A stretch of 61,779 nucleotides of DNA, taken from positions 1 to 61,779 of the IMG/VR virus record IMGVR_UViG_3300023246_000570. One strand, given 5' to 3'. This document shows, piece by piece, positions 1 to 61,779 of the stretch (the first letter of the stretch is position 1; every line of letters starts with the position of its first letter). This stretch comes from a virus. Its lineage: Duplodnaviria; Caudoviricetes. The notes under the pieces are model-generated. The model was given only the letters and a program-made list of their open reading frames with translations. It was not told the origin of the DNA and did not search any database. The translations under genes and the position numbers were made by a program.

Positions 1-45
1 AAAGTAAAAATAAAAACAATAAAGAAAAACGAAAAGTCAGTTTGG

Positions 46-300
46 ATGTTAGTACTTTTTGAAGACAAAGTATTACTAAGAGTAAAAGAACATTTACCAA
101 AATCAATGGTAAACAAAGAGATTGATGGAGAGTTATCAGGAAATGATTTACGTGTAGTTCTCCCATCGGGATTTACAATGGTACTTGAAAACGCTAAAAT
201 AAGACATTTGGAACAATCAGAGTACGATAAGTTTTTGGTAGAACATCCAAAGTATAAATTTCAAATTGATAACTACGTCAGGTGGTTTAAGAGCAAATGA
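46..300 (+). CDS. Hypothetical protein
   Basis: ORF coupled to the next gene by an ATGA overlap; it may start upstream of the window. Confidence 0.5.
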   Translation: MLVLFEDKVLLRVKEHLPKSMVNKEIDGELSGNDLRVVLPSGFTMVLENAKIRHLEQSEYDKFLVEHPKYKFQIDNYVRWFKSK

Positions 301-596
301 CACATTCTTACACCTCTTGGGGAGAACAAATACAAAGAAGCGTAATAGATAGAAATATCCGTGAAGCTAAACAAAGAAAGCTGGATGAGTTTTTAGAAGA
401 GCATGATTATTATTTCTGTGAAGACTGCAAAGAGAACAAGCCAGAGAAAATAGATTGCTCTCACAATTTGAGTGTAGCAGATTGTCATAAGAACTCGTGT
501 ATTGAATTGGCTTGGGATGTGGAAAATATTAAGCTACGCCATAGGAGTTGCCATAGAAAAAAAGATAGGTCAGGCTTGCATTTTAGCAATAATTAA
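297..596 (+). CDS. HNH/NinG-like Zn-binding nuclease
   Basis: CxxC, then DCSH ... LAWDVENI ... SCH, a His-Me finger-like pattern. Confidence 0.6.
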   Translation: MTHSYTSWGEQIQRSVIDRNIREAKQRKLDEFLEEHDYYFCEDCKENKPEKIDCSHNLSVADCHKNSCIELAWDVENIKLRHRSCHRKKDRSGLHFSNN

Positions 597-897
597 TCTG
601 TTTAAACTCAAAGTTTCTTTTATGCAGATGATATACTTCAAAGATATTTCTCCACAGCATAAATTCTAATTTTTTATGAGTAAAGATTACTGTTCCTTGA
701 TCTATAATTATTAACTCTCCGGATACTGTAGCATACTTATAATTGCCTTTAAACTTTTCTATATTTTTTATCGAGATAATCTTAGATAGCGTTTTCTTTT
801 CCTCTTCAAACCTTATCGCCCTAATTACTCTCTGTATTCTAAGTGTTCTTTTAGAAGGCGTGTCTTTTATATCTATCCAGGCTAATTGCTTATTCAT
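583..897 (-). CDS. Hypothetical protein
   Basis: ORF abutting the upstream gene in the leftward operon. Confidence 0.55.
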   Translation of the reverse strand: MNKQLAWIDIKDTPSKRTLRIQRVIRAIRFEEEKKTLSKIISIKNIEKFKGNYKYATVSGELIIIDQGTVIFTHKKLEFMLWRNIFEVYHLHKRNFEFKQINYC

Positions 898-1175
898 TAT
901 TTTAAGATTTTAGATATTGTTGATGGACTTACATTTAATATATAAGCTATTTTTTCTTGTGATATTTTATGTCCTTTGATTCTTAGCTTGGCAATCTTCT
1001 TTGCTAATTTTTTATCTTCTTGTGGTATTCTTGTGCTTGTTAAACGTATTTCTTTTTCAAATTCTGTTAGGTAATCATCTATTGCATAATACAAAAGTTT
1101 AGCACTCTTTACTCTATTAGATACTTCAATTATTCTTAGAGCTGTTTGTTTTTTTGACATAGTGTTAGATAGCAT
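897..1175 (-). CDS. Small protein with C-terminal helix-turn-helix
   Basis: C-terminus SQEKIAYILNVSPSTISKIL fits an HTH. Confidence 0.6.
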   Translation of the reverse strand: MLSNTMSKKQTALRIIEVSNRVKSAKLLYYAIDDYLTEFEKEIRLTSTRIPQEDKKLAKKIAKLRIKGHKISQEKIAYILNVSPSTISKILK

Positions 1176-1680
1176 TTAATTTACGTTCAACAGTACATAT
1201 AGTATCGTTATGGCTTCCTCCATGTGCAACTAACAGTATTTCTATTATTTCAAAACCCCTTACTTTGCCGACACCGGAACTATTCCAACCAAATGATATT
1301 ACAATTCCACCAGGTTTTATAATTCTTGATATTTCGTCAATGTGTTTTCTTCTCCAGCTACTTTGCGTTGTTTCTCTTGTTACTGGAATGCCTACATTTT
1401 TGTAACATTCAGACACCTGCCTTAATGAATATGGTGGGTCGTAAAATACAATGTCTTTTGAATTGTCATCAAATAGTTTTAAAAACTCAACAGCATCTAA
1501 ATTGTAATCTGTATTATATTCAGAATTTAAGTCATTTGTTATTTTTGCTATTCTGTTTTTATTTGCAAATGGGTCTATGCTTTCAAAGTTAAACTTATTA
1601 TATCTCCAAATAAGTCTACTTATACATTTAATATCAAATGTATTTGAATTTGGCATCGCCCATATTCTGTTAAATTCCAT
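1165..1680 (-). CDS. Small adenine-specific DNA methyltransferase
   Basis: SIDPFAN motif-I-like segment, catalytic DPPY, and the WAMPN N-terminus and AHGGSHNDTI C-terminus typical of this phage MTase family. Confidence 0.8.
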   Translation of the reverse strand: MEFNRIWAMPNSNTFDIKCISRLIWRYNKFNFESIDPFANKNRIAKITNDLNSEYNTDYNLDAVEFLKLFDDNSKDIVFYDPPYSLRQVSECYKNVGIPVTRETTQSSWRRKHIDEISRIIKPGGIVISFGWNSSGVGKVRGFEIIEILLVAHGGSHNDTICTVERKLNAI

Positions 1681-1697
1681 AATCTTACTATTTATGA

Positions 1698-2123
1698 CTA
1701 TCTCCTATAAACAAAGCACCCTTGATTTTCAGGACAACATGTATTAGGAGATATATTAACATTCTTTTTTTTTACTTCACAATACCCATCTTCTCTATCA
1801 AGAGCAATACAATCATTACAGCTACAATCAATTTTATGACATTCGCTTGCTTCGTATTTTTTAGACTCTAAAAGCAAGTCTTTACGGATAGGCTTCCAAA
1901 TAAATGGTGTCCAGTATCCTACTTTAACTCCGATTGTATCTCTTGTCAGCACCTCTCCTGACTCACAGCAAATATTAGATGGTTTCCAGTATTTGTGCTG
2001 TCCATGTTCAAAGAACTGCTCTCTGTCTTTTTTTTGTTTTATCCATTGCTTGTAGAAGTCTTCTAAGTTTTCTGCGAAGCAGGCTTGTATGAAATGGTCT
2101 CTTTCTTTCATGCTATTTTTCAC
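1698..2123 (-). CDS. Cys-rich hypothetical protein
   Basis: Many Cys pairs; its TAG stop lies inside a copy of the dispersed motif. Confidence 0.6.
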   Translation of the reverse strand: MKNSMKERDHFIQACFAENLEDFYKQWIKQKKDREQFFEHGQHKYWKPSNICCESGEVLTRDTIGVKVGYWTPFIWKPIRKDLLLESKKYEASECHKIDCSCNDCIALDREDGYCEVKKKNVNISPNTCCPENQGCFVYRR

Positions 2124-2267
2124 TATTTCGTAAAATCATTAAGTCTTGAAATTTTTTAGTTACCACATATAGTCTTGTCTTACACTCTGGACATTTGAAT
2201 TTGCATTTGTCGTCTATTGTAAATTCTATTTTGCATTTTCTACAGTAGAGTTTCATCCGAGATAGTG

Positions 2268-2546
2268 TTAGATAGCATGATGAATACATCCAAATTTTTC
2301 ACTCGTTACCAATAAGTATCTGCTTTTTTCTGCTTTCCCAATTGGCACATCTTTGTTTTGACTTTCAAATCTGCTTACCCCCATGTGTTTATCAGTAATA
2401 TTTCCTCTGTCTAATACACATACATCTGAATAGTTTGTTGTTTCAAACTTCCATTTATAACAAGTACATATACCCGAAAACTGACTATATCCAAGTTCTG
2501 CTTGTTGATTTTTCCAATGACTACATGTCTTACATAGTTTTTTCAT
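2268..2546 (-). CDS. Cys-rich hypothetical protein (start revised to MKKLCKTC)
   Basis: ATG at 2546 follows an A-rich leader; the gene is flanked by inverted motif copies at 2259 and 2557. Confidence 0.6.
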   Translation of the reverse strand: MKKLCKTCSHWKNQQAELGYSQFSGICTCYKWKFETTNYSDVCVLDRGNITDKHMGVSRFESQNKDVPIGKAEKSRYLLVTSEKFGCIHHAI

Positions 2547-2578
2547 AATTCTAATTTTATTTAACACTATTTCAAATC

Positions 2579-2866
2579 CTAAAAAATCTTCACAACCAAA
2601 CTATCATTAGGATAGTACTTTAATTCTTCTTCACGTAACAAGTTATCTATAACTAAATCTTGATACTTTATTACTTGTCCATCTTTCATTCTTTCAAAGT
2701 CCTGTTCGTATAATTCTTTTTCTAATTCAAAGTTCTCATCTTTGAGGTATTTTACTTTCTCCACTTCTATTACGTATCTGTTGTACTGCCTGTTTGTTGA
2801 TATTGTTAATATTATACAGATAACAAAGAGCATTAATATTAATATGTATGTATGTAGTATTTTCAT
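2579..2866 (-). CDS. Membrane-anchored coiled-coil hypothetical protein
   Basis: N-terminal hydrophobic helix followed by a heptad-rich region. Confidence 0.6.
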   Translation of the reverse strand: MKILHTYILILMLFVICIILTISTNRQYNRYVIEVEKVKYLKDENFELEKELYEQDFERMKDGQVIKYQDLVIDNLLREEELKYYPNDSLVVKIF

Positions 2867-2877
2867 TTGAGATAGTG

Positions 2878-3096
2878 TTAATTAGCATTCATAAATTCTT
2901 TTTTAGTTGGTATTTTATATTTTGGATGACATATTTCAACCTCTGATACTTTGTGTTTTTTAGCACACTCCTTGCATATTGGCTGATTTGTTCTCCAATG
3001 CCAAAATTTTGTCTTATTGCCACAATTAAAGTAGCAGTTTTCATAAACTCCTAATTCCTCAAAATGTTCTTTCGGTTCTTCTACTAATGGTATCAT
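2878..3096 (-). CDS. Zn-finger-like hypothetical protein
   Basis: CxxxC ... CxxC pattern; the stop lies inside a motif copy. Confidence 0.55.
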   Translation of the reverse strand: MIPLVEEPKEHFEELGVYENCYFNCGNKTKFWHWRTNQPICKECAKKHKVSEVEICHPKYKIPTKKEFMNAN

Positions 3097-3263
3097 AATT
3101 TTTATTTAATTTTGTTAATCTTTAGGTATTTTAAAAATCCTTTCCAACACTCATCACACATATAATAATCTGAATTTGGTTTATCTTCATTCTTAACAGA
3201 CCTTAATTTTCCTTTATTGGACTTACATCCTGTTACACTACATTTCACAATATTCTATTTTTA

Positions 3264-3479
3264 CTATTTATGACTATTTCCTATAAAAAATCTTTCTACA
3301 CCAACAACAGAATTAAACAACACCTTTTTACCAAATATCAAATAAACTTTATTACTTGTCATACAGAACGTACCATTCTTAATACTACGCTTGATTTTTC
3401 GCAACTCACGTTTTGAAACATCCATTTTGTCGCTTACGTCTATTCCCATTTTGTGGGATATTGTTATTCTAATTTTCAT
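3264..3479 (-). CDS. Hypothetical protein
   Basis: ORF in the leftward operon; its last codons (NSHK*) are the dispersed motif itself. Confidence 0.5.
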   Translation of the reverse strand: MKIRITISHKMGIDVSDKMDVSKRELRKIKRSIKNGTFCMTSNKVYLIFGKKVLFNSVVGVERFFIGNSHK

Positions 3480-3480
3480 A

Positions 3481-3702
3481 TTAATAAATTTGTTTTACTT
3501 TTACAAGTCCTATATTAGTAGGAATGCCAATCCAAACTAAAAACTTTCTCCAACAATTATGCTTGTATGCTCTCAATACGAGTAATCCAACATCATCTGA
3601 TGCCATTATAACATCTCCTTTCACTACATACTTTGAATTTAACTGTATTTTAAATGTCTCATAATGCGAGACGATTCTACCTGCGTTTATTGTTTTATTC
3701 AT
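3481..3702 (-). CDS. Hypothetical protein (start probably MNKTIN)
   Basis: ATG immediately after the motif copy at 3704-3720. Confidence 0.5.
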   Translation of the reverse strand: MNKTINAGRIVSHYETFKIQLNSKYVVKGDVIMASDDVGLLVLRAYKHNCWRKFLVWIGIPTNIGLVKVKQIY

Positions 3703-3713
3703 GCTATTTATCA

Positions 3714-3929
3714 CTATTTCAGATTAATAATCTCTTTATACCTATACTGTTTCATATCATAAGATATAGCCCAACAATCTTCTCTTGTAAAGATTCTACT
3801 GCCTTCACATATACTATCAGCTTGTTCTTGCGTTTCTACAAATCCATGTGGCATATATCCACGTGCAGAGTCAATCGCATTTTCTAATTGGTTAATCCAA
3901 ATCTTTTCTATTAAATATATTGTTTTCAT
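3714..3929 (-). CDS. Hypothetical protein
   Basis: ORF bounded by motif copies at 3704 and 3931. Confidence 0.6.
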   Translation of the reverse strand: MKTIYLIEKIWINQLENAIDSARGYMPHGFVETQEQADSICEGSRIFTREDCWAISYDMKQYRYKEIINLK

Positions 3930-4922
3930 ATTATTTATGACTATTTCAGAACAAAGATAAACACAATACTATTTAGAACAAAACTAAACTACACTATTTC
4001 GAATAATCATTTCTAATTATATTCTTTTTAAAAGCATCACAAGGAACAGACTTCCCACGATTAGAGCCAAAGTGATAAGTAACTTTATACACACTATACT
4101 CTTTACAGTCTCTGTAGTCTGAGCTACGAAACCAATTAACAACTGTGTTCCTGCTCAAGTGAAGCCTCTCTGACAATACTCCCAAGTCAGCGAATGTTTC
4201 ACATTTATTATCTTCTATAAGTACAAACATGAGAGCAAAGATAAGTAATTTAATTTTCAATAGACACATCTATCCGTGTTTTCTATGTCCATTATTCATA
4301 TAGTTATCAACAATTGATGGGGTGGCATGTTTTCAATCGGAAGTCCAATTATATAAGCCTATTGCTACTGACTGTAAATTAACGATATGTGTACTATTTA
4401 ACACTATCTCGGATAATTAAACTTAATTTAGTAGGAAGAGAAGGTAGTGGAGACAAAAACAATCTTGGGACAAATCAAGCATTCTAATTTTTTGTTTTTC
4501 GTTTAATCGTAGAACAGATACAGGTTTGGGAAATTAGAATTGATTGGGGCTAATTACAAGTGGTTGATAGACAAGGATGGCTATTCAAGACTATCTCGTA
4601 AAATTAGAATTAGAGTTCTTAATCTAAAAAGCTGGATTCTATGTGTAGGGGACTATTGCACGTACATGAGGGGGTGCACCCTTCTAAATCGGAAGTGAGA
4701 TTACACAATTGCAATATGCTCAATGATGTTTTTTCAACTCTTGCATATTGGCTGTTATTGGTTGTATTCAGTCTCTATGTGGTTGCTCAACTCCATATGC
4801 TTGGAGTATTTGAGTTCTATCTGTGTAGTTGGCTTGGTTGCTCTGCTGTGTGGGAGATAACTGCACATAATTAACAAACAATCGTTATGTATTAAGAATA
4901 GGGGAGGGGCAATTATAAACCT

Positions 4923-4950
4923 ATTTAACATAATATAAATTATAAGACTG
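4923..4950 (-). other. dif-like XerC/XerD recombination site
   Basis: Minus strand reads CAGTCTTATAA-TTTATA-TTATGTTAAAT: an exact canonical XerD arm, a 6-bp spacer and a XerC-like arm ending in ATAA. Confidence 0.75.
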
Positions 4951-5099
4951 AATATTGCAGGTTAATGCAGTCCATAGAAACGAGCCACCAGCCCAGAACT
5001 ATTGACCATTGTAAACTATACAGTTAAACAGATTGAAGAGCCTGAACAAACTGATAGTTATATTTATATATGTGTGATTGTGCTATATTAACCCAATAT

Positions 5100-5670
5100 T
5101 ACCCAATTACTTTTTTATTCTAATTCTAATTTACACAATCTAATTCTAATTTCAGTTCAACAATTAGTTTTAGATTTATATTTAATTTGTCTTCTCTCTT
5201 GTGTCTCTATCCTTGTTCAATTCAAATACTATTATTATCCGAAATAGTCATAATTAGCTAAATTCAGCATTAAAAGCACTTAACACAACAGAATCGGCTT
5301 CACACGGTAACGTTTAAGCAAAGAACTCAACTGGGTTGATATGCTACGACCTTCTAATTTTACCCTTGCTTAAATCTAATTTAATTCTTTGCTCTTTGGT
5401 ATTAGTTATTATATAAGCTATTCTAATTTAATCTAATTCTAATTTTCTGACATAGTCATAAATAGTAAGTTACACAATTCTAATTCTAATTAGCATTTAT
5501 TCTAATTTCTAATTTAGTTTAATTTTGTTCTAAAATTAGAAGTTAGTCTAATTTAATGACGTCTTAAACAGCTTATTCTTATTTAGACTAAATATAAACA
5601 AGGACATTAGTCTGTATCTTATTAATTAATAATATCTTACACTATGTCAGAAAATTAGAATATTGCTTGT
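5100..5670. repeat. AT-rich non-coding tract with clustered (A)ATTCTAATT repeats at the leftward/rightward transcription divergence
   Basis: TTCTAATT/AATTAGAA recurs around 5118, 5143, 5421, 5438, 5478, 5500, 5534 and 5653; no plausible ORF. Confidence 0.6.
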
Positions 5671-5731
5671 TTTCGCTTTAGTCCTGTATTATCTTTATGG
5701 AGTCATAAGACATTAATTAAAACTTTGCAAA

Positions 5732-6076
5732 ATGAAAAGGACATATAAAAATTTAAACAGTTTAGCCAAAAACGTACAACAATTAAGCGTTCAACAATTA
5801 ATCAATAAAAGAGCCTACTTTAATACAGGCGTAAACGGGTATGATTATTTTAACTTTGAGTTAACCGACGACCTTATTAATGATATAGTTGATATTTTAG
5901 GCGGAACTTCAAGAACTAAAGAAAACATATTTTATACATTAAAAAATAATACTCCTCAACATTGGGGATTAGGTAGAATATTTTATAGCGAAACAACAAA
6001 GCGTTTTTCTTATTGTGCCGGACAAGACTATCCAGCAGAACTCAATCAAATAAGAACATTTTTAAGAAACTATTAA
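5732..6076 (+). CDS. Early-region hypothetical protein
   Basis: First rightward ORF, with AAAACTTTGCAAAATG leader. Confidence 0.75.
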   Translation: MKRTYKNLNSLAKNVQQLSVQQLINKRAYFNTGVNGYDYFNFELTDDLINDIVDILGGTSRTKENIFYTLKNNTPQHWGLGRIFYSETTKRFSYCAGQDYPAELNQIRTFLRNY

Positions 6077-6173
6077 TACATAGCCTGTAATCAATTTAAA
6101 CCACCTCCGACTGAAACAAATCGGAGGTTTTGGTAGTAGAAGGCAATAATGCCATCATTTAAAAACTTGCAAA

Positions 6174-6437
6174 ATGAGAACATTTAGTTTATTATCCGAC
6201 AATAAAAAGACTTTAACAAATTGTATTGTTATTGAAAACATAAATAGTTTATTTGAGACTATTTCAGAACTTAAAAGCTATAACACAACTGTAGCAAAAT
6301 ATAATCATGATACTAATAAAATGCAAGTATTCGGTTATTACTCACTTACAACAGCAAAACACATTAATTCATTTTTAAAATTTTACGGTTTTGATAAATG
6401 TACTAAAACTCAATTGAAAAATTATAATAGCCTGTAA
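6174..6437 (+). CDS. Early-region hypothetical protein (SYNT.VA...YSxTTxKH family)
   Basis: LKSYNTTVA and GYYSLTTAKHI motifs, seen in small early phage proteins. Confidence 0.7.
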   Translation: MRTFSLLSDNKKTLTNCIVIENINSLFETISELKSYNTTVAKYNHDTNKMQVFGYYSLTTAKHINSFLKFYGFDKCTKTQLKNYNSL

Positions 6438-6554
6438 TGTTTGCAAAGTTCATTACAGAGCTTTGTGCCTCCTTTCCTTCGGGTTAGGAGGTTTTACAAG
6501 TAGAAAAAGGATTTTTTGAAATAGTCATAAATAATAATTAAAAACTTTGAAATT

Positions 6555-7049
6555 ATGAAAACAATTGAAATTAAACTTTACAAATTTAGCGAACTATCAA
6601 AAGAAGCAAAACAAAAAGCCATTACAGAGCTTTGTGATATTAATGTAAATTATGACTGGCGGGAATCTTCTTATGAAGATGCAAAAAATATCGGATTAAA
6701 AATTACTGGTTTTGATCTTGACAGGGAAGGTTATTGTAATGGTGAATTTTTACTATCGGCTAACGAAGTATGCCAAAATATTTTCAATGAACATGGGGAA
6801 ATGTGCGAAACTTACAAAACTGCTGAAAGTTTCATGGAAGAATGGCAACCGGTATTTAACGAATATATGAGAACAGAAGAAGGGGAGGACGAATTACTGA
6901 AATTAGAAAATGATTTTTTAAAAAGCATTTTAAAAAATTATTATATACTTTTATCAGGAGAATATGATTATAGAGGAAGTGAAAAGGCAATAATTGAAAC
7001 TATTGAAACAAATGAGTATGATTTTACCGAAGATGGCAAATTATATTAA
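6555..7049 (+). CDS. Acidic early phage protein (YKFSELS...NEYDFTEDG family)
   Basis: Recognisable termini of a widespread uncharacterised phage family; flanked by motif copies at 6518 and about 7050. Confidence 0.75.
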   Translation: MKTIEIKLYKFSELSKEAKQKAITELCDINVNYDWRESSYEDAKNIGLKITGFDLDREGYCNGEFLLSANEVCQNIFNEHGEMCETYKTAESFMEEWQPVFNEYMRTEEGEDELLKLENDFLKSILKNYYILLSGEYDYRGSEKAIIETIETNEYDFTEDGKLY

Positions 7050-7099
7050 TTAACACTATTACGTAAAAGAATTATAAACAATATTAAAACTTTGCAAAA

Positions 7100-7228
7100 A
7101 TGAAAACTTTAGAAATTGAAATACTACAAACAAAAAAAGAAATTGCTTTAATAAAATTAAGAACTGTATTATATTTAATGTTAACTTTTGTTGTTAGTGT
7201 TAGTATATTTTATTATAATATGAAATAG
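7100..7228 (+). CDS. Small membrane protein (42 aa), not in the ORF track
   Basis: AACTTTGCAAAAATG leader, hydrophobic C-half, TAG inside a motif copy. Confidence 0.55.
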   Translation: MKTLEIEILQTKKEIALIKLRTVLYLMLTFVVSVSIFYYNMK

Positions 7229-7254
7229 TCATAAATAATTTAAAAATTAAAGAT

Positions 7255-7413
7255 ATGAAAACAATAGTTTATTTAAACGGAGAAAAACATTCCGCATGGT
7301 ATAGCAAAGCGGAAGCAATTAAACAAATGGAAGTTTTAGGTAATAATGGTTACAGTAATTTTCATTATGATTTTATAGATCATAATTATGAAAACGGACA
7401 TTATTTTATTTGA
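7255..7413 (+). CDS. Small hypothetical protein (52 aa), not in the ORF track
   Basis: AAAGATATG leader; lies between motif copies at 7222 and about 7412. Confidence 0.55.
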   Translation: MKTIVYLNGEKHSAWYSKAEAIKQMEVLGNNGYSNFHYDFIDHNYENGHYFI

Positions 7414-7555
7414 GACTATCTCATATAAAAACACTTCGCTGTTAAAATAGAAACTCCGAAATAATAAAGAGTACAGTTGCAATTACTGTTACAGCGACAA
7501 AGGGAAAGCCAGACACCCTAAAAAAGAAGGCAATAATTTAAAAAACTTTGAAATT

Positions 7556-8083
7556 ATGAACGATTTAGAAAGAGAACTACAAAAAACAGTTGAGAACTGG
7601 CAAAACTCTACATTTAACCATATTCAGTTAAATGTAGTTACTAAATGCTTAGATGATGAACTTATTGAGTATATTGAAAGCCTTGACAGTCCAGAGAAGC
7701 GTAAAGACTTTATTAATGATTATTCTTTAGTAAATGAATTTGAAGAGTATTGTAATGATAATGACCTTGACAAAGAAGACGAAAACTCAACAGTTCAGTT
7801 TATCGAAAGTGAAAACGAAGATAATTATTATGAGTTTTGTAATAATGATAACTATCCAATGTGGAACACTCTATTTGAAACAAAATACAATGACGAAAGA
7901 ATTGGAGAAGCAGCTAAAAAAGTTGGTTGCGGAGTTATTGCAGGAAATGAGTATTTTGATACAACTATTTTTATGATGAGTTGCGGACATTCTTTTTATG
8001 CTTCTTATTGGATACCGATGTATTTAGAGCTGTATCCTGATGAAGCTGAAAAATATAAAAATGTAAAGTATGACCATTTGTAA
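7556..8083 (+). CDS. Acidic early hypothetical protein
   Basis: D/E-rich 175-aa ORF with AAACTTTGAAATTATG leader. Confidence 0.75.
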   Translation: MNDLERELQKTVENWQNSTFNHIQLNVVTKCLDDELIEYIESLDSPEKRKDFINDYSLVNEFEEYCNDNDLDKEDENSTVQFIESENEDNYYEFCNNDNYPMWNTLFETKYNDERIGEAAKKVGCGVIAGNEYFDTTIFMMSCGHSFYASYWIPMYLELYPDEAEKYKNVKYDHL

Positions 8084-8189
8084 ACTTCTTTTACCTCTAC
8101 CCCCTGCCTCGCTTCGTTAATTCGTTGGGAGGTATTGGGATTGAGAGTATTAAGATAATACGAAATAGTCATAAATAAAAACTAAAATT

Positions 8190-8486
8190 ATGCAGGTATA
8201 TATAAAAAAACCAATGTCTTTAATAAGAATAACTATTAAAAAATTAAGTGAAGAAACAAAGCGTATTACCCTGTGTGAAACTACACAAAAAGAAGTTTAT
8301 GTATTTATTAGAGACCTGATAGAGAAACAAAACATATCCACCTTTGCAAAAGGTAATCTTATAAATATTGAAATAAGAGAAGCGGAAGGAGGAAAAAATC
8401 TAAAATCTGTTAGTTTATCATTTAAGGGGTTAGATACATTGAGCGTGCAAGGGTTAATATTAAATGCCGTAACTCATACAGTATAA
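8190..8486 (+). CDS. Hypothetical protein
   Basis: ORF directly downstream of the motif copy at 8162. Confidence 0.65.
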   Translation: MQVYIKKPMSLIRITIKKLSEETKRITLCETTQKEVYVFIRDLIEKQNISTFAKGNLINIEIREAEGGKNLKSVSLSFKGLDTLSVQGLILNAVTHTV

Positions 8487-8551
8487 AATTATTAAACTTT
8501 ATATCATATAAATAATAAACACAAGTATAAACAAAACTAAAATTAAAGATT

Positions 8552-8839
8552 ATGAAACATACAAAAGGGATTTGGGAAAGAGGTACAAACACAGCTTCAA
8601 AAGAATGGATGCAGATATTCTGTAATAAAAAATTGATTGCAGAAGCAAAGCCATTGAATAAAAAAGGACAAAGACAGCCGAAAGACTTTGAAGAAGAAGA
8701 AGCAAATGCAAAATTATTAGCTTCTGCACCGAAATTATTAGAACAGTTAAATAGAATTGTTTTAGCAGTCGAAGAGGGAAATATTAATATAGACCATATT
8801 AATTATAGTAAAGACCTTATAAGACAAGCAACCGAATAA
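8552..8839 (+). CDS. Phage hypothetical protein (MKHTKGxW...ANAKLxAxAPxLL family)
   Basis: Characteristic N-terminus and EANAKLLASAPKLL motif. Confidence 0.75.
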   Translation: MKHTKGIWERGTNTASKEWMQIFCNKKLIAEAKPLNKKGQRQPKDFEEEEANAKLLASAPKLLEQLNRIVLAVEEGNINIDHINYSKDLIRQATE

Positions 8840-8967
8840 GCCCGTAAAGTTTGCAAAGTTCTTTACGGACTGCCCTGCTTAATTAAGTTTAAGTGGGGTT
8901 TGCGGTTGAAGGATGGTTTTATTATCCGAAATAGTCATAAATAATATTAATTAAATAAATTAAAGTT

Positions 8968-9198
8968 ATGGAAATAAAAAATGTAATATCAGACGAAGAG
9001 TTAGAAAACAGGTTGGTAGCCTTACGGAAAGATAATTGGAAAATTGACAATATGGCAAAAGGTTTAAGTGGAAACGCTAAACAGATTGTAGACAATTGGT
9101 TTGATGCTACAAGATTAATGTTATTAAGAATGCTTAAGGTTAAAGAAAATGATAAATATAATTTTGTTTATCATGACTTGGAAAACGAACCTATTTAA
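8968..9198 (+). CDS. Hypothetical protein
   Basis: ORF flanked by inverted motif copies (8928 forward, 9191 reverse). Confidence 0.65.
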   Translation: MEIKNVISDEELENRLVALRKDNWKIDNMAKGLSGNAKQIVDNWFDATRLMLLRMLKVKENDKYNFVYHDLENEPI

Positions 9199-9487
9199 CA
9201 CTATGTCAAAAAAGAACACAAATATAGGCGAAGCCGAAAACCTTAAATAGAGTAGGCAAACTAAATTTAGAAATAATGAACCAAACAGAAAAAGTACAAA
9301 GTATGTTAAACAGCGAAATTAACAGCTTACAGGTCTTAACTCTTAAAAGAGAGGTTGCATTGAGGAAATTCAAAAGAAGTGCTTATATAGTACTCTTATT
9401 CATTGCAACGAGTAGTATAATACTTGGATGTTGTAATGTTATTTGAGATAGTGATAAATAGTAATTATTAATTTAAAATATAAAGTT

Positions 9488-9877
9488 ATGAAAATAATAA
9501 GAAAAAGAAATTACCTGAGTACAAGCGATTTTGTACAAACTAATGATTTAGAAAAAGAAGCAATAAAACTATTTGGCAAAAATTGGGAGAGTGCTGACGA
9601 TGTAGAACAAATTAAAAAACTGTTAATCTTTGTAGGACAAACTACTTATGATGTAGATTATCTTGAAGGAACAAGAAGTGATTATAATATGAAAGTTTAC
9701 GATTGTTGGAAATTAGACCAAATGGAAGCGTTAGGAAAACAAAGAGATGAATTATTAGAAGCATTAAAATTAATGGTTAAAAATACAAGTCTTAATAAGC
9801 TGAATATAAAAAAAGACTTTAGTCTTATTAATGCTCATGCTAACGCAACAAGGATAATAGGAAGAGAACGCAAATAA
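9488..9877 (+). CDS. Hypothetical protein
   Basis: AAAGTTATG leader; QRDELLEALK segment common in phage early proteins. Confidence 0.65.
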   Translation: MKIIRKRNYLSTSDFVQTNDLEKEAIKLFGKNWESADDVEQIKKLLIFVGQTTYDVDYLEGTRSDYNMKVYDCWKLDQMEALGKQRDELLEALKLMVKNTSLNKLNIKKDFSLINAHANATRIIGRERK

Positions 9878-9899
9878 TATTAATTTAAAAATTAAAGTT

Positions 9900-10199
9900 A
9901 TGAAACTAAAAAAAGGAAAAAAAATAGATAATCTTAAAATAAGGAAACAATTAAACTTGTTCTATTCTTATCATGGTTATTCAAAAACACTAACAGATAT
10001 AACAAATGTTAGATTTTTTGAAACAAAAGAATATTATACGGTTGAAATAACAACACATAGACCAGGAATAGTAATAGGTAAAGGAGGTAGGGATATAGAC
10101 GAATTAGAAAAGTACCTAAATGATGATTGTTTTAATAAGCCTGTTAAAATACTTTTATTAGAATGCCAATTATGGTTAAAATTATATAGCCCTAATTAA
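9900..10199 (+). CDS. Stand-alone type II KH domain protein resembling the ribosomal protein S3 N-terminal domain
   Basis: VEITTHRPGIVIGKGGRDIDEL matches the S3 T.RPG..IGKxG signature with the GxxG loop; the S3 C-terminal domain is absent. Confidence 0.75.
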   Translation: MKLKKGKKIDNLKIRKQLNLFYSYHGYSKTLTDITNVRFFETKEYYTVEITTHRPGIVIGKGGRDIDELEKYLNDDCFNKPVKILLLECQLWLKLYSPN

Positions 10200-10242
10200 C
10201 ACTATTACAGAAAAGAATTATTAATTAAAATAAATAGAAATT

Positions 10243-10458
10243 ATGAAAATTAAAAAAATCAATTCACAAAGTCGTAGAGATTTTCGAGCAACTTATGAAT
10301 GTGAGCATTGCGGACATACAGAAGATGGAAGCGGTTATGATGATGCAAACTTTCATCAAAACGTAATTCCTAAGATGAAATGCAGTAAATGTGGTAAAAA
10401 AGCAAGTGATGAATATAAGCCACTTGCAACAAAGTATCCAGAAGGAATGCAAATATAA
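10243..10458 (+). CDS. Zn-ribbon protein
   Basis: CEHCG ... CSKCG. Confidence 0.7.
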   Translation: MKIKKINSQSRRDFRATYECEHCGHTEDGSGYDDANFHQNVIPKMKCSKCGKKASDEYKPLATKYPEGMQI

Positions 10459-10515
10459 ACTATTCTGATGAGCTTTCAATAAGCGAAACAGGGATTAATA
10501 CTCCCTGTCAATAGT
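10459..10515 (+). ncRNA. Hammerhead ribozyme, type I
   Basis: Stem I ACTATT/AATAGT, core CTGATGA, stem II GCTT-tcaat-AAGC, GAAA, stem III CAGGGA-ttaatac-TCCCTG, GTC cleavage triplet (cut after C10509). Confidence 0.92.
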
Positions 10516-10666
10516 AATTTAAAAATCAAACAAAATGAAAAAATTAGAAAAGATTTATGGAATATGTTTATATTGCCTTGCAAGTGCTGTTATAATAGGG
10601 GTAATCGTAAGGGTAATATTTTTTTAATACGAGATAGTAAGTATAAACAATTAAAACTATAAAACT

Positions 10667-10858
10667 ATGAAAGATAAAACATACATTATACACACTACAC
10701 ATAGTAACCTCTTGGTTAAACAAGGAGATAGAGTTGCTTATTTTACAGGGTTAAGACATCATTTAAGAAAATCAGATTTAGATGAATGGAAGTATGCAGT
10801 TGCTTATTGGGAGAAACAAGTTATTGAAACAGAAGAAACTTTTAATTTTACGAGATAG
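10667..10858 (+). CDS. Hypothetical protein
   Basis: ORF whose TAG lies inside the motif copy at 10852. Confidence 0.55.
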   Translation: MKDKTYIIHTTHSNLLVKQGDRVAYFTGLRHHLRKSDLDEWKYAVAYWEKQVIETEETFNFTR

Positions 10859-10893
10859 TGTTATATAGCACTATGTCAGAAAAATCTTAAATT

Positions 10894-11133
10894 ATGAAAG
10901 ATAAAGAAATATTAGAAGCAATGAATAAAAAATCTGCATTAAACTATCTAAAAAAAGCACAAAAACTTTTAAAAGAGATAAACTTTTGTTCTCCTGGAAT
11001 AACTAAAGCGATAAATGATATAAAAGGAGTAGAAGATAAAAATATTGTAATGATTGAAAAAGAAATTGAAAGTTATAAGGAGATAGATATAAATGTTATT
11101 ACAAATGATTATCGTATTATTAATAGGAAATAG
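10894..11133 (+). CDS. Hypothetical protein
   Basis: ORF whose TAG lies inside the motif copy at 11127. Confidence 0.55.
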   Translation: MKDKEILEAMNKKSALNYLKKAQKLLKEINFCSPGITKAINDIKGVEDKNIVMIEKEIESYKEIDINVITNDYRIINRK

Positions 11134-11149
11134 TGTTAAATAAAAAGTT

Positions 11150-11776
11150 ATGAAAGAAACAGCTAAATACATAAGAAGCAATTTATCTTGCCTCAATTAT
11201 TCAACACTATCTCAGATAAAGATAGAGATAACACGCACACTAATAACAGAAAAATTAGAGGTAATACCCTCACAAGACAACAGCGAGTCCGCAAAACTAC
11301 TTGGGAGAACTGTGCATAGTACAAATGTGTTTGATCTGTCGTTATCATTTGAAGCTAATAAAAAAAGATTCTATGACTATCTCCGGAAAAACTACAAAAT
11401 AAGGTCTGATTTTAATAGAATATACAGAGCTTCTGAACTGTTTGCTGTAAATAGCTTCTGTTACAATGGACACGACAGGTACAAAGTTAAAAAAGTAAGC
11501 GAAGATATAATATTTGAACTTATAAGATTACTTAATAAAATAATATTAAATACAGATGAAGATTTATTCGAAATAGACTCAAATAGCATCACCAAACTTG
11601 CTAATTTTGAAGAAGTGTATATTAGAAACATTAAATTAAGAATTAAATGTTTTCGTGCCGGAAGAATAGATATTAGCGGACTTGGTAAAAGAGAGAAGTC
11701 TTTCATGCTACGTTTGTGTAATAAGAATAAAGCTGGGTACTTGCTGCCTAATAGAGATTATAAAGAGAAACAGTAA
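11150..11776 (+). CDS. Hypothetical protein, possibly DUF4942-like C-terminus
   Basis: IKCFRAGRIDI resembles the xKxFKNGRxDI motif; the family assignment is tentative. Confidence 0.55.
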   Translation: MKETAKYIRSNLSCLNYSTLSQIKIEITRTLITEKLEVIPSQDNSESAKLLGRTVHSTNVFDLSLSFEANKKRFYDYLRKNYKIRSDFNRIYRASELFAVNSFCYNGHDRYKVKKVSEDIIFELIRLLNKIILNTDEDLFEIDSNSITKLANFEEVYIRNIKLRIKCFRAGRIDISGLGKREKSFMLRLCNKNKAGYLLPNRDYKEKQ

Positions 11777-11792
11777 TTAAAAAATAGAAATT

Positions 11793-12029
11793 ATGGGAAA
11801 GAACAATGGTTATCACGAAAAAAAAGCAAGAGAGTATGCTGATAATATTAAGGCAACGGATAATTTTAAAAACTTTACAATACAGTCAGGGATGGCAGCA
11901 GATAGTTATGCAAAGATGTCAGAAACAATAACTCTGTTCGATAGTTTAACAGATACAGAAAGAGTAATCGTAATGGATGGGTATTGTTGTTACTGCGGAA
12001 AGAAATTAAATAAATGTGAATGTGATTAA
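11793..12029 (+). CDS. Hypothetical protein with Cys-rich C-terminus
   Basis: Ends YCCYCG...CECD. Confidence 0.6.
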   Translation: MGKNNGYHEKKAREYADNIKATDNFKNFTIQSGMAADSYAKMSETITLFDSLTDTERVIVMDGYCCYCGKKLNKCECD

Positions 12030-12272
12030 TCAACACTATCTCAATTTAGAATTGTTTTTAATAGAAATTGATTCACCTTTGTGTATTAAAACGTTCTTTG
12101 AAAAATATTTAACACTATTTCAGATACTTATACGAGATAGTGTGAAATAGTTTTGGAAATATGATAAAAAGGCTTATCTTCGTGGCTTAAAGTTCTTAGA
12201 AAATATATTAACTTACCACGAAAGTTAAATTATATAAAGACCGTTTTGTTTGGCTTCAGTCAGCATAAAATT

Positions 12273-12316
12273 AGTCCTTTTATAATTATCGTGGTAATTG
12301 TAAAAGGACTTTTTTT
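12273..12316 (+). terminator. Intrinsic terminator/attenuator hairpin
   Basis: AGTCCTTTTATAATTA-tcgtgg-TAATTGTAAAAGGACT followed by a T run. Confidence 0.7.
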
Positions 12317-12721
12317 ATGTTGTTAATTGGACGGGAGTAATGTAACGTCAGCGATCAATAACTATTAGCTTAATCAGGCTTTATATGATTACGCAGTACT
12401 GGGTGGGTTGACAAACTGCAATGGTGATACAAAGGTAAGAGCCAGTCAGCCGAATGTGCCAATTTGATATTGATACCAGACTAATGCACGGCACGATGAC
12501 ATTGGTTGCTAAAACGACGGGGCGATAACTAAAAGCTAAGATTGTTGAGGCAGAGTAAAAAGAAAACTAAAAATTTTCTATGGACTTACTCTGCCTTCCC
12601 TCAAAGACTCCTCCACAAGCTATCATCTGAAACAAGAATCATTATTGAAGATACCAACATTATCATTAATGGAATAATCTAAATTAGAGAAGTAGTTAAA
12701 TTAGAATTAAAACTAAAAATT

Positions 12722-13132
12722 ATGAAAAATAAAAAAGAAGAATTACAAAAGCAATTAGACGAAATTAAAAAGCAAGAAGAAAAAGAACTTGTAGATAAAC
12801 ATTATCCTGAATTTAAAAAGTTTGAAGGAAAATGTTTTAAAATGAGAAATAATTATAGTCTTCCAGAAGTACCATCTGATTATTGGTGGCTGTATAAGAA
12901 AGTTGTAAAAATAAAAAAAGAAGATATATATTTCAGCAACTGCAAGACACTTAAAGTACTTTCTTATTATGACGGATATTCATTCCAAACAGACAAGCAT
13001 GGAAGAATAACAATTAATAAAAACGAACAAGGTTATATTCATGGTCTTGGCGAAGAAATTACTGAAAAAGAATTTAATGATGCTTGGGATAAAATGATTG
13101 TTTGTCTTGAAAAATTGAAAGGAAGTAATTGA
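12722..13132 (+). CDS. Hypothetical protein
   Basis: 136-aa ORF with A-rich leader. Confidence 0.7.
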   Translation: MKNKKEELQKQLDEIKKQEEKELVDKHYPEFKKFEGKCFKMRNNYSLPEVPSDYWWLYKKVVKIKKEDIYFSNCKTLKVLSYYDGYSFQTDKHGRITINKNEQGYIHGLGEEITEKEFNDAWDKMIVCLEKLKGSN

Positions 13133-13307
13133 CCTATCTCAAAATAAAATTAGAATTATTTGGTAAATCCAAAAACAATCCGTATCTTGTGCTCGGTTTT
13201 TCGACAATTCTATTTTCATTTGATTTAGCCTTTGTTCGCAGGGGCTAAATTTTGCACCAAGAAGTGAACATAAAAGATTAACTATATAAACATAAAGCAA
13301 CAATTAT

Positions 13308-13505
13308 ATGCACATCAATAAGAAAGCAATAGATAAAAGAATTACAGAAACAGGGATTAAGAAAAACTATCTCGCCCTAAAGACCGAAGTGTGTCGCACT
13401 ACCTTCTATAAGTATATAGGAGGCAAGTGTGATGTGCCTCATCGGTTTGTTGTGTTATTAGCATTTGCTCTTAATATCTCTGTGAAAAAGATTTACAAGG
13501 AGTAA
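13308..13505 (+). CDS. Cro/XRE-type HTH regulator
   Basis: KKNYLALKTEVCRTTFYKYIGG HTH pattern and LAFALNISV tail. Confidence 0.7.
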   Translation: MHINKKAIDKRITETGIKKNYLALKTEVCRTTFYKYIGGKCDVPHRFVVLLAFALNISVKKIYKE

Positions 13506-13539
13506 GATTTTTTGAAATAGTCATAAATAAAATTAAGTT

Positions 13540-13716
13540 ATGTTTGGATTCATTAAAGACATTGCAAAAGGAATAGGAGGCATAGTGGGAACAATCATAG
13601 GTGTGCCTGTGGCTATTATAGCTGAAACATTAGGAATTACTATTGATATGGTTAATAAGGCTAAAGAAGCAGGATGCGAAACTTATGAAGAAATACGTAA
13701 ATTCCATGATTTATAA
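13540..13716 (+). CDS. Small Gly-rich hypothetical protein (58 aa), not in the ORF track
   Basis: AAGTTATG leader; lies between the motif at 13514 (forward) and about 13724 (reverse). Confidence 0.55.
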   Translation: MFGFIKDIAKGIGGIVGTIIGVPVAIIAETLGITIDMVNKAKEAGCETYEEIRKFHDL

Positions 13717-13736
13717 TAACTAACCAACACTATCTC

Positions 13737-14084
13737 GTGAAAAAAGTATCAGACATATTCATAAACTCAAAAGATTTAAAAAAAATAATAGTACAAAGAA
13801 TAAAAAAAGAAAAACTTTGTGCTTCTCTTATTTGCCGACAAGCACAAGTAAAACCTCATTCACTTTTATCTTGGTGTAAAGGAGATGCAAACAATTTTAA
13901 ATCAGAAGAAATAATAAAAGTTATGAATACAATAGGTATAGACTATCATGTAGTATTTATTCTGAAAAATGATATAGATTATTCTCAAATGAAGGATAAG
14001 GATAAGACAGGATATGAACATGAAATAGATGTTATGTTTAGAAGATTTTTAAAAAAGTTAGAGAAGTTTGATGATATGAAATAG
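13737..14084 (+). CDS. HTH-like DNA-binding protein
   Basis: ICRQAQVKPHSLLSWCKG HTH-like segment; GTG start directly after one motif copy and TAG inside the next. Confidence 0.55.
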   Translation: MKKVSDIFINSKDLKKIIVQRIKKEKLCASLICRQAQVKPHSLLSWCKGDANNFKSEEIIKVMNTIGIDYHVVFILKNDIDYSQMKDKDKTGYEHEIDVMFRRFLKKLEKFDDMK

Positions 14085-14117
14085 TGTTGAATAGTAAAAA
14101 ATTAAAAATTAAATGTT

Positions 14118-14738
14118 ATGAAACATATATTTATCACATTCATTATTGTAGCAAGTACTTTTTATTGTGTCGCTCAAAATAAGTATGAAGCAGAGGGTGA
14201 TATAAAATATAAAAATGAAGATTACGCAGGAGCGATTATAGAATATAATAAAGCATTAAATATTGCATCATATTATTCGGGAGAAGATACAGTAAGTGTT
14301 TCTAAAGATTACACATATTTTCTTAGAGGAACATGTAAATTGTATACAGAAGATTTTACTGGAGCAATTATCGACCTTACTAAATCATTAAAAAACTGTC
14401 CTCATAATGTGAATAATTTTTTCATTTATGGAAATAGAATGATTAAATTTGGCGAAGAATATATTGTAATGAAAAATAGTTATTCATTACAGCATAGCTA
14501 TAGTCATATCTATTATTATCGTGGTTGTGCAAAAATGAATTTAAAAGACTTTAAGGGAGCTATTATTGATTTTAATAGAACAATAAATGATGAAGATATT
14601 AAATATAAAATTTTTTACTATAGAGGAATCTGTAGATTAAATTTAGGACTTAACGATATTGGCTGTGAAGATTTAAGAATGGCAGGAGAATTGGGAAATA
14701 CAGATGTTTACGAAATAATAAAAGAACGTTGTCAGTAA
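14118..14738 (+). CDS. Secreted TPR-repeat protein
   Basis: N-terminal signal peptide and repeated YYYRG..K..L.D..GAI.D TPR units. Confidence 0.8.
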   Translation: MKHIFITFIIVASTFYCVAQNKYEAEGDIKYKNEDYAGAIIEYNKALNIASYYSGEDTVSVSKDYTYFLRGTCKLYTEDFTGAIIDLTKSLKNCPHNVNNFFIYGNRMIKFGEEYIVMKNSYSLQHSYSHIYYYRGCAKMNLKDFKGAIIDFNRTINDEDIKYKIFYYRGICRLNLGLNDIGCEDLRMAGELGNTDVYEIIKERCQ

Positions 14739-14802
14739 TAAAGTTAATACTTGCAATAACTATTTAGTGTAAATTAGTATATCATTACCTAAACTATATA
14801 TT

Positions 14803-15090
14803 ATGAATACAAATACAGGAAACATTATTAGTCATGAGGATTTATTAAAAAATAATCCTTCAAAAGAATTTTTAGAAAACTTTGTTGACGTGAACAATAT
14901 GGATATGACACGAAAGCAAAGAGAAACCAAACAAGTAAGCTTGAAAGACCATAAAAGTATATTAGGCAAAAAGCTAACAGCTATAAGAAAAGAAAAAATA
15001 GTACATAGGGGAGATATATGCCCTTGTGGTAGTGGCAAAATATTTAAGTATTGTTGTGCTAATATTGAAAAATCAAAGAGGACATTTTAG
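14803..15090 (+). CDS. SEC-C motif protein
   Basis: GDICPCGSGKIFKYCC is a SEC-C metal-binding motif. Confidence 0.8.
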   Translation: MNTNTGNIISHEDLLKNNPSKEFLENFVDVNNMDMTRKQRETKQVSLKDHKSILGKKLTAIRKEKIVHRGDICPCGSGKIFKYCCANIEKSKRTF

Positions 15091-15113
15091 CTATCTAACA
15101 CTATCTCAAAAAA

Positions 15114-15317
15114 ATGAAAAGAAACCAACTATTAGAAGAGTTTAAAGAATTAATAATTAAGTTATCTGAACTTGGAGAGTATGTAGCTTTATTAGAATTT
15201 AAAGATAGCAGACCTAATATATCAAAGCTAAAAAACGGTTTAAATGAGTCAATAGAAGATTTAAAACAGTTTAAAAGAAAAGTTGATGAAGTTAGGAGAG
15301 TTATACAAAATAAATAG
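15114..15317 (+). CDS. Coiled-coil hypothetical protein
   Basis: ORF between the motif at 15091 (reverse) and 15326 (forward). Confidence 0.6.
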   Translation: MKRNQLLEEFKELIIKLSELGEYVALLEFKDSRPNISKLKNGLNESIEDLKQFKRKVDEVRRVIQNK

Positions 15318-15466
15318 AATTATACGAAATAGTCATAAATAACAACTATCTAACACTATCTCAAAAAATAATCTTAATTAAGTTTTTTAAATTGGTAAAA
15401 ATTCTTACCTTTGCAAAAGAATTAGAGAGAAGCCAAAGTATTTATTAATTTAAAACATTTAAAGTT

Positions 15467-16930
15467 ATGATTATTTCTTTAACAATTGAGTCTAAAGGCG
15501 GTGTAACATTGTCTTCGACTTCGGTACAGGGTTTCGATAGCGAAAAACTCTATTCTCTAATGGATGACCCAACAGGATTAGGTGGAGCTGCATTTTTTGT
15601 TTACTTCGATCCAACAGGAATACCAACAAATTACACCGTAACAGAAACAGTAGCTGCAATAGCAACTATGACGGCAGGTGGAACAGCAACAGGAACAACA
15701 AATGAGAAATTTGCAGTTGATTCAGATGCAGCAGATTATTTCTCAATTAAAAACAACGCAGGTGTAGCAGAATTTTACAATGATATTAGCGACACAGTTA
15801 GAGCACCAATTGCAGCATTAGGAGCAACTTTTACAACTACTGCAACTACAACTACTGCAAACACTATTGATGGTGATACAGTAACAACAGGTATTGGTCT
15901 ATTCGGAACATTTGACGGACTGACAACAGGTGAAGGCTTTAGTTTAACTCATACTACTTCGGTTATTGCTGACGGTGGTTCATTATTGAGATTATCTTCA
16001 ACAGGTATCAACACAGGTGGAGCAACTACTGGTTCTGTATTAGATATTTCTGCAACAGCTCAGTTGGCAGGAACTATTGCATTAATAACGGCAGCAGGAC
16101 TAACAACTGGTAACGCTTTAGAAATTGAAGCAACAGCCCAAACTACAGGTAACTTAATTCTTTGTACAGGTGGAGCAGCTAATATGGCTTCTGGTGGTTC
16201 AATCGCCAGTTTCGATATGGGCGCAGCAACAGCAGGTTCAGGATTGGAAATTGTCAGCTCAGGAGACTATGTTGATTTAACTGACGGAATGATTAACGTT
16301 ACAGCCAACACAGCTACCGCAGGTAACTTGATGGTAATTAATGGTACTTCGTTAACTACAGGTGCTGCATTAAGCATTAACGCAGGAACAGGAGTAGGTG
16401 TTGCTTCAACAGCAAGACTTACAGTAGATATGCCAGTCCCAGCAATAGGTGCAGACATAGGAGTAGCAACTGCTCCTTCTTATTGGATTCCTTTAGGAAA
16501 AAGAGGTGTAGGCGGAATGACTGTAACAGAATTTTATATTGACTTAACAGGTCTTTCTTCTGTAGCTGACGACGGAGACGTAATCGGAGATACAGGACAA
16601 ACTACAAGTGCTACATTAGGTCAGTACACAGTAGCTATAATGGGAACAATAGCAACTGGTGGTGTAATTGAAATGATTTGCTTAGAAGCTCCACAAGGTG
16701 GAACTGCTGACATTGACTTATATTCTCACGCCACAGGAACATTAAGCATTGATGATGACGCTTCTGGTGGAACGCAGCTTATCACAGCAGGTGGAAATTG
16801 GACTAATGGCTTGATTCATGGTGCTACAGCAGACCCAACAGCAGACCATTATTTCTATTTAACTGCTGGTGCTGCTGCCGCAGGTGATTATACGCATGGT
16901 AAATTCTTAATTAGAATCTACGGAGCATAG
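15467..16930 (+). CDS. Virion structural protein (head fibre/decoration-like)
   Basis: G/A/T-rich repetitive beta-strand region, own TACCTTTG promoter (about 15406) and a downstream terminator. Confidence 0.65.
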   Translation: MIISLTIESKGGVTLSSTSVQGFDSEKLYSLMDDPTGLGGAAFFVYFDPTGIPTNYTVTETVAAIATMTAGGTATGTTNEKFAVDSDAADYFSIKNNAGVAEFYNDISDTVRAPIAALGATFTTTATTTTANTIDGDTVTTGIGLFGTFDGLTTGEGFSLTHTTSVIADGGSLLRLSSTGINTGGATTGSVLDISATAQLAGTIALITAAGLTTGNALEIEATAQTTGNLILCTGGAANMASGGSIASFDMGAATAGSGLEIVSSGDYVDLTDGMINVTANTATAGNLMVINGTSLTTGAALSINAGTGVGVASTARLTVDMPVPAIGADIGVATAPSYWIPLGKRGVGGMTVTEFYIDLTGLSSVADDGDVIGDTGQTTSATLGQYTVAIMGTIATGGVIEMICLEAPQGGTADIDLYSHATGTLSIDDDASGGTQLITAGGNWTNGLIHGATADPTADHYFYLTAGAAAAGDYTHGKFLIRIYGA

Positions 16931-16944
16931 AAACTAATCTTTTT

Positions 16945-16981
16945 AAAAAATACACTATCATTTGGTAGTGTATTTTTTTTT
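16945..16981. terminator. Intrinsic terminator
   Basis: AAAAAATACACTA-tcatttgg-TAGTGTATTTTTT. Confidence 0.75.
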
Positions 16982-17027
16982 ACATATATTTGTGCATTAT
17001 TATAAATGAAATTAAAATTAAGGAAAA

Positions 17028-17507
17028 ATGAAAATGACGAATTTAGAAGCATTGAACCTGCTTCAAGGATTAGCAACCGTAAAAGACCTACCAGGTGTAA
17101 AATTTTCTTACGCTGTAGTTAAAAATTCCAAAAAACTTGAATCAATAAGAGATTCTCTACAAAAAGCAGGCGGCATGAGTGAAGACTACCGTAAGTTTTT
17201 AAAAGCAAAAGAAGATATGTTTATCAAAAACAGCAAGAAAGACAAAGATGATAAACCAATAACAACAACCAATGGTCAGATAACTGAATATGACTTTGTA
17301 GACAAAGCTAAAAACGAAAAAGAGTTTAAAGTTTTGTTAAAGAAGCATGATGCAGTTATAAAAGCAGAACAAGAAAAAGAAAAAGAACTTCAAGAACTTC
17401 TAAAAGACAAAATAGACGTAGATTTACACAAAGTAAAAATAGAGTTTGTCCCTGAAAAAATAACAGCAACACAGCTTAACGCTATTATGCCAATGATAGA
17501 AGACTAA
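17028..17507 (+). CDS. Hypothetical phage protein (DUF1617-like, tentative)
   Basis: LPGVKFSYAVVKNSKKL pattern; helical and charged. Confidence 0.55.
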   Translation: MKMTNLEALNLLQGLATVKDLPGVKFSYAVVKNSKKLESIRDSLQKAGGMSEDYRKFLKAKEDMFIKNSKKDKDDKPITTTNGQITEYDFVDKAKNEKEFKVLLKKHDAVIKAEQEKEKELQELLKDKIDVDLHKVKIEFVPEKITATQLNAIMPMIED

Positions 17508-17508
17508 G

Positions 17509-19818
17509 ATGGCAAACATAGCAAGAACATCTACCGAGAATTATATAGATTTTTTGCTTGAGTTAAAAGTCAACAAAGTAACACTATCTCAACAACAAAT
17601 AATTCTTTTAAAAAAGAATGGACATTTAAAATCTCCATTTGATAGAGTAAAGCCTCCGCTTGTAGGAAAAGACAAGTGGAAGGCTGACTTTACCTTAAAA
17701 AAGAAAAGTGAATTACAAGCAGATAAGCGTACTTCCATACTAATAGAACAACAAAACCTACCCACAGTATTAAACGAAGATGATTTAGACAGCCACCTAT
17801 CAAGTTTAAATGGAGTAGTAACACTACCAAAACAAATTATAAGAAATGATTGGATGCCTGAGAGCATAGTATATCATAAAAAAGAATTTGTTAAATGGAT
17901 AGACAGTATAATACTAAGCTTTCAAGACCGTGTAAGCTATAATAAATTTAATTTATACGTACAGCAAGCAGAAACATGGTTTGCCGAGAACATAAGTATT
18001 AATGATTTTGGAACGTATAGCGAGAGATACGACTATGCCATACAAGAATTTGATAGATGTAAAGACAACTCTTTATATGCTGTTTTAAAGTATGGTTATT
18101 TACAAGAGTCATCATTGGAATATGGAAGAAGAAAATACGAAGCAGGAGATGATTATACTCACCATAAAATAACTTGCTATTTAGTAGATTGTGGATATAG
18201 TCTTATAATAGGTAAGCCAAGACAGATAGGTGAGACTTCTATAATTGGTCTTATTGCAGTAATGAAAATGATTCTTACTCGTAACTATTTCATAAAATTT
18301 ATAACAGAAGATGAAAAAACAGGAGTAGAGATATTTGATGATAAGATTAAGTTTGGATTTTCTGAGCTACCAGAATGGTTTAAGCCAAATGTTTTAAACG
18401 ACAGAGACAGATTATTTAAAATAGGTGAGAAAGCAAAGAAAGGTGGAGACAAAGGAGTAAATAGTAAAATAGAAATCGTTCCTCCATCACGTACAGCTAT
18501 AAACGGTGGCTCTCCACAGCTTGTGTTTGTTGATGAGATAGGCTCAATTCCTATTCTTACCGATATGGTAAATGAGGGAAGACCTACAATGTTTTGGAAG
18601 AATCCAACTACGGGTAAATTAGAACAGAAACGTCAATTAATATTATTAGGAACTGGAACAACAGGAAAAGGCGGAGGAGCATACGAAAAAGAATGGAGTA
18701 GAATATATGGGTTATGGACAACAAAAGAATTTGAATCCGGCATAGTGCCTATATTTTTTGATTGGACTACAAGATGCAGTAAAGAAGAATACGACAGACA
18801 GAAAAAATACTACTATGGTTCACGTAGAACTATGGACGAGAAAGTAGATAGTGAAACTTCACGCATACAGTTTCATCAGCATTACCCTACCACGCCAAGA
18901 GATATGTTTATCTTTACTGACAAGACTTTAATGTCAAGAGACTTTATAGATAAAAATCTACTTAAAATAAGAAACATGAGAGAGGATATGCAACCTGTTC
19001 ATGGTTATTTTAAGCCTATTTTTGATAAGAACAAGCCTGTAGAGAATGAAGATGTCCCATTTAAAATAATAGGAGCAGAGTTTGTAGCAGCAAATGATGA
19101 CGAAATGGACAAGACCACAGCAGTAATGCTACACAGACCAAAGCAGGGATGGATAGACAGATACTATCAAGGAACAGACCCAATTTCAAGTGATACTGGC
19201 TCATCTAAAATGGCTTCTGCAATTTGGGACAAACAGTATAAGACTATCTCGTGTCTTGTTAATTTTAGACAGCCATCTAATCCTAAAGCAAGTTTTCTAC
19301 AATCTATGCTAATGGGAATATACTATGACACAAACGGCAGTGAAGGAGTAAGGGAGCTGTTAGAGAAAAACATTGGACTTGCTTACCGTAATTACAAAGA
19401 ATCAAAAGGATACTTAAACAGCTTGGTAATTAACGGAGAAATAGAAGAGTCTCTGCAATCAGGTGCATCATCAGACGTAGGAATAGATACAAAAGGAGTA
19501 AGGAAAGATTTTATCGTTGCACGTATGGGAGAAATGTTTAGAACTTTTGGAGACAATATATATTTAGAAGTACTTTTTCATCAGCTAACTACTTTTGTTT
19601 GTAAAGCCACAAGAACAGGTAAACCTACCTGGCAACCATTAGATAAAAGACATTACTATGACGATGCTTTAGATGCTGCTGTATTTGCTTATATTTGTTC
19701 ACTTTCATTTTTTGATTTAATACCCAAAAACATCACAACAGAGAGGATAGAGAAAAAGAAAGTTTGGAAAAATGTATATGATAAAGATTTTAATCAATCA
19801 AGAATTTTGGTTAGTTGA
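17509..19818 (+). CDS. terL: Terminase large subunit
   Basis: Walker A-like GKPRQIGETS, Walker B LVFVDEIG, GTGT coupling motif, RNase H-like GTDP and YDDALDA. Confidence 0.9.
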   Translation: MANIARTSTENYIDFLLELKVNKVTLSQQQIILLKKNGHLKSPFDRVKPPLVGKDKWKADFTLKKKSELQADKRTSILIEQQNLPTVLNEDDLDSHLSSLNGVVTLPKQIIRNDWMPESIVYHKKEFVKWIDSIILSFQDRVSYNKFNLYVQQAETWFAENISINDFGTYSERYDYAIQEFDRCKDNSLYAVLKYGYLQESSLEYGRRKYEAGDDYTHHKITCYLVDCGYSLIIGKPRQIGETSIIGLIAVMKMILTRNYFIKFITEDEKTGVEIFDDKIKFGFSELPEWFKPNVLNDRDRLFKIGEKAKKGGDKGVNSKIEIVPPSRTAINGGSPQLVFVDEIGSIPILTDMVNEGRPTMFWKNPTTGKLEQKRQLILLGTGTTGKGGGAYEKEWSRIYGLWTTKEFESGIVPIFFDWTTRCSKEEYDRQKKYYYGSRRTMDEKVDSETSRIQFHQHYPTTPRDMFIFTDKTLMSRDFIDKNLLKIRNMREDMQPVHGYFKPIFDKNKPVENEDVPFKIIGAEFVAANDDEMDKTTAVMLHRPKQGWIDRYYQGTDPISSDTGSSKMASAIWDKQYKTISCLVNFRQPSNPKASFLQSMLMGIYYDTNGSEGVRELLEKNIGLAYRNYKESKGYLNSLVINGEIEESLQSGASSDVGIDTKGVRKDFIVARMGEMFRTFGDNIYLEVLFHQLTTFVCKATRTGKPTWQPLDKRHYYDDALDAAVFAYICSLSFFDLIPKNITTERIEKKKVWKNVYDKDFNQSRILVS

Positions 19819-19840
19819 AAATTTTTCATATATTTGCACT

Positions 19841-20428
19841 ATGGCAACTAAGAATTTCCGTCCCAAATTACCTGTTGAAAAACTTACAAAACACAGAGAT
19901 GAACTAAGCGTATTTTGCTCTACAAGGGGTAGAAATACTGATTTAAAAAAGCTACATCCTGAACTTGCAACTACGCAAGAATTTAATGGTATATCACCTC
20001 CGCAACTTAAATTTGCATGGTATTATGCTATAAGATTTGCAAAAGCACAAGAAGATGTAAGAATAGAAAAAAGTATAAGTCTTGCTTTCTATGAACCACT
20101 AAATGCCGATGAAGCGTTTAAATATAAGAATGGTAACTTTCCTGAGAAAGTACGCAAAGCTATTGCTAAGTTTGGAGAGTATGATTTAGATATAAGAGTA
20201 AGGGCAAGATTAATTTCCGAGATAGTGTTATATAACTGGGAACAATTAGTTGATATAGATATAGACGATGCGGAAACAGACAAAAGCCAATATGTCGTTA
20301 TGTCAAAAACAATAATTTCAAATATGCCTGAACTAATTAAACAAGTAGAAAATGGATTTGGAGTAAGAGAATCGAAAGTAAAAGACGTACAAGAAAAATT
20401 CATTAATGATTTTCACGATAAAACTTAA
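19841..20428 (+). CDS. Hypothetical protein between terminase and portal (start revised to MATKNF)
   Basis: ATG 4 nt after the TATATTTG box at 19829-19836. Confidence 0.65.
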   Translation: MATKNFRPKLPVEKLTKHRDELSVFCSTRGRNTDLKKLHPELATTQEFNGISPPQLKFAWYYAIRFAKAQEDVRIEKSISLAFYEPLNADEAFKYKNGNFPEKVRKAIAKFGEYDLDIRVRARLISEIVLYNWEQLVDIDIDDAETDKSQYVVMSKTIISNMPELIKQVENGFGVRESKVKDVQEKFINDFHDKT

Positions 20429-20433
20429 TAGAT

Positions 20434-22653
20434 ATGAGTGATTATATGCCAAACATAATAACAGGAGGGCACGACAAGCCCAATAGATTTGAAACAAATA
20501 CTGATGGAGAGCAATATCATATTGATAATGCAAGATATTGCATTTGGGAAGGGTTTGATACAAGAGCTACTTCATTTCAAATGCAAGCCAATACCAACAG
20601 ACAATTTGTAAGAGGCAACCAATGGTCTTTCAATGAAGATGCGGAAGCGTTCTTTATGGATAACTCAGGACAAGGAAGAAACAGAATAAAAGTTATTGAC
20701 AACTGCATGAAGCCAATAGTAGAACAGTATCGTGGAAATGCAATAATAATGGATATTACAACAGGAGCAGAAGCATTAAGCTATAAAGCAATAAACAGAA
20801 GAGAAGAACTGCTGGCACAACAACAATATTTTACAGAAGTAGCAGCACAATCAAGTCCTCAATTTGCTTCTTATTTAAAAGCTAAAATGTCAATAGGAGA
20901 TAACGAGCAAGAAACTGAAACTATATTTGAAAATCTATATACAGATACTTATGTTGATTGTATCAATTCTATTAATGAATATGTTTTTAAAGAAAACAAA
21001 TTAAAAGAAAAACAAGGAGATGCTTCTTTAGATTTATCACAATCAGGAATGGTTGTTTTTAAATATTTCATACATAACGGAGAATTAAAATGGAGAAGAG
21101 TTGTTCCTGAAAGATTTTTCTTTGATAGAAATTGTACTGAAAGCGATACTTCCGATGCTTTATTTTGGGGAGAATTTGATTACATGACTCCTTCTACTAT
21201 GTTTGAAAGATACCAAAACCTTTCAATAGATGAAAGAAAAGCAATAGAACAAGAAGCTTCAAGTACAAAAACTGTATCCGGCAACACATCCACAAGAGGT
21301 GGAAGAGTACCTGTATTTTGGACATACTGGCGAGACTTCAAACAATACGAATACGGATATGTATTAGATGAATATGGTTATCCAATGTGTGTGCAGATAG
21401 GGTTTATAGAAGAAGGAAAAACAAAACCAAGATATACAAAAAAAGATATTCTACCTTTAAAAGACTTAACAGAGGGACAGAAGAAAATACTAAAAGGTAA
21501 AAATATTACTAAACTCTATTTCGACATATTAAAATACTGTGTGTTTATACCTTCTGAAATAGTAACACTCCCAATACGTGATAAGAAAAAAACAGATATA
21601 GTATTAGAATACGGAGAAATGCCATATCCTAATACAGAATATTTAGATGTATCAAATGTAATGCCTCCTTTTTGTGTAGGACAATGGAACTTTAACGAAG
21701 GCTACACAGAGACAAATCTATCTCAGCTAATAAACCCACAAAGAATAATCAATAGGTATCTTTCTGTTGAAGAACAGCAAGTGAATAGTGCTCATGGTAA
21801 GTTTTTGGCTTATGATAAAACAATGATTGACCCACAAACAGGAGAAGCAGAACTATTGAACAATATGTATCAGGGCAAACCAACACCAGTAAACGCAAGA
21901 GGAAGAGGAATAAATAACGCTATTGCAGAAGTTGGTTCTGTTGTTGATAACTCAACCCTTGTATATGGGGCACTGCAAGAGAGTAAGAAAAATTCCATAG
22001 ACAGAATGAGTGGAATCAATGCAAGTCTAAGAGGGGAATCTCAAGGTTCAGATCAGCTTGTTGGAGTAACACAATTACAAATACAAAGAGGTTCGCTAAT
22101 TCAAGAATCTTTTTATGATACACTTGCAAATGTTTTTCTGCAAATGGCACAAGCTACAGCCAATGTTGGTAAGCGAGTCTATTTCGAAAACCCAAGAAAA
22201 CTTGCAATAATACTCGGAGATACCAAAGCTGCTGTTATAGCAAAAGTAAAAGATTTAAAACTTGAAGACTTTAGAATATTTGTATCAAGACAAAACAACA
22301 GACAAGAACAAATAGATAATGGAAATATGGTTCTGTTAGCATTGTCAGATAGAGGTAAAATAGATGATGCACAATTTGCAGACCTCTATATGAGAAGCAC
22401 TCCACCGGAAATAGCAAAAGCATTAAGATTAAAAGCTAAAGAAATGAACCTACTTGCGTTGCAACAAAACAAAGCAATGCAACAACAAATACCGGAAGTA
22501 GAGAATCAACAAGCACAAGAAGGATTAGCTATGGCAGGAGAAGGAAGAAGACAGGAGAAAATCCAGGCTGACGAGAAACAGAAAGACAGAGATGGTAAGA
22601 TGGAAGAGACTATTATGAAATTAGCAGCTAATCAGGAAGCTAAATCTAAATAA
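20434..22653 (+). CDS. Portal protein
   Basis: 739 aa, just downstream of terL, with LINPQRIIN and DRMSGINASLRG segments and a Q-rich C-terminal barrel typical of podovirus portals. Confidence 0.85.
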   Translation: MSDYMPNIITGGHDKPNRFETNTDGEQYHIDNARYCIWEGFDTRATSFQMQANTNRQFVRGNQWSFNEDAEAFFMDNSGQGRNRIKVIDNCMKPIVEQYRGNAIIMDITTGAEALSYKAINRREELLAQQQYFTEVAAQSSPQFASYLKAKMSIGDNEQETETIFENLYTDTYVDCINSINEYVFKENKLKEKQGDASLDLSQSGMVVFKYFIHNGELKWRRVVPERFFFDRNCTESDTSDALFWGEFDYMTPSTMFERYQNLSIDERKAIEQEASSTKTVSGNTSTRGGRVPVFWTYWRDFKQYEYGYVLDEYGYPMCVQIGFIEEGKTKPRYTKKDILPLKDLTEGQKKILKGKNITKLYFDILKYCVFIPSEIVTLPIRDKKKTDIVLEYGEMPYPNTEYLDVSNVMPPFCVGQWNFNEGYTETNLSQLINPQRIINRYLSVEEQQVNSAHGKFLAYDKTMIDPQTGEAELLNNMYQGKPTPVNARGRGINNAIAEVGSVVDNSTLVYGALQESKKNSIDRMSGINASLRGESQGSDQLVGVTQLQIQRGSLIQESFYDTLANVFLQMAQATANVGKRVYFENPRKLAIILGDTKAAVIAKVKDLKLEDFRIFVSRQNNRQEQIDNGNMVLLALSDRGKIDDAQFADLYMRSTPPEIAKALRLKAKEMNLLALQQNKAMQQQIPEVENQQAQEGLAMAGEGRRQEKIQADEKQKDRDGKMEETIMKLAANQEAKSK

Positions 22654-22789
22654 AAAAAGGAGGTAATCACTCCTCCTTCAATTAACCAAAAAAATTAAAT
22701 TCTTATTTAATTCCAATCAAAACAACTATAAGTATTATTATAATATATAAATTCTATAGTCGTAGTAATAATGCTTTCATATTTCATAA

Positions 22790-23359
22790 TTAATATTTTA
22801 TCTTATTAATAATTATATTTTTATCATCTGCTATATCGGCAGGAGTCCATTGGAAGTAAAGTTTCTCTAAACATATACTGAAATACTTTTGTAGAAACTT
22901 AGCCGTTCTTTGACTGCAAGTATATCTTCCTTTTTTATTCTTCTTTCTTCCCCACCACGTATCTCTACCAGTCCATTTAAACCAAAGAGAGTTAATCTTA
23001 AACACTAAAATATCAACATAAGCATAATTAGTAAACCTATCTTCTGATGCTTCTTTTAACATCTCTAAATTAAATTTATCAATTTGTTTCTCTGTTAATT
23101 CCTGATTAACTATTGCGCCTAAGTATATCTTATGTCCTGGAATAACATATTCCTCAATAAAAGGATTAATGTCAAACTGTCCTGGATAATCTTCTTCTGC
23201 TACACACAAAATATCATCCATCCAAACAAATATACCAACATGGTTTAATTTGTAATATTTATTTTCTTTAGCTTTTTGTGCTTTCTTAATTTGTTTTGCT
23301 ATCCACTTATCGCCATCTAAAAATAGCAAATCTCCTGTTTTTATGTAATCGTAATTCAT
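22790..23359 (-). CDS. Permuted papain-like NlpC/P60 (YiiX/YebB-like) amidase
   Basis: KTGDLLF ... NHVGI ... YTCSQ, with His before Cys as in the permuted fold. Confidence 0.75.
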   Translation of the reverse strand: MNYDYIKTGDLLFLDGDKWIAKQIKKAQKAKENKYYKLNHVGIFVWMDDILCVAEEDYPGQFDINPFIEEYVIPGHKIYLGAIVNQELTEKQIDKFNLEMLKEASEDRFTNYAYVDILVFKINSLWFKWTGRDTWWGRKKNKKGRYTCSQRTAKFLQKYFSICLEKLYFQWTPADIADDKNIIINKIKY

Positions 23360-23643
23360 TAGAGTAAGTCTGTTAATTTAATTATTAATCCTATTATAGT
23401 ACCACATACTGTGGCTATTGTTATTGCTACGCCTATTGTCCACTTGTTCTTCTCTCTTGTCTTTTCAAGACTTCTTATTTTTTTCTTATTACAACCAACG
23501 CCTTGTATTAGTCCTGTTTTATCAAATTTGTCGCCTATCAAGACTACTTCGATTCTGTTAACAGTATCTTCTACCCTCTTCATAGATTCTCCTAATCCAT
23601 TTATGGTGTCTCCATGTTGCTGTAATGTTACCTCTATATTCAT
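23359..23643 (-). CDS. Coiled-coil protein with C-terminal TM helix (holin-like, tentative)
   Basis: Coiled N-terminus and one C-terminal hydrophobic helix. Confidence 0.5.
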   Translation of the reverse strand: MNIEVTLQQHGDTINGLGESMKRVEDTVNRIEVVLIGDKFDKTGLIQGVGCNKKKIRSLEKTREKNKWTIGVAITIATVCGTIIGLIIKLTDLL

Positions 23644-25382
23644 TAATCTGAAATTATTATATGATTGATAATCTTTTCACCTGTTGATAAATTAAAGGTA
23701 GCAATACTCCCTGTAAAGCTAAAGAAAACAGCTAAATCAATAATTGCATTAGCTATTGTATCTTCATAATCTACTCCACCTCCACCACCACCACCTATAT
23801 CATAGGTAAGTTTTATTGTTTTACTATCATTAGATACTACTAAGTCTTTTAATATAGTACCATTACCTGTACACTCTAATTCTTTAGTATCTTTATCTAC
23901 TTCGTTAATTCTATAACTTCCTGTTCCAGCCTTGAATCCTTTAATATTACATACACTATCTATCGGGTTATCATTAAACTGTTCGTGTAAATATATATTA
24001 TTCCAATCAGTATCTAAAAATTCCTCTGTTGTTTCTGCTGCATTAAGCACAGGAGCAACACTTGTATAAAGCTCTGTCTTATCTAATAGATAAGGTACTA
24101 ATACTCTTTGTCCGTTATATTTTACTCTTGTGCATCCGTAATCTTCGTTGTAAGAATAAGTATCTTGTGTTACCCATTGCGATTGTAATACTGTTCCTAA
24201 TATTGTGTATTCTGTGCCTAAATTGACATCATATATCTTATTGCTATATCCTATTGATAATGGAATGTTTAAATCATTAAATAGTATGTAATTGATAACC
24301 CCTTTTACATAATAAGCAGCCGAATACGATTGTTGATTAAAGTAAACATAAAAGGGACTACTGCCTATCCAATCTCTGTTAATCGTATTAGTGTAACTCA
24401 CTCCATTTATTATTATTGTAGCATCTTCTCCGCTTACTCCAGACCAGCTAAACTCTATTTCGTGATTTCCACCAATAGAAATTAATGACCCACCTGCTAA
24501 ATTAGTGATTGTTTGGGTAGTGCCATCACTCACAAAAAGCCTAAATCCTATTACTTTGTGATAAAACAAAGAACATCCTTTTTGATAAGCGACCGTCCCT
24601 CCACAACTAAAAAATGAGCCATAAAATCCACTATCAAACCCGTAAATTTTGGATTTATAATATATACTTTCTCCACCTACCAGATGGGCTAAAATCCTTA
24701 TCGCATTATCTGTCCCATTAAAATTAAAACCATAATTACCTAAGTTATAATTAACTCTTCCTCTTACAGGAGGAGCTACCCATGCTCCTAAATCAAACTT
24801 TCTTTTAGCTTGTGCTACTTCTAAATTACTATATGAATGACCTGCTAATACTACATTGGTAATCTTTCCAGTGAAATATTGTGCTGCTGTTTCTCTTTTA
24901 CCTATATAAACATCATCATCACCAAACCTATCACTTCCATTATTATATGTAGTAACTTGTACTCCATTTAACCAACAGTCATAATAACTACCATTCCATA
25001 TTAAAATAATTTGATTATGTCCTCTTGGGATATTATCTTTAATATATCCTCCTTCTGCCACACTGTCTTTAATCCAAGAAAATGTTTCATTTGTATATGT
25101 TCCATTATCTATCCCTAATGTAAATCTTCCTTCTGTACCTCCTACGCTACCTAATACATTTGCTACACTTGCAGCAGTTACTTCATCATCTAAATAAAAT
25201 TCTAAAAGTATAGTATCAAAATTACCTGAAATAGTGTTAGAGTAAATATATTGACTTGCCTCACAATTCATAGCCCACCCTTTCTTAGTTAAAACAGTTG
25301 TGGGACTATTTACTTTAGTTATTGTACTTCCTTGTAAATCTATGAAGCTGCTGTTATATATAGGTATTGAAAATATATTCAT
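23643..25382 (-). CDS. LamG/concanavalin-like virion fibre protein
   Basis: WNGSYYDCWLNG, YFTGKITNV and FNFNGTDN LamG-like motifs. Confidence 0.65.
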   Translation of the reverse strand: MNIFSIPIYNSSFIDLQGSTITKVNSPTTVLTKKGWAMNCEASQYIYSNTISGNFDTILLEFYLDDEVTAASVANVLGSVGGTEGRFTLGIDNGTYTNETFSWIKDSVAEGGYIKDNIPRGHNQIILIWNGSYYDCWLNGVQVTTYNNGSDRFGDDDVYIGKRETAAQYFTGKITNVVLAGHSYSNLEVAQAKRKFDLGAWVAPPVRGRVNYNLGNYGFNFNGTDNAIRILAHLVGGESIYYKSKIYGFDSGFYGSFFSCGGTVAYQKGCSLFYHKVIGFRLFVSDGTTQTITNLAGGSLISIGGNHEIEFSWSGVSGEDATIIINGVSYTNTINRDWIGSSPFYVYFNQQSYSAAYYVKGVINYILFNDLNIPLSIGYSNKIYDVNLGTEYTILGTVLQSQWVTQDTYSYNEDYGCTRVKYNGQRVLVPYLLDKTELYTSVAPVLNAAETTEEFLDTDWNNIYLHEQFNDNPIDSVCNIKGFKAGTGSYRINEVDKDTKELECTGNGTILKDLVVSNDSKTIKLTYDIGGGGGGGVDYEDTIANAIIDLAVFFSFTGSIATFNLSTGEKIINHIIISD

Positions 25383-25394
25383 CTTATCTTTTAT

Positions 25395-26696
25395 TTAATA
25401 TCCGTAATTTGATTTACTACTATTATAGTTTCTCGCTTTATCTTCTCCTGTTAATGCTATATTATATATTTTATGTTGATTCATTAAACCATCAAAGGCA
25501 TGTGCTTGATATGAGTTATCGCCCATATATAAATACCAACCAGAATCATCTTTTACTGTACTAGTAGGAGTAGCAATTACATCTAAAGCTACTATAATAT
25601 TATTAACTTCTATAACAGGTACATTAGCTACATCATCAGCATTATAAGTAACTGAGACATGGTTAAACTTTCTAAGGCTTACGTCTCGATTAGTAGTTAT
25701 CCATTCTCCATTAGTACCATCAAAGTAAATCTTAAATTGTAACTTACATTTACCATTAGTTTCACCTACAGTTCTAAATGAAACATAAGACTTACTAAAT
25801 ATAGCACCAAGATTATTCTCCCCATCACTATAAGGATTAATCCATGCCTCCCATGTACCTCCACCTACAAAAATATTATTTATAGCATCAGGTTTACCTA
25901 TTGTCATTCGACTATGGGAAGCTTCAGTATAGAAAGTATTATATATAGAACCATTCCTTCTAGTAGTTATAGCGATTTGGTCTAATATAGGATTTCCCAT
26001 ATAATCAATTAGAACACTTGTTCTACTATCTATATTCATTACTAATCCGTCTGTAACAGGTGTATATAAATTATTATTAAATATAGAAAGTGCTTCTCCT
26101 GCTGACAATGTTCTCTTATATATAGTAACACTATCCATATCTATAGCCAAAGTGCCACTATCTCCTACATTTGCTCCTAACTGAAACCTATTTACAGCAA
26201 AATGTACAGGACTACCGGTATCAGTTGTTGTTGTAGCTGCTACTTCTAATCCTGCTTTATATAAAACAACAAGTAATGAACCATCTGCTGGATTTACACC
26301 TACTGTCATAATCATCTGTTGATAATTATTCCATTGTGCTCTATAGTATGTTTGTTGTCTATAATTCCCAGCACTTGATAATAAGTAAATAGAGAATGTT
26401 GTTACTCCCCATACTGCCCATATACAACTATTAACATCTATTACATGACTAAACATATAATCTCCTACAGGCATATTCGCAAACCTTTCTGCTAAATTTA
26501 TTACATAACTTACACCATCTGTAGTATTAGCTTTTACAGCAGGATAATCAATCTTACCATTAGAAAAAGTCATTACACCATCATCTACTGTAACATTAGT
26601 TGATGTACCTCCATTATCTAATATAGAGGCAGCAGTATTACCTACTTCTCGAAGTATTACGTCTATGTCTTGTGATATATAACTTTTCTTACTCAT
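25395..26696 (-). CDS. LamG/concanavalin-like virion protein
   Basis: TWEAWINP, NHVSVTYN, FDGLMNQHKIYNIALT and IYKRTLSAGE motifs. Confidence 0.75.
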   Translation of the reverse strand: MSKKSYISQDIDVILREVGNTAASILDNGGTSTNVTVDDGVMTFSNGKIDYPAVKANTTDGVSYVINLAERFANMPVGDYMFSHVIDVNSCIWAVWGVTTFSIYLLSSAGNYRQQTYYRAQWNNYQQMIMTVGVNPADGSLLVVLYKAGLEVAATTTTDTGSPVHFAVNRFQLGANVGDSGTLAIDMDSVTIYKRTLSAGEALSIFNNNLYTPVTDGLVMNIDSRTSVLIDYMGNPILDQIAITTRRNGSIYNTFYTEASHSRMTIGKPDAINNIFVGGGTWEAWINPYSDGENNLGAIFSKSYVSFRTVGETNGKCKLQFKIYFDGTNGEWITTNRDVSLRKFNHVSVTYNADDVANVPVIEVNNIIVALDVIATPTSTVKDDSGWYLYMGDNSYQAHAFDGLMNQHKIYNIALTGEDKARNYNSSKSNYGY

Positions 26697-26697
26697 A

Positions 26698-28458
26698 TTA
26701 AGTTAATTTAGCAAATCCTGTAAAATTAATATCTGTTCCTGCTATTACTGTTACATCAAACTCAACTACTAAATATTCACATACAATAGGTGTATCTAAA
26801 TACCATGTATATTTATCTCCACCTGTTGCGGTAGTATCACCTGTTGGATTATGACTAGCTGCACCTGTTAAATCATTTGTTACATCATCCCAATTTTCAC
26901 TTGTTAATAATGCTTGTGTAACTGCTGTAGTAATATCGGGGTCATTAGTTGACCATACTTTAATAGTTGTATCATCTGTTGCTGCATCACCAACTACTTT
27001 TACATATATGCTACCATTCTTATAAGTGTCCATTGGTATTAACCAATATACTTGTCCTGCTCCTGTGGCTTGAGCATAAGTAACAGAATAAGTTTCTGTA
27101 ACTCTATGATTATGTTCAGGAGATTGCTCTATAATCCTTCCTGCTTGTTCTGTATCATCATAATTAGCATTCTTAACATAACCATTGCTTTTTGTTGCAA
27201 TAGGAGTATAGTCTAAATCTGTACCAGAAAATGCTGCTCCGTTATCATTACGTACTCCCAATATCTGAATACCAGCATCTGCTGTAGTATGTCCTGCATC
27301 TTCTGCATATACTGCTGTTGCAATAGTAGCTGTAGAAGTAGCAATATTCCCTGTGTCAGTATCAATAGTAGTAAGTATTGCCGCCTGTGCAAGCATAATA
27401 GTGTCATCTGTAGCAATAGTGACTGATTGTGAAGCTACCATTGCTCCTGTACCAAATGCTAATAATGTTGCTAAACCTGTATCTACTGTGTACATCTCTC
27501 TCTTTAATGACATAGCAAACATTCCAATATCATTAGCATCTAATGATATATCTGTTGGGACTGCCACACCCATTATTCCAAGTCCTTTTGTTGCACCTGT
27601 TGTATGAGTTGCTGTATCATCTACAAAAACACAATCATCTAATAAGCTAAGTGACGTTACCATCGCTTGGCTATTAATCTCATGTGTCCATAAATATCCT
27701 TTGTCATCAGTTGTAAGTGGAATATAATCTCCATCTGCTGCCAATCCTGATGGTGTGTCATCTCTTACTGCTAATATTTGCATTCCAATATCTCCAGAAG
27801 CATGTACTGAATCTTCTGCATAATACGGACTAGCTACTGTTGTTACGTTTGTATAAACAACAAATGTGTCTGTATTTGTAAATGTAACTCCAGTAACAGT
27901 TATAATTGGATTTGCATAAGTTATCAAAGTATCTTGTCTGTTATACGAAGCCACAAATGTTCCGGCAGTATCATATCTATCAATCTTCTCAATATCTTGT
28001 GCTGTAAATTCAGCCAACGTATGCCATGTAGGTAAATTAGATATTGTAATACCTGTGGCTGCTTGATATACGGCAGTAAAAGTAGTATTGTTTACTGGAG
28101 GATTAGCAGTCTTACCTACCAACGTAGAATATCCACCCTCCAAAGAACTAATAAGTCCTTCAATGGTAGTCATCGAAGAAGACGTTGTTGACGTATCATT
28201 CCATCCTTCAAGCAATGTTACCAATGCTGCTAAATTAGCTACCACTGGAGCTGTAATATCGCCAACAGCAATTTGTGCCACCTGAGTCGTTATCTCACTT
28301 TGTATAATCACATAATCGCTATCAGCACCTGTGCCACTCATATCTACTGGAGTAACAGAATAATTCTTAGTTATAAATTGGTAGTCTGGAGTACTTCCCC
28401 ATCCCAACCTTATACTATTACCACTATCTGCAAGTGTTACTGTTCTTTTAAGTCCCAT
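26698..28458 (-). CDS. Virion structural/tail fibre protein
   Basis: T/A-rich with internal AEDxxHxxGD.G.QIL.VR.D repeats; lies in the structural operon. Confidence 0.65.
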   Translation of the reverse strand: MGLKRTVTLADSGNSIRLGWGSTPDYQFITKNYSVTPVDMSGTGADSDYVIIQSEITTQVAQIAVGDITAPVVANLAALVTLLEGWNDTSTTSSSMTTIEGLISSLEGGYSTLVGKTANPPVNNTTFTAVYQAATGITISNLPTWHTLAEFTAQDIEKIDRYDTAGTFVASYNRQDTLITYANPIITVTGVTFTNTDTFVVYTNVTTVASPYYAEDSVHASGDIGMQILAVRDDTPSGLAADGDYIPLTTDDKGYLWTHEINSQAMVTSLSLLDDCVFVDDTATHTTGATKGLGIMGVAVPTDISLDANDIGMFAMSLKREMYTVDTGLATLLAFGTGAMVASQSVTIATDDTIMLAQAAILTTIDTDTGNIATSTATIATAVYAEDAGHTTADAGIQILGVRNDNGAAFSGTDLDYTPIATKSNGYVKNANYDDTEQAGRIIEQSPEHNHRVTETYSVTYAQATGAGQVYWLIPMDTYKNGSIYVKVVGDAATDDTTIKVWSTNDPDITTAVTQALLTSENWDDVTNDLTGAASHNPTGDTTATGGDKYTWYLDTPIVCEYLVVEFDVTVIAGTDINFTGFAKLT

Positions 28459-28469
28459 AATTTAAAAAT

Positions 28470-30098
28470 TTAATCTGATAATATATATTGCTGGTAAACT
28501 CTAAATTTACCTGCTGTTAATGCTGTTGCTCCACCAGCCAATACAACATTTACTGTTATATCTCTTGCTGCTGTTAATTTAATTGGAGTTGATTTATTAA
28601 AATCTAATTCAGTTGCTCCACCAACTCCTGCTTCTACTTTTATTGATTGCGTATAATCTGTTCCTATTGCAGATGCAATTTTAATATCTTCTGCTCCTGC
28701 CCCTACTGTCTCTACTCCTACTCCTATCGTGCAAGTGTTTCCTACGTCTGCTGTAAATGCTGTTACTACATCCATCCATGCGTTAATAATAATTGCATTA
28801 ATAGGAAGGTCTGTAGAAGAATATATTGTATGCGAACCTGCGGTTGGTTGATCTGAAAATAAAAATATTCCTGTAGAAAGTAAAATATTTTGTCCTACTC
28901 CATCTGTAGTATGTGTTACTCTATTATATAATATAGTGTCAATTAGTTCATCTGCATTTTTTAATGTTGTTGCTCCTCCGAGATAGTGAGAGCTAACAGA
29001 AGCCGTATAAGTACCATCTGCATTAAGTCCTGCTCCTGTTTCTATAGCGTCTGCTTCTACTTGTGTGCAGAAAGTATCAGCATAAGCCTTAATAGACTGT
29101 TGCGTACAAAGCTGCGTGGCACTATCAGAAGCCATAGTGTCTTCATCTAAAACTCCTGCTATAGCTGTACTTGTTCCAAGTTGCCATAATCCAGCAGTTG
29201 TAAGATTCATTATTGTAGTTGTAGCACCACCTGTTCCGTATATCCATTTTAAAGTATTGGAATCAGCACCATCTTTTTTACCTTCCCAGAAGTTTAATGT
29301 AGCTACAGCTCCAACTTGTTCTTCTAATCTCCATGACTGTTCTTCTGCTGCTGCTCCTGCTCCTGTACTTATTGCTGATAAATATGCACTTTTCTTAACT
29401 GACTCTGCTCTTATTACACAGCCCATAGTGTCCATACTATATATAAGCAGTCCATCACTCGCAGCATTAACCATGTCATGCTCCCATTTAATGTATGGGT
29501 TTAAAGCATAAGTAGCACTCTCAAGAGGCACTAATAACACTTTAGAAGTGTATGTTTCTGCACCAACTGCAAATGTGTCTGTGTTATTATATGGTCTTAC
29601 AAATCCATCTGTAGCATCTCTATAGTCTACATCAATTAATGTTATCAATTCAACAGCAGTCATAGCTATTATCCCTGCCCCTATATTTCCAACAACAGTA
29701 TTTGCTCCAATAGTTAATGCTAATGGAGTATTATCTACGTCTGCTTTTAAAATTGTATTGGCATCATACAAAGAAGTAGTTAATTTAGCATCTGCTTTTT
29801 TATCTATATTGTCCATCTCTGTTAAGATGTCTGTCAAGTTGCTTTGTAATGTAGTACCAGCAGTAAGAGTAATTATATTCGTAATAGTGGTCTTTAGCGT
29901 AATCACATCAGACTCCAATGTAGTTGTAGGGGTTTTGTCCCACAAAGTTTTTAATGTAGTCGCAATATTTGTTAATGCTTCATTTAGATTAGCTGCTGGT
30001 GTTATGATAGCAGGAAATGCTGGTGCATCAATATGATTTACATCACTTGTAAATATATCATCTAATAATCCTTGTCTTACTCCTCCGCAGTCTGGCAT
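28470..30098 (-). CDS. Virion structural/tail fibre protein
   Basis: LDEDTMASDSATQLCTQQSIKAY fibre motif and a C-terminal LTAGKFRVY beta domain. Confidence 0.7.
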   Translation of the reverse strand: MPDCGGVRQGLLDDIFTSDVNHIDAPAFPAIITPAANLNEALTNIATTLKTLWDKTPTTTLESDVITLKTTITNIITLTAGTTLQSNLTDILTEMDNIDKKADAKLTTSLYDANTILKADVDNTPLALTIGANTVVGNIGAGIIAMTAVELITLIDVDYRDATDGFVRPYNNTDTFAVGAETYTSKVLLVPLESATYALNPYIKWEHDMVNAASDGLLIYSMDTMGCVIRAESVKKSAYLSAISTGAGAAAEEQSWRLEEQVGAVATLNFWEGKKDGADSNTLKWIYGTGGATTTIMNLTTAGLWQLGTSTAIAGVLDEDTMASDSATQLCTQQSIKAYADTFCTQVEADAIETGAGLNADGTYTASVSSHYLGGATTLKNADELIDTILYNRVTHTTDGVGQNILLSTGIFLFSDQPTAGSHTIYSSTDLPINAIIINAWMDVVTAFTADVGNTCTIGVGVETVGAGAEDIKIASAIGTDYTQSIKVEAGVGGATELDFNKSTPIKLTAARDITVNVVLAGGATALTAGKFRVYQQYILSD

Positions 30099-30101
30099 AA
30101 T

Positions 30102-30326
30102 TTAACAATTTAAAGTTTTTAATAATACCGATTCTAAACATGTTATTTCTGATTCTTTGAGATAGTCTGCATTATCATTCCAAAGCAATACTTTCTCAAT
30201 TAATCTTAATATATATATGTGCATAAAATCTGTCTCGCAAGTAGTAACTCCAAATGTTTGAGTTAACTCATACTTATGACATTTAGTTGCCATACTCGCT
30301 GTTCCTATATTTCGTGCTGTACTCAT
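30102..30326 (-). CDS. Small structural-operon protein
   Basis: Tightly coupled ORF in the operon. Confidence 0.55.
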   Translation of the reverse strand: MSTARNIGTASMATKCHKYELTQTFGVTTCETDFMHIYILRLIEKVLLWNDNADYLKESEITCLESVLLKTLNC

Positions 30327-30327
30327 C

Positions 30328-31092
30328 TTAATCGCAACAATTACAAATTGTATTTCCTGAATTTATTAAATCTGTTATTTGCCCCCAACTTTCCGACTCT
30401 ACCAATTCGTCAATAGCTGCAAGTATAACATCAAGTCTCATAGCTTTTCTAAAAGTAGAATTTTCACACAATATTTCATCATCACAAATAACATTTAATT
30501 CTTGACAGCTTGCCTGTACTAATTTATCTGCAAGGCATTGGTCTAAAACACACGTTACTGCTATTCTTTCAGTAATATTATATTTAGCTTCAACATCATC
30601 TTCATCTGTTACTTCTACCCAATAAGCTGTTTCTGTTTTAGGGTCTTTATTTGTTCCTGTAGCTAATGCCTCGTAAATAGCATAAGGAAAACCTCCAACA
30701 GCAACAACAATATCTACCACAACTGTATCTCCAAGTTCGTATGTATATGCTGCTCCCCAATAAGGAATTGTTAATAAGTTTACGACATAGACACCATCAG
30801 TGCCATCATAAGCATACAGCGTAGGAATTGGTGGATATAATAATGGGTCAACATAAGTGCTTGGAGTGTTAATGGCTTCGTCTCTTGGGACAGTAGTTGA
30901 AAAATCATAAGTAGTAGCGTCTGGATTTGTTACTGTTATTTTTTTGTAAGCAGAGAATTGTGCTAACTGATTCCCTGATTCAGTAGAAGCTATGTAATTA
31001 GACCAATCGTTAATAGTTATATTAGTGCCATCACAACTTAAACCTACTATACTGGTTGTCGGATTCGTTAAACTTGCTGCAAAATCTGCCAT
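30328..31092 (-). CDS. Structural protein (tail hub-like, tentative)
   Basis: First gene of the fibre operon; WGAAYTYELGDTV carbohydrate-binding-like segment and Cys-rich end (CNCCD). Confidence 0.55.
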   Translation of the reverse strand: MADFAASLTNPTTSIVGLSCDGTNITINDWSNYIASTESGNQLAQFSAYKKITVTNPDATTYDFSTTVPRDEAINTPSTYVDPLLYPPIPTLYAYDGTDGVYVVNLLTIPYWGAAYTYELGDTVVVDIVVAVGGFPYAIYEALATGTNKDPKTETAYWVEVTDEDDVEAKYNITERIAVTCVLDQCLADKLVQASCQELNVICDDEILCENSTFRKAMRLDVILAAIDELVESESWGQITDLINSGNTICNCCD

Positions 31093-31484
31093 ATCATTCT
31101 AATTTTTTATTAGAACAAATATAAACATTTTTTTTAATTTATAGTACTTTTTTAAATATATTTTTTGATTTTTATTATATCTTTCTGAAATAGTGTTAAA
31201 TAGTTATTTATAATTGTTCTTGATAAGAATTATATTATCTTTGTATGTTCTTTGAAACAATCTTGATGAAGCTAAACAATAATTGGAGGCTATGAAACTT
31301 TTTAGTGGAGTCTTAAATGGGGTTTCCCTAATCAATTGGTAACAACAAACCGAAGTTGTGCGTTTAGTGGATTGGTGAAATTATAGTCAACAAACGGGTG
31401 GCAAATTACCCGACCTTGACGAAGTTTGTAGTTCACTCTTTGGTAAAGCGAGATTGTTTTAAGGAATGTTTAAAATTTAAAATT

Positions 31485-31793
31485 ATGGCAAACGAATGGA
31501 TTGGAAAATGCTTTAAAAAAACTGAAACACGAAGTTATCCAAATTGGATAACATCAGTGTATGTATATGATGTTGACATCCCAACAGGAAAATTAAAAAT
31601 AATTACTGTTAATTATCGAAGTCCATCCAATAACGAAGTAGAAATAGGTACTACAAAAAGCGTCCATCAAGATGAAATACAAATAGGCAAAATAGCAGGT
31701 GGAACAAATTTGGAAATACCAAAAGAAGAATTTATAAAAGACTACAACAAAGCAATGAAGACAATAAATGATAGGTATAATAAAGCTAATTAA
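31485..31793 (+). CDS. Accessory hypothetical protein (start revised to MANEW)
   Basis: AAAATTATG leader; runs opposite to its neighbours; stop lies inside the motif at 31786. Confidence 0.65.
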   Translation: MANEWIGKCFKKTETRSYPNWITSVYVYDVDIPTGKLKIITVNYRSPSNNEVEIGTTKSVHQDEIQIGKIAGGTNLEIPKEEFIKDYNKAMKTINDRYNKAN

Positions 31794-31811
31794 CACTATC
31801 TCAAATAAAAA

Positions 31812-34800
31812 TTACTGAAACTCTTTTAAATATTCTCCACTTTCTTTTTCTTCTTTTTCTCTTTCCTCATCTCTCTTCTCTCTTTCCTCTTCTGTGAGAT
31901 ATACTTTCTTTTTGTCAAAAGGACTAACATATTTATAGATGCTCGGAGTTCCATGTCCTGTAGCTGCACCACCTGCATTTGAAATAAATTTACCTATAGC
32001 ATTTTTCTTATCGTTAGGTAGTTTTTCAAAATCTTCAATACTTGTTATTTTATAATCAACAAATATTTTTATTGCCTTACCCATATCGCTTACTATTTCA
32101 TTTGCAATTTGAAGTGTAGGTACAAGCGAATTGTTTCTATAGTATTCACCCTTTACTTTTGATTCTACCGTTTCCTTTATACTTTTCGCAACAGGAGAAC
32201 CTTGCAATATTCCAGTTATTGCAACATCCATCATTTCTGACCTTTCAAACATTTTTTCAAATTCTTCCTCTGTTGCTTTTTCAAATTCATCAGTTTCGCC
32301 TCTTAATAATGCAGCGGTTATAGAACCAGTAAACATACCTGCAACAGTCTTCCACATTAATGGTTGAATGTAGCCATAATATCCTATCTGTTTAATCCCT
32401 GCGATTCTTTCAGCAGTCTTGGCAGATTTAGAAAACGCAATCCTTACTCCCTCTCTAAAATTCTGTCCCATCTGAATAGGTGCAGAAACATAAGGAAATA
32501 TTGAACCAAATTTACCTATTTGCCATGAAGATAATAGGTGTGGAGCACCAGCAGGTTGCTGTACTCTGTGTCCTTCCATCATTGCTTCTTCAAACGCCTT
32601 TCCTCTTGCTTCTTCTTTTGGCATATTTTTTTGGTATCTTTCAAATAAAATATCAAAATTAGGTTTTATTCCTATAAACGCAGATATATCACCAACTTTA
32701 ACAGGAAGCGACTCAATTTCTTTTAAAAATTTATTAAATATTTTAAATCTCTCCATAACGGTCAATGGTACTCCCATCCACTTATTAGAATATTTTTGCA
32801 TCACATCAAGAACAGGTGAATCTTTTAAATAATTTATAATATGTGGGTCATGTCCTGACGTTAATCTCATCCATGCCATATCGCTTTTTGCAAATGCTTT
32901 GGCAAAATCTCCATACGTTCTTGGGTCTGCTAATCTTAAAGCATATAATGGCTCAGATAAAGCAGAACTTATAATATTGCCATTCTCTGCCATAAGTTTA
33001 TTAAAATGTGTTGTTGAATTTGCAAAAGACGAAACCTGCTTAGGTAAAAGACTTAGGTTTCCTACAATTTTTGATATAACAGCATTGTTAAGTAGCTTTA
33101 TGCCAAAATATTTCTGCTGTACTCCTTCGGGATAATTGGCATATAATTTGTCCATAGATTTTAATATCTTATTTCCAAATGGTATATGTTTTTTAATAGA
33201 ATTTCTTACGTCTGTATTTCTGTAAATGTAATTCCACTTCTCATTAACCTTGCCGTATGCGTTCCATTTAGTAGCATTTTCAAAAGCATTACGATAAGTT
33301 TTATAAATATCAACTCCTTTTAATTTAATCTCTCTTGGATTTGCTCTGTTAAATACTGTTCCTGGTATTAGACTTTTCTTTTCAACTTCTCCTTTTCTCA
33401 TTTGTTTCTGTCCTTGAATTGCCTCTCGTTGTATATAGTTTTCCATATTAAACATATCCTTACCAAACTTTCTTTTATAGGGTTCGTTTAATATTTTATA
33501 TAATTCAGGATTTGCAACATCGACCATAAAGTCTGATAAAGATTTTAGATTCTTATTCTCATTAAGTATATTCTCACAATGTTGTTTTAAATCTTGTACT
33601 GATTCAGAAGACAGTATCTTTTCAACTATCTTTACGTTTTCAGCATTTCTTAATACCATATTGATATATACAATATCATTATAACTCATTTTGTTATAAT
33701 CTGTAACTACCGTACCTTCATTAGTTAATATGTCTTCCTTAACACCCAAGTCTTTTTTCTCTGTAAAGAACCCACGTTTTTCTTTTGACCCTATGAGTTT
33801 CTTTTTTATCAGTCCTTCATGTTCGCTTAAAGCAGATTCCATTTGTTTAACAACAAGACCGGTTCGTCTTTCTAATTCAGCATACTTCATGTATGAGCTA
33901 TCAAGGTCTTTATCCAACTTCATTACTTCTGCTCGCTTTTTAGAATCCCTTACGGTATATTCTAATAGTCCCCTCATATTTTCAAATGGTATATTTAATC
34001 CTTTTGCCACATTTAAACTAAATCTTGAAACAGGTTCAACTTGTTTTGTTTTTAGTTCTGCTTCTCTGCCAATTATTTTCTCTATTTCTAATTTTTTCTT
34101 AGTAATAGTCTTAGAATTATTTTCAACAACATTTATCTTTTTGATAAACTTTTCTTTTTTTCTTTTCGATAATTCTGAATCAGTAATATTCTTTCTTAAA
34201 TTATCGTATGCTTCTTTTGGAGATGCCAATAATTCATTATCAAATTGATTTATCATTTCATCTCTTGCAAATTCACTCTCTGTCTTTGTTGCATCAATAA
34301 CATTTTGTCTTTCTTGTTTTCGTTCTTCTATTTCTGCTTTGATCTGCTCACGTCTCTCCTTTGCAGATTTTAAACTTGCTTGTTCAAGTTCACTTATGCT
34401 ATCCATCTTCTCTTTAGCCTCCTCAAACAACCTTTTTCTTTTTTCATATTCCTTCTTTGGAGTATTCTTATATTCTTCTATTGTATTTTTTAACTCTCTT
34501 ATGCTGTTGCCTGTTTCCTGTAATTGCATATCAAACATCAATAGTTCATCAACAGCAGTCTCTTTTTCTAATCCTTCCTTCTTACTAATAGCATCATCAA
34601 CTAATTGCTCCCTCTTTGAATTTAGTACTTCTGAATATTCTGGAGTATCTTCAAGTTTTTTTGCTGTATCAATGTATTCATTAATCTTACCTATTATTTC
34701 TGCGTATTCAACTGTCTTTACTGCAAAATCAACTTTTCTCTTTTCGCCTATATTTTTCTCTTTACCAACAGCAAGTATATCATTGAATCTTTTCTCAATA

Positions 34801-37800
34801 TTTTTAAAACCTTCACTTACTGTCCTCTCTCCAGTTGCTTTATTAACTATGTTCCCAATTTTTTCTATTACATTATTTATTCCTTCTTGTGTTGTTTTAG
34901 GACTATTGATAGCTCTTAATATAGATGTTATATTAACTCCTTCTAATTTTCTTAATTCTTTTGCATTGGCACTTATCCATTCAGAATATACATCTCTATT
35001 GTATCGCTTCCATAAATCTTTAGTCTTTTGCTTATCTCTTGTTGCCTCTATTTTTTTCTTATATTTTTCAGTTATCTTATTTATCTTATCTTTAGTTTCT
35101 TTAGCAATATCTAACTCCTGCATTTTTAACCATACATCAGCAGATTTTTTAACATCTGCCTCTACAGCTTTCTCAACCGTTTTATATACCTCTGGCTGTG
35201 TGAGTGCTATTTTCAATGCTTCATATTCCTGGATGAGTTCTTTTGGTTTGCCTTCTACTGTTTTCTCAATGTCTTTTTGTATTTCTGTCTTAGTTGGTTT
35301 AGTTTCTAACTTCTTGGCAAAATCTCTTTTAATATCAAACTCATCTTTAATAGCTTTTTTAGTTTCATTTTTATTAAGTAATGCTAAGATTTCACCTTTC
35401 ATTGTTGGGTCAGTAATATTTTTATCTACCCACTCTCTTACCTTTTCATACACCTCCGATACCTTTACCATAGACATATCGTATGCTCCAGAAGCAATCT
35501 TTTTTAACGCATCAACAACTTCTGTTCTCTTCTCTCCTGTCAAATCAAGTTTACCACCAAAAGCACTCATTATATCATCAAGTCCTTCTGCCATTTGCTC
35601 TTTTCCCTTTTCGTATTTCTCCCCACGTTTAAGTATTTTCTCTACACTATCAAATACAGCATCATGTTCTTGGTCTGTTTTCCATAACCAACCTAACTCT
35701 TCTTTTTTCTCCTTTATATTTTCAAGTGTTATATTTTCCTTTTCAATAATACTCTCTGCTTGTGTCCTATTATTCTCTGATACTATTTCTAATATACCTT
35801 CCTCAGTACCCTCTTTTTTCTTCGTTAGTTCCAATGTTTCTTTAAACTCTTTTAATGGAGCATCTTTAGTTTGATAAGATACTCCCGAACCTTGTGATAC
35901 TTCTACATAACCCTTTTTATCCCATTGTTCTATTCTATCCAATACTTCTTTAGCTTCTTCTGTTGGTCTGTTCTCTGCTATATCTTTTAATCCTTTCTTA
36001 ACAGATGATTTTGATAAACCACCAAAAGATACTCCTGTTAATACGTCTTCATCTATTTTAACTTTCTCGTTAAATGTTTCATATAAATCTTGTACTTCCT
36101 TTTTCTTTTCTGAAATAGCGACATAATCTTTTGCTACTTGCTCTCCTAATGATGTGCGATTAACTTTCTTACCTTCTTTTGTTAATTTAATCTCTGTGCT
36201 ATAAGAAGTAATTTTCTGCTCATCAAATCCTGCATCACGTATCTTCTTGCTTAATCTTGGATGTTCTATTTTACGCTTGGAAACAGTTAAAGCATTGTAC
36301 TTCTCTACATCTGTTATTAAATCATTCTTTGTTTCTTCTTCTTTGGTTAACTCTTTTTCTTTTATCTCTTGTAGCTTAACAGGTTCTTTCTTTTCAGTAA
36401 CTTTTTCTTTTTCCGAAATAGTCTTAGATAGCTCTTCTTTAGGCTTAATAGGTTCTTCTTTAGGCTTAATAGGTTCTTCTTTAGGTTTCGCAGGTTCTTC
36501 TTTAGGTTTAATAGGTTCTTTAGTTTCCAATGGCTTAGCTTCGGGATATAGTTTATTGCTTAATTCTTCCTGCTTAACTTTTAATTCTTCATTTATTTTA
36601 TCTGTTTCTACTTTCTTAACAGAATCATCAAGATAAGTATTTTCTTCAATCACTTGTTTCTGATTTTCTAAATCATTAATTTCATCTGTAGTCTTGCCTG
36701 TTTTTGCTTTAGTATCTTCTGCAACTGTTTTATTAACTTTATCAATAATTAAATTCTTAGCTTCCGGAGACTCATTGCTTTCTTTTACATTCTTTATTAT
36801 CTCTGCTGAATTATCAACAACACTTTGATTTATGATTTTATTATCAGCTATTCCATCTGCAACTTTTGCTGCTAAAATTAATTCTTTTTGTTTTTGCTTA
36901 TTAGTTTCTTTGCCTGCTTCTTCTCTTAATTCAAACGCTTTTTTTCTTAACTCAATAGGACTGCTTTTTGTTTCTCTTACTATAATTTCATTTTCAGGAG
37001 TAGACGACAACCACCTTCCCCACATCTTCTCTTGCCTATTTTCTAAAATTTTCAATTGCTCTAATTCGCTTAATTTTGGAACACTTTTTACATCCATTCC
37101 TTTAAGAAAAGTACTTTTAACCTTTTTTGTAGCTATATCTTTGCCTCCCAATGCTAATCCTGTAGCACCTGCATCATACACGCCATCCCAATCAACCACT
37201 TCTCCGTATTCCAATATTTGCTCTGCTGCTGTCTCCCCTCCAAATAATCCAGCCAATGAAACATGGGATGATATTTCCCCTAATATTGGCTTCTTAGTTC
37301 CCTTGATTACCGCTTGTCCTAATTTCCCCGATACTCCGCTAAGCATATATAATATCCCTGCATCTTTTGCTCCTTTTAAAGCACCTGTTTCGTATTCTTT
37401 AAATTTTTCAAATATTGGTTTTCCCTCATTTTCTGCTTCTCCGTATGCACGAAAACCTCCAGAGCCAGTCATATATGCAAACATTGATGGCACACTCGCA
37501 AGCCCCGTAACACCTTTTAATACACCAATTCCTAATCCAAAACTTCCCATTATATGCTCAACAGAACCAACAGCTCTGCCTATAACCGTATTCGGATTAT
37601 CAAGCCATTGTTTTGATTGTCCCTTCATCCAATTACTTAATTGCCATAATGGTCTTTCTTCTTTAGCAGCTTTACCATAATTCTTATTTAACTCCTGCCA
37701 ATATTCAGGCTTATCTGATTTTTTCTTTTCATACCCCAATCCTATCGCTTCACCGCCTTCTATTAATATATCACCAAGCATTACAGACATTCCATCTAAA

Positions 37801-38612
37801 GCATCAACATTTTCAGCAACACCAAGTCCTACATTCCTAAACAGTCCCTGTATATAACTACTTGGACTATCAGGCTTCATATTGTCTATTGCTTCTTGTA
37901 ATCCTTCTGCTTGTCCCATTACAGATTGATACTCTTCTTCCGAAGCAGCATTAGAAGCAACTTCCATTAATACATCTTGTTGTTTTTTTAGGGAGATAGT
38001 CTGAGTTCGTTTTATTTCAGCTTTCTCTTTTAATAACTCAGTCTTTTCTTCTTTACCTTCTGCTATGTATGGATTTAATACATCTAATGATTTTTGATTT
38101 TCCACTAATACGCCTGCTCTGAAATCTATTTTTTCTTGTTCATCTCTTGCTATTTTAGCCAACTCTCCTTCTGTGCGTATAGGTTTTTTCTCTAATGCTT
38201 TTGATTGTAATTCGGGAGACAGCTTTTTAAACGAAGTGTAATCCACAAATTGTTGTTGAGTTTCCTCTACTTGTTCTGGAGTTACTGCCTCCATTTGTCT
38301 TACTAACTCAGGAACAGCAGGAGGTATTTCAGGTTTTGAGATAGAAGGGGTTTCTAATGCCACTCCTTCTGAAACAGTCGCAGAAACTTTTCCAGTAGCT
38401 CCTGAAATTTTGTCTTTTTTTTTTAAGTCAGAGAAATACTTTTCATTAAACTCAACATACGAATTTGTATATTTTTTATCTTTGATAAGTCCATCATACA
38501 AGATTTTGCGATTACCTTCGTCTGAAAACTTTGCATTAAAATCATCATACGTTTTAGTATAATCTCCATCGTCAACTAATCCACGATGTAGTTTTTTTCT
38601 TTCATCTTTCAT
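31812..38612 (-). CDS. Giant (2266 aa) probable internal virion/ejection protein
   Basis: Large K/E-rich helical protein with a Gly-rich amphipathic region, following two other ejection-like genes; no RNA polymerase catalytic motif seen. Confidence 0.65.
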   Translation of the reverse strand: MKDERKKLHRGLVDDGDYTKTYDDFNAKFSDEGNRKILYDGLIKDKKYTNSYVEFNEKYFSDLKKKDKISGATGKVSATVSEGVALETPSISKPEIPPAVPELVRQMEAVTPEQVEETQQQFVDYTSFKKLSPELQSKALEKKPIRTEGELAKIARDEQEKIDFRAGVLVENQKSLDVLNPYIAEGKEEKTELLKEKAEIKRTQTISLKKQQDVLMEVASNAASEEEYQSVMGQAEGLQEAIDNMKPDSPSSYIQGLFRNVGLGVAENVDALDGMSVMLGDILIEGGEAIGLGYEKKKSDKPEYWQELNKNYGKAAKEERPLWQLSNWMKGQSKQWLDNPNTVIGRAVGSVEHIMGSFGLGIGVLKGVTGLASVPSMFAYMTGSGGFRAYGEAENEGKPIFEKFKEYETGALKGAKDAGILYMLSGVSGKLGQAVIKGTKKPILGEISSHVSLAGLFGGETAAEQILEYGEVVDWDGVYDAGATGLALGGKDIATKKVKSTFLKGMDVKSVPKLSELEQLKILENRQEKMWGRWLSSTPENEIIVRETKSSPIELRKKAFELREEAGKETNKQKQKELILAAKVADGIADNKIINQSVVDNSAEIIKNVKESNESPEAKNLIIDKVNKTVAEDTKAKTGKTTDEINDLENQKQVIEENTYLDDSVKKVETDKINEELKVKQEELSNKLYPEAKPLETKEPIKPKEEPAKPKEEPIKPKEEPIKPKEELSKTISEKEKVTEKKEPVKLQEIKEKELTKEEETKNDLITDVEKYNALTVSKRKIEHPRLSKKIRDAGFDEQKITSYSTEIKLTKEGKKVNRTSLGEQVAKDYVAISEKKKEVQDLYETFNEKVKIDEDVLTGVSFGGLSKSSVKKGLKDIAENRPTEEAKEVLDRIEQWDKKGYVEVSQGSGVSYQTKDAPLKEFKETLELTKKKEGTEEGILEIVSENNRTQAESIIEKENITLENIKEKKEELGWLWKTDQEHDAVFDSVEKILKRGEKYEKGKEQMAEGLDDIMSAFGGKLDLTGEKRTEVVDALKKIASGAYDMSMVKVSEVYEKVREWVDKNITDPTMKGEILALLNKNETKKAIKDEFDIKRDFAKKLETKPTKTEIQKDIEKTVEGKPKELIQEYEALKIALTQPEVYKTVEKAVEADVKKSADVWLKMQELDIAKETKDKINKITEKYKKKIEATRDKQKTKDLWKRYNRDVYSEWISANAKELRKLEGVNITSILRAINSPKTTQEGINNVIEKIGNIVNKATGERTVSEGFKNIEKRFNDILAVGKEKNIGEKRKVDFAVKTVEYAEIIGKINEYIDTAKKLEDTPEYSEVLNSKREQLVDDAISKKEGLEKETAVDELLMFDMQLQETGNSIRELKNTIEEYKNTPKKEYEKRKRLFEEAKEKMDSISELEQASLKSAKERREQIKAEIEERKQERQNVIDATKTESEFARDEMINQFDNELLASPKEAYDNLRKNITDSELSKRKKEKFIKKINVVENNSKTITKKKLEIEKIIGREAELKTKQVEPVSRFSLNVAKGLNIPFENMRGLLEYTVRDSKKRAEVMKLDKDLDSSYMKYAELERRTGLVVKQMESALSEHEGLIKKKLIGSKEKRGFFTEKKDLGVKEDILTNEGTVVTDYNKMSYNDIVYINMVLRNAENVKIVEKILSSESVQDLKQHCENILNENKNLKSLSDFMVDVANPELYKILNEPYKRKFGKDMFNMENYIQREAIQGQKQMRKGEVEKKSLIPGTVFNRANPREIKLKGVDIYKTYRNAFENATKWNAYGKVNEKWNYIYRNTDVRNSIKKHIPFGNKILKSMDKLYANYPEGVQQKYFGIKLLNNAVISKIVGNLSLLPKQVSSFANSTTHFNKLMAENGNIISSALSEPLYALRLADPRTYGDFAKAFAKSDMAWMRLTSGHDPHIINYLKDSPVLDVMQKYSNKWMGVPLTVMERFKIFNKFLKEIESLPVKVGDISAFIGIKPNFDILFERYQKNMPKEEARGKAFEEAMMEGHRVQQPAGAPHLLSSWQIGKFGSIFPYVSAPIQMGQNFREGVRIAFSKSAKTAERIAGIKQIGYYGYIQPLMWKTVAGMFTGSITAALLRGETDEFEKATEEEFEKMFERSEMMDVAITGILQGSPVAKSIKETVESKVKGEYYRNNSLVPTLQIANEIVSDMGKAIKIFVDYKITSIEDFEKLPNDKKNAIGKFISNAGGAATGHGTPSIYKYVSPFDKKKVYLTEEEREKRDEEREKEEKESGEYLKEFQ
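36433..36520 (-). repeat. 21-bp coding tandem repeat (EPIKPKE, about 4 copies)
   Basis: Protein reads EPIKPKEEPAKPKEEPIKPKEEPIKPKEE. Confidence 0.85.
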
Positions 38613-38614
38613 AA

Positions 38615-40333
38615 TTAGTCGTATTTAGCTTTCTTGTAAGACTTCCCTGTAGGTTCTTTTCCCTCAGATGGATGTTTAACTTCTTCTGTTGGTGTCTCCT
38701 TTCTTTTTCTTTCTTCATTCGCAGCTTTTTCGGCATTTGTAAAATCCTGCTTAAATATAGCAGTAAAATTTGACTTTACATTATCTAATGGCATAATTAA
38801 ATTTAATTCACTTGGCTTCATGCTTTTTGTTTCCCATACATCTTCACTTACTTCTTCTCTTATTGAAATAGATTTATTCCTATCTGACATTGCTTCAAGC
38901 TGAACAAATCTACCTTCCTTGTCTTCCATTCCCCTTCTTCCAAATTTAGTATCACCAACCTTTATAGGAACAACATCAAGAATATTTATAATTTCAATTT
39001 TATTTCCTGTCTTTAAATCATACACATCTTTTTTACCAGGTTGAACCTTCATTGTTTTTCCTGTTATCTTAGGAAAAGAATAACCGTTATCCCACGCAAG
39101 GTCTATATTCTCACCCGTATGTGTTGTAGCTGATATTGTTTCATCACTAATAGTATATTCTACTTCTTCAAGTTCTTTTCCATGTGTTGCCAATTTTTTA
39201 GCAAGTGCATGTTTCCTATAAGACATATCTTTTTTCTTTATATTTAACTTTGGAACAATCTCATGTTTTATTCTTGATAATGCAGCTTTAGAAACAGCTT
39301 TAAATCCACCCTCTGGCTCTTGTCCTAATACTTCTCCTTCTCCTTTAAGTTTATAAGTATCGTCATACCAAATCTGCAAATCTGCAATTGCTGCATCTTC
39401 ATCAAAAACAATTTCATCATTATCATCCATTTTCAAATACGGAGACTTATGTGTTAATTCTTGTACTTTATTAAAATCTGCATCTCCCAATCCTTCCAAT
39501 TGATTAACGCTTATCATTGTCCTGTCTGCTAAATCTTTTGTTGAAATTTCTATAAATTTCGACAAACTCTTATGTGAAGTTGATAATCTGTTTCCTGTTT
39601 CGCTAATTGTCTTAACAGTCTTAGCCCAATCTTCCTCTGTCATATCTCCGCTTATTAAATCCGCACCCTCAATCATATCTCTCGAGTCTCTTACTTGAGG
39701 CTTTGTGTGTTCATCGGGACTTGCAAGTATGTCTATTGCTGTTTCATACGACTCATTCCATAATGCTGCAATATCTTCGGACTCCTGAATTATTTTATCC
39801 ATTCCTGGTTTTGCATACACACCACCATAAGCACCAGAACCGCCATGTTTTTCTTTGGAAATCCCAACAGACTTCTCCCAATTCAATCGGAGCATCTTTT
39901 CTTGTCCTTTATGAAACAATATATTTTTATCAAGGTCTACAATGTCTGCATATTTTACTTTGCCTGCTCTTCCTTTTTCTAATAATTTTTGTTTTGCTAA
40001 TTTCTCCTCAGCCTGTCTCGCATTTAAAACAGCATAAGGAAACAATCCACCTGTTGCTGCTATGGTTGGTGCAGAAAAAGTTTTACCACTATATCCTTGT
40101 TGTGTAACAGGAGTATCTCTTCCTGGAAAAAATGCGTCTTCGCTAAGTCCTGCTTCTTTTAAATTAAAACCTGGACTCTTTGCAATTTGTAGTTGCTCAT
40201 CTATGTAATCTCCTGTTGCATCTAATTCCGCAGGATTAAAAATATTGGAACTTGCAGGAGAAGTTACTCCCTTTGCATTACCAAGTATATCCGAGATACT
40301 TGTTTCTATATTTACATTTTCTAAATTTGCCAT
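38615..40333 (-). CDS. Probable internal virion/ejection protein
   Basis: Lies between the pilot-like gene and the giant gene; composition fits. Confidence 0.55.
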   Translation of the reverse strand: MANLENVNIETSISDILGNAKGVTSPASSNIFNPAELDATGDYIDEQLQIAKSPGFNLKEAGLSEDAFFPGRDTPVTQQGYSGKTFSAPTIAATGGLFPYAVLNARQAEEKLAKQKLLEKGRAGKVKYADIVDLDKNILFHKGQEKMLRLNWEKSVGISKEKHGGSGAYGGVYAKPGMDKIIQESEDIAALWNESYETAIDILASPDEHTKPQVRDSRDMIEGADLISGDMTEEDWAKTVKTISETGNRLSTSHKSLSKFIEISTKDLADRTMISVNQLEGLGDADFNKVQELTHKSPYLKMDDNDEIVFDEDAAIADLQIWYDDTYKLKGEGEVLGQEPEGGFKAVSKAALSRIKHEIVPKLNIKKKDMSYRKHALAKKLATHGKELEEVEYTISDETISATTHTGENIDLAWDNGYSFPKITGKTMKVQPGKKDVYDLKTGNKIEIINILDVVPIKVGDTKFGRRGMEDKEGRFVQLEAMSDRNKSISIREEVSEDVWETKSMKPSELNLIMPLDNVKSNFTAIFKQDFTNAEKAANEERKRKETPTEEVKHPSEGKEPTGKSYKKAKYD

Positions 40334-40334
40334 A

Positions 40335-41000
40335 TTATCTATTAATAAATGGAAGTCTTGGAATTATTTCTTCTTCGGGCAATTCTTCTGCACCTCTTGT
40401 TTGCATTGTCTGTAGTCCACTTGTTGGAAGAACACTTGTCGGAAGAACACTCGCTAAGCCACCCATTATATTACCCATTGCAGTTTTCTTTAACTCCGCA
40501 GATTCTCTCATTTTCTGTAACTTCTCCCACATCTGTAAATCCATTTTACGTGAGGCTATCTTGTCAAGTTGTGTTGCTGCTAATTGTGTAAACACCCCTA
40601 CTTGCTGTGATTGTAATGCTGCTAATCTGTTTGTAGCATCTCCTGCTGTTCTCTGTGCTGCTTGAAATCCTTGCAATGTAGTACCTACTCCTCCACCTAC
40701 TGTCTGTACGTTCTTCTGTGTTTGTGCTAAATTTTTCCCTATAATATCTGATATATATTGATATTCAGGACTTGTTCCAACTTCTAATTGTCTTTTCTTT
40801 CTTTGAATTTGATTTAGCATATCCCTTTGTTCAGGGTCTTCTAATGGTGCTCCGAGCTTATCAGCTTGGTTTCCTTTTATCATTCCCTCTATTCCTCCTC
40901 CAATACCTGCACCTATGCCTGCACCTATACCTGTTCCTACTCCTGGAATAACAGAACCAGCAATACCACCTATTGTTGTACCTAATAATTGTCCAATCAT
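40335..41000 (-). CDS. DNA pilot/ejection-like protein
   Basis: Glycine-zipper N-terminus (GGIAGSVIPGVGTGIGAGIGAGIGG) followed by a Q/A-rich helical body. Confidence 0.65.
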   Translation of the reverse strand: MIGQLLGTTIGGIAGSVIPGVGTGIGAGIGAGIGGGIEGMIKGNQADKLGAPLEDPEQRDMLNQIQRKKRQLEVGTSPEYQYISDIIGKNLAQTQKNVQTVGGGVGTTLQGFQAAQRTAGDATNRLAALQSQQVGVFTQLAATQLDKIASRKMDLQMWEKLQKMRESAELKKTAMGNIMGGLASVLPTSVLPTSGLQTMQTRGAEELPEEEIIPRLPFINR

Positions 41001-41085
41001 AGCTTAAAATTTAGCACAAATATAGTTTATTTTTTTAGAATAACAAAAAAAGTTCGTGTATATATTTTTATGTTTCTGTAAGTTG

Positions 41086-41126
41086 CTTATTTATACTTGT
41101 TCTTAATAAGAATTGTTTTATCTTTG
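41086..41126 (+). promoter_or_regulatory. Bacteroidota sigma-A-type promoter (TTG...TAnnTTTG) overlapped by a palindromic operator-like box
   Basis: TTG at 41097 and TATCTTTG at 41119-41126; the same layout occurs at 31204-31243, 55531-55571 and 59996-60035. Confidence 0.7.
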
Positions 41127-41159
41127 TACGAAATAGTCATAAATAAAAAATTATGAATT

Positions 41160-41304
41160 ATGATACTTAAAAAAATATTGAGTAAGGGACTTACTCTGAA
41201 AAATCGGAATGAACTGTCTACGTTAGTAGAAGTGTTGACTTCCGAAGCCCATCACATCGGCTCTGCCGTGTGTGGGTAGTTCACTTATTGCTATTTTGGA
41301 AAAT
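41160..41304 (+). ncRNA. Orphan TnpB omega-RNA-like element / IS200-IS605 right-end copy with putative guide
   Basis: 41242-41284 is the exact reverse complement of 47986-48028, ending GGGTAGTTCAC. Upstream hairpins GAGTAAG/CTTACTC and TCTAC/GTAGA; TATCTTTG promoter at 41119. Confidence 0.7.
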
Positions 41305-41339
41305 CCAAAATAGTGTTAAATAAATTAAAATTGAAAATT

Positions 41340-41447
41340 ATGGCAAAACAAGGAACACCTAAAAGAGATGGAAGCGGACAAGGTACTCGTCAAAATCAAG
41401 GTCGTGGTGGTTGTAAGACTACTAAAAAAGTTGGTAAAGGTAAATAG
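41340..41447 (+). CDS. Small basic Gly-rich peptide (35 aa), not in the ORF track
   Basis: AAAATTATG leader; MAKQGTPKRDGSGQG...; between motif copies. Confidence 0.5.
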   Translation: MAKQGTPKRDGSGQGTRQNQGRGGCKTTKKVGKGK

Positions 41448-41502
41448 GTTTAATTACACTATCTCGTATTATTATATGAGATAGTGTTAAATAATTTTAA
41501 CT

Positions 41503-41823
41503 ATGGAATACTTAGAAAAATTAGAGAAAAAAATTGACATTCTGTATAGTAAAATTAATTCATTACAGCAAACAATAGACAATAGGCTGTCTGTAATTGA
41601 AGATGATTTTTATGTAGATGACTATTTTGAACAAATGCCACATGACGGTAAAAAGAAAATACTAAAAACAAATGCAACTCCTTTCTGTAAGTGGATATAT
41701 GTTGGAAGAGGTACAGAACCTTGTCTCTGTACTCACTACACAACAAAGGAAAATTATGCTAAAAATTATGATGAAATTAAAAGTGAAGAAGAGATAATTA
41801 AAGAGAAGGAAAATTCTATTTAA
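41503..41823 (+). CDS. Accessory hypothetical protein
   Basis: Flanked by inverted motif copies at 41478 and 41816. Confidence 0.65.
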   Translation: MEYLEKLEKKIDILYSKINSLQQTIDNRLSVIEDDFYVDDYFEQMPHDGKKKILKTNATPFCKWIYVGRGTEPCLCTHYTTKENYAKNYDEIKSEEEIIKEKENSI

Positions 41824-42371
41824 CACTATCTCAAAAAATAAATTAAAAGTTCTTTGGTATATTGAAAAAATTGTTTATATTTGCACTTGAATTTCAGATA
41901 AAATTTATGTGTAATTATAAACAAAAATATTGGTTATGTGGTGTGAGTAAATTCTCTACACTTTGTGCATTGATTTTGTCTGAAACTCACATCACATAAC
42001 TGTTCTTAACTCAAAACAGTAGGACTTGATTATATCGAAGTCGAAACAAAAATTGAGTATAAAGGTTGCGAACTCAACGGTGCAGAAATAAATGTTTAGT
42101 GTATGCTCTGTGATTAACCACAACATACGACCTAAAGTAAATAATGCAGACGAGCCAAAAGTTATGTTTTACTCTTTAGCATAACACCATGTAATGGGTA
42201 GGGATGGGAGAATGTGATAGCAACAGCTTACTTTTTTAAAGTTCTTATTAAAGTAAAGAAATACTAAAGTTGCTCACTTTAGGGATAAAGGGACTGTTAT
42301 AATTAAAAACTAAAACTATTTTGATAACTATTTGAAATAGTGATAAATAAAATTAAATTAGAATTAAAATT

Positions 42372-42629
42372 ATGAAAAAATCAAAAAAGGAACGATTATC
42401 AGAACGCATTAATAAGCGTTTTAGAATTTTACATTTTCCATTAACTGGCAAATTTTATCCACAATATAGGGGCTATTGGCTTCTGAAGCAATATGGAACT
42501 GGAATTATAAGAACTGAAAGTATGTTTGATATTGCTGATGGATTTAGTACAGAAGATAATGCAAGAGAATATGTAGAACTCTATAAAGAACAAAAATTAA
42601 TGCAAAATATTAATTACATTAATTGTTAA
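42372..42629 (+). CDS. Accessory hypothetical protein
   Basis: Downstream of the motif at 42334. Confidence 0.65.
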   Translation: MKKSKKERLSERINKRFRILHFPLTGKFYPQYRGYWLLKQYGTGIIRTESMFDIADGFSTEDNAREYVELYKEQKLMQNINYINC

Positions 42630-42672
42630 TTTGAAATAGTGTTAAATAATTTTTTAATTAAAAATTAGAATT

Positions 42673-43026
42673 ATGAATTGGGAAGAAATATCAAAAAAAT
42701 ATCCTAAAGGATATAGTCTTTTACGGGGTTATGCAAAAACTTCAAAGCCTGAATTTGTTTGTTCAAAAATAATAAAAGGAATAAGATATTTATATGACTT
42801 CTTTGATGAACAATCTATATTCATTATAGTTGATTTAGAAATACAGCATACGAGAACAATAGATGAGGATGGAGAAAACCCACATTATGTTCCAGAAGGA
42901 TTTAGATTTGAAATACATGATAATTCATATTGTATAGCACATTCCGATAAAGTGTATAAAACAAGAACAGAATCCGAAACAAAAGCATTTACAAAAGGAT
43001 TTGAATTATTGGAACAAATTATCTAA
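42673..43026 (+). CDS. Accessory phage hypothetical protein
   Basis: LYDFFDEQ...TRTESE..AF.KGFELL pattern; flanked by inverted motifs at 42633 and 43019. Confidence 0.7.
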   Translation: MNWEEISKKYPKGYSLLRGYAKTSKPEFVCSKIIKGIRYLYDFFDEQSIFIIVDLEIQHTRTIDEDGENPHYVPEGFRFEIHDNSYCIAHSDKVYKTRTESETKAFTKGFELLEQII

Positions 43027-43041
43027 CACTATCTCAGAAAA

Positions 43042-46000
43042 TTATTGAATCTTTAAAATCTTACTTCCAACAATTGAATCTATTAGATTAAACTCCGTTG
43101 CCCCGTCATACCTTATTCGATAGAAGCAACTTGTATTTTGAACCCTGTCTCTATCCCCTGCCAACTTACGAGGAATAAAGTTATACCATCCGTTATAATC
43201 CTTGAGATAATAGGCATTAGCAGGGACTGACATGCTCTCTGCCAAGAAACATTCAGACATAGTAGTTAAACTTGTAGCAAAATCTATTCTATCTGGTTTT
43301 TGGTCAGAAGCTATTTTAATATCTATAAATTCTTTTCCTGCCATTTGGCTTGGTGCAGACACGTTAATTATTTCTGCTTGGATATTACTACCATCTATAT
43401 CATATCCTACGCCTAACGCATACACAGAAGTCTCTTTTACCGAATACACACTATCTCCTATTGAAATAAATCTTTCTCCGTAATAGTCATAAGTACCATA
43501 CCATGACTGACCTTTAATTCCGTAAACAAAAGTTTCCCTTATACCTATTCCATCTCCTGTATCCCATCCTGAACCATTCCATGTTACTTTTGCTTTTCCT
43601 GTTCTTGCAACCAAAGTTGTTATTGTTGAATATTGATTTGTATGATGAACTGTAATGTCATTTATAGAACTATTTACAAGATACATATATTCTCCAATAT
43701 TAAACAATGTTGCTGGTAAATATAACACATGAACAGTATCACAATAAGAAGCAACTTCATATATATTGCTTGGAGTAGCCAAATAATCATGTGCAAATGT
43801 ATCGCCAATTAAAAGATAATATGGAGAAATAGTAACAGGATTATCCATTAAGATAATATCTTTTGTTTGTTTAATGTTTAACCAATACTCTTCATTTAGT
43901 TTATCAACCACCCCTGTTACTGGAGTTGTATATCCTGACTCAATTGTACTTAGCCCATCTCCATAAACTCTATTATAGTACTTGTGGTCTTTTGCTATAT
44001 CAGTTATTTGATTATCAAACATCATATAAACAGACATTTGGTTAGCAAAGAATAATGCTTTTTTATATTCTGCCACACTTCTCCACATCTCATCATTCAT
44101 TCCTATGTCTTTGCTTAACCAAAGTTCTGATTGAATAAATCCATCTATAGGAGTTGTGTAACCAATAGTATTACCTATTGCATCTGCCATAGTTGTTTTT
44201 CCTGTTAGAAGTAAACAGATCCCATTATTAGTTATTGCATAAAGATTTTCACCTTTGCTTGTTTCTGTATCATACGCAAACTTAATTGCTCCCTGTGCGT
44301 CTGAAATAGCCAAAGCATTTCCTGATGGAAAAGAACGCAAGGAAGGACTGTTTTGTTCGTTAATTAATCTTGGCTCACTCCAAATAACTAAAGAACAGAA
44401 AGCATTTTTTTCTTCATATCCCACAGCAGGCTTTGTGAATGCCATAGAAGCTGTGTTCCATGTGGAATAGTCTGAATTAGTAACATCTCCTATGTTCTCT
44501 TGATTGCCAAATAATAGTCCTCCGTATTCCCACCATAAAGTTTCATTAGGATAATCTGTAAGATAAGTAGCACTAAGTTTACCTCCGCCAAAATTATTAA
44601 CATCTATATCTGTAGTGTCCCATTTCTCAGGTCGCATAATATAATGTATAGAAGGAAATCTTTCTAAATTATGATTTGTTGGAGTATCAAACATGTAAGG
44701 TATGTGACATCTTGATTCTGCTGTGTACATCCATACGTGTTGTCGCAGAAACTCTAATATGGCATAATTAAATTCCGTTGCTGGCCAACCAGAACTCCCC
44801 CATCCTGAACCATCAAACTGATACATATTTAAAGTGTTGGCTGCATTGTTTATTCTTTGATAGTTGTCGCTATACTTATAAGTCATATAAGGCATGCCTC
44901 TGTATAATGGATATTCATTAATCGGGTCGCCATCGTTATCATACAAGCCATCAACAGTAGCTCCTACAGTTTCTCCAATAGAACAATCTCCACCAAATAC
45001 TTTTAAAGGAGCTCTGTTATCATATCTTACTATAACCTTGCTGTCATCGCTTGGAAAAAAATACTCAGGAGCAGCACTAACGTAAGCAGAATAAATAGCT
45101 GGAAACTCAAAGAATATTAAAGAACCTCTTTCATTATAACTATGCCAGTAAACACCATAAGCATTGACATGATTACCTCCTCCAATATCAGCTTCATAAA
45201 ATCCATTTAAAACTATCTCGTCTAATATATCTTCTATTTGTACTTGTGTTTTATTTTCTACATTTAACCATGCTCTCTCTTTGTGTGTGTTTGGGTCTTC
45301 AATATAAATAAAATAATTAGAAATAGAAGCAGGAGCAGGAGCAAGATAATTAAATGGAGCACAATCTTCTATTCTCTCATCTACTAAATTAAAACTTGTA
45401 GTATTCGCCATATTAAATATACCAATAACACTTTTTATTTTCTGATAATGTCCTGTTTCAATATAACTGTTTATGTTGTTGTTTGGAAGAGTAGCATCTT
45501 TATCTATTATGTTTGCTATATAAATTGGCTCTGCGTAATCTTGACATAACAAATGGTTAATGTCGGCATTTGAACCTGCTGTTCCATCATATCCATATAA
45601 GTCATCGTCAAGTTCTATACTCCACCAATCACCCCTGCCTGACTTCAAGTTTTCTAAACTAACACTATTAATACCAAAAGTCCTATTGCCATTAGTATTG
45701 TTTGGTGCAGAAGCATCATAAAATGGATGTGCAATACCACCAATAACAGTATTTCTCCATCTACCATATTCTGTAAAGAAATGTTCATCTGAACCTTGCC
45801 TTCTTAAACCTGGATTCATATTGGCATTATTATCCACTACTCTCGCATAAGACATTAATTCAACCCCCCTGTGTCCTGTTGCCAAAGCCCACCCAAACAA
45901 ACCTCCACCGTCAAAATCAGATGTGTGTGTTCCATGACTTGAATTATATACTTCTGAAAACATCCCTATTGGTGCAACAAACTGTATGTGGTGGTCTGTA

Positions 46001-47901
46001 GTTATATCTCTTGCAAAAAAGTTTACATCATCACTTATGAATTTTATTTTATCTAATTCTTTTGAAACAAAATCATCAACAGTTCCACTAACTGTCAATT
46101 TTTTATTATGATATGTAGCCAGCCCCTGCGCAACAACTCTACCTGCCGGAGCAGTCCTTACTATAGTAAATGCTTCTACCCAATCAGGCAGTCCTGTAAC
46201 TCCCTGTATAGCTATTCCTGTAGAATAATACTGTGGAGTAAATCCTGGAGGGTTATATAAAACTGCATAATCTATTATGTCCGCTGGCACTCCTGAATTT
46301 AAACTAATTTGTGGATTAACTCTAAATTCATGGTCTGCTACATCTACATCGTCTTGTGATTTTGGATTAAGTACATTATATGTATGTCCACCATCTGTAG
46401 ATAACGAATATTCTGTACTACCTGTTCCTGTCTTTGCTCTTGGTGTTTCAGTTATATCAGACACCTCAAAAGTATCTGTGTCGGTAACATTATTCACATC
46501 TACGCTTCTATTTACGCATCCTTTCCAAAGACTATTAGTTAAATAATTAGAATCTCCTTCAACTTTATCTCTTCTATTCGGCATAGTGATACCATCTGTT
46601 GCAACGCTAACAGAATTTTCAGGAATTGGAACGACAAAAGCTCTGTCTCCATTTGCACCAAAACATAGCATAGCAAAACCATAAGTCTCTCCACCCATGT
46701 AATGCTTATGGTATGTTGAGTTGTATGGGTCTTTGTAACCAATAGTTCCGTCAGTATGTAATGAAGAAGTTCCATCTCCACCTAATTTATTCTTAAATGG
46801 ATACATATAATTTCCAGAATTAGATTCTAAAAACTCAATATCGCTATCTTCTAAATTCTTTGAAACATATTTAATGTTCATTAGAATCAATTTATTCTGA
46901 TAATATCTTACTGCTTTTGCTGTATCCACCGTATTGAACGTTTGAGTATCTTCTTGGTCTGTTAATGGTATCCAATCAACTGTTGCATCATCAACAAAGT
47001 CATCCTCAATTCTTGACTCCCCATCTGCCAATGGAATTAAATATTCTGTAACTTCCGACACAGGAACATATCCAAGAACAGCTTCATTTGTAAGTGAAAT
47101 TCTTTTTATTTCTATGTGAGAATAATTATGCTCATTAAATATTCTAAATTTAAGTTTAATTCCATAAGGACATGAAAGACCTCCATCTGCTCCGTAGGTT
47201 TTTGTATTTGGATATGGAGAAGCATTGTTAAATTCAACCTTTCCAATAACTGGAATCAATGGAGTCAACATAGACCATTGTGTTCTGTTCCCTGCTGTGT
47301 CTACGTATCTTAGTGCATAAGCATAGTGTCCTGATTTCAATCCGTTTGTTCCTCTTGAAACTAATTCAACAAACATTGGCATATCTAATTGTCGCTTTAA
47401 CTGTACCGTATATTGAGATAAATCAAAATCTGCAAAATATTTATCAGAACCAGCATCAAAAGAATCTACCATATCCTTAACGTCAAATATCATTGGTGCA
47501 ACATTAAAATCAGTTGGGAAAACTTCTCCACCCAAACAGTTTTCGTTTACCGCTATTTGTAGTGGGTGGTTATATGTAGTTGGCAAATCAGAACTCTCAC
47601 AGACTATATCATCATCTATAGATATAAATGAATCACTTCCGTCTTTAGCCCAAAATACTACTTTATATCCTTTGCATCCACACGCACCTATGCACGTATA
47701 ATCATCATATCCTGCAAATGTGTAATCAATTAATTCTCCTTTGATTTTTTGTAATGCTCCACTATTGCCATCTGTAGATTGTGGTCTTACGTTTTTAGCA
47801 TCTACGTATCTTCCTTTTTCTGTTTGAACTAATTCGGGGTTAGTATCGGAGTCTGCTCCTTTGAAGTAAAATTGTTGGTCTAATATTTTTTTTTCAGCCA
47901 T
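43042..47901 (-). CDS. Tail stabilisation/nozzle protein (crAss muzzle / P22 gp10-like)
   Basis: 1619 aa beta-rich; N-terminal FKGADSDTNPE...YVDAKNVR, GHYAYALRYVD and GETYGFAM patterns like crAss-type stabilisation proteins; near the ring-like genes. Confidence 0.7.
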   Translation of the reverse strand: MAEKKILDQQFYFKGADSDTNPELVQTEKGRYVDAKNVRPQSTDGNSGALQKIKGELIDYTFAGYDDYTCIGACGCKGYKVVFWAKDGSDSFISIDDDIVCESSDLPTTYNHPLQIAVNENCLGGEVFPTDFNVAPMIFDVKDMVDSFDAGSDKYFADFDLSQYTVQLKRQLDMPMFVELVSRGTNGLKSGHYAYALRYVDTAGNRTQWSMLTPLIPVIGKVEFNNASPYPNTKTYGADGGLSCPYGIKLKFRIFNEHNYSHIEIKRISLTNEAVLGYVPVSEVTEYLIPLADGESRIEDDFVDDATVDWIPLTDQEDTQTFNTVDTAKAVRYYQNKLILMNIKYVSKNLEDSDIEFLESNSGNYMYPFKNKLGGDGTSSLHTDGTIGYKDPYNSTYHKHYMGGETYGFAMLCFGANGDRAFVVPIPENSVSVATDGITMPNRRDKVEGDSNYLTNSLWKGCVNRSVDVNNVTDTDTFEVSDITETPRAKTGTGSTEYSLSTDGGHTYNVLNPKSQDDVDVADHEFRVNPQISLNSGVPADIIDYAVLYNPPGFTPQYYSTGIAIQGVTGLPDWVEAFTIVRTAPAGRVVAQGLATYHNKKLTVSGTVDDFVSKELDKIKFISDDVNFFARDITTDHHIQFVAPIGMFSEVYNSSHGTHTSDFDGGGLFGWALATGHRGVELMSYARVVDNNANMNPGLRRQGSDEHFFTEYGRWRNTVIGGIAHPFYDASAPNNTNGNRTFGINSVSLENLKSGRGDWWSIELDDDLYGYDGTAGSNADINHLLCQDYAEPIYIANIIDKDATLPNNNINSYIETGHYQKIKSVIGIFNMANTTSFNLVDERIEDCAPFNYLAPAPASISNYFIYIEDPNTHKERAWLNVENKTQVQIEDILDEIVLNGFYEADIGGGNHVNAYGVYWHSYNERGSLIFFEFPAIYSAYVSAAPEYFFPSDDSKVIVRYDNRAPLKVFGGDCSIGETVGATVDGLYDNDGDPINEYPLYRGMPYMTYKYSDNYQRINNAANTLNMYQFDGSGWGSSGWPATEFNYAILEFLRQHVWMYTAESRCHIPYMFDTPTNHNLERFPSIHYIMRPEKWDTTDIDVNNFGGGKLSATYLTDYPNETLWWEYGGLLFGNQENIGDVTNSDYSTWNTASMAFTKPAVGYEEKNAFCSLVIWSEPRLINEQNSPSLRSFPSGNALAISDAQGAIKFAYDTETSKGENLYAITNNGICLLLTGKTTMADAIGNTIGYTTPIDGFIQSELWLSKDIGMNDEMWRSVAEYKKALFFANQMSVYMMFDNQITDIAKDHKYYNRVYGDGLSTIESGYTTPVTGVVDKLNEEYWLNIKQTKDIILMDNPVTISPYYLLIGDTFAHDYLATPSNIYEVASYCDTVHVLYLPATLFNIGEYMYLVNSSINDITVHHTNQYSTITTLVARTGKAKVTWNGSGWDTGDGIGIRETFVYGIKGQSWYGTYDYYGERFISIGDSVYSVKETSVYALGVGYDIDGSNIQAEIINVSAPSQMAGKEFIDIKIASDQKPDRIDFATSLTTMSECFLAESMSVPANAYYLKDYNGWYNFIPRKLAGDRDRVQNTSCFYRIRYDGATEFNLIDSIVGSKILKIQ

Positions 47902-47985
47902 ACGAGATAGTGTTAGATAATTTAGTGCAAATATAACAAATTTTGCCTTAATAACAAATTTAGAATTTTTCTAAATAGAATAGTG

Positions 47986-49260
47986 GTGAACTACCCACAC
48001 ACGGCAGAGCCGATGTGATGGGCTTCGGGTTTCACAGGATATGCACTATTGCTAATGTCTAATTTCTCCTCCACCTTTGTAATCGACAGTTCCTGCCGAT
48101 GTATTTTTAATCCTTCTTTTAGAATATTGATACTTGCGTTTTCATCTCTATCTAATTCAGTTGAGCATTTAGGACAAGTCCAATTTCTAATTGAAAGGTT
48201 TAAATCTTGATTTATATATCCACAAACATTACAAGTTTTTGAACTCGGATACCAACGATTAATCTTAACTACGGTTTTATCGTTCCAATTTGCTTTATAT
48301 TCAACAAATCTAACAAACGTACCCCAACTTGCATCTGCAATATGTTTAGATAGTTTATGATTTTTAATCATTCCTTTTACGTTCAAATCTTCTAAGCAAA
48401 TTATATCATAATTAGATACAATTTCTTTACTTACTTTATGTAATATATCTTGTCTTGTATTGGATATTTTCTCGTGTATTTTAGCAACTTTGAGTTTTTG
48501 TTTTTCAAACTCATTACTACCTTTTTGTTTACGAGAAAGATGTTGTTGTGCTTTCTTTAATTGTCTTTCATAATTTTTTGTGTATCTATTATTTTTGTAT
48601 TTAATATTATCAGACGTAATGGCAAAATCTTTTAACCCTAAATCTATACCAACCGATTTACCAGTTTTTTTGCTTGGTATATATTCTTGTTCTGTTAATA
48701 TAGAAACAAAATATTTACCTGTCGGTGTTTTAGATATTGTGAATTTACCTACCTTACCTTTAATTTCTCTATGAATATTTACTTTAATACCACCCTTGAA
48801 CTTTGGTGCGTATATTCTACCGTCAAGTACTTTTGTAAATTGTGGTATTGTAAATACATTCTTTTTACGTTTAGACTTAAATTGTGGAAATTGTGCATTG
48901 CCACGAAAAAAATTCACATAAGCAGTATCTAAACTCCTTAAAGCAAATTGTAATGTTTGTGAATTAACTTCTTTCAACCAAATAGTATCCTCTTTTTTCT
49001 TTAATTCAGTTAAAGTTTTGGCTTGTCCGTAATAATTGTCAGTTTTTTTATCTGCTTGGTATTGTTCTTTTCTCTCATTTAAAAAGTGATTGTAAATATA
49101 TCGAACACAACCAAAGTGCTTATCTAACAAGGTTTTCTGTTCCTTATTAGGTAATAATTCAAATTTGTATGTCCTGTGTATTAACTTCATCTATTATTAA
49201 ATAGTCTAATATTTTGTAAAAGTACAATTATTTATACAGAAAAGCAAGTATTTTATAAAT
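47986..49260 (-). mobile_element. tnpA-less IS200/IS605-family element (IS1341-like); left end approximate
   Basis: tnpB plus a right-end hairpin ending ...GGGTAGTTCAC at 47986; no tnpA in the window. Confidence 0.75.
47991..49190 (-). CDS. tnpB: RNA-guided endonuclease TnpB
   Basis: HTH_OrfB N-terminus (FGCVRYIYN), RuvC-I GIDLG, RuvC-II LEDL, Zn ribbon CNVCG/CPKC, RuvC-III DRDENA; the D-E-D triad is intact. Confidence 0.95.
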   Translation of the reverse strand: MKLIHRTYKFELLPNKEQKTLLDKHFGCVRYIYNHFLNERKEQYQADKKTDNYYGQAKTLTELKKKEDTIWLKEVNSQTLQFALRSLDTAYVNFFRGNAQFPQFKSKRKKNVFTIPQFTKVLDGRIYAPKFKGGIKVNIHREIKGKVGKFTISKTPTGKYFVSILTEQEYIPSKKTGKSVGIDLGLKDFAITSDNIKYKNNRYTKNYERQLKKAQQHLSRKQKGSNEFEKQKLKVAKIHEKISNTRQDILHKVSKEIVSNYDIICLEDLNVKGMIKNHKLSKHIADASWGTFVRFVEYKANWNDKTVVKINRWYPSSKTCNVCGYINQDLNLSIRNWTCPKCSTELDRDENASINILKEGLKIHRQELSITKVEEKLDISNSAYPVKPEAHHIGSAVCG

Positions 49261-49326
49261 AATTTAATTTTCACGGGATATTTTATACTTTTTTGCGTTA
49301 TAGTAATATAACCAAAAATATATATA

Positions 49327-49485
49327 ATGAAAAAATTAATTAAGAAATGGAAAATGGAACTCGAATTAGCTGAGTTAATACTCGCCCTTGTGGTTAAATA
49401 TAACTGCGGAAATGTAATATTTCATAAATGCAAAGTTGCTATATTAAAAGAAATATTAGAAGAATTAGAGGAGGCACATACCTAA
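49327..49485 (+). CDS. Small hypothetical protein (52 aa), not in the ORF track
   Basis: Short ORF ending in the motif copy at 49482. Confidence 0.4.
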   Translation: MKKLIKKWKMELELAELILALVVKYNCGNVIFHKCKVAILKEILEELEEAHT

Positions 49486-49509
49486 TTAACACTATCTCGG
49501 AAAAGAAAA

Positions 49510-50256
49510 CTACCAATTCCCTTTACTCAAATATTCTCCCATATCTTCTCGAAACTTGCTGTCTAAAGATTTGCTTCTTTGCATAGCTTTGTCCCATTCT
49601 CCATCGTAAGCCTTATATAACATATTGTATGTGTCTGAGTGAATAGCTCTAAATACTCTTGGCTTTCTTGACTTCATATTGCGATAAAACTTTTCAGCAA
49701 CAAATGTTTTTACGACTTGTCTAAACTGTCTTGGAACAAATGGAGCTGCTCCAACATCTGTAAATATACCATTGAAATAAACTCTTACCATAGTATGCCC
49801 TATACAGCCTTCTCCAAAATGAATATATCCGTTCTGTAAAGAAGCATAATAAATACTATCACTATAATTATATCCAGATATAAATGGGTCTGAAATTCCA
49901 GCACGATTCATCATCGTAGATTTACCTTCGCCTCTTGTAAAATAAGTCTGCTTAATATACACATTAGTCTGACTTGCTACATCACAATCTTCTCCAGTAT
50001 ATATAAAAATCTTTTTAACATTAAATGCTCCTTTTGGAATTTTTAATCTTAAATCAGTTGGGAAAGTAAAATCTAAATATATCTCATTGAAAAAAGTATC
50101 AAAACTTAATTCTTCTAATGCTTGTTGAATTTGTGAAATATACCAACCATGATTAAAAGTTTTAGTATCTTCATCATCTACTTCCAACAGTACATCTGCA
50201 AGTATTTGGTCTGGCGAAATTAAATCATCTACACTAAACTGCATATTCCTCCTCAT
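49510..50256 (-). CDS. Tail ring/tubular protein
   Basis: About 250 aa, third of three similar-sized genes downstream of the capsid; the true start may be MQFSV at 50244. Confidence 0.6.
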   Translation of the reverse strand: MRRNMQFSVDDLISPDQILADVLLEVDDEDTKTFNHGWYISQIQQALEELSFDTFFNEIYLDFTFPTDLRLKIPKGAFNVKKIFIYTGEDCDVASQTNVYIKQTYFTRGEGKSTMMNRAGISDPFISGYNYSDSIYYASLQNGYIHFGEGCIGHTMVRVYFNGIFTDVGAAPFVPRQFRQVVKTFVAEKFYRNMKSRKPRVFRAIHSDTYNMLYKAYDGEWDKAMQRSKSLDSKFREDMGEYLSKGNW

Positions 50257-51004
50257 CTATTGGTTGTTGGTTTACGCTAACTACTCTTCCTTTTGGTGCT
50301 TCCTCTGTTTTTGTTTCACTCGCATCATTGAGTCTATCTTGTGGAACTAACAGCATAAATCTACCTAAGTCTAATACATTCTTAACTACATAATCAAATC
50401 CTTCTTCTCCCATGTCTAAGGCACTATCAAGCGAACCTGTAGCAAATGGATTAAAAGTTGTTATTAGTCCAACTTCCAAAGTATTTACATTTACTTGTTC
50501 TATCCCAAGTAATGGAATATAGTTTCCTGTTCTGAAAAAATAAGGATTGCTTGGTTTTGGCTCTTCGTAATCACTCATATATATACGCTTTGCTTTTGTT
50601 GGAGTTGTGCGAGTAAATCTAACTCCTGCAAAAGATGGTTGACAAGCTACGTCAAAATCAGCATAGCTTATGTAATCTATTCCTTCGTCTCTGAGATAGT
50701 CATAAATAGTTTCAGGTAATACAATATATTTTCTTCCCTTCACAATATTTGGACTAACGCTAACTGTTGGAACTACTACAGGAACATCAGAATAAATAGC
50801 TAAATAATTACCACTATCTGCTGATTTTCTCTGTCCGCTTACTCCTTGATTTATATATTCTCTTTGACTTCCTTTTTCATACCTGTACTTGTTGATAAAA
50901 AATCCACACCATTGTACCATAAGTAAAAATGGTATCTGTTTGTCATCACCCAATTGTTTTAATTGAATCTGAACTGCTCCTGCTATTTGTCTTAAAGTTG
51001 TCAT
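50234..51004 (-). CDS. Tail ring/tubular protein
   Basis: MTTLRQI... N-terminus and PQDRLND C-terminal motif typical of crAss-like ring proteins. Confidence 0.65.
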   Translation of the reverse strand: MTTLRQIAGAVQIQLKQLGDDKQIPFLLMVQWCGFFINKYRYEKGSQREYINQGVSGQRKSADSGNYLAIYSDVPVVVPTVSVSPNIVKGRKYIVLPETIYDYLRDEGIDYISYADFDVACQPSFAGVRFTRTTPTKAKRIYMSDYEEPKPSNPYFFRTGNYIPLLGIEQVNVNTLEVGLITTFNPFATGSLDSALDMGEEGFDYVVKNVLDLGRFMLLVPQDRLNDASETKTEEAPKGRVVSVNQQPIDEEEYAV

Positions 51005-51760
51005 TTAACTCATTAAATTTACTAAAACTCCTATTTCAGAAGATGTCAATTTATATAATGTAGCATTTTCATCACCCTGCTTTAGTGCGATAAATTGCAA
51101 TGCTTTATTTACTATTAAATCTGTCAATGTTTGTGGAAATTCCATATCGTCTGTTATTAATGTTATTGTTGTAGGGTATTTTAAATACGACATAGCCACA
51201 GGTAAATTATTAATTGCAGGAGCTATTCTTAATTCTACAGGGTCTGTTAACACTCCTGCTGTATCGTAGTCCATAAAATTAACATAAGCGTACTCTTTGT
51301 AGTCAGCCCATCCTAATATCTCTGAGCCTGCCATAAATGGACTTCTTTTCATTTCAGTGTACTCTTCAATTGTAATTCTCTTAGCTTGTTCTGTGCTATC
51401 TAAAAATACAACAACAGTACAATATACTGGCTTGGTTAATGATGGTTGTGCTTCTAAAACTCCGGAATAAGTTATCTCTGGAAATACAGCCAGTACAGTC
51501 CACAAATAGTCCCCTACTGCTGCTGCGTCAAACGCAAACGTAGACCTATTTGAAGTTATCCATACTCTTGTTCGAGTTAACTCTCTTAAAGATTCTTCAC
51601 TCAGCTTGTTTTCTGCGAATGCAGTATTAAATAAACTAACCAACCAATCTTGTGCAGCATTTATTGCAGGCAGATGGTCTCTTTCAAATATGTACCTATC
51701 GCTTCCCTCAGAGTCTAACTCGAAGTTCATTCTATCTACAATTGCTTGTACTGAAATCAT
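51005..51760 (-). CDS. Tail ring/adaptor protein
   Basis: AINAAQ ... SYLKYP ... LIVNKAL pattern of P22 gp4-like/crAss ring proteins. Confidence 0.65.
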   Translation of the reverse strand: MISVQAIVDRMNFELDSEGSDRYIFERDHLPAINAAQDWLVSLFNTAFAENKLSEESLRELTRTRVWITSNRSTFAFDAAAVGDYLWTVLAVFPEITYSGVLEAQPSLTKPVYCTVVVFLDSTEQAKRITIEEYTEMKRSPFMAGSEILGWADYKEYAYVNFMDYDTAGVLTDPVELRIAPAINNLPVAMSYLKYPTTITLITDDMEFPQTLTDLIVNKALQFIALKQGDENATLYKLTSSEIGVLVNLMS

Positions 51761-51792
51761 AATGCAAATATAACATAATTTTGTTAAAAAAC

Positions 51793-51825
51793 AAAAAAGT
51801 CTGTTAAAAATTTAACAGACTTTTT
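51793..51825. terminator. Intrinsic terminator
   Basis: AAAAAGTCTGTTAAA-aa-TTTAACAGACTTTTT. Confidence 0.75.
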
Positions 51826-51845
51826 GAAATATGGTAATGTTAAGC

Positions 51846-52799
51846 TTATTTGAACATTTCTTTTTCTATTGCACTAACGGCTCTTTGAGCTGCTTGGTCA
51901 GTACTTTCCTGAACAACTTTACCTGCTAATTTATTTGCAAGTTGAGAACGCATTACGTTCACATCGTTTCCTATTGGGATGCCTTCATCTCTACATCTTT
52001 TTATAATCGTTGGTTGACTCTGCGTAGTCAATGTACCCATAATTTTTGACGCTGCTTGTACTCTGACTGCATCAGCATTTATAGCTTCATTAACTGTAAG
52101 CCAAAATTCAATATTAAATAATGAATGAGATTTGAGCCATGTAATTTCTTTTTTACTATGAGTCGTAAAAGAACAAAAATGATTTAATGTTTCTTCTTTT
52201 TGATTTCCTCTTTTTCTATCAGTTGCCTGATACTCGAAATAAAATGGTATATTATATGGAGAAGCTACATAAACTCCCATACGTTTATCACCATTTAATA
52301 AAAATCCTGTGCCGTAAGATGAAAAAGTTATACCTACATCCAAGAAGTCCTTTTTATCTATATCTCTTTCATTTCTTAAAAAAGCAACTCCATCACTTTC
52401 TTTTTGTGCTTTTACAATAGCCTCTGCAAATTCTGTGCTGTCAAACCTATTTGAAGATGGTTCTTTGCCTTCCATTTGCTCAACCTTTAGAGATAGCTCT
52501 TCTATCTTCTGTAAGGCGGCAGCCATTACATCTGCTTCTGTAACTTTGGGTTTTGGTTTTGGTTTCGGTTTTGGTTTCGAGATAGTCTTCAAGTGCTTCT
52601 CCATAGCAATCTTTAAATCGCCTTCTGAAACACCAATAGCATCTTGAACTGCTTGTTTATCGTTAACGTTTTGTTCTGTGATTACACCCCTTAAACTTGG
52701 GACACTCTTTCCTCGACTAAAAACTTCACCTGTCTGGTCAACAAACAAATTTCTAACTTGCCACATCTTGGGCGGATTAATTGGTTTTCTTTCTTCCAT
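51846..52799 (-). CDS. Hypothetical protein downstream of capsid (start revised to MEERK)
   Basis: ATG after an A-rich leader, downstream of the capsid terminator; KPKPKPKP linker. Confidence 0.65.
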   Translation of the reverse strand: MEERKPINPPKMWQVRNLFVDQTGEVFSRGKSVPSLRGVITEQNVNDKQAVQDAIGVSEGDLKIAMEKHLKTISKPKPKPKPKPKVTEADVMAAALQKIEELSLKVEQMEGKEPSSNRFDSTEFAEAIVKAQKESDGVAFLRNERDIDKKDFLDVGITFSSYGTGFLLNGDKRMGVYVASPYNIPFYFEYQATDRKRGNQKEETLNHFCSFTTHSKKEITWLKSHSLFNIEFWLTVNEAINADAVRVQAASKIMGTLTTQSQPTIIKRCRDEGIPIGNDVNVMRSQLANKLAGKVVQESTDQAAQRAVSAIEKEMFK

Positions 52800-52814
52800 T
52801 TTTATTTTAGTTTT

Positions 52815-52850
52815 TAAAAAAAGGACAGACATTAAGTACGCCTGTCCTTT
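52815..52850 (-). terminator. Intrinsic terminator after the capsid gene
   Basis: AAAGGACAG...CTGTCCTTT hairpin with a T run on the minus strand. Confidence 0.7.
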
Positions 52851-52856
52851 CTTGAT

Positions 52857-54170
52857 TTATATTACATCAATATAGAATCCAGCTAATGGATTGCTATGCC
52901 TCATGCCTAAATTGGCTCTTACCCACCAATCTTCATAATCTTCACGAGTTCCACGTGAGATATTGTCAGTTACTCCCATTTCAATATAAGGAATATTTTG
53001 CATCTTAACAGGATTAATAGAGTTTGGATCAACAACAATTACTTTGTTCTTCCAAGTAGCAGGGAAAGTAGAACTTTCTCTAAACAACTCACAAGGTACA
53101 GGTAAAAATCTCATTGTTCCTAATTTGTATTCTTCCAAATTAAGGTCTCCAACTTTATCTTCTGGACGATAACGAATACCTGGCTGCTTCCAAAGTTTAG
53201 AAACTTCGTATAACATTTCAGATGTTCCAAATATTAATCTAACTCCACCGTCTTTTAAATAATCAGTTGCAAAAGCAAGTGTTTCAAAAGCTCCTGTGAA
53301 ACCAGCAATAGGTACAGATGAATGTTGTGAGCCTGCTGCTACCATAGTTGGGAATAATCCACCCATAGCTTTACCATAATATGATGTTCCTGGAGTTGGA
53401 GCTGCAAATGAAAATTCGCCTCTCTCGCCATTAAACATACTCACGTACAAGTCTGTTCTTAACTGGTCGATTTTTTCTCTTCGGTCTTTAGAAAGATAAT
53501 CAGTTGTTCCTGCATTTAACATTTTCTGCAATTCGATTCTCGACCAACGAGAAGCTCTTAAAAATAACTGAATATAATTGTATCTCTCTACAGTAGTCAT
53601 CCTGTCGTAGTGTTGGAAATAATTCATTCCGTCAGCTACAAAAGGAGCTTGAATAGCAAAGGTGTCTCCGGCAGCAAGTGCACCTAAGTTAGCACCATCT
53701 GTCTGAGAATCTACTCTTACTGTTGTAAGGTTTAGTCCTGGATTATAAGTAATGGTATGAACAATTACTGATTGTCCGTTTGGATGTGTTAATACATCAC
53801 CAACAACAATTGGTAAATCCTGAATGTTTGCAAAAGTTCCACGTAAATTAAACGTCATGTTTTGTGCTCCAGGAGCTCCAACTATCGCATTTGATATTGG
53901 TGCTGTTCTTCCAAAAGTTTTTTCCAAAAAGGAAAATTCATCCAATGGTTTTTCAATCATTGGGTTTGCAAGTAATACTTGCAATGCCTTATACTTCGCT
54001 GGCACGGCGTCAAAAATTTCATACTCGATAGAAGCTTCAATAAGCTTGCTCTCGTCATATGTAAATGCTGTTGCATAATTCGAACCATAAGGATTCAAAT
54101 TAGCGTTCGTGAACGGTGCTGCCGCTGTTCCTGGCAGCACGGGACTCGGGGTTGGTACGAATGTACTCAT
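52857..54170 (-). CDS. Major capsid protein (DUF5309/SU10-like)
   Basis: 437 aa after the scaffold-like gene; RYNYIQLF ... MFNGER ... MGGL pattern; followed by a terminator. Confidence 0.8.
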   Translation of the reverse strand: MSTFVPTPSPVLPGTAAAPFTNANLNPYGSNYATAFTYDESKLIEASIEYEIFDAVPAKYKALQVLLANPMIEKPLDEFSFLEKTFGRTAPISNAIVGAPGAQNMTFNLRGTFANIQDLPIVVGDVLTHPNGQSVIVHTITYNPGLNLTTVRVDSQTDGANLGALAAGDTFAIQAPFVADGMNYFQHYDRMTTVERYNYIQLFLRASRWSRIELQKMLNAGTTDYLSKDRREKIDQLRTDLYVSMFNGERGEFSFAAPTPGTSYYGKAMGGLFPTMVAAGSQHSSVPIAGFTGAFETLAFATDYLKDGGVRLIFGTSEMLYEVSKLWKQPGIRYRPEDKVGDLNLEEYKLGTMRFLPVPCELFRESSTFPATWKNKVIVVDPNSINPVKMQNIPYIEMGVTDNISRGTREDYEDWWVRANLGMRHSNPLAGFYIDVI

Positions 54171-54199
54171 AATTTTTTAAATTTTAAATTAAACATTAA

Positions 54200-55390
54200 T
54201 TAATCGAAAACAGATTTTTCCACGCTGTCAGGAATAACTTTCTTTCTCCAATCTTCCACCACTTCATTCCTTGTACTTTGTGAAGCTTCACTGCTTGGTT
54301 TTTCCGCAAAAGGAGTATCTTTTCCTCTTGAAATAATGTCTTCATTTGCTTTTGATGTTGCCTCATTCTTTACCTTCTGAGTATTTTTAACAATTTCTTG
54401 TTTGCCATACTTTATTAAAGCAAGACTTTCTGCGGCTTCCTTTTTAAGAAAACCTTTTTCGTCATAAAATAAAGATAAGATAGCATTACTTCCTCCTTTC
54501 AATGTTCTACTGATTTCTTTTTTCTGTATTTCATTAAAAGAAAATTCATTATTAAGATACGAGATAGACTCATTTAGAGATTTTTCATAGTCTGCTGTTT
54601 GTATCTTGTTGCTGTCATTAACCTTAGCAATAGCAGAAGTTCGTTGTTTATCAAATTTTGTCTTATCACCTTCGTACTTCGACTTTACTATATCGACATA
54701 ATCTCTGAATTTTTCTGGTTCATCATCTTTCATTGTCCGATAGTCTTCCATGCTGGAGAACTTGTCAGATTTGTAATGATTCAAAACTTTAAATTCTTGT
54801 TGATTTTCAAAAGGTATAGAGAAGTCAAATTGCTGATTAAATAAATCTCGCATGTGTTCTCTATAATCTCCACCTTTATCTTGCACAAGTAATATACTTG
54901 CTATATCTTCCGGTAAATTGGTTAAGTAATTTGTTAGTTGTTCTGCTTGACCAGCAGAGTCTCTTAAAGCATCATTATTTTCCGAGATAGCCTTAAAGTC
55001 TTTTGTAAAAGATTGGAAATCCTTATTTGTAGTTCCTGTCTCCTCGTTTAAATAATTTAGTAAGTCTTCTTGTGTTTCAAATTTCTGTGGTGTGTTGTCC
55101 ATTTTTGAAAAAGGACTCTTTATCTTTTCTTCTACAGGTTTCTCAGCAGGCTTTACTTCTTCTGTTGGCTTTGCTGTTTCTGTAGGTTTAGTTTCTGTTG
55201 GGTTAACTGTTTCAGTAGGTGCTGGTGTTTGTTCGGGTGTTTGTACTGGCGGTGTTTGCTCAGTAGGTTTTTTTAGCTCTCCCATTTTTTTCTGTAGTTC
55301 AGGAACGTTAACTCCTGTTCCTCCAAATAAAGAACTTAATGCTGATTGTTTTGCCTCTTGGCTTTGTTCATCTTTTATAGGTTCTGCCAT
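54200..55390 (-). CDS. Capsid scaffolding protein
   Basis: Acidic, P/T/E-rich disordered N-terminus and helical body, directly upstream of the capsid gene. Confidence 0.7.
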   Translation of the reverse strand: MAEPIKDEQSQEAKQSALSSLFGGTGVNVPELQKKMGELKKPTEQTPPVQTPEQTPAPTETVNPTETKPTETAKPTEEVKPAEKPVEEKIKSPFSKMDNTPQKFETQEDLLNYLNEETGTTNKDFQSFTKDFKAISENNDALRDSAGQAEQLTNYLTNLPEDIASILLVQDKGGDYREHMRDLFNQQFDFSIPFENQQEFKVLNHYKSDKFSSMEDYRTMKDDEPEKFRDYVDIVKSKYEGDKTKFDKQRTSAIAKVNDSNKIQTADYEKSLNESISYLNNEFSFNEIQKKEISRTLKGGSNAILSLFYDEKGFLKKEAAESLALIKYGKQEIVKNTQKVKNEATSKANEDIISRGKDTPFAEKPSSEASQSTRNEVVEDWRKKVIPDSVEKSVFD

Positions 55391-55708
55391 TTTGTTAAAT
55401 TTTGGTTTTTAATTTTAATTCTAATTTTCGGTGCAAAGATAACTAATTTTAGATAATATACAATAAATAATTTGGAATAATTCTAAATAGAGTTATAATT
55501 ATCTGAAATAGTGATAAATAAAATTAGAGTCTAATTTGTACTTGTTCTAAATAAGAAATTGTATACATTTGTAATGTTAAATTAGAATCTAATTAACACT
55601 ATCTCGTATGAAATTAACAAAAAAAGAATTAAAAGAATTTAGAGACAGTATCATATTCATGTATATTGTAGGATTTGCAATACTAATTTATGGCTTAATA
55701 ACCAAAAC

Positions 55709-55894
55709 ATGAACAGCGATATTAACGATGGTACTTGCTGTGCTATATGTGAAAAGTATTTTGAAAATCCTATCCAAGAGGACGAAGATGAAATCGCAGG
55801 GTACTCTCATGGGTATCCTGTTGTTTGTGTAGAATGTTGGACAAAAGATTGTAAATATAAAGTTGCTGTTGTGGATGTTTTTCTTCCGAGATAG
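55709..55894 (+). CDS. Small Cys-rich protein
   Basis: CxxC ... HGYPVVCxxC; TAG inside the motif at 55888. Confidence 0.6.
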   Translation: MNSDINDGTCCAICEKYFENPIQEDEDEIAGYSHGYPVVCVECWTKDCKYKVAVVDVFLPR

Positions 55895-56094
55895 TGATGG
55901 ATAAAATTGGAATTATGAAAAAAGTAATAAAAAGAATTATAGGAATAGTATTGCTATCGTCAGCTTTGGGCGGACTTATTGTTATGACGTGTATTCAGAT
56001 TGGCACTACCGAGGGTCTTATTGCATGGGGGATTTCATTGGTATTAACTATAATAATTGTAGTTGGCGTTTACTTGATTGTATGGAAAAACTAA
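55894..56094 (+). CDS. Small two-TM membrane protein
   Basis: Two hydrophobic helices; stop inside the motif at 56091. Confidence 0.6.
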   Translation: MMDKIGIMKKVIKRIIGIVLLSSALGGLIVMTCIQIGTTEGLIAWGISLVLTIIIVVGVYLIVWKN

Positions 56095-56109
56095 TTAACA
56101 CTATTTCGT

Positions 56110-56301
56110 ATGAAAAAGAAACTAACATCATATCAGAAACTAAAATTAGAAAACGAGAAACTAAAAAAAGATATATATAATATAATCGAAATGCCAAATA
56201 CGCTTGTTGGTGAAACAACAATAAAAAGATATAAGTTTAAGTTTGACACTGCAAAGGCATTTTGGTTTGGCAGTAGAACTATTCAACACTATGTCGTATG
56301 A
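56110..56301 (+). CDS. Hypothetical protein
   Basis: ATG two bases after a motif copy. Confidence 0.55.
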   Translation: MKKKLTSYQKLKLENEKLKKDIYNIIEMPNTLVGETTIKRYKFKFDTAKAFWFGSRTIQHYVV

Positions 56302-56394
56302 TAAAAAAACTGCTAAAACTCTTTAAGTCAAGAAGAAGACGTAGAGAAGAAAAACGAATTGAAAAGAAGTTGAGGAATTATTAAAACTAAAACT

Positions 56395-56832
56395 ATGAAA
56401 AAACTATTAATCGTAATCTTGCTATTTGCCACTATCTCGTGTAAAAAAACTGACACAGAAGAACCAACAGATAGCACAACTCAAAGCCAAGAAGAAGTAA
56501 TAGAGAATGGTACTGTTAAAATAAACGTATCATATACTCAAACGTATTTTCCTGGAAGCTGTATTACTAACAGCGTAGGAATAGGCTATTCTTCCACAGA
56601 CATAGCAAATGATGCTTTCTTTGAAACAAGTAATTATCACATGCCTCATTCTTATATTTTTGAATTAGAAGAAGGAACGTACTATTATAAAGTTACAACA
56701 AAATGTAATTGTGGCAATAATCCTACATGTACTAATGATGGATACTCACAAAGCAATCTTTATACAAGATATAAAAACGGATCGTTTACTATTGTCGGTG
56801 GACAAGAAGCAGTAGTAAATGCTTATTTTTAA
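56395..56832 (+). CDS. Lipoprotein
   Basis: MKKLLIVILLFATIS-C lipobox followed by a KKTDTEE Bacteroidota export-signal-like stretch. Confidence 0.75.
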   Translation: MKKLLIVILLFATISCKKTDTEEPTDSTTQSQEEVIENGTVKINVSYTQTYFPGSCITNSVGIGYSSTDIANDAFFETSNYHMPHSYIFELEEGTYYYKVTTKCNCGNNPTCTNDGYSQSNLYTRYKNGSFTIVGGQEAVVNAYF

Positions 56833-56998
56833 AATTAAATTTGGTGGTTAGGAAAATTTGATTACCTTTGTGCCACGTTACAATAAGCTAAGATGAAAAA
56901 TAAATCAAATTTTTAACAATATAGTAGTAGCCCTGTGGACTTCCTTATCTTAGGTTGTTGTAACGACATGGGGTTACTATTTTTAACATCGTTACGTT

Positions 56999-57547
56999 AT
57001 GGGAAAAAGAAAAAGTTTAACAAAAAAAATAAGATTTGAAGTTTTTAAAAGAGATAATTTTACCTGTCAGTACTGCGGAAAAACTCCTCCATCTGTTACA
57101 TTGGAAATAGACCACATTAGACCTGTATCTAAAAAAGGAACTAACAACATCAACAATCTTGTTACTGCATGCTTTGATTGTAATAGAGGTAAAACTAATA
57201 TTGAATTAGATAAACTACCCAATACGATTAATCAAAATTTTGAAATATTAAAAGAACAACAATTACAATTAGCAGAATATCAAAAATTAATAAACAAAAT
57301 TGAAAAAAAATTAGAAAAAGATATTAATGAAATCGACCAAGTCTATTCAGAATGGCATCCTGATTATAAGCTATCAGATAAATTCAAGCAATCAACTGTT
57401 AAAATGTTCTTGAAAAAAATAGAGAAAAATAAAATAAAAGACGCTATGAATATTGCTTGCTCAAAAATGAATGATAGCGATGCAAGTATTAATTATTTTT
57501 GTGGCATTTGCTGGAAGATAATAAAGGGGGATGTTTATGGAGAGTAA
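56999..57547 (+). CDS. HNH endonuclease
   Basis: RFEVFKRDNFTCQYCG...LEIDHIRPVSKKG.NNINNLVTACFDCNRGK. Confidence 0.9.
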   Translation: MGKRKSLTKKIRFEVFKRDNFTCQYCGKTPPSVTLEIDHIRPVSKKGTNNINNLVTACFDCNRGKTNIELDKLPNTINQNFEILKEQQLQLAEYQKLINKIEKKLEKDINEIDQVYSEWHPDYKLSDKFKQSTVKMFLKKIEKNKIKDAMNIACSKMNDSDASINYFCGICWKIIKGDVYGE

Positions 57548-58274
57548 TATAACGGGATACGAATTGAGTAGAATGTTTTGGGATTTCTCTTTTGCTAATC
57601 CTGAAAAAATAAAACCTTATCACTCGGCAATTTATTTCTTTGCAATTGAATACTGTAATAGACTTGGATGGAAAGATAAATTTGGATTTCCAACAAGCAT
57701 AGTATTGGAGGCTACTGGCATAAAATCTTATTCAGCATACAAAAGATATTTAGACGACCTTGTTGAATGGGAGCTAATAATAATGATTGAATACTCTAAA
57801 AACCAACATACTTCTAACATAATTGCTTTGACTTTAAAAGCGAAAGCACATGGTAAAGCACTTGACAAAGCACTGGTAAAGCAAAGCGAAAGCAACTACA
57901 GTATAATAAAACAAGTAACAAGTAAACCATTAACAAAAGAAAATCCATTTAAACCTAAACAGATTCCAAAAAAGAAACCTGTTAATACAACAACAGAATT
58001 TTACAAGAAACAGATTGAAGATAATACAGGCGAAAAACTAATTAGCAAATATAAAAACTTTGTCGAGTACATTAACGGAAAAAATGATGCAGGTATCATC
58101 GCTGAAAATTTACTTAAAATAAAAACACAATTAACATACGACCAATTTGTTAAATTAATTAATAAAAACATTGTCGTATTAGATTATGTTGACTCATACA
58201 CAAACAAAGGATATAAAGGAAACGAATCAATCTATTTAACATTTTTAGGATGGCACAGGAAGAACAGCAAATAA
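57531..58274 (+). CDS. Phage replication initiator-like protein (N-terminal winged HTH)
   Basis: GYELSR.FWDF...AIYFFAIE.CNRLGWK..FG.PT pattern of Bacteroidota phage initiators; upstream of primase- and helicase-like genes. Confidence 0.65.
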   Translation: MFMESNITGYELSRMFWDFSFANPEKIKPYHSAIYFFAIEYCNRLGWKDKFGFPTSIVLEATGIKSYSAYKRYLDDLVEWELIIMIEYSKNQHTSNIIALTLKAKAHGKALDKALVKQSESNYSIIKQVTSKPLTKENPFKPKQIPKKKPVNTTTEFYKKQIEDNTGEKLISKYKNFVEYINGKNDAGIIAENLLKIKTQLTYDQFVKLINKNIVVLDYVDSYTNKGYKGNESIYLTFLGWHRKNSK

Positions 58275-59158
58275 AATTCCAATACTATAGCAACGATGCT
58301 ACAAAGCCAAATCCATTAGGATATGTAGAAATTGATGACTTCCTTAATGCAATTAGAAATCCAAAAGATAAAGTAAAAGAAATACTTAAAAAAATCCAAG
58401 TAGAAGAAGATGCCACAAAGAAAGCTAATTTAAAAACACATTTGTATGGATTTACTCCATCGGCTACGTTTGAGAACCGCAGAGCCTATGATAATATAAT
58501 TAACTTCACAGGACTCGCTGTATTAGACTTTGACAAAATAAGCAATGCTGACGATTTTAAACATTACCTGTTTGATACATACAAATTTATTATTGCAAGT
58601 TGGCTTAGTCCATCTTTAAAAGGAATAAAAGCATTGGTGAAAATTCCAGTAGTAAAAACAATAAAAGAATTTAAAAGTTATTTTTATGGGTTAGCATACG
58701 AGATGGAGGTATATAATGGATTTGACCCAACAACACAGAACGCATCACTACTACTGTTTATTGGTTGGGATAAAGACATTCTAATTAGAAAAGACTATTC
58801 TACGTGGAAAGGAAAGGGTAAAAAAATAAATAGCTTTGATGATAGCCCAACTATTAAAAAACCTAATTTTGTCAGTACACACAAACAGAAGCAATGGGTT
58901 ATTAATTGGATAACAGATAAGATTAATGGAATTACAGATACAGGACACCCTGTAGTGAGAGATAACTGCATTAGTCTTGGTGGATATGTAGCAAGTGGAT
59001 ATATTTCTTTTCCAGAAGCACAAGGCTTGGTTCACTATTTAATATCTATTAATGGCTATCTGAAAAAAGGAACAAATGGCTATAAGAAAACAGCAACAAG
59101 TGCAATAAACGAGGGAATGAAAAAACCTATAATATTTGGAAACAATGAGAAAATTTGA
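58250..59158 (+). CDS. BT4734/VirE N-terminal-like primase
   Basis: FTPSATF..RR...FTGLAVLDFD and WLSPSLKGIKALV motifs. Confidence 0.75.
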   Translation: MAQEEQQIKFQYYSNDATKPNPLGYVEIDDFLNAIRNPKDKVKEILKKIQVEEDATKKANLKTHLYGFTPSATFENRRAYDNIINFTGLAVLDFDKISNADDFKHYLFDTYKFIIASWLSPSLKGIKALVKIPVVKTIKEFKSYFYGLAYEMEVYNGFDPTTQNASLLLFIGWDKDILIRKDYSTWKGKGKKINSFDDSPTIKKPNFVSTHKQKQWVINWITDKINGITDTGHPVVRDNCISLGGYVASGYISFPEAQGLVHYLISINGYLKKGTNGYKKTATSAINEGMKKPIIFGNNEKI

Positions 59159-59987
59159 AAAAGATGAATTTCTAAAAGAGGAGTTCAAAGAAGATGTAAG
59201 CGACCTTAATAAGATAATCAAAGATACGCTTATTGATTTAGATAAACAGTATACAGAACCTATTCCATATCTAAGCATATCGCAAGGATTAAACAATATA
59301 AGAATATGTACAGAGGGAAACATATCAGCTATAACAGGTAAAGCTAAAACTAAGAAATCATTTTTCCAAACTATGCTAATTGCAAGTGCTGTTGATAATA
59401 CCACGCTGGGACATAAAATAAAAGGAAGAGTACCGGAAGGGAAAAGAATGATATTGGTATTCGATACAGAACAAGCAACGTATGATGTCTATAGGGTAGC
59501 AAATAGAGTTAAAAGATTAATAGGACATAACCCAAATAATTTAGGAGTATTTAATCTACGTGGAATAAATTCAAAAATAATACTTGACTTATTAGAATTT
59601 GTTTTAAAGAGATTTAAAGAAGTTGGCATTATCTTCATAGACCAAGTAGCAGATTTAGTTAGTTCTATTAACAGCGAAGAAGAAGCTGTTTCTGTTGTAC
59701 GCTATTTAGAAATGCTTACAAAGAAATATGAATGTCATATATGCTGCGTTATTCATCAGAACAAAGATAATAATTATGCAACAGGACATCTTGGAAGTCA
59801 AATATTAAAAAAGGCAGAAACAATAATTAATGTTGATAAATGCAATAGCGAGGTATCTAAAGTATATCCGGCAGCAACAAGAGGTCTTGAATTTGAAGCA
59901 TTCGGTATGAAGATAAAAGATGGATTGCCAGTAGTCTTGGATGATGAAGAATTTGAATCGTATGATGAAAAAGAAAAGCGATTTTAA
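59136..59987 (+). CDS. RecA-fold AAA_25-type helicase/ATPase
   Basis: Walker A variant GKAKTKKS, FDTEQ, Walker B IFIDQ, VIHQNK and GHLGS motifs. Confidence 0.8.
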   Translation: METMRKFEKDEFLKEEFKEDVSDLNKIIKDTLIDLDKQYTEPIPYLSISQGLNNIRICTEGNISAITGKAKTKKSFFQTMLIASAVDNTTLGHKIKGRVPEGKRMILVFDTEQATYDVYRVANRVKRLIGHNPNNLGVFNLRGINSKIILDLLEFVLKRFKEVGIIFIDQVADLVSSINSEEEAVSVVRYLEMLTKKYECHICCVIHQNKDNNYATGHLGSQILKKAETIINVDKCNSEVSKVYPAATRGLEFEAFGMKIKDGLPVVLDDEEFESYDEKEKRF

Positions 59988-60084
59988 CGGCATCGCAATT
60001 TAGACTTGTTCTTAATAGAATTTATTGTATGTTTGCATAAGATTATAATTATTTGAAATAGTGATAAATAGCAAAGATTAAAAA

Positions 60085-61170
60085 ATGAAAAACTACAAAA
60101 ACTTAAAATTTCACGAAATACAGCCACACACAGATAAGTGGTTTAAATTTAGAGAAAACGGAATAGGTGGAAGTGAACAATCTGCTGTACTGAGTATGAA
60201 CCCATACAAGTCTTCTATGCGAGTCTATGCCGAAAAAACAGGATACGTACAAGCCAAAGAGGTAAAAAACGAAGCAACCTATCATGGCACACATCAAGAA
60301 GCCTACGTAAAAGATTTTATTTGGCAATACCACGATGGAACAGAAGATGGATATATCAACCAAATTCCACAAAGAACATATCGCAACATCCCTGCTTACG
60401 CAGTAAATCCAAAGTACCCTCATCTGTTTGCAAGTGTAGATGGACTAATAGACAAAGGACAAGCAACCTTAGATGGAGAGATACTTGTAAAAGACGGAAT
60501 ACTTGAAGCTAAAACTATAAACGGTATGTATGCTAAGATGTGGGATTCAGGCGTTCCTATTTACTACATTATTCAAGTAATGCACTATCTGATAGTATAT
60601 GGATTAGAATATGGCGAGATAGTCTCATTTATTGATGGTAGAAAAGCAAGTCTTTATTCTGTGTCTATGGACACCGAATTGGCAGAAAAAATAGTAAGTG
60701 CTTCTTCGCAGTTTTGGAACGAGAGAGTTGTTCCAGGTAAAAAAGTTGTAGAAGAATGGAACAAGGCTAAAAAAAGTGGAGAGAAGTTAGATCAGCTACA
60801 AGAAGAAATAGACCGGCTTATGCCTCCTCCTGATTCTTCTGATGATTGTAAATTGTTTTTAAAAGAGATTTACAGAACAGAACTTGATAGTATGATAGGA
60901 GATAGTCATACTTACTCTACTGCAAGAAGAGTTCATTTGCTTAACAGAATGATAGCTGTACTAACTACAGAAAAAACATATTGTAATAATATCTTACAAG
61001 AGAAGTTTGTAAAACAGAGAGTTGAGAAATTAACCTTTGATGACAAAGGATATATCAAATTTACAAAAAGAGGGAACTCGGAGTTACCATCTCTACATAA
61101 TGGAGTCTCAAAAGATGGTATTGATTCAGATTTAGCAAAACATATACTGTCTAAGACTGAGATTTTTTAG
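60085..61170 (+). CDS. YqaJ-like viral recombinase / lambda-type exonuclease
   Basis: W...R..GIGGSE, ASVDG, LEAKT and YIIQVMHYL motifs. Confidence 0.88.
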   Translation: MKNYKNLKFHEIQPHTDKWFKFRENGIGGSEQSAVLSMNPYKSSMRVYAEKTGYVQAKEVKNEATYHGTHQEAYVKDFIWQYHDGTEDGYINQIPQRTYRNIPAYAVNPKYPHLFASVDGLIDKGQATLDGEILVKDGILEAKTINGMYAKMWDSGVPIYYIIQVMHYLIVYGLEYGEIVSFIDGRKASLYSVSMDTELAEKIVSASSQFWNERVVPGKKVVEEWNKAKKSGEKLDQLQEEIDRLMPPPDSSDDCKLFLKEIYRTELDSMIGDSHTYSTARRVHLLNRMIAVLTTEKTYCNNILQEKFVKQRVEKLTFDDKGYIKFTKRGNSELPSLHNGVSKDGIDSDLAKHILSKTEIF

Positions 61171-61213
61171 TATCTGAGATAGTGTTAAATAGTAACTTAA
61201 AAATTTAAAGATT

Positions 61214-61779
61214 ATGGAAAAAATAAAAGGATTTAAAGCGTTCAATAAGGGTTTAAAATGTAAAAATAAAACCTATAAAGAAAATACAACATTTAAAGAA
61301 AATGGTAATATTGGAATATGTGAAAAAGGAATGCACTTTTGCGAAATGCCTTTAGATGTGTTAAATTATTACCCATATAATCCAAATGAAACTGAATTTG
61401 CAGAAGTTGAGGCAATTGGAGATATTAAAAAAGATGACAATAAAACAGTAACAAATAAGTTGCGGATAAAATCAAAAATATCTTTTCAAAAATTATTAAA
61501 ATTACATTTTGATTTGGTTTTTGAAAAAGTTATAGTTAATAAAGATACGACTAACACGGCAGGAGATAGGGCACACGCTAACACGGCAGGAAATGAGGCA
61601 CACGCTAACACGGCAGGAGATTACGCACACGCTAACACGGCAGGATATTACGCACACGCTAACACGGCAGGATATTACGCACACGCTAACACGGCAGGAG
61701 ATAGGGCACACGCTAACACGGCAGGATACAGGGCACACGCTAACACGGCAGGAAATAGGGCACACGCTAACACGGCAGG
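61214..61779 (+). CDS. Phage protein with 9-aa tandem repeats (DUF7666-like), truncated by the window end; missed by the ORF track
   Basis: MEKIKGFKAFNKGLKC...CEKGMHFCEMPLDVLNYY N-domain followed by (HANTAGxxA)n. Confidence 0.8.
   Translation, partial: MEKIKGFKAFNKGLKCKNKTYKENTTFKENGNIGICEKGMHFCEMPLDVLNYYPYNPNETEFAEVEAIGDIKKDDNKTVTNKLRIKSKISFQKLLKLHFDLVFEKVIVNKDTTNTAGDRAHANTAGNEAHANTAGDYAHANTAGYYAHANTAGYYAHANTAGDRAHANTAGYRAHANTAGNRAHANTA
61551..61779 (+). repeat. 27-bp coding tandem repeat, at least 8 units
   Basis: CACGCTAACACGGCAGGA-NNNNNN-GCA; only two codons vary. Confidence 0.92.

Follow-up and report, generated by a model that had tools for sequence, protein, structure and literature searches.

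Short repeats that stand at the borders of exchangeable genes have been described in several mobile systems. The pdif modules of Acinetobacter plasmids are bounded by asymmetric sites of ~28 bp, whose strict alternation in orientation gives two module types; single modules are replaced between relatives (PMC13141974), and insertion elements target the sites (PMC10132070). Integron cassettes carry attC sites, with GTTRRRY as the core consensus. In T4-type phages, the PeSL motifs are regulatory repeats at ORFan borders that mediate indels (PMC2839356). The stoperators of mycobacteriophage L5 form a dense protein-binding network and keep one orientation relative to transcription. The stretch of DNA analysed here (the window; 61,779 nucleotides, IMG/VR record IMGVR_UViG_3300023246_000570, a phage from salt-lake metagenomes) carries about 76 copies of a 28-base motif at the borders of its small genes, and related strains differ by whole genes swapped, lost or gained at these motifs. 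An original prediction, made from the letters alone, had counted about 70 copies of TTWTHY-GARATAGTS-WTAAATAR at gene borders in both orientations, and had proposed a site-specific cassette system comparable to pdif modules or integron cassettes, with a stoperator-like network as the alternative.

The observation behind that proposal is confirmed. The core GARATAGTS occurs 64 times as an exact match on both strands against 2.28 expected, with a largest count of 7 in 100 dinucleotide shuffles. A 30-nt weight matrix built from these sites finds 76 sites at 15 bits or more (0.0 in 10 Markov shuffles), 78 at 12 bits (0.3) and 83 at 10 bits (1.0). Of the 76 sites, 41 lie in 1-15.4 kb, matching the predicted density of about 40. 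The conserved span is about 28 nt: T at -9, -6 and -3, Y at -1, GARATAGTS, then WTAAATAR. Positions G1, A2, A4-T8, T15 and A16 are invariant or nearly so, positions 3, 9, 10, 13 and 17 take two set alternatives, and ATAG occurs twice, 10 nt or one helical turn apart.

Placement at gene borders is equally clear. For the 62 sites at 20 bits or more, the centre lies a median of 15.5 nt from the nearest ORF border, against 209 nt for random positions, and 63% lie within 30 nt against 11.5%. Only 20 of 76 sites lie more than 30 nt inside an ORF, against 79% of random positions. A site is present at 31 of 47 junctions between small genes and at 9 of 26 in the large-gene blocks. The five genes named in the original prediction as bracketed (1165-1680, 2268-2546, 8968-9198, 41503-41823 and 42673-43026) are flanked by an inverted pair in 5 of 5 cases. 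The stop codon of the upstream ORF lies inside the 17-mer at 22 of the 76 sites, as TAG of GARATAG in forward copies and as TAA read from the complement of GTTA in reverse copies. A gene start follows in both orientations, 1-26 nt after the 3' end of co-oriented copies and often 2 nt after the 5' end of anti-oriented copies.

The left end of the window holds a first array (0.6-4.7 kb), in which alternation of orientation is absent (5 of 12 steps, p 0.77). Its first copy, 773-789 (+), is opposite to the flanking genes and scores 22 bits. Cassette E is bordered on the left by 1156-1172 (+), an anti-oriented copy of the GACATAGTG variant that overlaps the stop of 1165-1680 and the start of 897-1175, and on the right by the co-oriented 1688-1704 (-), 7 nt before the ATG of 1165-1680. 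The co-oriented 2113-2129 (-) lies 1 nt before the ATG of 1698-2111. Cassette A lies between 2259-2275 (+, anti) and 2557-2573 (-, co), and cassette B between 2869-2885 (+, anti; the copy itself differs in contig L184, one of the strain variants discussed below) and 3264-3280 (-, co). The right border of cassette C is 3704-3720 (-, co), 1 nt before the ATG of 3481-3702. The co-oriented 3931-3947 (-) also lies 1 nt before an ATG, with a TATCTTTG box just upstream, and the 5' flank of the co-oriented 3984-4000 (-) is the left border of cassette D. Copies in non-coding region follow at 4394-4410 (-, 36 bits), 4581-4597 (-), 5241-5257 (+), 5449-5465 (+) and 5632-5648 (-).

In the second array (5.7-15.4 kb), orientation alternates in 20 of 22 steps. 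Anti-oriented copies on the minus strand are 6249-6265, 7046-7062 (GTAATAGTG), 7406-7422, 9191-9207, 10192-10208, 11197-11213 (inside ORF 11150-11776), 12026-12042, 13720-13736 and 15091-15107. Co-oriented copies on the plus strand are 6518-6534, 7222-7238, 8162-8178, 8928-8944, 9445-9461, 11127-11143, 11570-11586 (inside ORF 11150-11776), 13514-13530 and 14078-14094, the last with strain variants that change positions 9 and 10 together. A weak copy of 16 bits lies at 11367-11383 (-). A compact convergent pair at 10852-10877 (10852+ and 10877-), with cores 8 nt apart, has the same layout as the empty site of cassette E, and a second one at 15326-15362 (15326+ and 15362-), 3 nt apart, is empty here. 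The divergent close pair at 12105-12150 (12121- and 12134+) folds as a hairpin (-13.9 kcal/mol, z -4.1).

Copies are sparser in the remainder of the window, and many are intragenic. These include 17574-17590 (-, anti, 21 bits), 20219-20235 (+, co, 27 bits), 28980-28996 (+, anti), 50693-50709 (+, anti, 25 bits) and a full-strength copy of 32 bits at 36415-36431 (+, anti) inside the 2266-aa gene. Weak intragenic copies lie at 25228-25244, 30159-30175 and 37993-38009 (all + and anti), and at 44464-44480 (+), 45203-45219 (-), 52579-52595 (+), 54561-54577 (+), 54984-55000 (+), 60616-60632 (+) and 60899-60915 (+). The lone plus-strand gene 31485-31793 has 31187-31203 (+) upstream, and 31786-31802 (-) lies just after the stops of 31485-31793 (+) and 31812-38612 (-). 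Next come the co-oriented 41130-41146 (+), abutted by a TATCTTTG box, the co-oriented 41307-41323 (+, AAAATAGTG), the divergent close pair 41449-41494 (41465- and 41478+; hairpin -20.1 kcal/mol, z -6.8), 41816-41832 (-, anti), 42334-42350 (+, co) and 42633-42649 (+, co). The copy 43019-43035 (-) lies between the convergent genes 42673-43026 (+) and 43042-47901 (-). Towards the right end are 55505-55521 (+, co), 55589-55605 (-, anti, between a TACATTTG box and an ATG 2 nt away), 55888-55904 (+, co), 56091-56107 (-, anti, 2 nt before the next ATG), 56279-56295 (-, anti) and 56422-56438 (-, anti, inside ORF 56395-56832). The co-oriented 60055-60071 (+) lies 19 nt after a TATGTTTG box and 13 nt before the YqaJ gene, and 61176-61192 (+, co) scores 34 bits.

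Two different TnpB elements sit in compact inverted motif pairs. One, a TnpB (IS605 OrfB) element at 47921-49481 (-) with its tnpB ORF at 47991-49190, has as its lower flank 47904-47920 (+), an anti-oriented copy between a TATATTTG box and the ATG of the 1619-aa gene (2 nt from the ATG), and as its upper flank 49482-49498 (-). The other occupies the 15326-15362 pair in a strain-variant contig. A solo 43-nt copy of the tnpB 3' end lies at 41242-41284. The original prediction had seen no recombinase; this holds for tyrosine and serine recombinases, resolvases, integrases and Y1 transposases within the contig, which is judged 87% complete, so a recombinase could lie in the missing part. Besides TnpB, a YqaJ-type exonuclease gene (60085-61170, +) encodes the only recombination enzyme recognised, and no annealing protein was found (RecT and ERF absent).

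Comparison of co-occurring strains supports the cassette idea by the criterion set beforehand, namely whether gene gain and loss have their breakpoints at the motif. Six events (A to F) in which a gene is deleted, replaced or inserted were reconstructed from three strain-variant metagenome contigs, L196, L184 and L136; event F is the TnpB element present in L136. Nine of the 11 breakpoints lie within 7 nt of a motif copy in the window, a tenth lies at a motif that the incoming cassette brings, and the eleventh lies at a degenerate copy. Event E, a deletion, was found independently in Logan contigs of two runs. A joint that goes back 820 nt (6535->5716), seen in three runs, has the 3' end of 6518-6534 (+) as one side and joins it to a degenerate box with a shared leader; this is what a tandem duplication or an excised circle would give. 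The link is not exclusive, however: of the 21 distinct loose-end places listed, only 4 lie within 40 nt of a motif (23% expected), so many strain differences start inside genes.

The earlier interpretation is supported in part: its cassette component is supported, whereas its likeness to integrons is not. The GTTRRRY match is a by-product of one variant of the 3' half; it is present only because 16 sites read GTGTTARATAR. The sites have no attC-like or dif-like dyad, with a mean of 1.0 of 6 complementary pairs in the dif register and at most 4 of 62 sites reaching 5 pairs in any register, against 6 for E. coli dif and 4 for B. subtilis dif. Identity between strains ends at different motif positions (12/13, 16, 17, 18, inside the core, or 7 nt into the 5' flank), not at one crossover point. 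The pdif comparison fits the architecture but not the site itself. The stoperator alternative fails on orientation, as originally predicted (32 co-oriented against 25 anti-oriented copies), although a binding-site role is still likely.

The preferred reading, held at a probability of about 0.45, is that the motif is a lineage-specific, asymmetric junction box that separates almost every small (early or accessory) gene from its neighbour and is first of all a binding site for a sequence-specific DNA-binding protein of the phage or host. The motif, its placement, its alternation and the cassette polymorphisms with breakpoints at the boxes are established by the analysis, while protein binding, the regulatory role and the recombination enzymes are inferred from sequence alone, without an identified binding protein and without RNA or binding data. 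The small helix-turn-helix regulator encoded at 897-1175 (-), whose start overlaps the copy at 1156 (+), is only a speculative candidate binder. Position-specific conservation fits protein recognition rather than mere homology. Single copies have no RNA structure (z 0.0 to +1.0) and do not resemble the host-type promoter, and the box lies upstream or downstream of host-type TAnnTTTG boxes in either orientation (47904+, 55605-, 60055+, 41130+). Small genes lack such promoter boxes (7% of 55, random 5.5%), whereas 30% of 20 large genes have one. Varying ends of identity within the box are expected for recombination anywhere in a shared sequence, and the PeSL motifs of T4-type phages are a precedent for such a regulatory repeat that also serves as the short homology for exchange. 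Yet exact identity between copies is short, with a median shared run of 8 nt over all 1891 pairs, a median of 18 nt for the best partner and a maximum of 25 nt, which is little for ordinary homologous recombination. Co- and anti-oriented copies also differ systematically (position 3 A: 21/32 against 6/25; position 10 A: 17/32 against 2/25), so orientation may matter for function. Five complete relatives have no such motif (1-3 cores each, which is chance level), so conservation gives no test of function.

A dedicated pdif-like system is doubtful but not excluded. In this view, a recombinase encoded in the missing ~13% of the genome or supplied by the host would recognise the asymmetric site and exchange modules bounded by inversely oriented sites, with compact inverted pairs as docking sites. 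The shared architecture, the alternation in the main array, the replacement of single modules, the two TnpB elements and the limited identity between copies speak for it, and the 3' half TGTTAAAT/TGTTAATT equals the outer 8 nt of published XerD arms. Against it stand the missing dyad, the lack of a tyrosine or serine recombinase in the contig, and the variable end of identity; in events A, C and F the 3' half stays with the backbone, not with the module. Event E is the loss of a single module, which recombination between inverted sites cannot do, and no strand-changing joint appears among the 13 joints listed. It is less likely still that co-oriented copies are phage-specific promoters or promoter-proximal activator sites for early or middle genes, read by a modified host RNA polymerase or an unrecognised phage enzyme, with reverse copies as stop or antisense signals and cassette exchange as a side effect. 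The 32 co-oriented copies before start codons, the lack of host-type boxes at small genes, late operons that have TAnnTTTG boxes but no co-oriented motif directly upstream, and a box-gene-reverse box layout resembling promoter-gene-terminator morons would fit. However, at three genes the ATG is 1 nt after the 17-mer (2129-, 3720-, 3947-), so the start site would have to lie inside or upstream of the motif. In addition, 25 strong copies point against transcription and are followed by genes that must be read through them, and one full copy lies inside the 2266-aa gene. No sigma factor or DFDxD-type polymerase motif was found, the 2266-aa protein looks like a polyvalent ejected protein (a lead only), and there is no match to the Bacteroidetes -7 box or enrichment of sigma-70-type sites.

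A selfish short repeat, like REP/REPIN elements or miniature derivatives of IS200/IS605 elements, which would have spread through intergenic DNA with a transposase supplied in trans and without a role for the phage, is unlikely. Its lineage specificity, its occurrence in both orientations and often as inverted pairs, and its association with TnpB elements and the solo tnpB 3' end are compatible with this idea. But single copies are neither palindromic nor folded, start and stop codons of neighbours are built into the motif at fixed places, and a position-specific consensus is kept across 76 copies and between strains. No Y1 transposase is present, and no enrichment was seen in the loci fetched by scans of viral, metagenome and prokaryote genome collections, other than strain variants. 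Least likely is an RNA-level signal, in which the forward copy in the 5' leader and the reverse copy after the stop would close each message into a panhandle, for processing by a double-strand RNase or for stability. The many bracketed genes, the strong folding of close pairs and a KH-domain protein encoded at 9900-10199 might suggest it, but systematic differences between forward and reverse copies at positions 3, 10 and 13 would put mismatches into the duplex, genes also lie between a reverse and the next forward copy, and copies occur upstream of mapped promoter-like boxes.

In the preferred reading, the bound protein would control or insulate expression of the small genes, and the box would work in either orientation because a gene start follows it closely in both. 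Alternating orientation would be favoured because neighbouring direct repeats would delete genes, and compact inverted pairs would be the empty state of a cassette slot, where TnpB insertion elements also land. Because the same box stands at most junctions in all co-circulating strains, it is also where unrelated genes get joined, marking the seams of an exchangeable gene-cassette system. Short-homology recombination between boxes, plausibly helped by the YqaJ-type exonuclease and an unidentified annealing protein, would swap, add or remove whole genes of this phage while keeping their expression signals.

The contig has 31% G+C and is rated 87% complete; its 3' end (61500-61779) breaks off inside a 27-nt tandem repeat of a DUF7666 gene, where the assembly probably broke. 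It is present almost completely in the contigs of 24 runs labelled salt-lake metagenome, none of which is on record as RNA. Genes lie in blocks, with small genes at 0.6-4.3 kb (minus strand), 5.7-15.4 kb (plus), 41.1-43.0 kb (plus) and 55.5-61.8 kb (plus), and large virion genes between them. Recognised products include a P22-type portal, a TnpB, an HNH endonuclease, a BT4734-like primase domain, an AAA_25 ATPase, a YqaJ exonuclease, a small helix-turn-helix regulator and a KH-domain protein. Two HNH-type endonuclease genes are present at 297-596 (+) and 56999-57547 (+), one with a Pfam match and the other recognised by eye from its Cys/His pattern, and these could add homing-type gene conversion to the mosaicism. 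Two giant ORFs, 43042-47901 (-) and 31812-38612 (-), have no Pfam, PHROG or PDB sequence match; language-model look-alikes are crAss-type "muzzle" proteins (0.90) for the 1619-aa ORF and large polyvalent ejected proteins (0.93) for the 2266-aa ORF, which are leads only.

Only 2 of 74 ORF starts have a Shine-Dalgarno-like word upstream (7.9% in random windows). TAnnTTTG boxes, the Bacteroidetes -7 promoter element, mostly TATATTTG and often with TTTG about 20 nt upstream, precede the large-gene operons (41024, 47935, 51772, 55441 and 31123 on the minus strand; 16985 and 19829 on the plus strand). The host is therefore inferred to be probably a Bacteroidetes bacterium.

The original prediction, a genome-wide junction motif at gene borders, holds as an observation. 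The core GARATAGTS occurs 64 times against 2.3 expected, and a 30-nt matrix gives 76 sites at 15 bits or more against none in shuffles, 41 of them in the first 15.4 kb. The conserved span runs from T at -9, -6 and -3 through GARATAGTS to WTAAATAR, and ATAG occurs twice, 10 nt apart. Sites hug ORF borders, with a median distance of 15.5 nt against 209 nt for random positions; 31 of 47 small-gene junctions are occupied, against 9 of 26 in the large-gene blocks, and 20 of 76 sites lie deep inside ORFs, against 79% of random positions. All five genes that had been named as bracketed by an inverted pair were confirmed.

Among sites of 20 bits or more, 32 point with the flanking genes, 25 point against them, and 5 lie in the non-coding 4.3-5.7 kb region. 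Co-oriented copies end 1-26 nt before an ATG, and the upstream ORF often stops at the TAG inside GARATAG. Anti-oriented copies hold the upstream stop (TAA read from the complement of GTTA), and the next ATG often follows 2 nt beyond the core, within the motif's T-rich flank. In all, 22 of 76 sites contain the upstream stop, and a gene start therefore follows the box closely in either orientation. The two classes differ in sequence: position 3 is A in 21/32 co-oriented against 6/25 anti-oriented copies, position 10 is A in 17/32 against 2/25, and position 13 is G in 2/32 against 9/25. Covariation between motif position 3 and the flank was looked for by eye and not seen.

Orientation alternates in 20 of 22 steps in the 5.7-15.4 kb array (p 0.0001), but in only 5 of 12 steps in the 0.6-4.7 kb array; over the whole genome the count is 40 of 61 (p 0.013). 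Genes lie both between converging and between diverging copies. Single copies have no predicted RNA structure (z 0.0 to +1.0), and only three close inverted pairs fold clearly better than shuffles: 41465/41478 (-20.1 kcal/mol at 41440-41500), 12121/12134 (-13.9 at 12100-12160) and 10852/10877 (-11.3 at 10840-10895). The clearest intrinsic-terminator-like site of the small-gene array, a 17-bp stem followed by seven T at 12273-12310 (+), lies after a very short ORF that follows motif copy 12134+. An Rfam match to the DUF805b RNA motif (45 bits, gathering score 35.6) at 9224-9258 (+) lies between motif copy 9207- and ORF 9276-9446. Between the two divergent small-gene blocks, a 1.4-kb stretch without long ORFs (4300-5700) holds five motif copies, 12 of the 25 copies of a second repeat, AATTAGAAT (25 found against 3.4 expected), and G+C-richer segments that may be structured RNA. 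It could be an origin or control region, and AATTAGAAT also ends several 5' leaders just before the ATG.

Strain variation links the motif to gene exchange. A metagenome scan with one 17-mer returned three short contigs rich in the motif, with 11, 9 and 5 sites, which are 99-100% identical to parts of the window but differ by whole segments. Six events were reconstructed from these strain-variant contigs, named L196, L184 and L136. In event E, the gene 1165-1680 is absent in L196, leaving a 26-nt compact inverted pair whose two cores share one 8-nt A+T spacer; the same joint (1167->1692) stands in Logan contigs of two runs. In event A, the gene 2268-2546 is replaced in L184 by a 55-aa ORF, and identity ends at the 3' ends of both flanking copies. 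In event B, 2886-3263 is replaced by a 58-aa ORF, and here the motif copies themselves differ (positions 3, 12 and 14 on one side, position 9 on the other). In event C, the gene 3481-3702 is replaced by a 132-aa ORF that brings its own reverse copy. In event D, the gene 3994-4269 is replaced in L184 and L196 by 714 nt encoding a T5orf172/MUG113 protein and a Cro/C1-type regulator, with the breaks at the 5' flank of copy 4000- and at a degenerate copy near 4296. In event F, a second TnpB-type gene with an IS605 HTH domain (L136 76-585, minus strand; 38% identical to the window's over 163 residues) is preceded by a TATATTTG box and interrupted by a stop after 170 codons; the element directly follows copy 15326+, where the window has an empty pair 3 nt apart (slot at 15343).

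Nine of the 11 breakpoints lie within 7 nt of a copy in the window. The window's own TnpB (IS605 OrfB) element, with its gene at 47991-49190 (-), also lies between an inverted pair, and the sequences flanking it would join into a compact pair with a degenerate right arm. The last 43 nt of the 3' end region of this gene, the likely guide-RNA scaffold end, are repeated exactly at 41242-41284 (+), between two co-oriented motif copies, with no tnpB beside it and followed by a different flanking sequence; this copy may be a solo guide-RNA cassette.

The link between strain differences and the motif is not exclusive. In a subset of 21 distinct loose-end places of the run contigs, only 4 lie within 40 nt of a copy (23% expected). 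A joint going back 820 nt (6535->5716), present in contigs of three runs, joins the 3' end of copy 6518+ to a degenerate copy with the same leader at 5716, and could be a tandem duplication or a circle. No strand-changing joint appears among the 13 joints examined. Joints with a short side of 21-24 nt (1066->9147, 2574->12698, 7408->10237, 7542->8949, 9937->14580 and 10914->11049) were set aside as likely cross-matches of repeats, and two others (7257->7489 and 6138->6099) remain unexplained.

Outside these strain variants the motif was not found to recur in the sequences scanned. No relative was detected by DNA or protein in the GenBank phage set, or by single proteins in IMG/VR or metagenomes, and a 29-nt string of the variant cassette was not found in IMG/VR. 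Motif scans of IMG/VR and of parts of the metagenome and prokaryote genome collections gave only single chance matches apart from the three contigs, and the motif was not seen in the prokaryote loci fetched. A literature search for the 9-mers gave only unrelated hits. The motif is not a family trait: 46 IMG/VR loci encode portals 33-45% identical (best segment), and the five complete relatives examined hold 1-3 cores each, with no comparable dispersed repeat. A de novo 9-mer search in these five found only terminal or coding tandem repeats and a codon-level 9-mer. One complete relative (G001, 67.8 kb, 31% G+C) has terminal arrays of a 12-nt repeat (AACTTAGAA core, 31 copies) at 1-170 and 67500-67768 within its direct terminal repeats, and relative G004 has a 15-nt coding tandem array at 19761-20060, similar to that at the end of the contig.

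Among described systems, the PeSL (promoter-early stem-loop) cassettes of T4-type phages offer a close parallel (Arbiol et al. 2010, PMC2839356; Comeau et al. 2014, PMC4122927). There, about 50 repeated intergenic motifs are concentrated in hyperplastic regions directly upstream of ORFans, include the stop of the upstream gene and the start of the downstream gene, and coincide with insertions, deletions and replacements between close relatives, while circle-type junctions occur between nearby copies. Breakpoints between close relatives lie at the motif here too. However, PeSLs are a host sigma-70 promoter plus a G+C-rich stem-loop terminator whose function has been tested, whereas the present unit is a 28-nt asymmetric box without promoter consensus or structure, which occurs in both orientations and largely alternates, in a phage of a probable Bacteroidetes host. 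The motif consensus lacks TAnnTTTG, with TTTG at -33, in either orientation, and also lacks TTGACA/TATAAT; only 2-3 of 32 co-oriented copies abut a TAnnTTTG box, and sigma-70-type sites are not enriched (87 found, 91 expected). Nothing points to a phage polymerase or sigma factor. A virion RNA polymerase was considered, but no DFDxD motif was found and the 2266-aa and 1619-aa proteins had no PDB or Pfam match. Searches for HU/IHF, sigma-70, RecT and ERF families returned no match. The phi14:2 preprint reports no common motif at that phage's early promoters.

The layout is strikingly like the pdif sites and dif modules of Acinetobacter plasmids, in which asymmetric sites of about 28 bp flank every accessory module, orientation alternates so that two module types alternate, single modules are replaced between relatives, and insertion elements target the sites (PMC13141974). 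The outer 8 nt of the XerD arm even equal the motif's 3' half. The site itself does not fit: dif sites have two 11-bp arms around a 6-bp spacer with complementary inner arms (positions 7-12 and 17-22, at least 4-5 pairs), but the motif gives a mean of 1.0 of 6 pairs in the register aligned on TGTTAAAT, and at most 4 of 62 sites reach 5 pairs in any of 25 registers, against 6 for E. coli dif and 4 for B. subtilis dif. A single module can be lost, leaving two overlapping sites, and the replicon is a lytic-type phage in which no Xer or other tyrosine recombinase was seen. XerC/XerD recombine such sites with the crossover in the spacer. Identity between strains ends here at motif positions 12/13, 16, 17 or 18, inside the core, or at -7, which argues against a single crossover point.

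As in integrons, promoterless small genes are bounded by a recurring site, and the stop codon often lies in the site, but the integron comparison made in the original prediction was not supported. No imperfect-palindrome attC structure exists in single copies, breaks are not at the G/TT of the GTTRRRY core, where crossover fixes the ends of integron cassettes, and GTTRRRY occurs in only 16 sites, as part of GTGTTARATAR. No IntI (PF00589), resolvase or Y1 transposase (PF01797) is present in the contig, although at 87% completeness absence from the phage is not proven. The lack of palindromic units and of a Y1 transposase likewise does not match REP/REPIN elements, whose units are imperfect palindromes mobilised by a RAYT transposase. 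Stoperators of cluster A mycobacteriophages and start-associated sequences of cluster K also place dozens of copies of a short asymmetric motif in short intergenic gaps, overlapping starts and stops, and stoperators are bound by one phage protein, the repressor. Those motifs keep one orientation relative to transcription, whereas the split here is 32 co-oriented against 25 anti-oriented copies among the 57 sites of 20 bits or more in oriented blocks, and cassette exchange at stoperators has not, to our knowledge, been described. A gene for a helix-turn-helix regulator (897-1175) overlaps a copy, but a binding role for its product would be speculative on present evidence.

The predicted cassette system is partly supported. 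The strain data show that boxes are the seams of gene exchange; that the box is bound by a protein, that it influences expression, and which enzymes recombine it are inferred from sequence alone. The position-specific consensus and helical phasing point to a protein-binding box, and its use in both orientations directly before gene starts, and on either side of promoter-like boxes, points to action on DNA rather than RNA. Short-homology recombination at a regulatory box, as proposed for PeSLs of T4-type phages (PMC2839356; PMC4122927), is tentatively favoured, and alternation would be selected because direct neighbours would delete genes. The weak point is the short exact identity between copies, as the best partner has a median of 18 nt and the maximum is 25 nt. 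Given the pdif-like layout, a dedicated, still unseen recombination system is not excluded, although it is judged unlikely. In its boldest form, equally unlikely, the phage would run a true cassette platform of its own kind, in which asymmetric 28-bp sites without any dyad, set in alternating orientation, define two alternating module types and compact inverted pairs are empty docking slots. An unknown enzyme, not a Xer- or IntI-type recombinase and possibly acting with the RNA-guided TnpB nucleases that occupy such slots, would then move single genes in and out between co-infecting genomes. That would be a phage counterpart of integrons and pdif modules, with a new site and a new mechanism, and of high interest if true.

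How phages acquire and shuffle their many small orphan genes is a long-standing question, and apart from PeSLs of T4-type phages, few cases tie mosaic joints to a defined sequence. Here a single short box marks two thirds of the small-gene junctions, and natural strain variants differ by whole genes exchanged at the boxes, so the process can be studied directly. The layout mirrors pdif modules of resistance plasmids although the site is unrelated, which suggests that alternating asymmetric sites are a general solution for stable but exchangeable gene arrays. The recurrent landing of TnpB elements in empty slots links RNA-guided nucleases to this traffic.

What the first reader, a model, noticed from the sequence alone, without database searches (positions are those of the whole stretch)
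41119..41304. Orphan, promoter-linked omega-RNA-like element that could reprogram the phage TnpB in trans
Seen: 43 bp (41242-41284) identical to the 3' end/right end of tnpB (47986-48028, opposite strand). The upstream roughly 80 nt differ in sequence but keep a similar hairpin layout (GAGTAAG-gga-CTTACTC versus TCGGCAG-gaa-CTGTCGA). There is no tnpB body, and a TATCTTTG promoter lies just upstream. Established: TnpB omega-RNAs overlap the tnpB 3' end and take their guide from the flank after the right end. Predicted guides are TTATTGCTATTTTGGAAAAT (orphan) and CACTATTCTATTTAGAAAAA (tnpB-linked). Inference: one nuclease with an intact catalytic triad and two guides, possibly for homing or inter-phage competition. 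The alternative is a decayed IS remnant.
Basis: partly seen in the sequence, partly recalled or inferred. Interest (0 to 1): 0.8.

Follow-up and report, generated by a model that had tools for sequence, protein, structure and literature searches.

The report
Standalone TnpB guide RNA in phage
A salt-lake phage carries, behind one of its own promoters, a complete guide-RNA scaffold left from a transposon whose nuclease gene is gone, which is a known kind of element that may or may not still steer the phage's one intact TnpB nuclease.

Summary
41242-41284 is a perfect 43-nt inverted copy of the right end of the resident tnpB element. The ~77 nt upstream fold into the same helices.

The orphan (41167-41284) is a full-length omega-RNA scaffold with no tnpB body and no left end. 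Its upstream part belongs to a different tnpB lineage, which I call C-type. C-type TnpBs are 44% identical to the resident A-type TnpB.

The 43-nt identity is mostly family-wide conservation. C-type relatives elsewhere share 40 of 43 positions; only one compensatory A-U pair is specific to the two copies in this phage.

The scaffold sits about 40 nt behind a Bacteroidota-type promoter. Its right-end junction lies in a reverse copy of the phage's repeated motif, where other copies carry the inferred TAM TTTAT.

Related phages hold many gene-less omega-RNA elements. Standalone omega-RNAs acting in trans are already in print.

I found no evidence for transcription, TnpB loading or a target. My odds are: immobile leftover about 0.5, active trans guide about 0.35. 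It is a new member of a known kind, of moderate interest.

The parts
41097..41126 (+). Bacteroidota-type promoter-like site (TTG, 19 nt, TATCTTTG) facing the orphan and the rightward genes
   Evidence: Pattern TTG-N18-21-TAnnTTTG. Part of the 61-nt repeat family D8, which has 5 copies in the window. That this consensus is the Bacteroidota sigma-A promoter is recalled knowledge.
41129..41145 (+). Copy of the phage's repeated motif (CGAAATAGTCATAAATA), followed by ATG codons at 41153 and 41160
   Evidence: Repeat families D4, D5 and D9. The relative L126 carries the other motif variant at this same place.
41167..41284 (+). Orphan omega-RNA scaffold, C-type upstream part plus right end. Helices: P1 41180-41186/41190-41196; long-range helix 41204-41210/41238-41245; P2 41212-41214/41234-41236; P3 41217-41221/41226-41230; terminal hairpin 41247-41277; right end at 41284
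   Evidence: Model R1 gives 70.7 bits, E 1.3e-11, full model length. Model R3 (C-type, upstream part only) gives 81.1 bits, E 8.7e-16, with all 17 pairs standard. MFE is -39.9 kcal/mol, z -5.31, 0 of 200 shuffles as good.
41242..41284 (+). 43 nt identical to the right end of the resident element
   Evidence: I3. Comparison with family variants.
41160..41279 (+). Open frame of 39 codons, the leftover of a C-type TnpB C-terminus (not claimed to be a gene)
   Evidence: Translation. tblastn of C-type TnpBs matches 30-37 aa here at 59-67% identity. No Pfam family.
41285..41304 (+). Predicted 20-nt guide of the orphan (TTATTGCTATTTTGGAAAAT). It is itself a reverse-oriented, diverged copy of the phage motif
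   Evidence: Right-end boundary. Likeness to motif copies.
41304..41322 (+). Forward copy of the phage motif. It forms an inverted pair with the guide region (hairpin 41291-41313) ahead of the small ORF 41340-41447
   Evidence: (D5).
47986..48111 (-). Resident (A-type) omega-RNA scaffold, lying wholly inside the 3' end of tnpB
   Evidence: R1 gives 141.1 bits. Structure supported by covariation in 25 relatives. The tnpB stop codon TAG lies in the conserved GGGTAGTTCAC.
47991..49190 (-). tnpB, 399 aa, with RuvC motif residues conserved
47966..47985 (-). Predicted guide of the resident omega-RNA (CACTATTCTATTTAGAAAAA)
47986..49254 (-). Probable extent of the resident element. TTTAT (49259-49255 on the minus strand) directly precedes its left border. 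No left-end hairpin and no tnpA
   Evidence: Sequence. Comparison with left ends of relatives. Weak lead: one contig in 1 of 4 runs joins 47985 to 49255 (depth 2.7, 30-nt side, content between the sides unknown).

Best explanation
41167-41284 is a complete but gene-less guide-RNA (omega-RNA) module. It consists of the last ~117 nt and the right end of an IS605-family element.

Origin. That element belonged to a tnpB lineage (C-type) different from the phage's resident tnpB (A-type). It inserted into a reverse-oriented copy of the phage's repeated regulatory motif, at a position where other copies carry the TAM TTTAT. A later deletion removed its left end and the tnpB body. This fused the scaffold to a phage promoter and start region.

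Present state. It is most likely transcribed passively, as the leader of the rightward operon, and it can fold as a full scaffold. However, it is immobile, and I read it as a leftover with no required role.

The shared A-U pair. The one base pair it shares only with the resident copy is best explained by sequence exchange between the two copies in one genome.

Confidence by step. Identity and lineage are shown (about 0.9). The order of events, transcription and lack of function are inferred. The 0.5 below is for the whole statement, including 'leftover'.
For: Identity:
- A covariance model built only from 25 tnpB-linked relatives finds two places in the window, the resident scaffold (141.1 bits) and the orphan (70.7 bits, full model length).
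- A model of the C-type upstream part alone, built from 7 elements, 6 with a long tnpB match and one truncated (L122, 88 aa), and excluding the shared 3' 41 nt, scores 81.1 bits. The next hit scores 13.7 bits.

Foreign lineage:
- C-type TnpBs are 44% identical to the resident TnpB.
- The window holds no other tnpB. tblastn finds only the resident gene and the 30-37 aa leftover.

True transposition junction:
- 13 of 15 hairpin-type left ends examined in relatives follow TTTAT.
- The orphan flank TTATTGCTATTT matches, with 2 mismatches, five motif copies in this genome that are directly preceded by TTTAT.

A decay landscape in related phages:
- They hold truncations of many lengths. These include 88 aa left (L122), 26 aa left (L114/L120, which also has a 1-nt loss in the terminal hairpin), only the terminal hairpin (L100), and broken tnpB genes with stop codons.

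No mobility:
- No left-end hairpin lies upstream of the orphan.

No target:
- There is no other match with 2 or fewer mismatches over 16 nt in the window.
- There are 0 exact 20-mers in IMG/VR.

The 43-nt identity is weak as a sign of partnership:
- 40 of 43 positions are shared with C-type relatives elsewhere.
Against: - The scaffold shows no decay at all. All 17 upstream pairs are standard under R3, and the pairs of the terminal hairpin form in the minimum-free-energy fold.
- By my own reading (counted by eye, not tallied by a script), about 12 changes are unique to the orphan against its C-type relatives. About 9 of them lie in helices. All of those keep or add pairing: two compensated pairs in P1 and P3, one new pair in P1, and one compensated pair in the terminal hairpin.
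- What is kept (117 nt) matches the minimal active scaffold of ISDra2, which is 116 nt (passages read).
- The deletion ends fall about 40 nt after a promoter on one side and at the scaffold start on the other. That is an unlikely pair of coincidences for a random deletion.
- The orphan shares with the resident copy a derived A-U pair seen in no other locus apart from L003/L004/L045/L075, which come from two other IMG/VR contigs.
- The orphan is present in contigs of two of the four runs laid, X17 and X23 (table 8). These are DNA contigs only.
Confidence: 0.5

Rival explanations
1. Active standalone guide RNA.

Mechanism. The promoter at 41097-41126 drives the scaffold plus guide. A TnpB loads the RNA and cuts DNA that carries TTTAT followed by TTATTGCTATTT... 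The TnpB could be the resident A-type one, or a C-type TnpB of the host or of a co-infecting phage.

Consequence. The target is the uninterrupted form of this motif site in related phages. Repair from the orphan-bearing genome then copies the locus, giving homing or competition between phages. The phage's own allele is protected, because the scaffold separates the TAM from the target.
For: - Complete, undecayed scaffold with structure-preserving changes only (changes read by eye).
- Length equal to the minimal functional scaffold of ISDra2.
- The P1 loop GGA and the 3' GUUC could form the pseudoknot described for ISDra2. This is inference by analogy, without covariation support.
- Promoter in the sense orientation about 40 nt upstream.
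- TnpB motif residues intact.
- Derived A-U pair shared with the resident scaffold.
- Gene-less omega-RNA elements abound in related phages. Some have a promoter-like TATATTTG just before the scaffold (L103). They often lack a cognate tnpB in the same genome: the complete record G004 holds 4 B-type mini-elements, and tblastn finds no B-type tnpB there.
- Standalone omega-RNAs were reported to work in trans with compatible effectors. PATEs that encode omega-RNAs were proposed to need TnpB in trans (passages seen).
Against: - The resident TnpB is of another lineage. The resident-type upstream model gives the orphan only 17.9 bits, E about 0.05. The conserved single-stranded stretches differ: UGGAG and GUGAAA against CGAAC and GUUGAC.
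- No C-type tnpB is in the record. The record is 87% complete.
- No target was found. The nearest TTTAT-flanked sites in the phage have 2 mismatches at seed positions 5-6 and 5-7 mismatches over 20 nt.
- No left end is present, so the transposon-retention logic of TnpB does not apply.
- The compensatory changes may all predate the loss of tnpB.
Confidence: 0.35
2. Exapted cis-acting leader. The stable structure now serves the downstream genes (small ORF 41340-41447 and those beyond), as an RNA stability or processing element. Read on the other strand, it could act as a terminator for leftward transcription.
For: - It lies between a promoter and the next gene, in the sense orientation.
- The fold is very stable (z -5.31).
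- On the minus strand the P1 stem is followed by a T run, and the scan calls it terminator-like (41196-41180).
Against: - Nothing links the structure to the downstream genes.
- The fold is fully explained by its omega-RNA ancestry.
- No relatives were available to test conservation in place.
Confidence: 0.08
3. A small protein. The 39-codon frame 41160-41279, a TnpB C-terminal tail, is translated from the ATG that follows the phage motif.
For: - The frame is open for 39 codons. It starts 15-25 nt after a motif copy, as many genes here do.
Against: - The equivalent C-terminal domain of ISDra2 TnpB is disordered and not needed for cleavage (passage).
- No Pfam family matches.
- The open frame is expected from recent descent and from the RNA constraint.
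Confidence: 0.03

Closest known systems
Standalone omega-RNAs of OMEGA systems (described in the introduction of Altae-Tran et al., PNAS 2023, PMC10691335, citing their 2021 Science paper, which I did not see)
   Same: An omega-RNA scaffold plus adjacent guide, with no effector or transposase gene. It lies in a genome that also holds an effector-containing locus. [quoted passage not shown]
   Different: Those are described as evidently mobilized copies compatible with the resident effector. This one has no left end, is fused to a host-type promoter of a phage, and its scaffold comes from a lineage other than the resident TnpB's. Function was not tested here.
PATE-like gene-less IS200/IS605 elements that encode omega-RNAs (Meers et al., bioRxiv 10.1101/2023.03.14.532601; passages seen)
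   Same: A gene-less derivative of an IS605-family element that keeps the omega-RNA and right end and would need TnpB in trans. True PATE-like elements of this family occur in related phages. Their layout is TTTAT, left-end hairpin, scaffold, right end, about 225 nt in all (L095-L098, L102-L105).
   Different: The window's orphan lacks the left-end hairpin that defines a PATE, so TnpA cannot move it.
ISDra2 TnpB omega-RNA (Nakagawa et al., Nature 2023, PMC10097598; passages seen)
   Same: The scaffold overlaps the 3' end of tnpB and ends at the transposon's right end. It has a functional core of 116 nt plus a 16-nt guide, with several stems. The resident TnpB aligns to ISDra2 TnpB at E 2e-82. 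The orphan keeps 117 nt.
   Different: The sequences are unrelated at the RNA level as far as I tested. The pseudoknot is only inferred here. The TAM inferred here is TTTAT. That the ISDra2 TAM is TTGAT is recalled.
Solo right-end or 5'-truncated IS remnants
   Same: The left end and gene body are lost and the 3' end is kept. Such truncations of several lengths occur in related phages.
   Different: Here the part kept is exactly a whole, undecayed guide-RNA scaffold placed behind a promoter.
TldR guide RNAs (Wiegand et al., bioRxiv 10.1101/2023.11.30.569447; only the search listing and the start of the abstract were seen)
   Same: TnpB-derived RNA-guided systems domesticated for a host or phage function.
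   Different: TldR proteins are nuclease-dead. The TnpB here keeps its catalytic motifs, and no link to transcription control was found.

Membership tests
TnpB omega-RNA (IS200/IS605 OMEGA guide RNA) | Conserved, covariation-supported scaffold that ends at the transposon's right end | tested here: met
   Structure of 36 pairs on 25 tnpB-linked relatives: 94.4% of cells paired against 33.6-42.0% when slid, 20 pairs changed on both sides, 0 of 500 shuffles as high. The orphan matches the model over its full length (70.7 bits) and matches the C-type upstream model (81.1 bits).
TnpB omega-RNA (IS200/IS605 OMEGA guide RNA) | Guide taken from the flank directly after the right end | tested here: met
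   In 36 non-redundant relatives, similarity stops right after GTTCAC. The orphan ends with the same GTTCAC at 41284.
TnpB omega-RNA (IS200/IS605 OMEGA guide RNA) | Overlaps the 3' end of a tnpB gene in cis | tested here: not met
   Only 30-37 codons of a TnpB C-terminus remain. This makes it a standalone form.
TnpB omega-RNA (IS200/IS605 OMEGA guide RNA) | Pseudoknot between the 3' end of the scaffold and a 5' region | tested here: inconclusive
   The P1 loop GGA/GAA(C) and the 3' GUUC are complementary and sit at ISDra2-like distances. Both are invariant, so no covariation test is possible.
TnpB omega-RNA (IS200/IS605 OMEGA guide RNA) | Bound by TnpB and directs TAM-dependent DNA cleavage | not testable with these tools
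   Needs RIP-seq or cleavage assays.
Same scaffold type as the resident (A-type) omega-RNA | Upstream 85 positions fit the A-type model | tested here: not met
   R2 gives 17.9 bits, E about 0.047, tied with a chance hit at 60982-61062, and the printed alignment is not the homologous one. R3 (C-type) does not find the resident scaffold.
PATE / mobilizable standalone omega-RNA element | Left end with a subterminal hairpin after a TAM, paired with the right end | tested here: not met
   Upstream of 41167 are a promoter and a phage motif, with no ACCCAT...ATGGG-type hairpin. Relatives L095-L098 and L102-L105 do have one.
Rfam families | Match at gathering score | tested here: not met
   Only DUF805b at 9224-9258 reached threshold in the window. 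Nothing was found at the orphan or at the tnpB 3' end.

The most novel reading that the evidence does not exclude
The orphan is a domesticated, promoter-driven second guide-RNA gene for the phage's single TnpB. In this reading, one nuclease is served by its own guide and by a heterotypic, gene-less scaffold. Both guides are aimed at TTTAT-flanked copies of the regulatory motif that this phage group uses throughout its genome. The pair then acts as a homing and anti-competitor system between co-infecting phages. This would be a natural step from a transposon-bound TnpB towards a nuclease with separate, independently expressed guides, the step thought to precede CRISPR-Cas12.
Probability: 0.2. 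Interest if true: 0.8.

Novelty: new member of a known kind. Interest (0 to 1): 0.45.

Why it matters
If active, it would be a natural case of a TnpB served by a separately transcribed guide-RNA gene of foreign origin in a virus. That bears on how RNA-guided nucleases came loose from their transposons.

It would also bear on how phages compete, by homing at regulatory-motif sites.

Even as a leftover, it shows two things. The TAM of this IS605 group (TTTAT) is built into the phage's most frequent motif, which makes that motif an insertion hotspot. And these salt-lake phages and their relatives in IMG/VR are rich in gene-less omega-RNA elements.

Tried and rejected
Sequencing runs
- 24 runs hold the stretch, all listed as DNA. 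No RNA holder is listed, so expression could not be examined.
- The joint 41146 to 41816 seen in all four runs laid is a repeat artefact. The joined form, with its CAA, is the window's own locus at 15327-15371 (I4 and D6).
- The loose ends at 41127 and 41129 are the loci at 15.3 kb and 8.9 kb.
- The loose end at 41316 in X24 (one contig) may be a relative without the orphan.

Relatives of the phage at the orphan site
- blastn of 40300-42700 against the phage records: no match.
- The 572-aa neighbour protein in IMG/VR: none.
- The same protein in JGI metagenomes: two contigs (L125 at 99%, L126 at 73% in that gene). Both end at window position about 41158-41161, the orphan's left border, so they say nothing on what follows.
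- A 24-mer from the end of L126 is absent from IMG/VR.

Exact-pattern scans
- Orphan P1-region 37-mer in IMG/VR: 0.
- Orphan guide 20-mer in IMG/VR: 0.
- TTTAT plus resident guide (hypothetical empty site) in IMG/VR: 0.
- Guide-plus-motif 25-mer in metagenomes: 0.
- Records of the window's own genome, or ones very near it, may be left out of these collections.

Host-genome scan
- The scan for TTTAT plus the orphan guide got no answer from the machine three times. The cap then counted as used. Host targets are therefore untested.

Leads that failed
- L033's flank starts TTATTGCTTT, like the orphan guide, but it diverges after 9 nt and is not orthologous.
- My early idea that two orphans share the same 5' border was wrong. 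L120 keeps about 20 nt more than the window's orphan.

Annotation
- PHROGs and Pfam give nothing for the neighbouring genes or the small frames.

- Supplementary files of papers were closed. The extended data of Meers et al. on PATEs, and the lists in Altae-Tran et al., may hold phage cases like this one.

Full report
**Setting.** The window is a whole IMG/VR virus record of 61,779 nt, estimated 87% complete. Near-identical DNA occurs in 24 salt-lake metagenome runs. No similar phage is in the GenBank phage set, and the neighbouring genes have no PHROGs or Pfam names.

**The observation.** The repeat finder gives arms 41242-41284 and 47986-48028, 43 nt, 100% complementary.
- The partner lies at the 3' end of a 399-aa TnpB gene, 47991-49190 on the minus strand. 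The protein has the OrfB_IS605, Cas12f1-like TNB and HTH domains.
- It aligns to ISDra2 TnpB at E 2e-82, with the D, E and D motif residues conserved in the printed alignment.
- The stop codon of tnpB lies inside the conserved end GGGTAGTTCAC, so the whole resident scaffold is coding sequence.

**The family and its RNA.** I fetched 60 IMG/VR loci encoding relatives of this TnpB. In 36 non-redundant 3' ends, similarity stops directly after GTTCAC. This fixes the right end and the start of the guide.

On 25 tnpB-linked sequences I wrote a structure of 36 pairs: P1, a long-range helix, P2, P3, GAA/UUC and a terminal hairpin.
- 94.4% of cells pair, against 33.6-42.0% when the partners are slid.
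- 20 pairs change on both sides.
- 0 of 500 shuffles reach any of the measures.

**Is the orphan such an RNA?**
- A covariance model from those 25 sequences (orphan excluded) finds exactly two places in the window at E up to 10. They are the resident scaffold (141.1 bits) and 41168-41284 (70.7 bits, E 1.3e-11, full model length).
- Folded alone, the 117 nt give the same layout at -39.9 kcal/mol, z -5.31, with 0 of 200 shuffles as good. The resident gives -35.6, z -2.31.
- The 78 nt that end just inside the shared 43-mer (41168-41245) give z -3.85.
- A model of the resident-type upstream part alone scores the orphan only 17.9 bits (E about 0.05). That is tied with a chance hit, and the alignment is wrong.

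So the upstream part is not a diverged copy of the resident scaffold.

**Its true kin.** Searching the model through 50 viral records that hold tnpB relatives gave matches in 46 of them, several with many matches. One tnpB-less match (L107/L108, one phage) looked like the orphan. A pattern taken from both found 13 IMG/VR loci.
- Most of these sit at the 3' end of full tnpB genes of another lineage, which I call C-type.
- A model of the C-type upstream part only, built from seven elements, six with a long tnpB match and one truncated (L122), scores the orphan 81.1 bits (E 8.7e-16) with all 17 pairs standard. The next hit in the window scores 13.7 bits, and the resident scaffold is not found.
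- C-type TnpBs are 44% identical to the resident TnpB.
- The window has no other tnpB. It holds only a 30-37 aa leftover of a C-type C-terminus at the orphan, still open for 39 codons.

**The 43-nt identity re-weighed.** The 43-mer is the conserved right-end hairpin.
- L037 differs at 2 positions.
- L106 and the C-type loci L111, L112 and L121 differ at 3 positions.
- What the orphan shares only with the resident copy is one compensatory pair, A-U where all others have C-G. The same pair occurs in L003/L004/L045/L075, which come from two other IMG/VR contigs.
- I read this as sequence exchange between two copies in one genome. Selection for a common partner is the alternative.

**Insertion site and TAM.**
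- 13 of 15 hairpin-type left ends examined in relatives follow TTTAT. The two exceptions are L057 and L021.
- The resident element's left border (49254) directly follows TTTAT. One contig in 1 of 4 runs joins 47985 to 49255. This is a weak lead, with depth 2.7, a 30-nt side and unknown content between the two sides.
- The resident element has no left-end hairpin and no tnpA. Several relatives carry a divergent Y1 transposase gene.
- The reverse complement of the phage's repeated motif (GAAATAGTCATAAATAAA) reads TTTATTTATGACTATTTC, so it contains the TAM.
- The orphan's flank matches five TTTAT-preceded motif copies with 2 mismatches in the first 12 nt. The resident's flank matches the neighbouring register.
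- Both elements therefore sit in motif copies. The orphan's right junction looks like a genuine transposition junction.

**Left side of the orphan.**
- A TTG-N19-TATCTTTG site lies at 41097-41126. It belongs to a 5-copy, 61-nt family.
- A motif copy follows at 41129-41145, and then ATG codons.
- Homology to C-type elements starts at about 41156-41166.
- I infer a deletion from just inside a phage gene start to the start of the scaffold.
- The 117 nt kept equal the 116-nt functional scaffold of ISDra2 (passages).

**Wider landscape.** The complete record G004 has 11 model matches:
- four lie at tnpB genes, one of which is broken;
- four are PATE-like mini-elements (TTTAT, left-end hairpin, scaffold, right end);
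- one is a scaffold without a left end;
- one is only a terminal hairpin;
- one is another left-end/right-end element.
Its four mini-elements are of a scaffold type (B) for which tblastn finds no tnpB in that genome. Truncations of many lengths occur in this group of phages.

**What is known.** Meers et al. write that PATEs often encode omega-RNAs that would need TnpB in trans (passage). Altae-Tran et al. write that standalone omega-RNAs occur beside effector loci and were shown to work in trans with compatible effectors (passage). I did not see the 2021 paper they cite, nor any supplements.

**Verdict.** The element is real and well defined. It is a standalone, left-end-less omega-RNA scaffold of foreign lineage, sitting behind a phage promoter.
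- For activity: its perfect state, its length, its promoter and the shared base pair.
- Against activity: the lineage mismatch, the lack of any target, and the abundance of IS605 debris in related phages.
- I put a passive leftover at about 0.5 and an active trans guide at about 0.35.
- Transcription, loading and cleavage are all untested.

Noticed in passing
window, many sites, e.g. 5230-5256, 8917-8943, 13503-13529, 15315-15341, 41129-41145, 41467-41493, 55494-55520, 60044-60070: A 16-17-nt motif, GAAATAGTCATAAATA or GAGATAGTGTTAAATA, recurs dozens of times. It usually lies 10-30 nt before a start codon. It often occurs as an inverted pair that can form a hairpin (e.g. 41456-41487). An orthologous site in relative L126 carries the other variant. 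It may be a phage-specific promoter or regulatory site. Its reverse complement contains the TAM TTTAT.
   Followed up: partly
window 12044, 31206, 41089, 55534, 59998 (61-nt family D8): Five copies of a promoter-like block, ATTTATACTTGTTCTTAATAAGAA...TAnnTTTG. More TTG-N-TAnnTTTG sites lie ahead of genes, including 47928-47958 (-) just past the resident guide and 41017-41047 (-) facing away from the orphan.
   Followed up: partly
window 9224-9258 (+): Rfam DUF805b RNA motif, 45 bits against a gathering score of 35.6. It was the only Rfam match in the window.
   Followed up: no
window 61497-61766: Seven or more tandem copies of a 27-nt unit at the very end of the record.
   Followed up: no
window 36419-36523: Tandem 21-nt repeats inside the 2266-aa gene (31812-38612, minus strand). 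They encode a PKEEPIK-like repeat.
   Followed up: no
G004 (IMG/VR record of L007): 68114-68260, 48794-48940, 40339-40485, 232-371; G040 72040-72186 and 16645-16775: PATE-like mini IS605 elements of about 225 nt, laid out as TTTAT, left-end hairpin, promoter-like stretch, omega-RNA scaffold, right end. There are several copies per phage genome, at different sites.
   Followed up: partly
window 47985/49255; run X23: One metagenome contig joins the two flanks of the resident tnpB element exactly at its inferred borders. This could be an empty or a differently filled site. Depth over tnpB is 2-4 times that of the flanks in X23, as expected if tnpB-like DNA is multi-copy in the sample.
   Followed up: partly
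window 41340-41447 (+): A 35-aa, very basic, glycine-rich open frame (MAKQGTPKRDGSGQG...) directly after the orphan's guide and a motif copy. It has no Pfam or PHROGs family.
   Followed up: partly
window 49327-49485 (+): A 52-aa open frame, divergent from tnpB, lying just outside the resident element's left border where relatives carry tnpA. No Pfam family.
   Followed up: partly
L124 (G004:33529-33635, minus strand): A fourth scaffold type at the end of a tnpB that is 46% identical to the resident one. It has a different upstream fold but the same GGGTAGTTCAC end.
   Followed up: no
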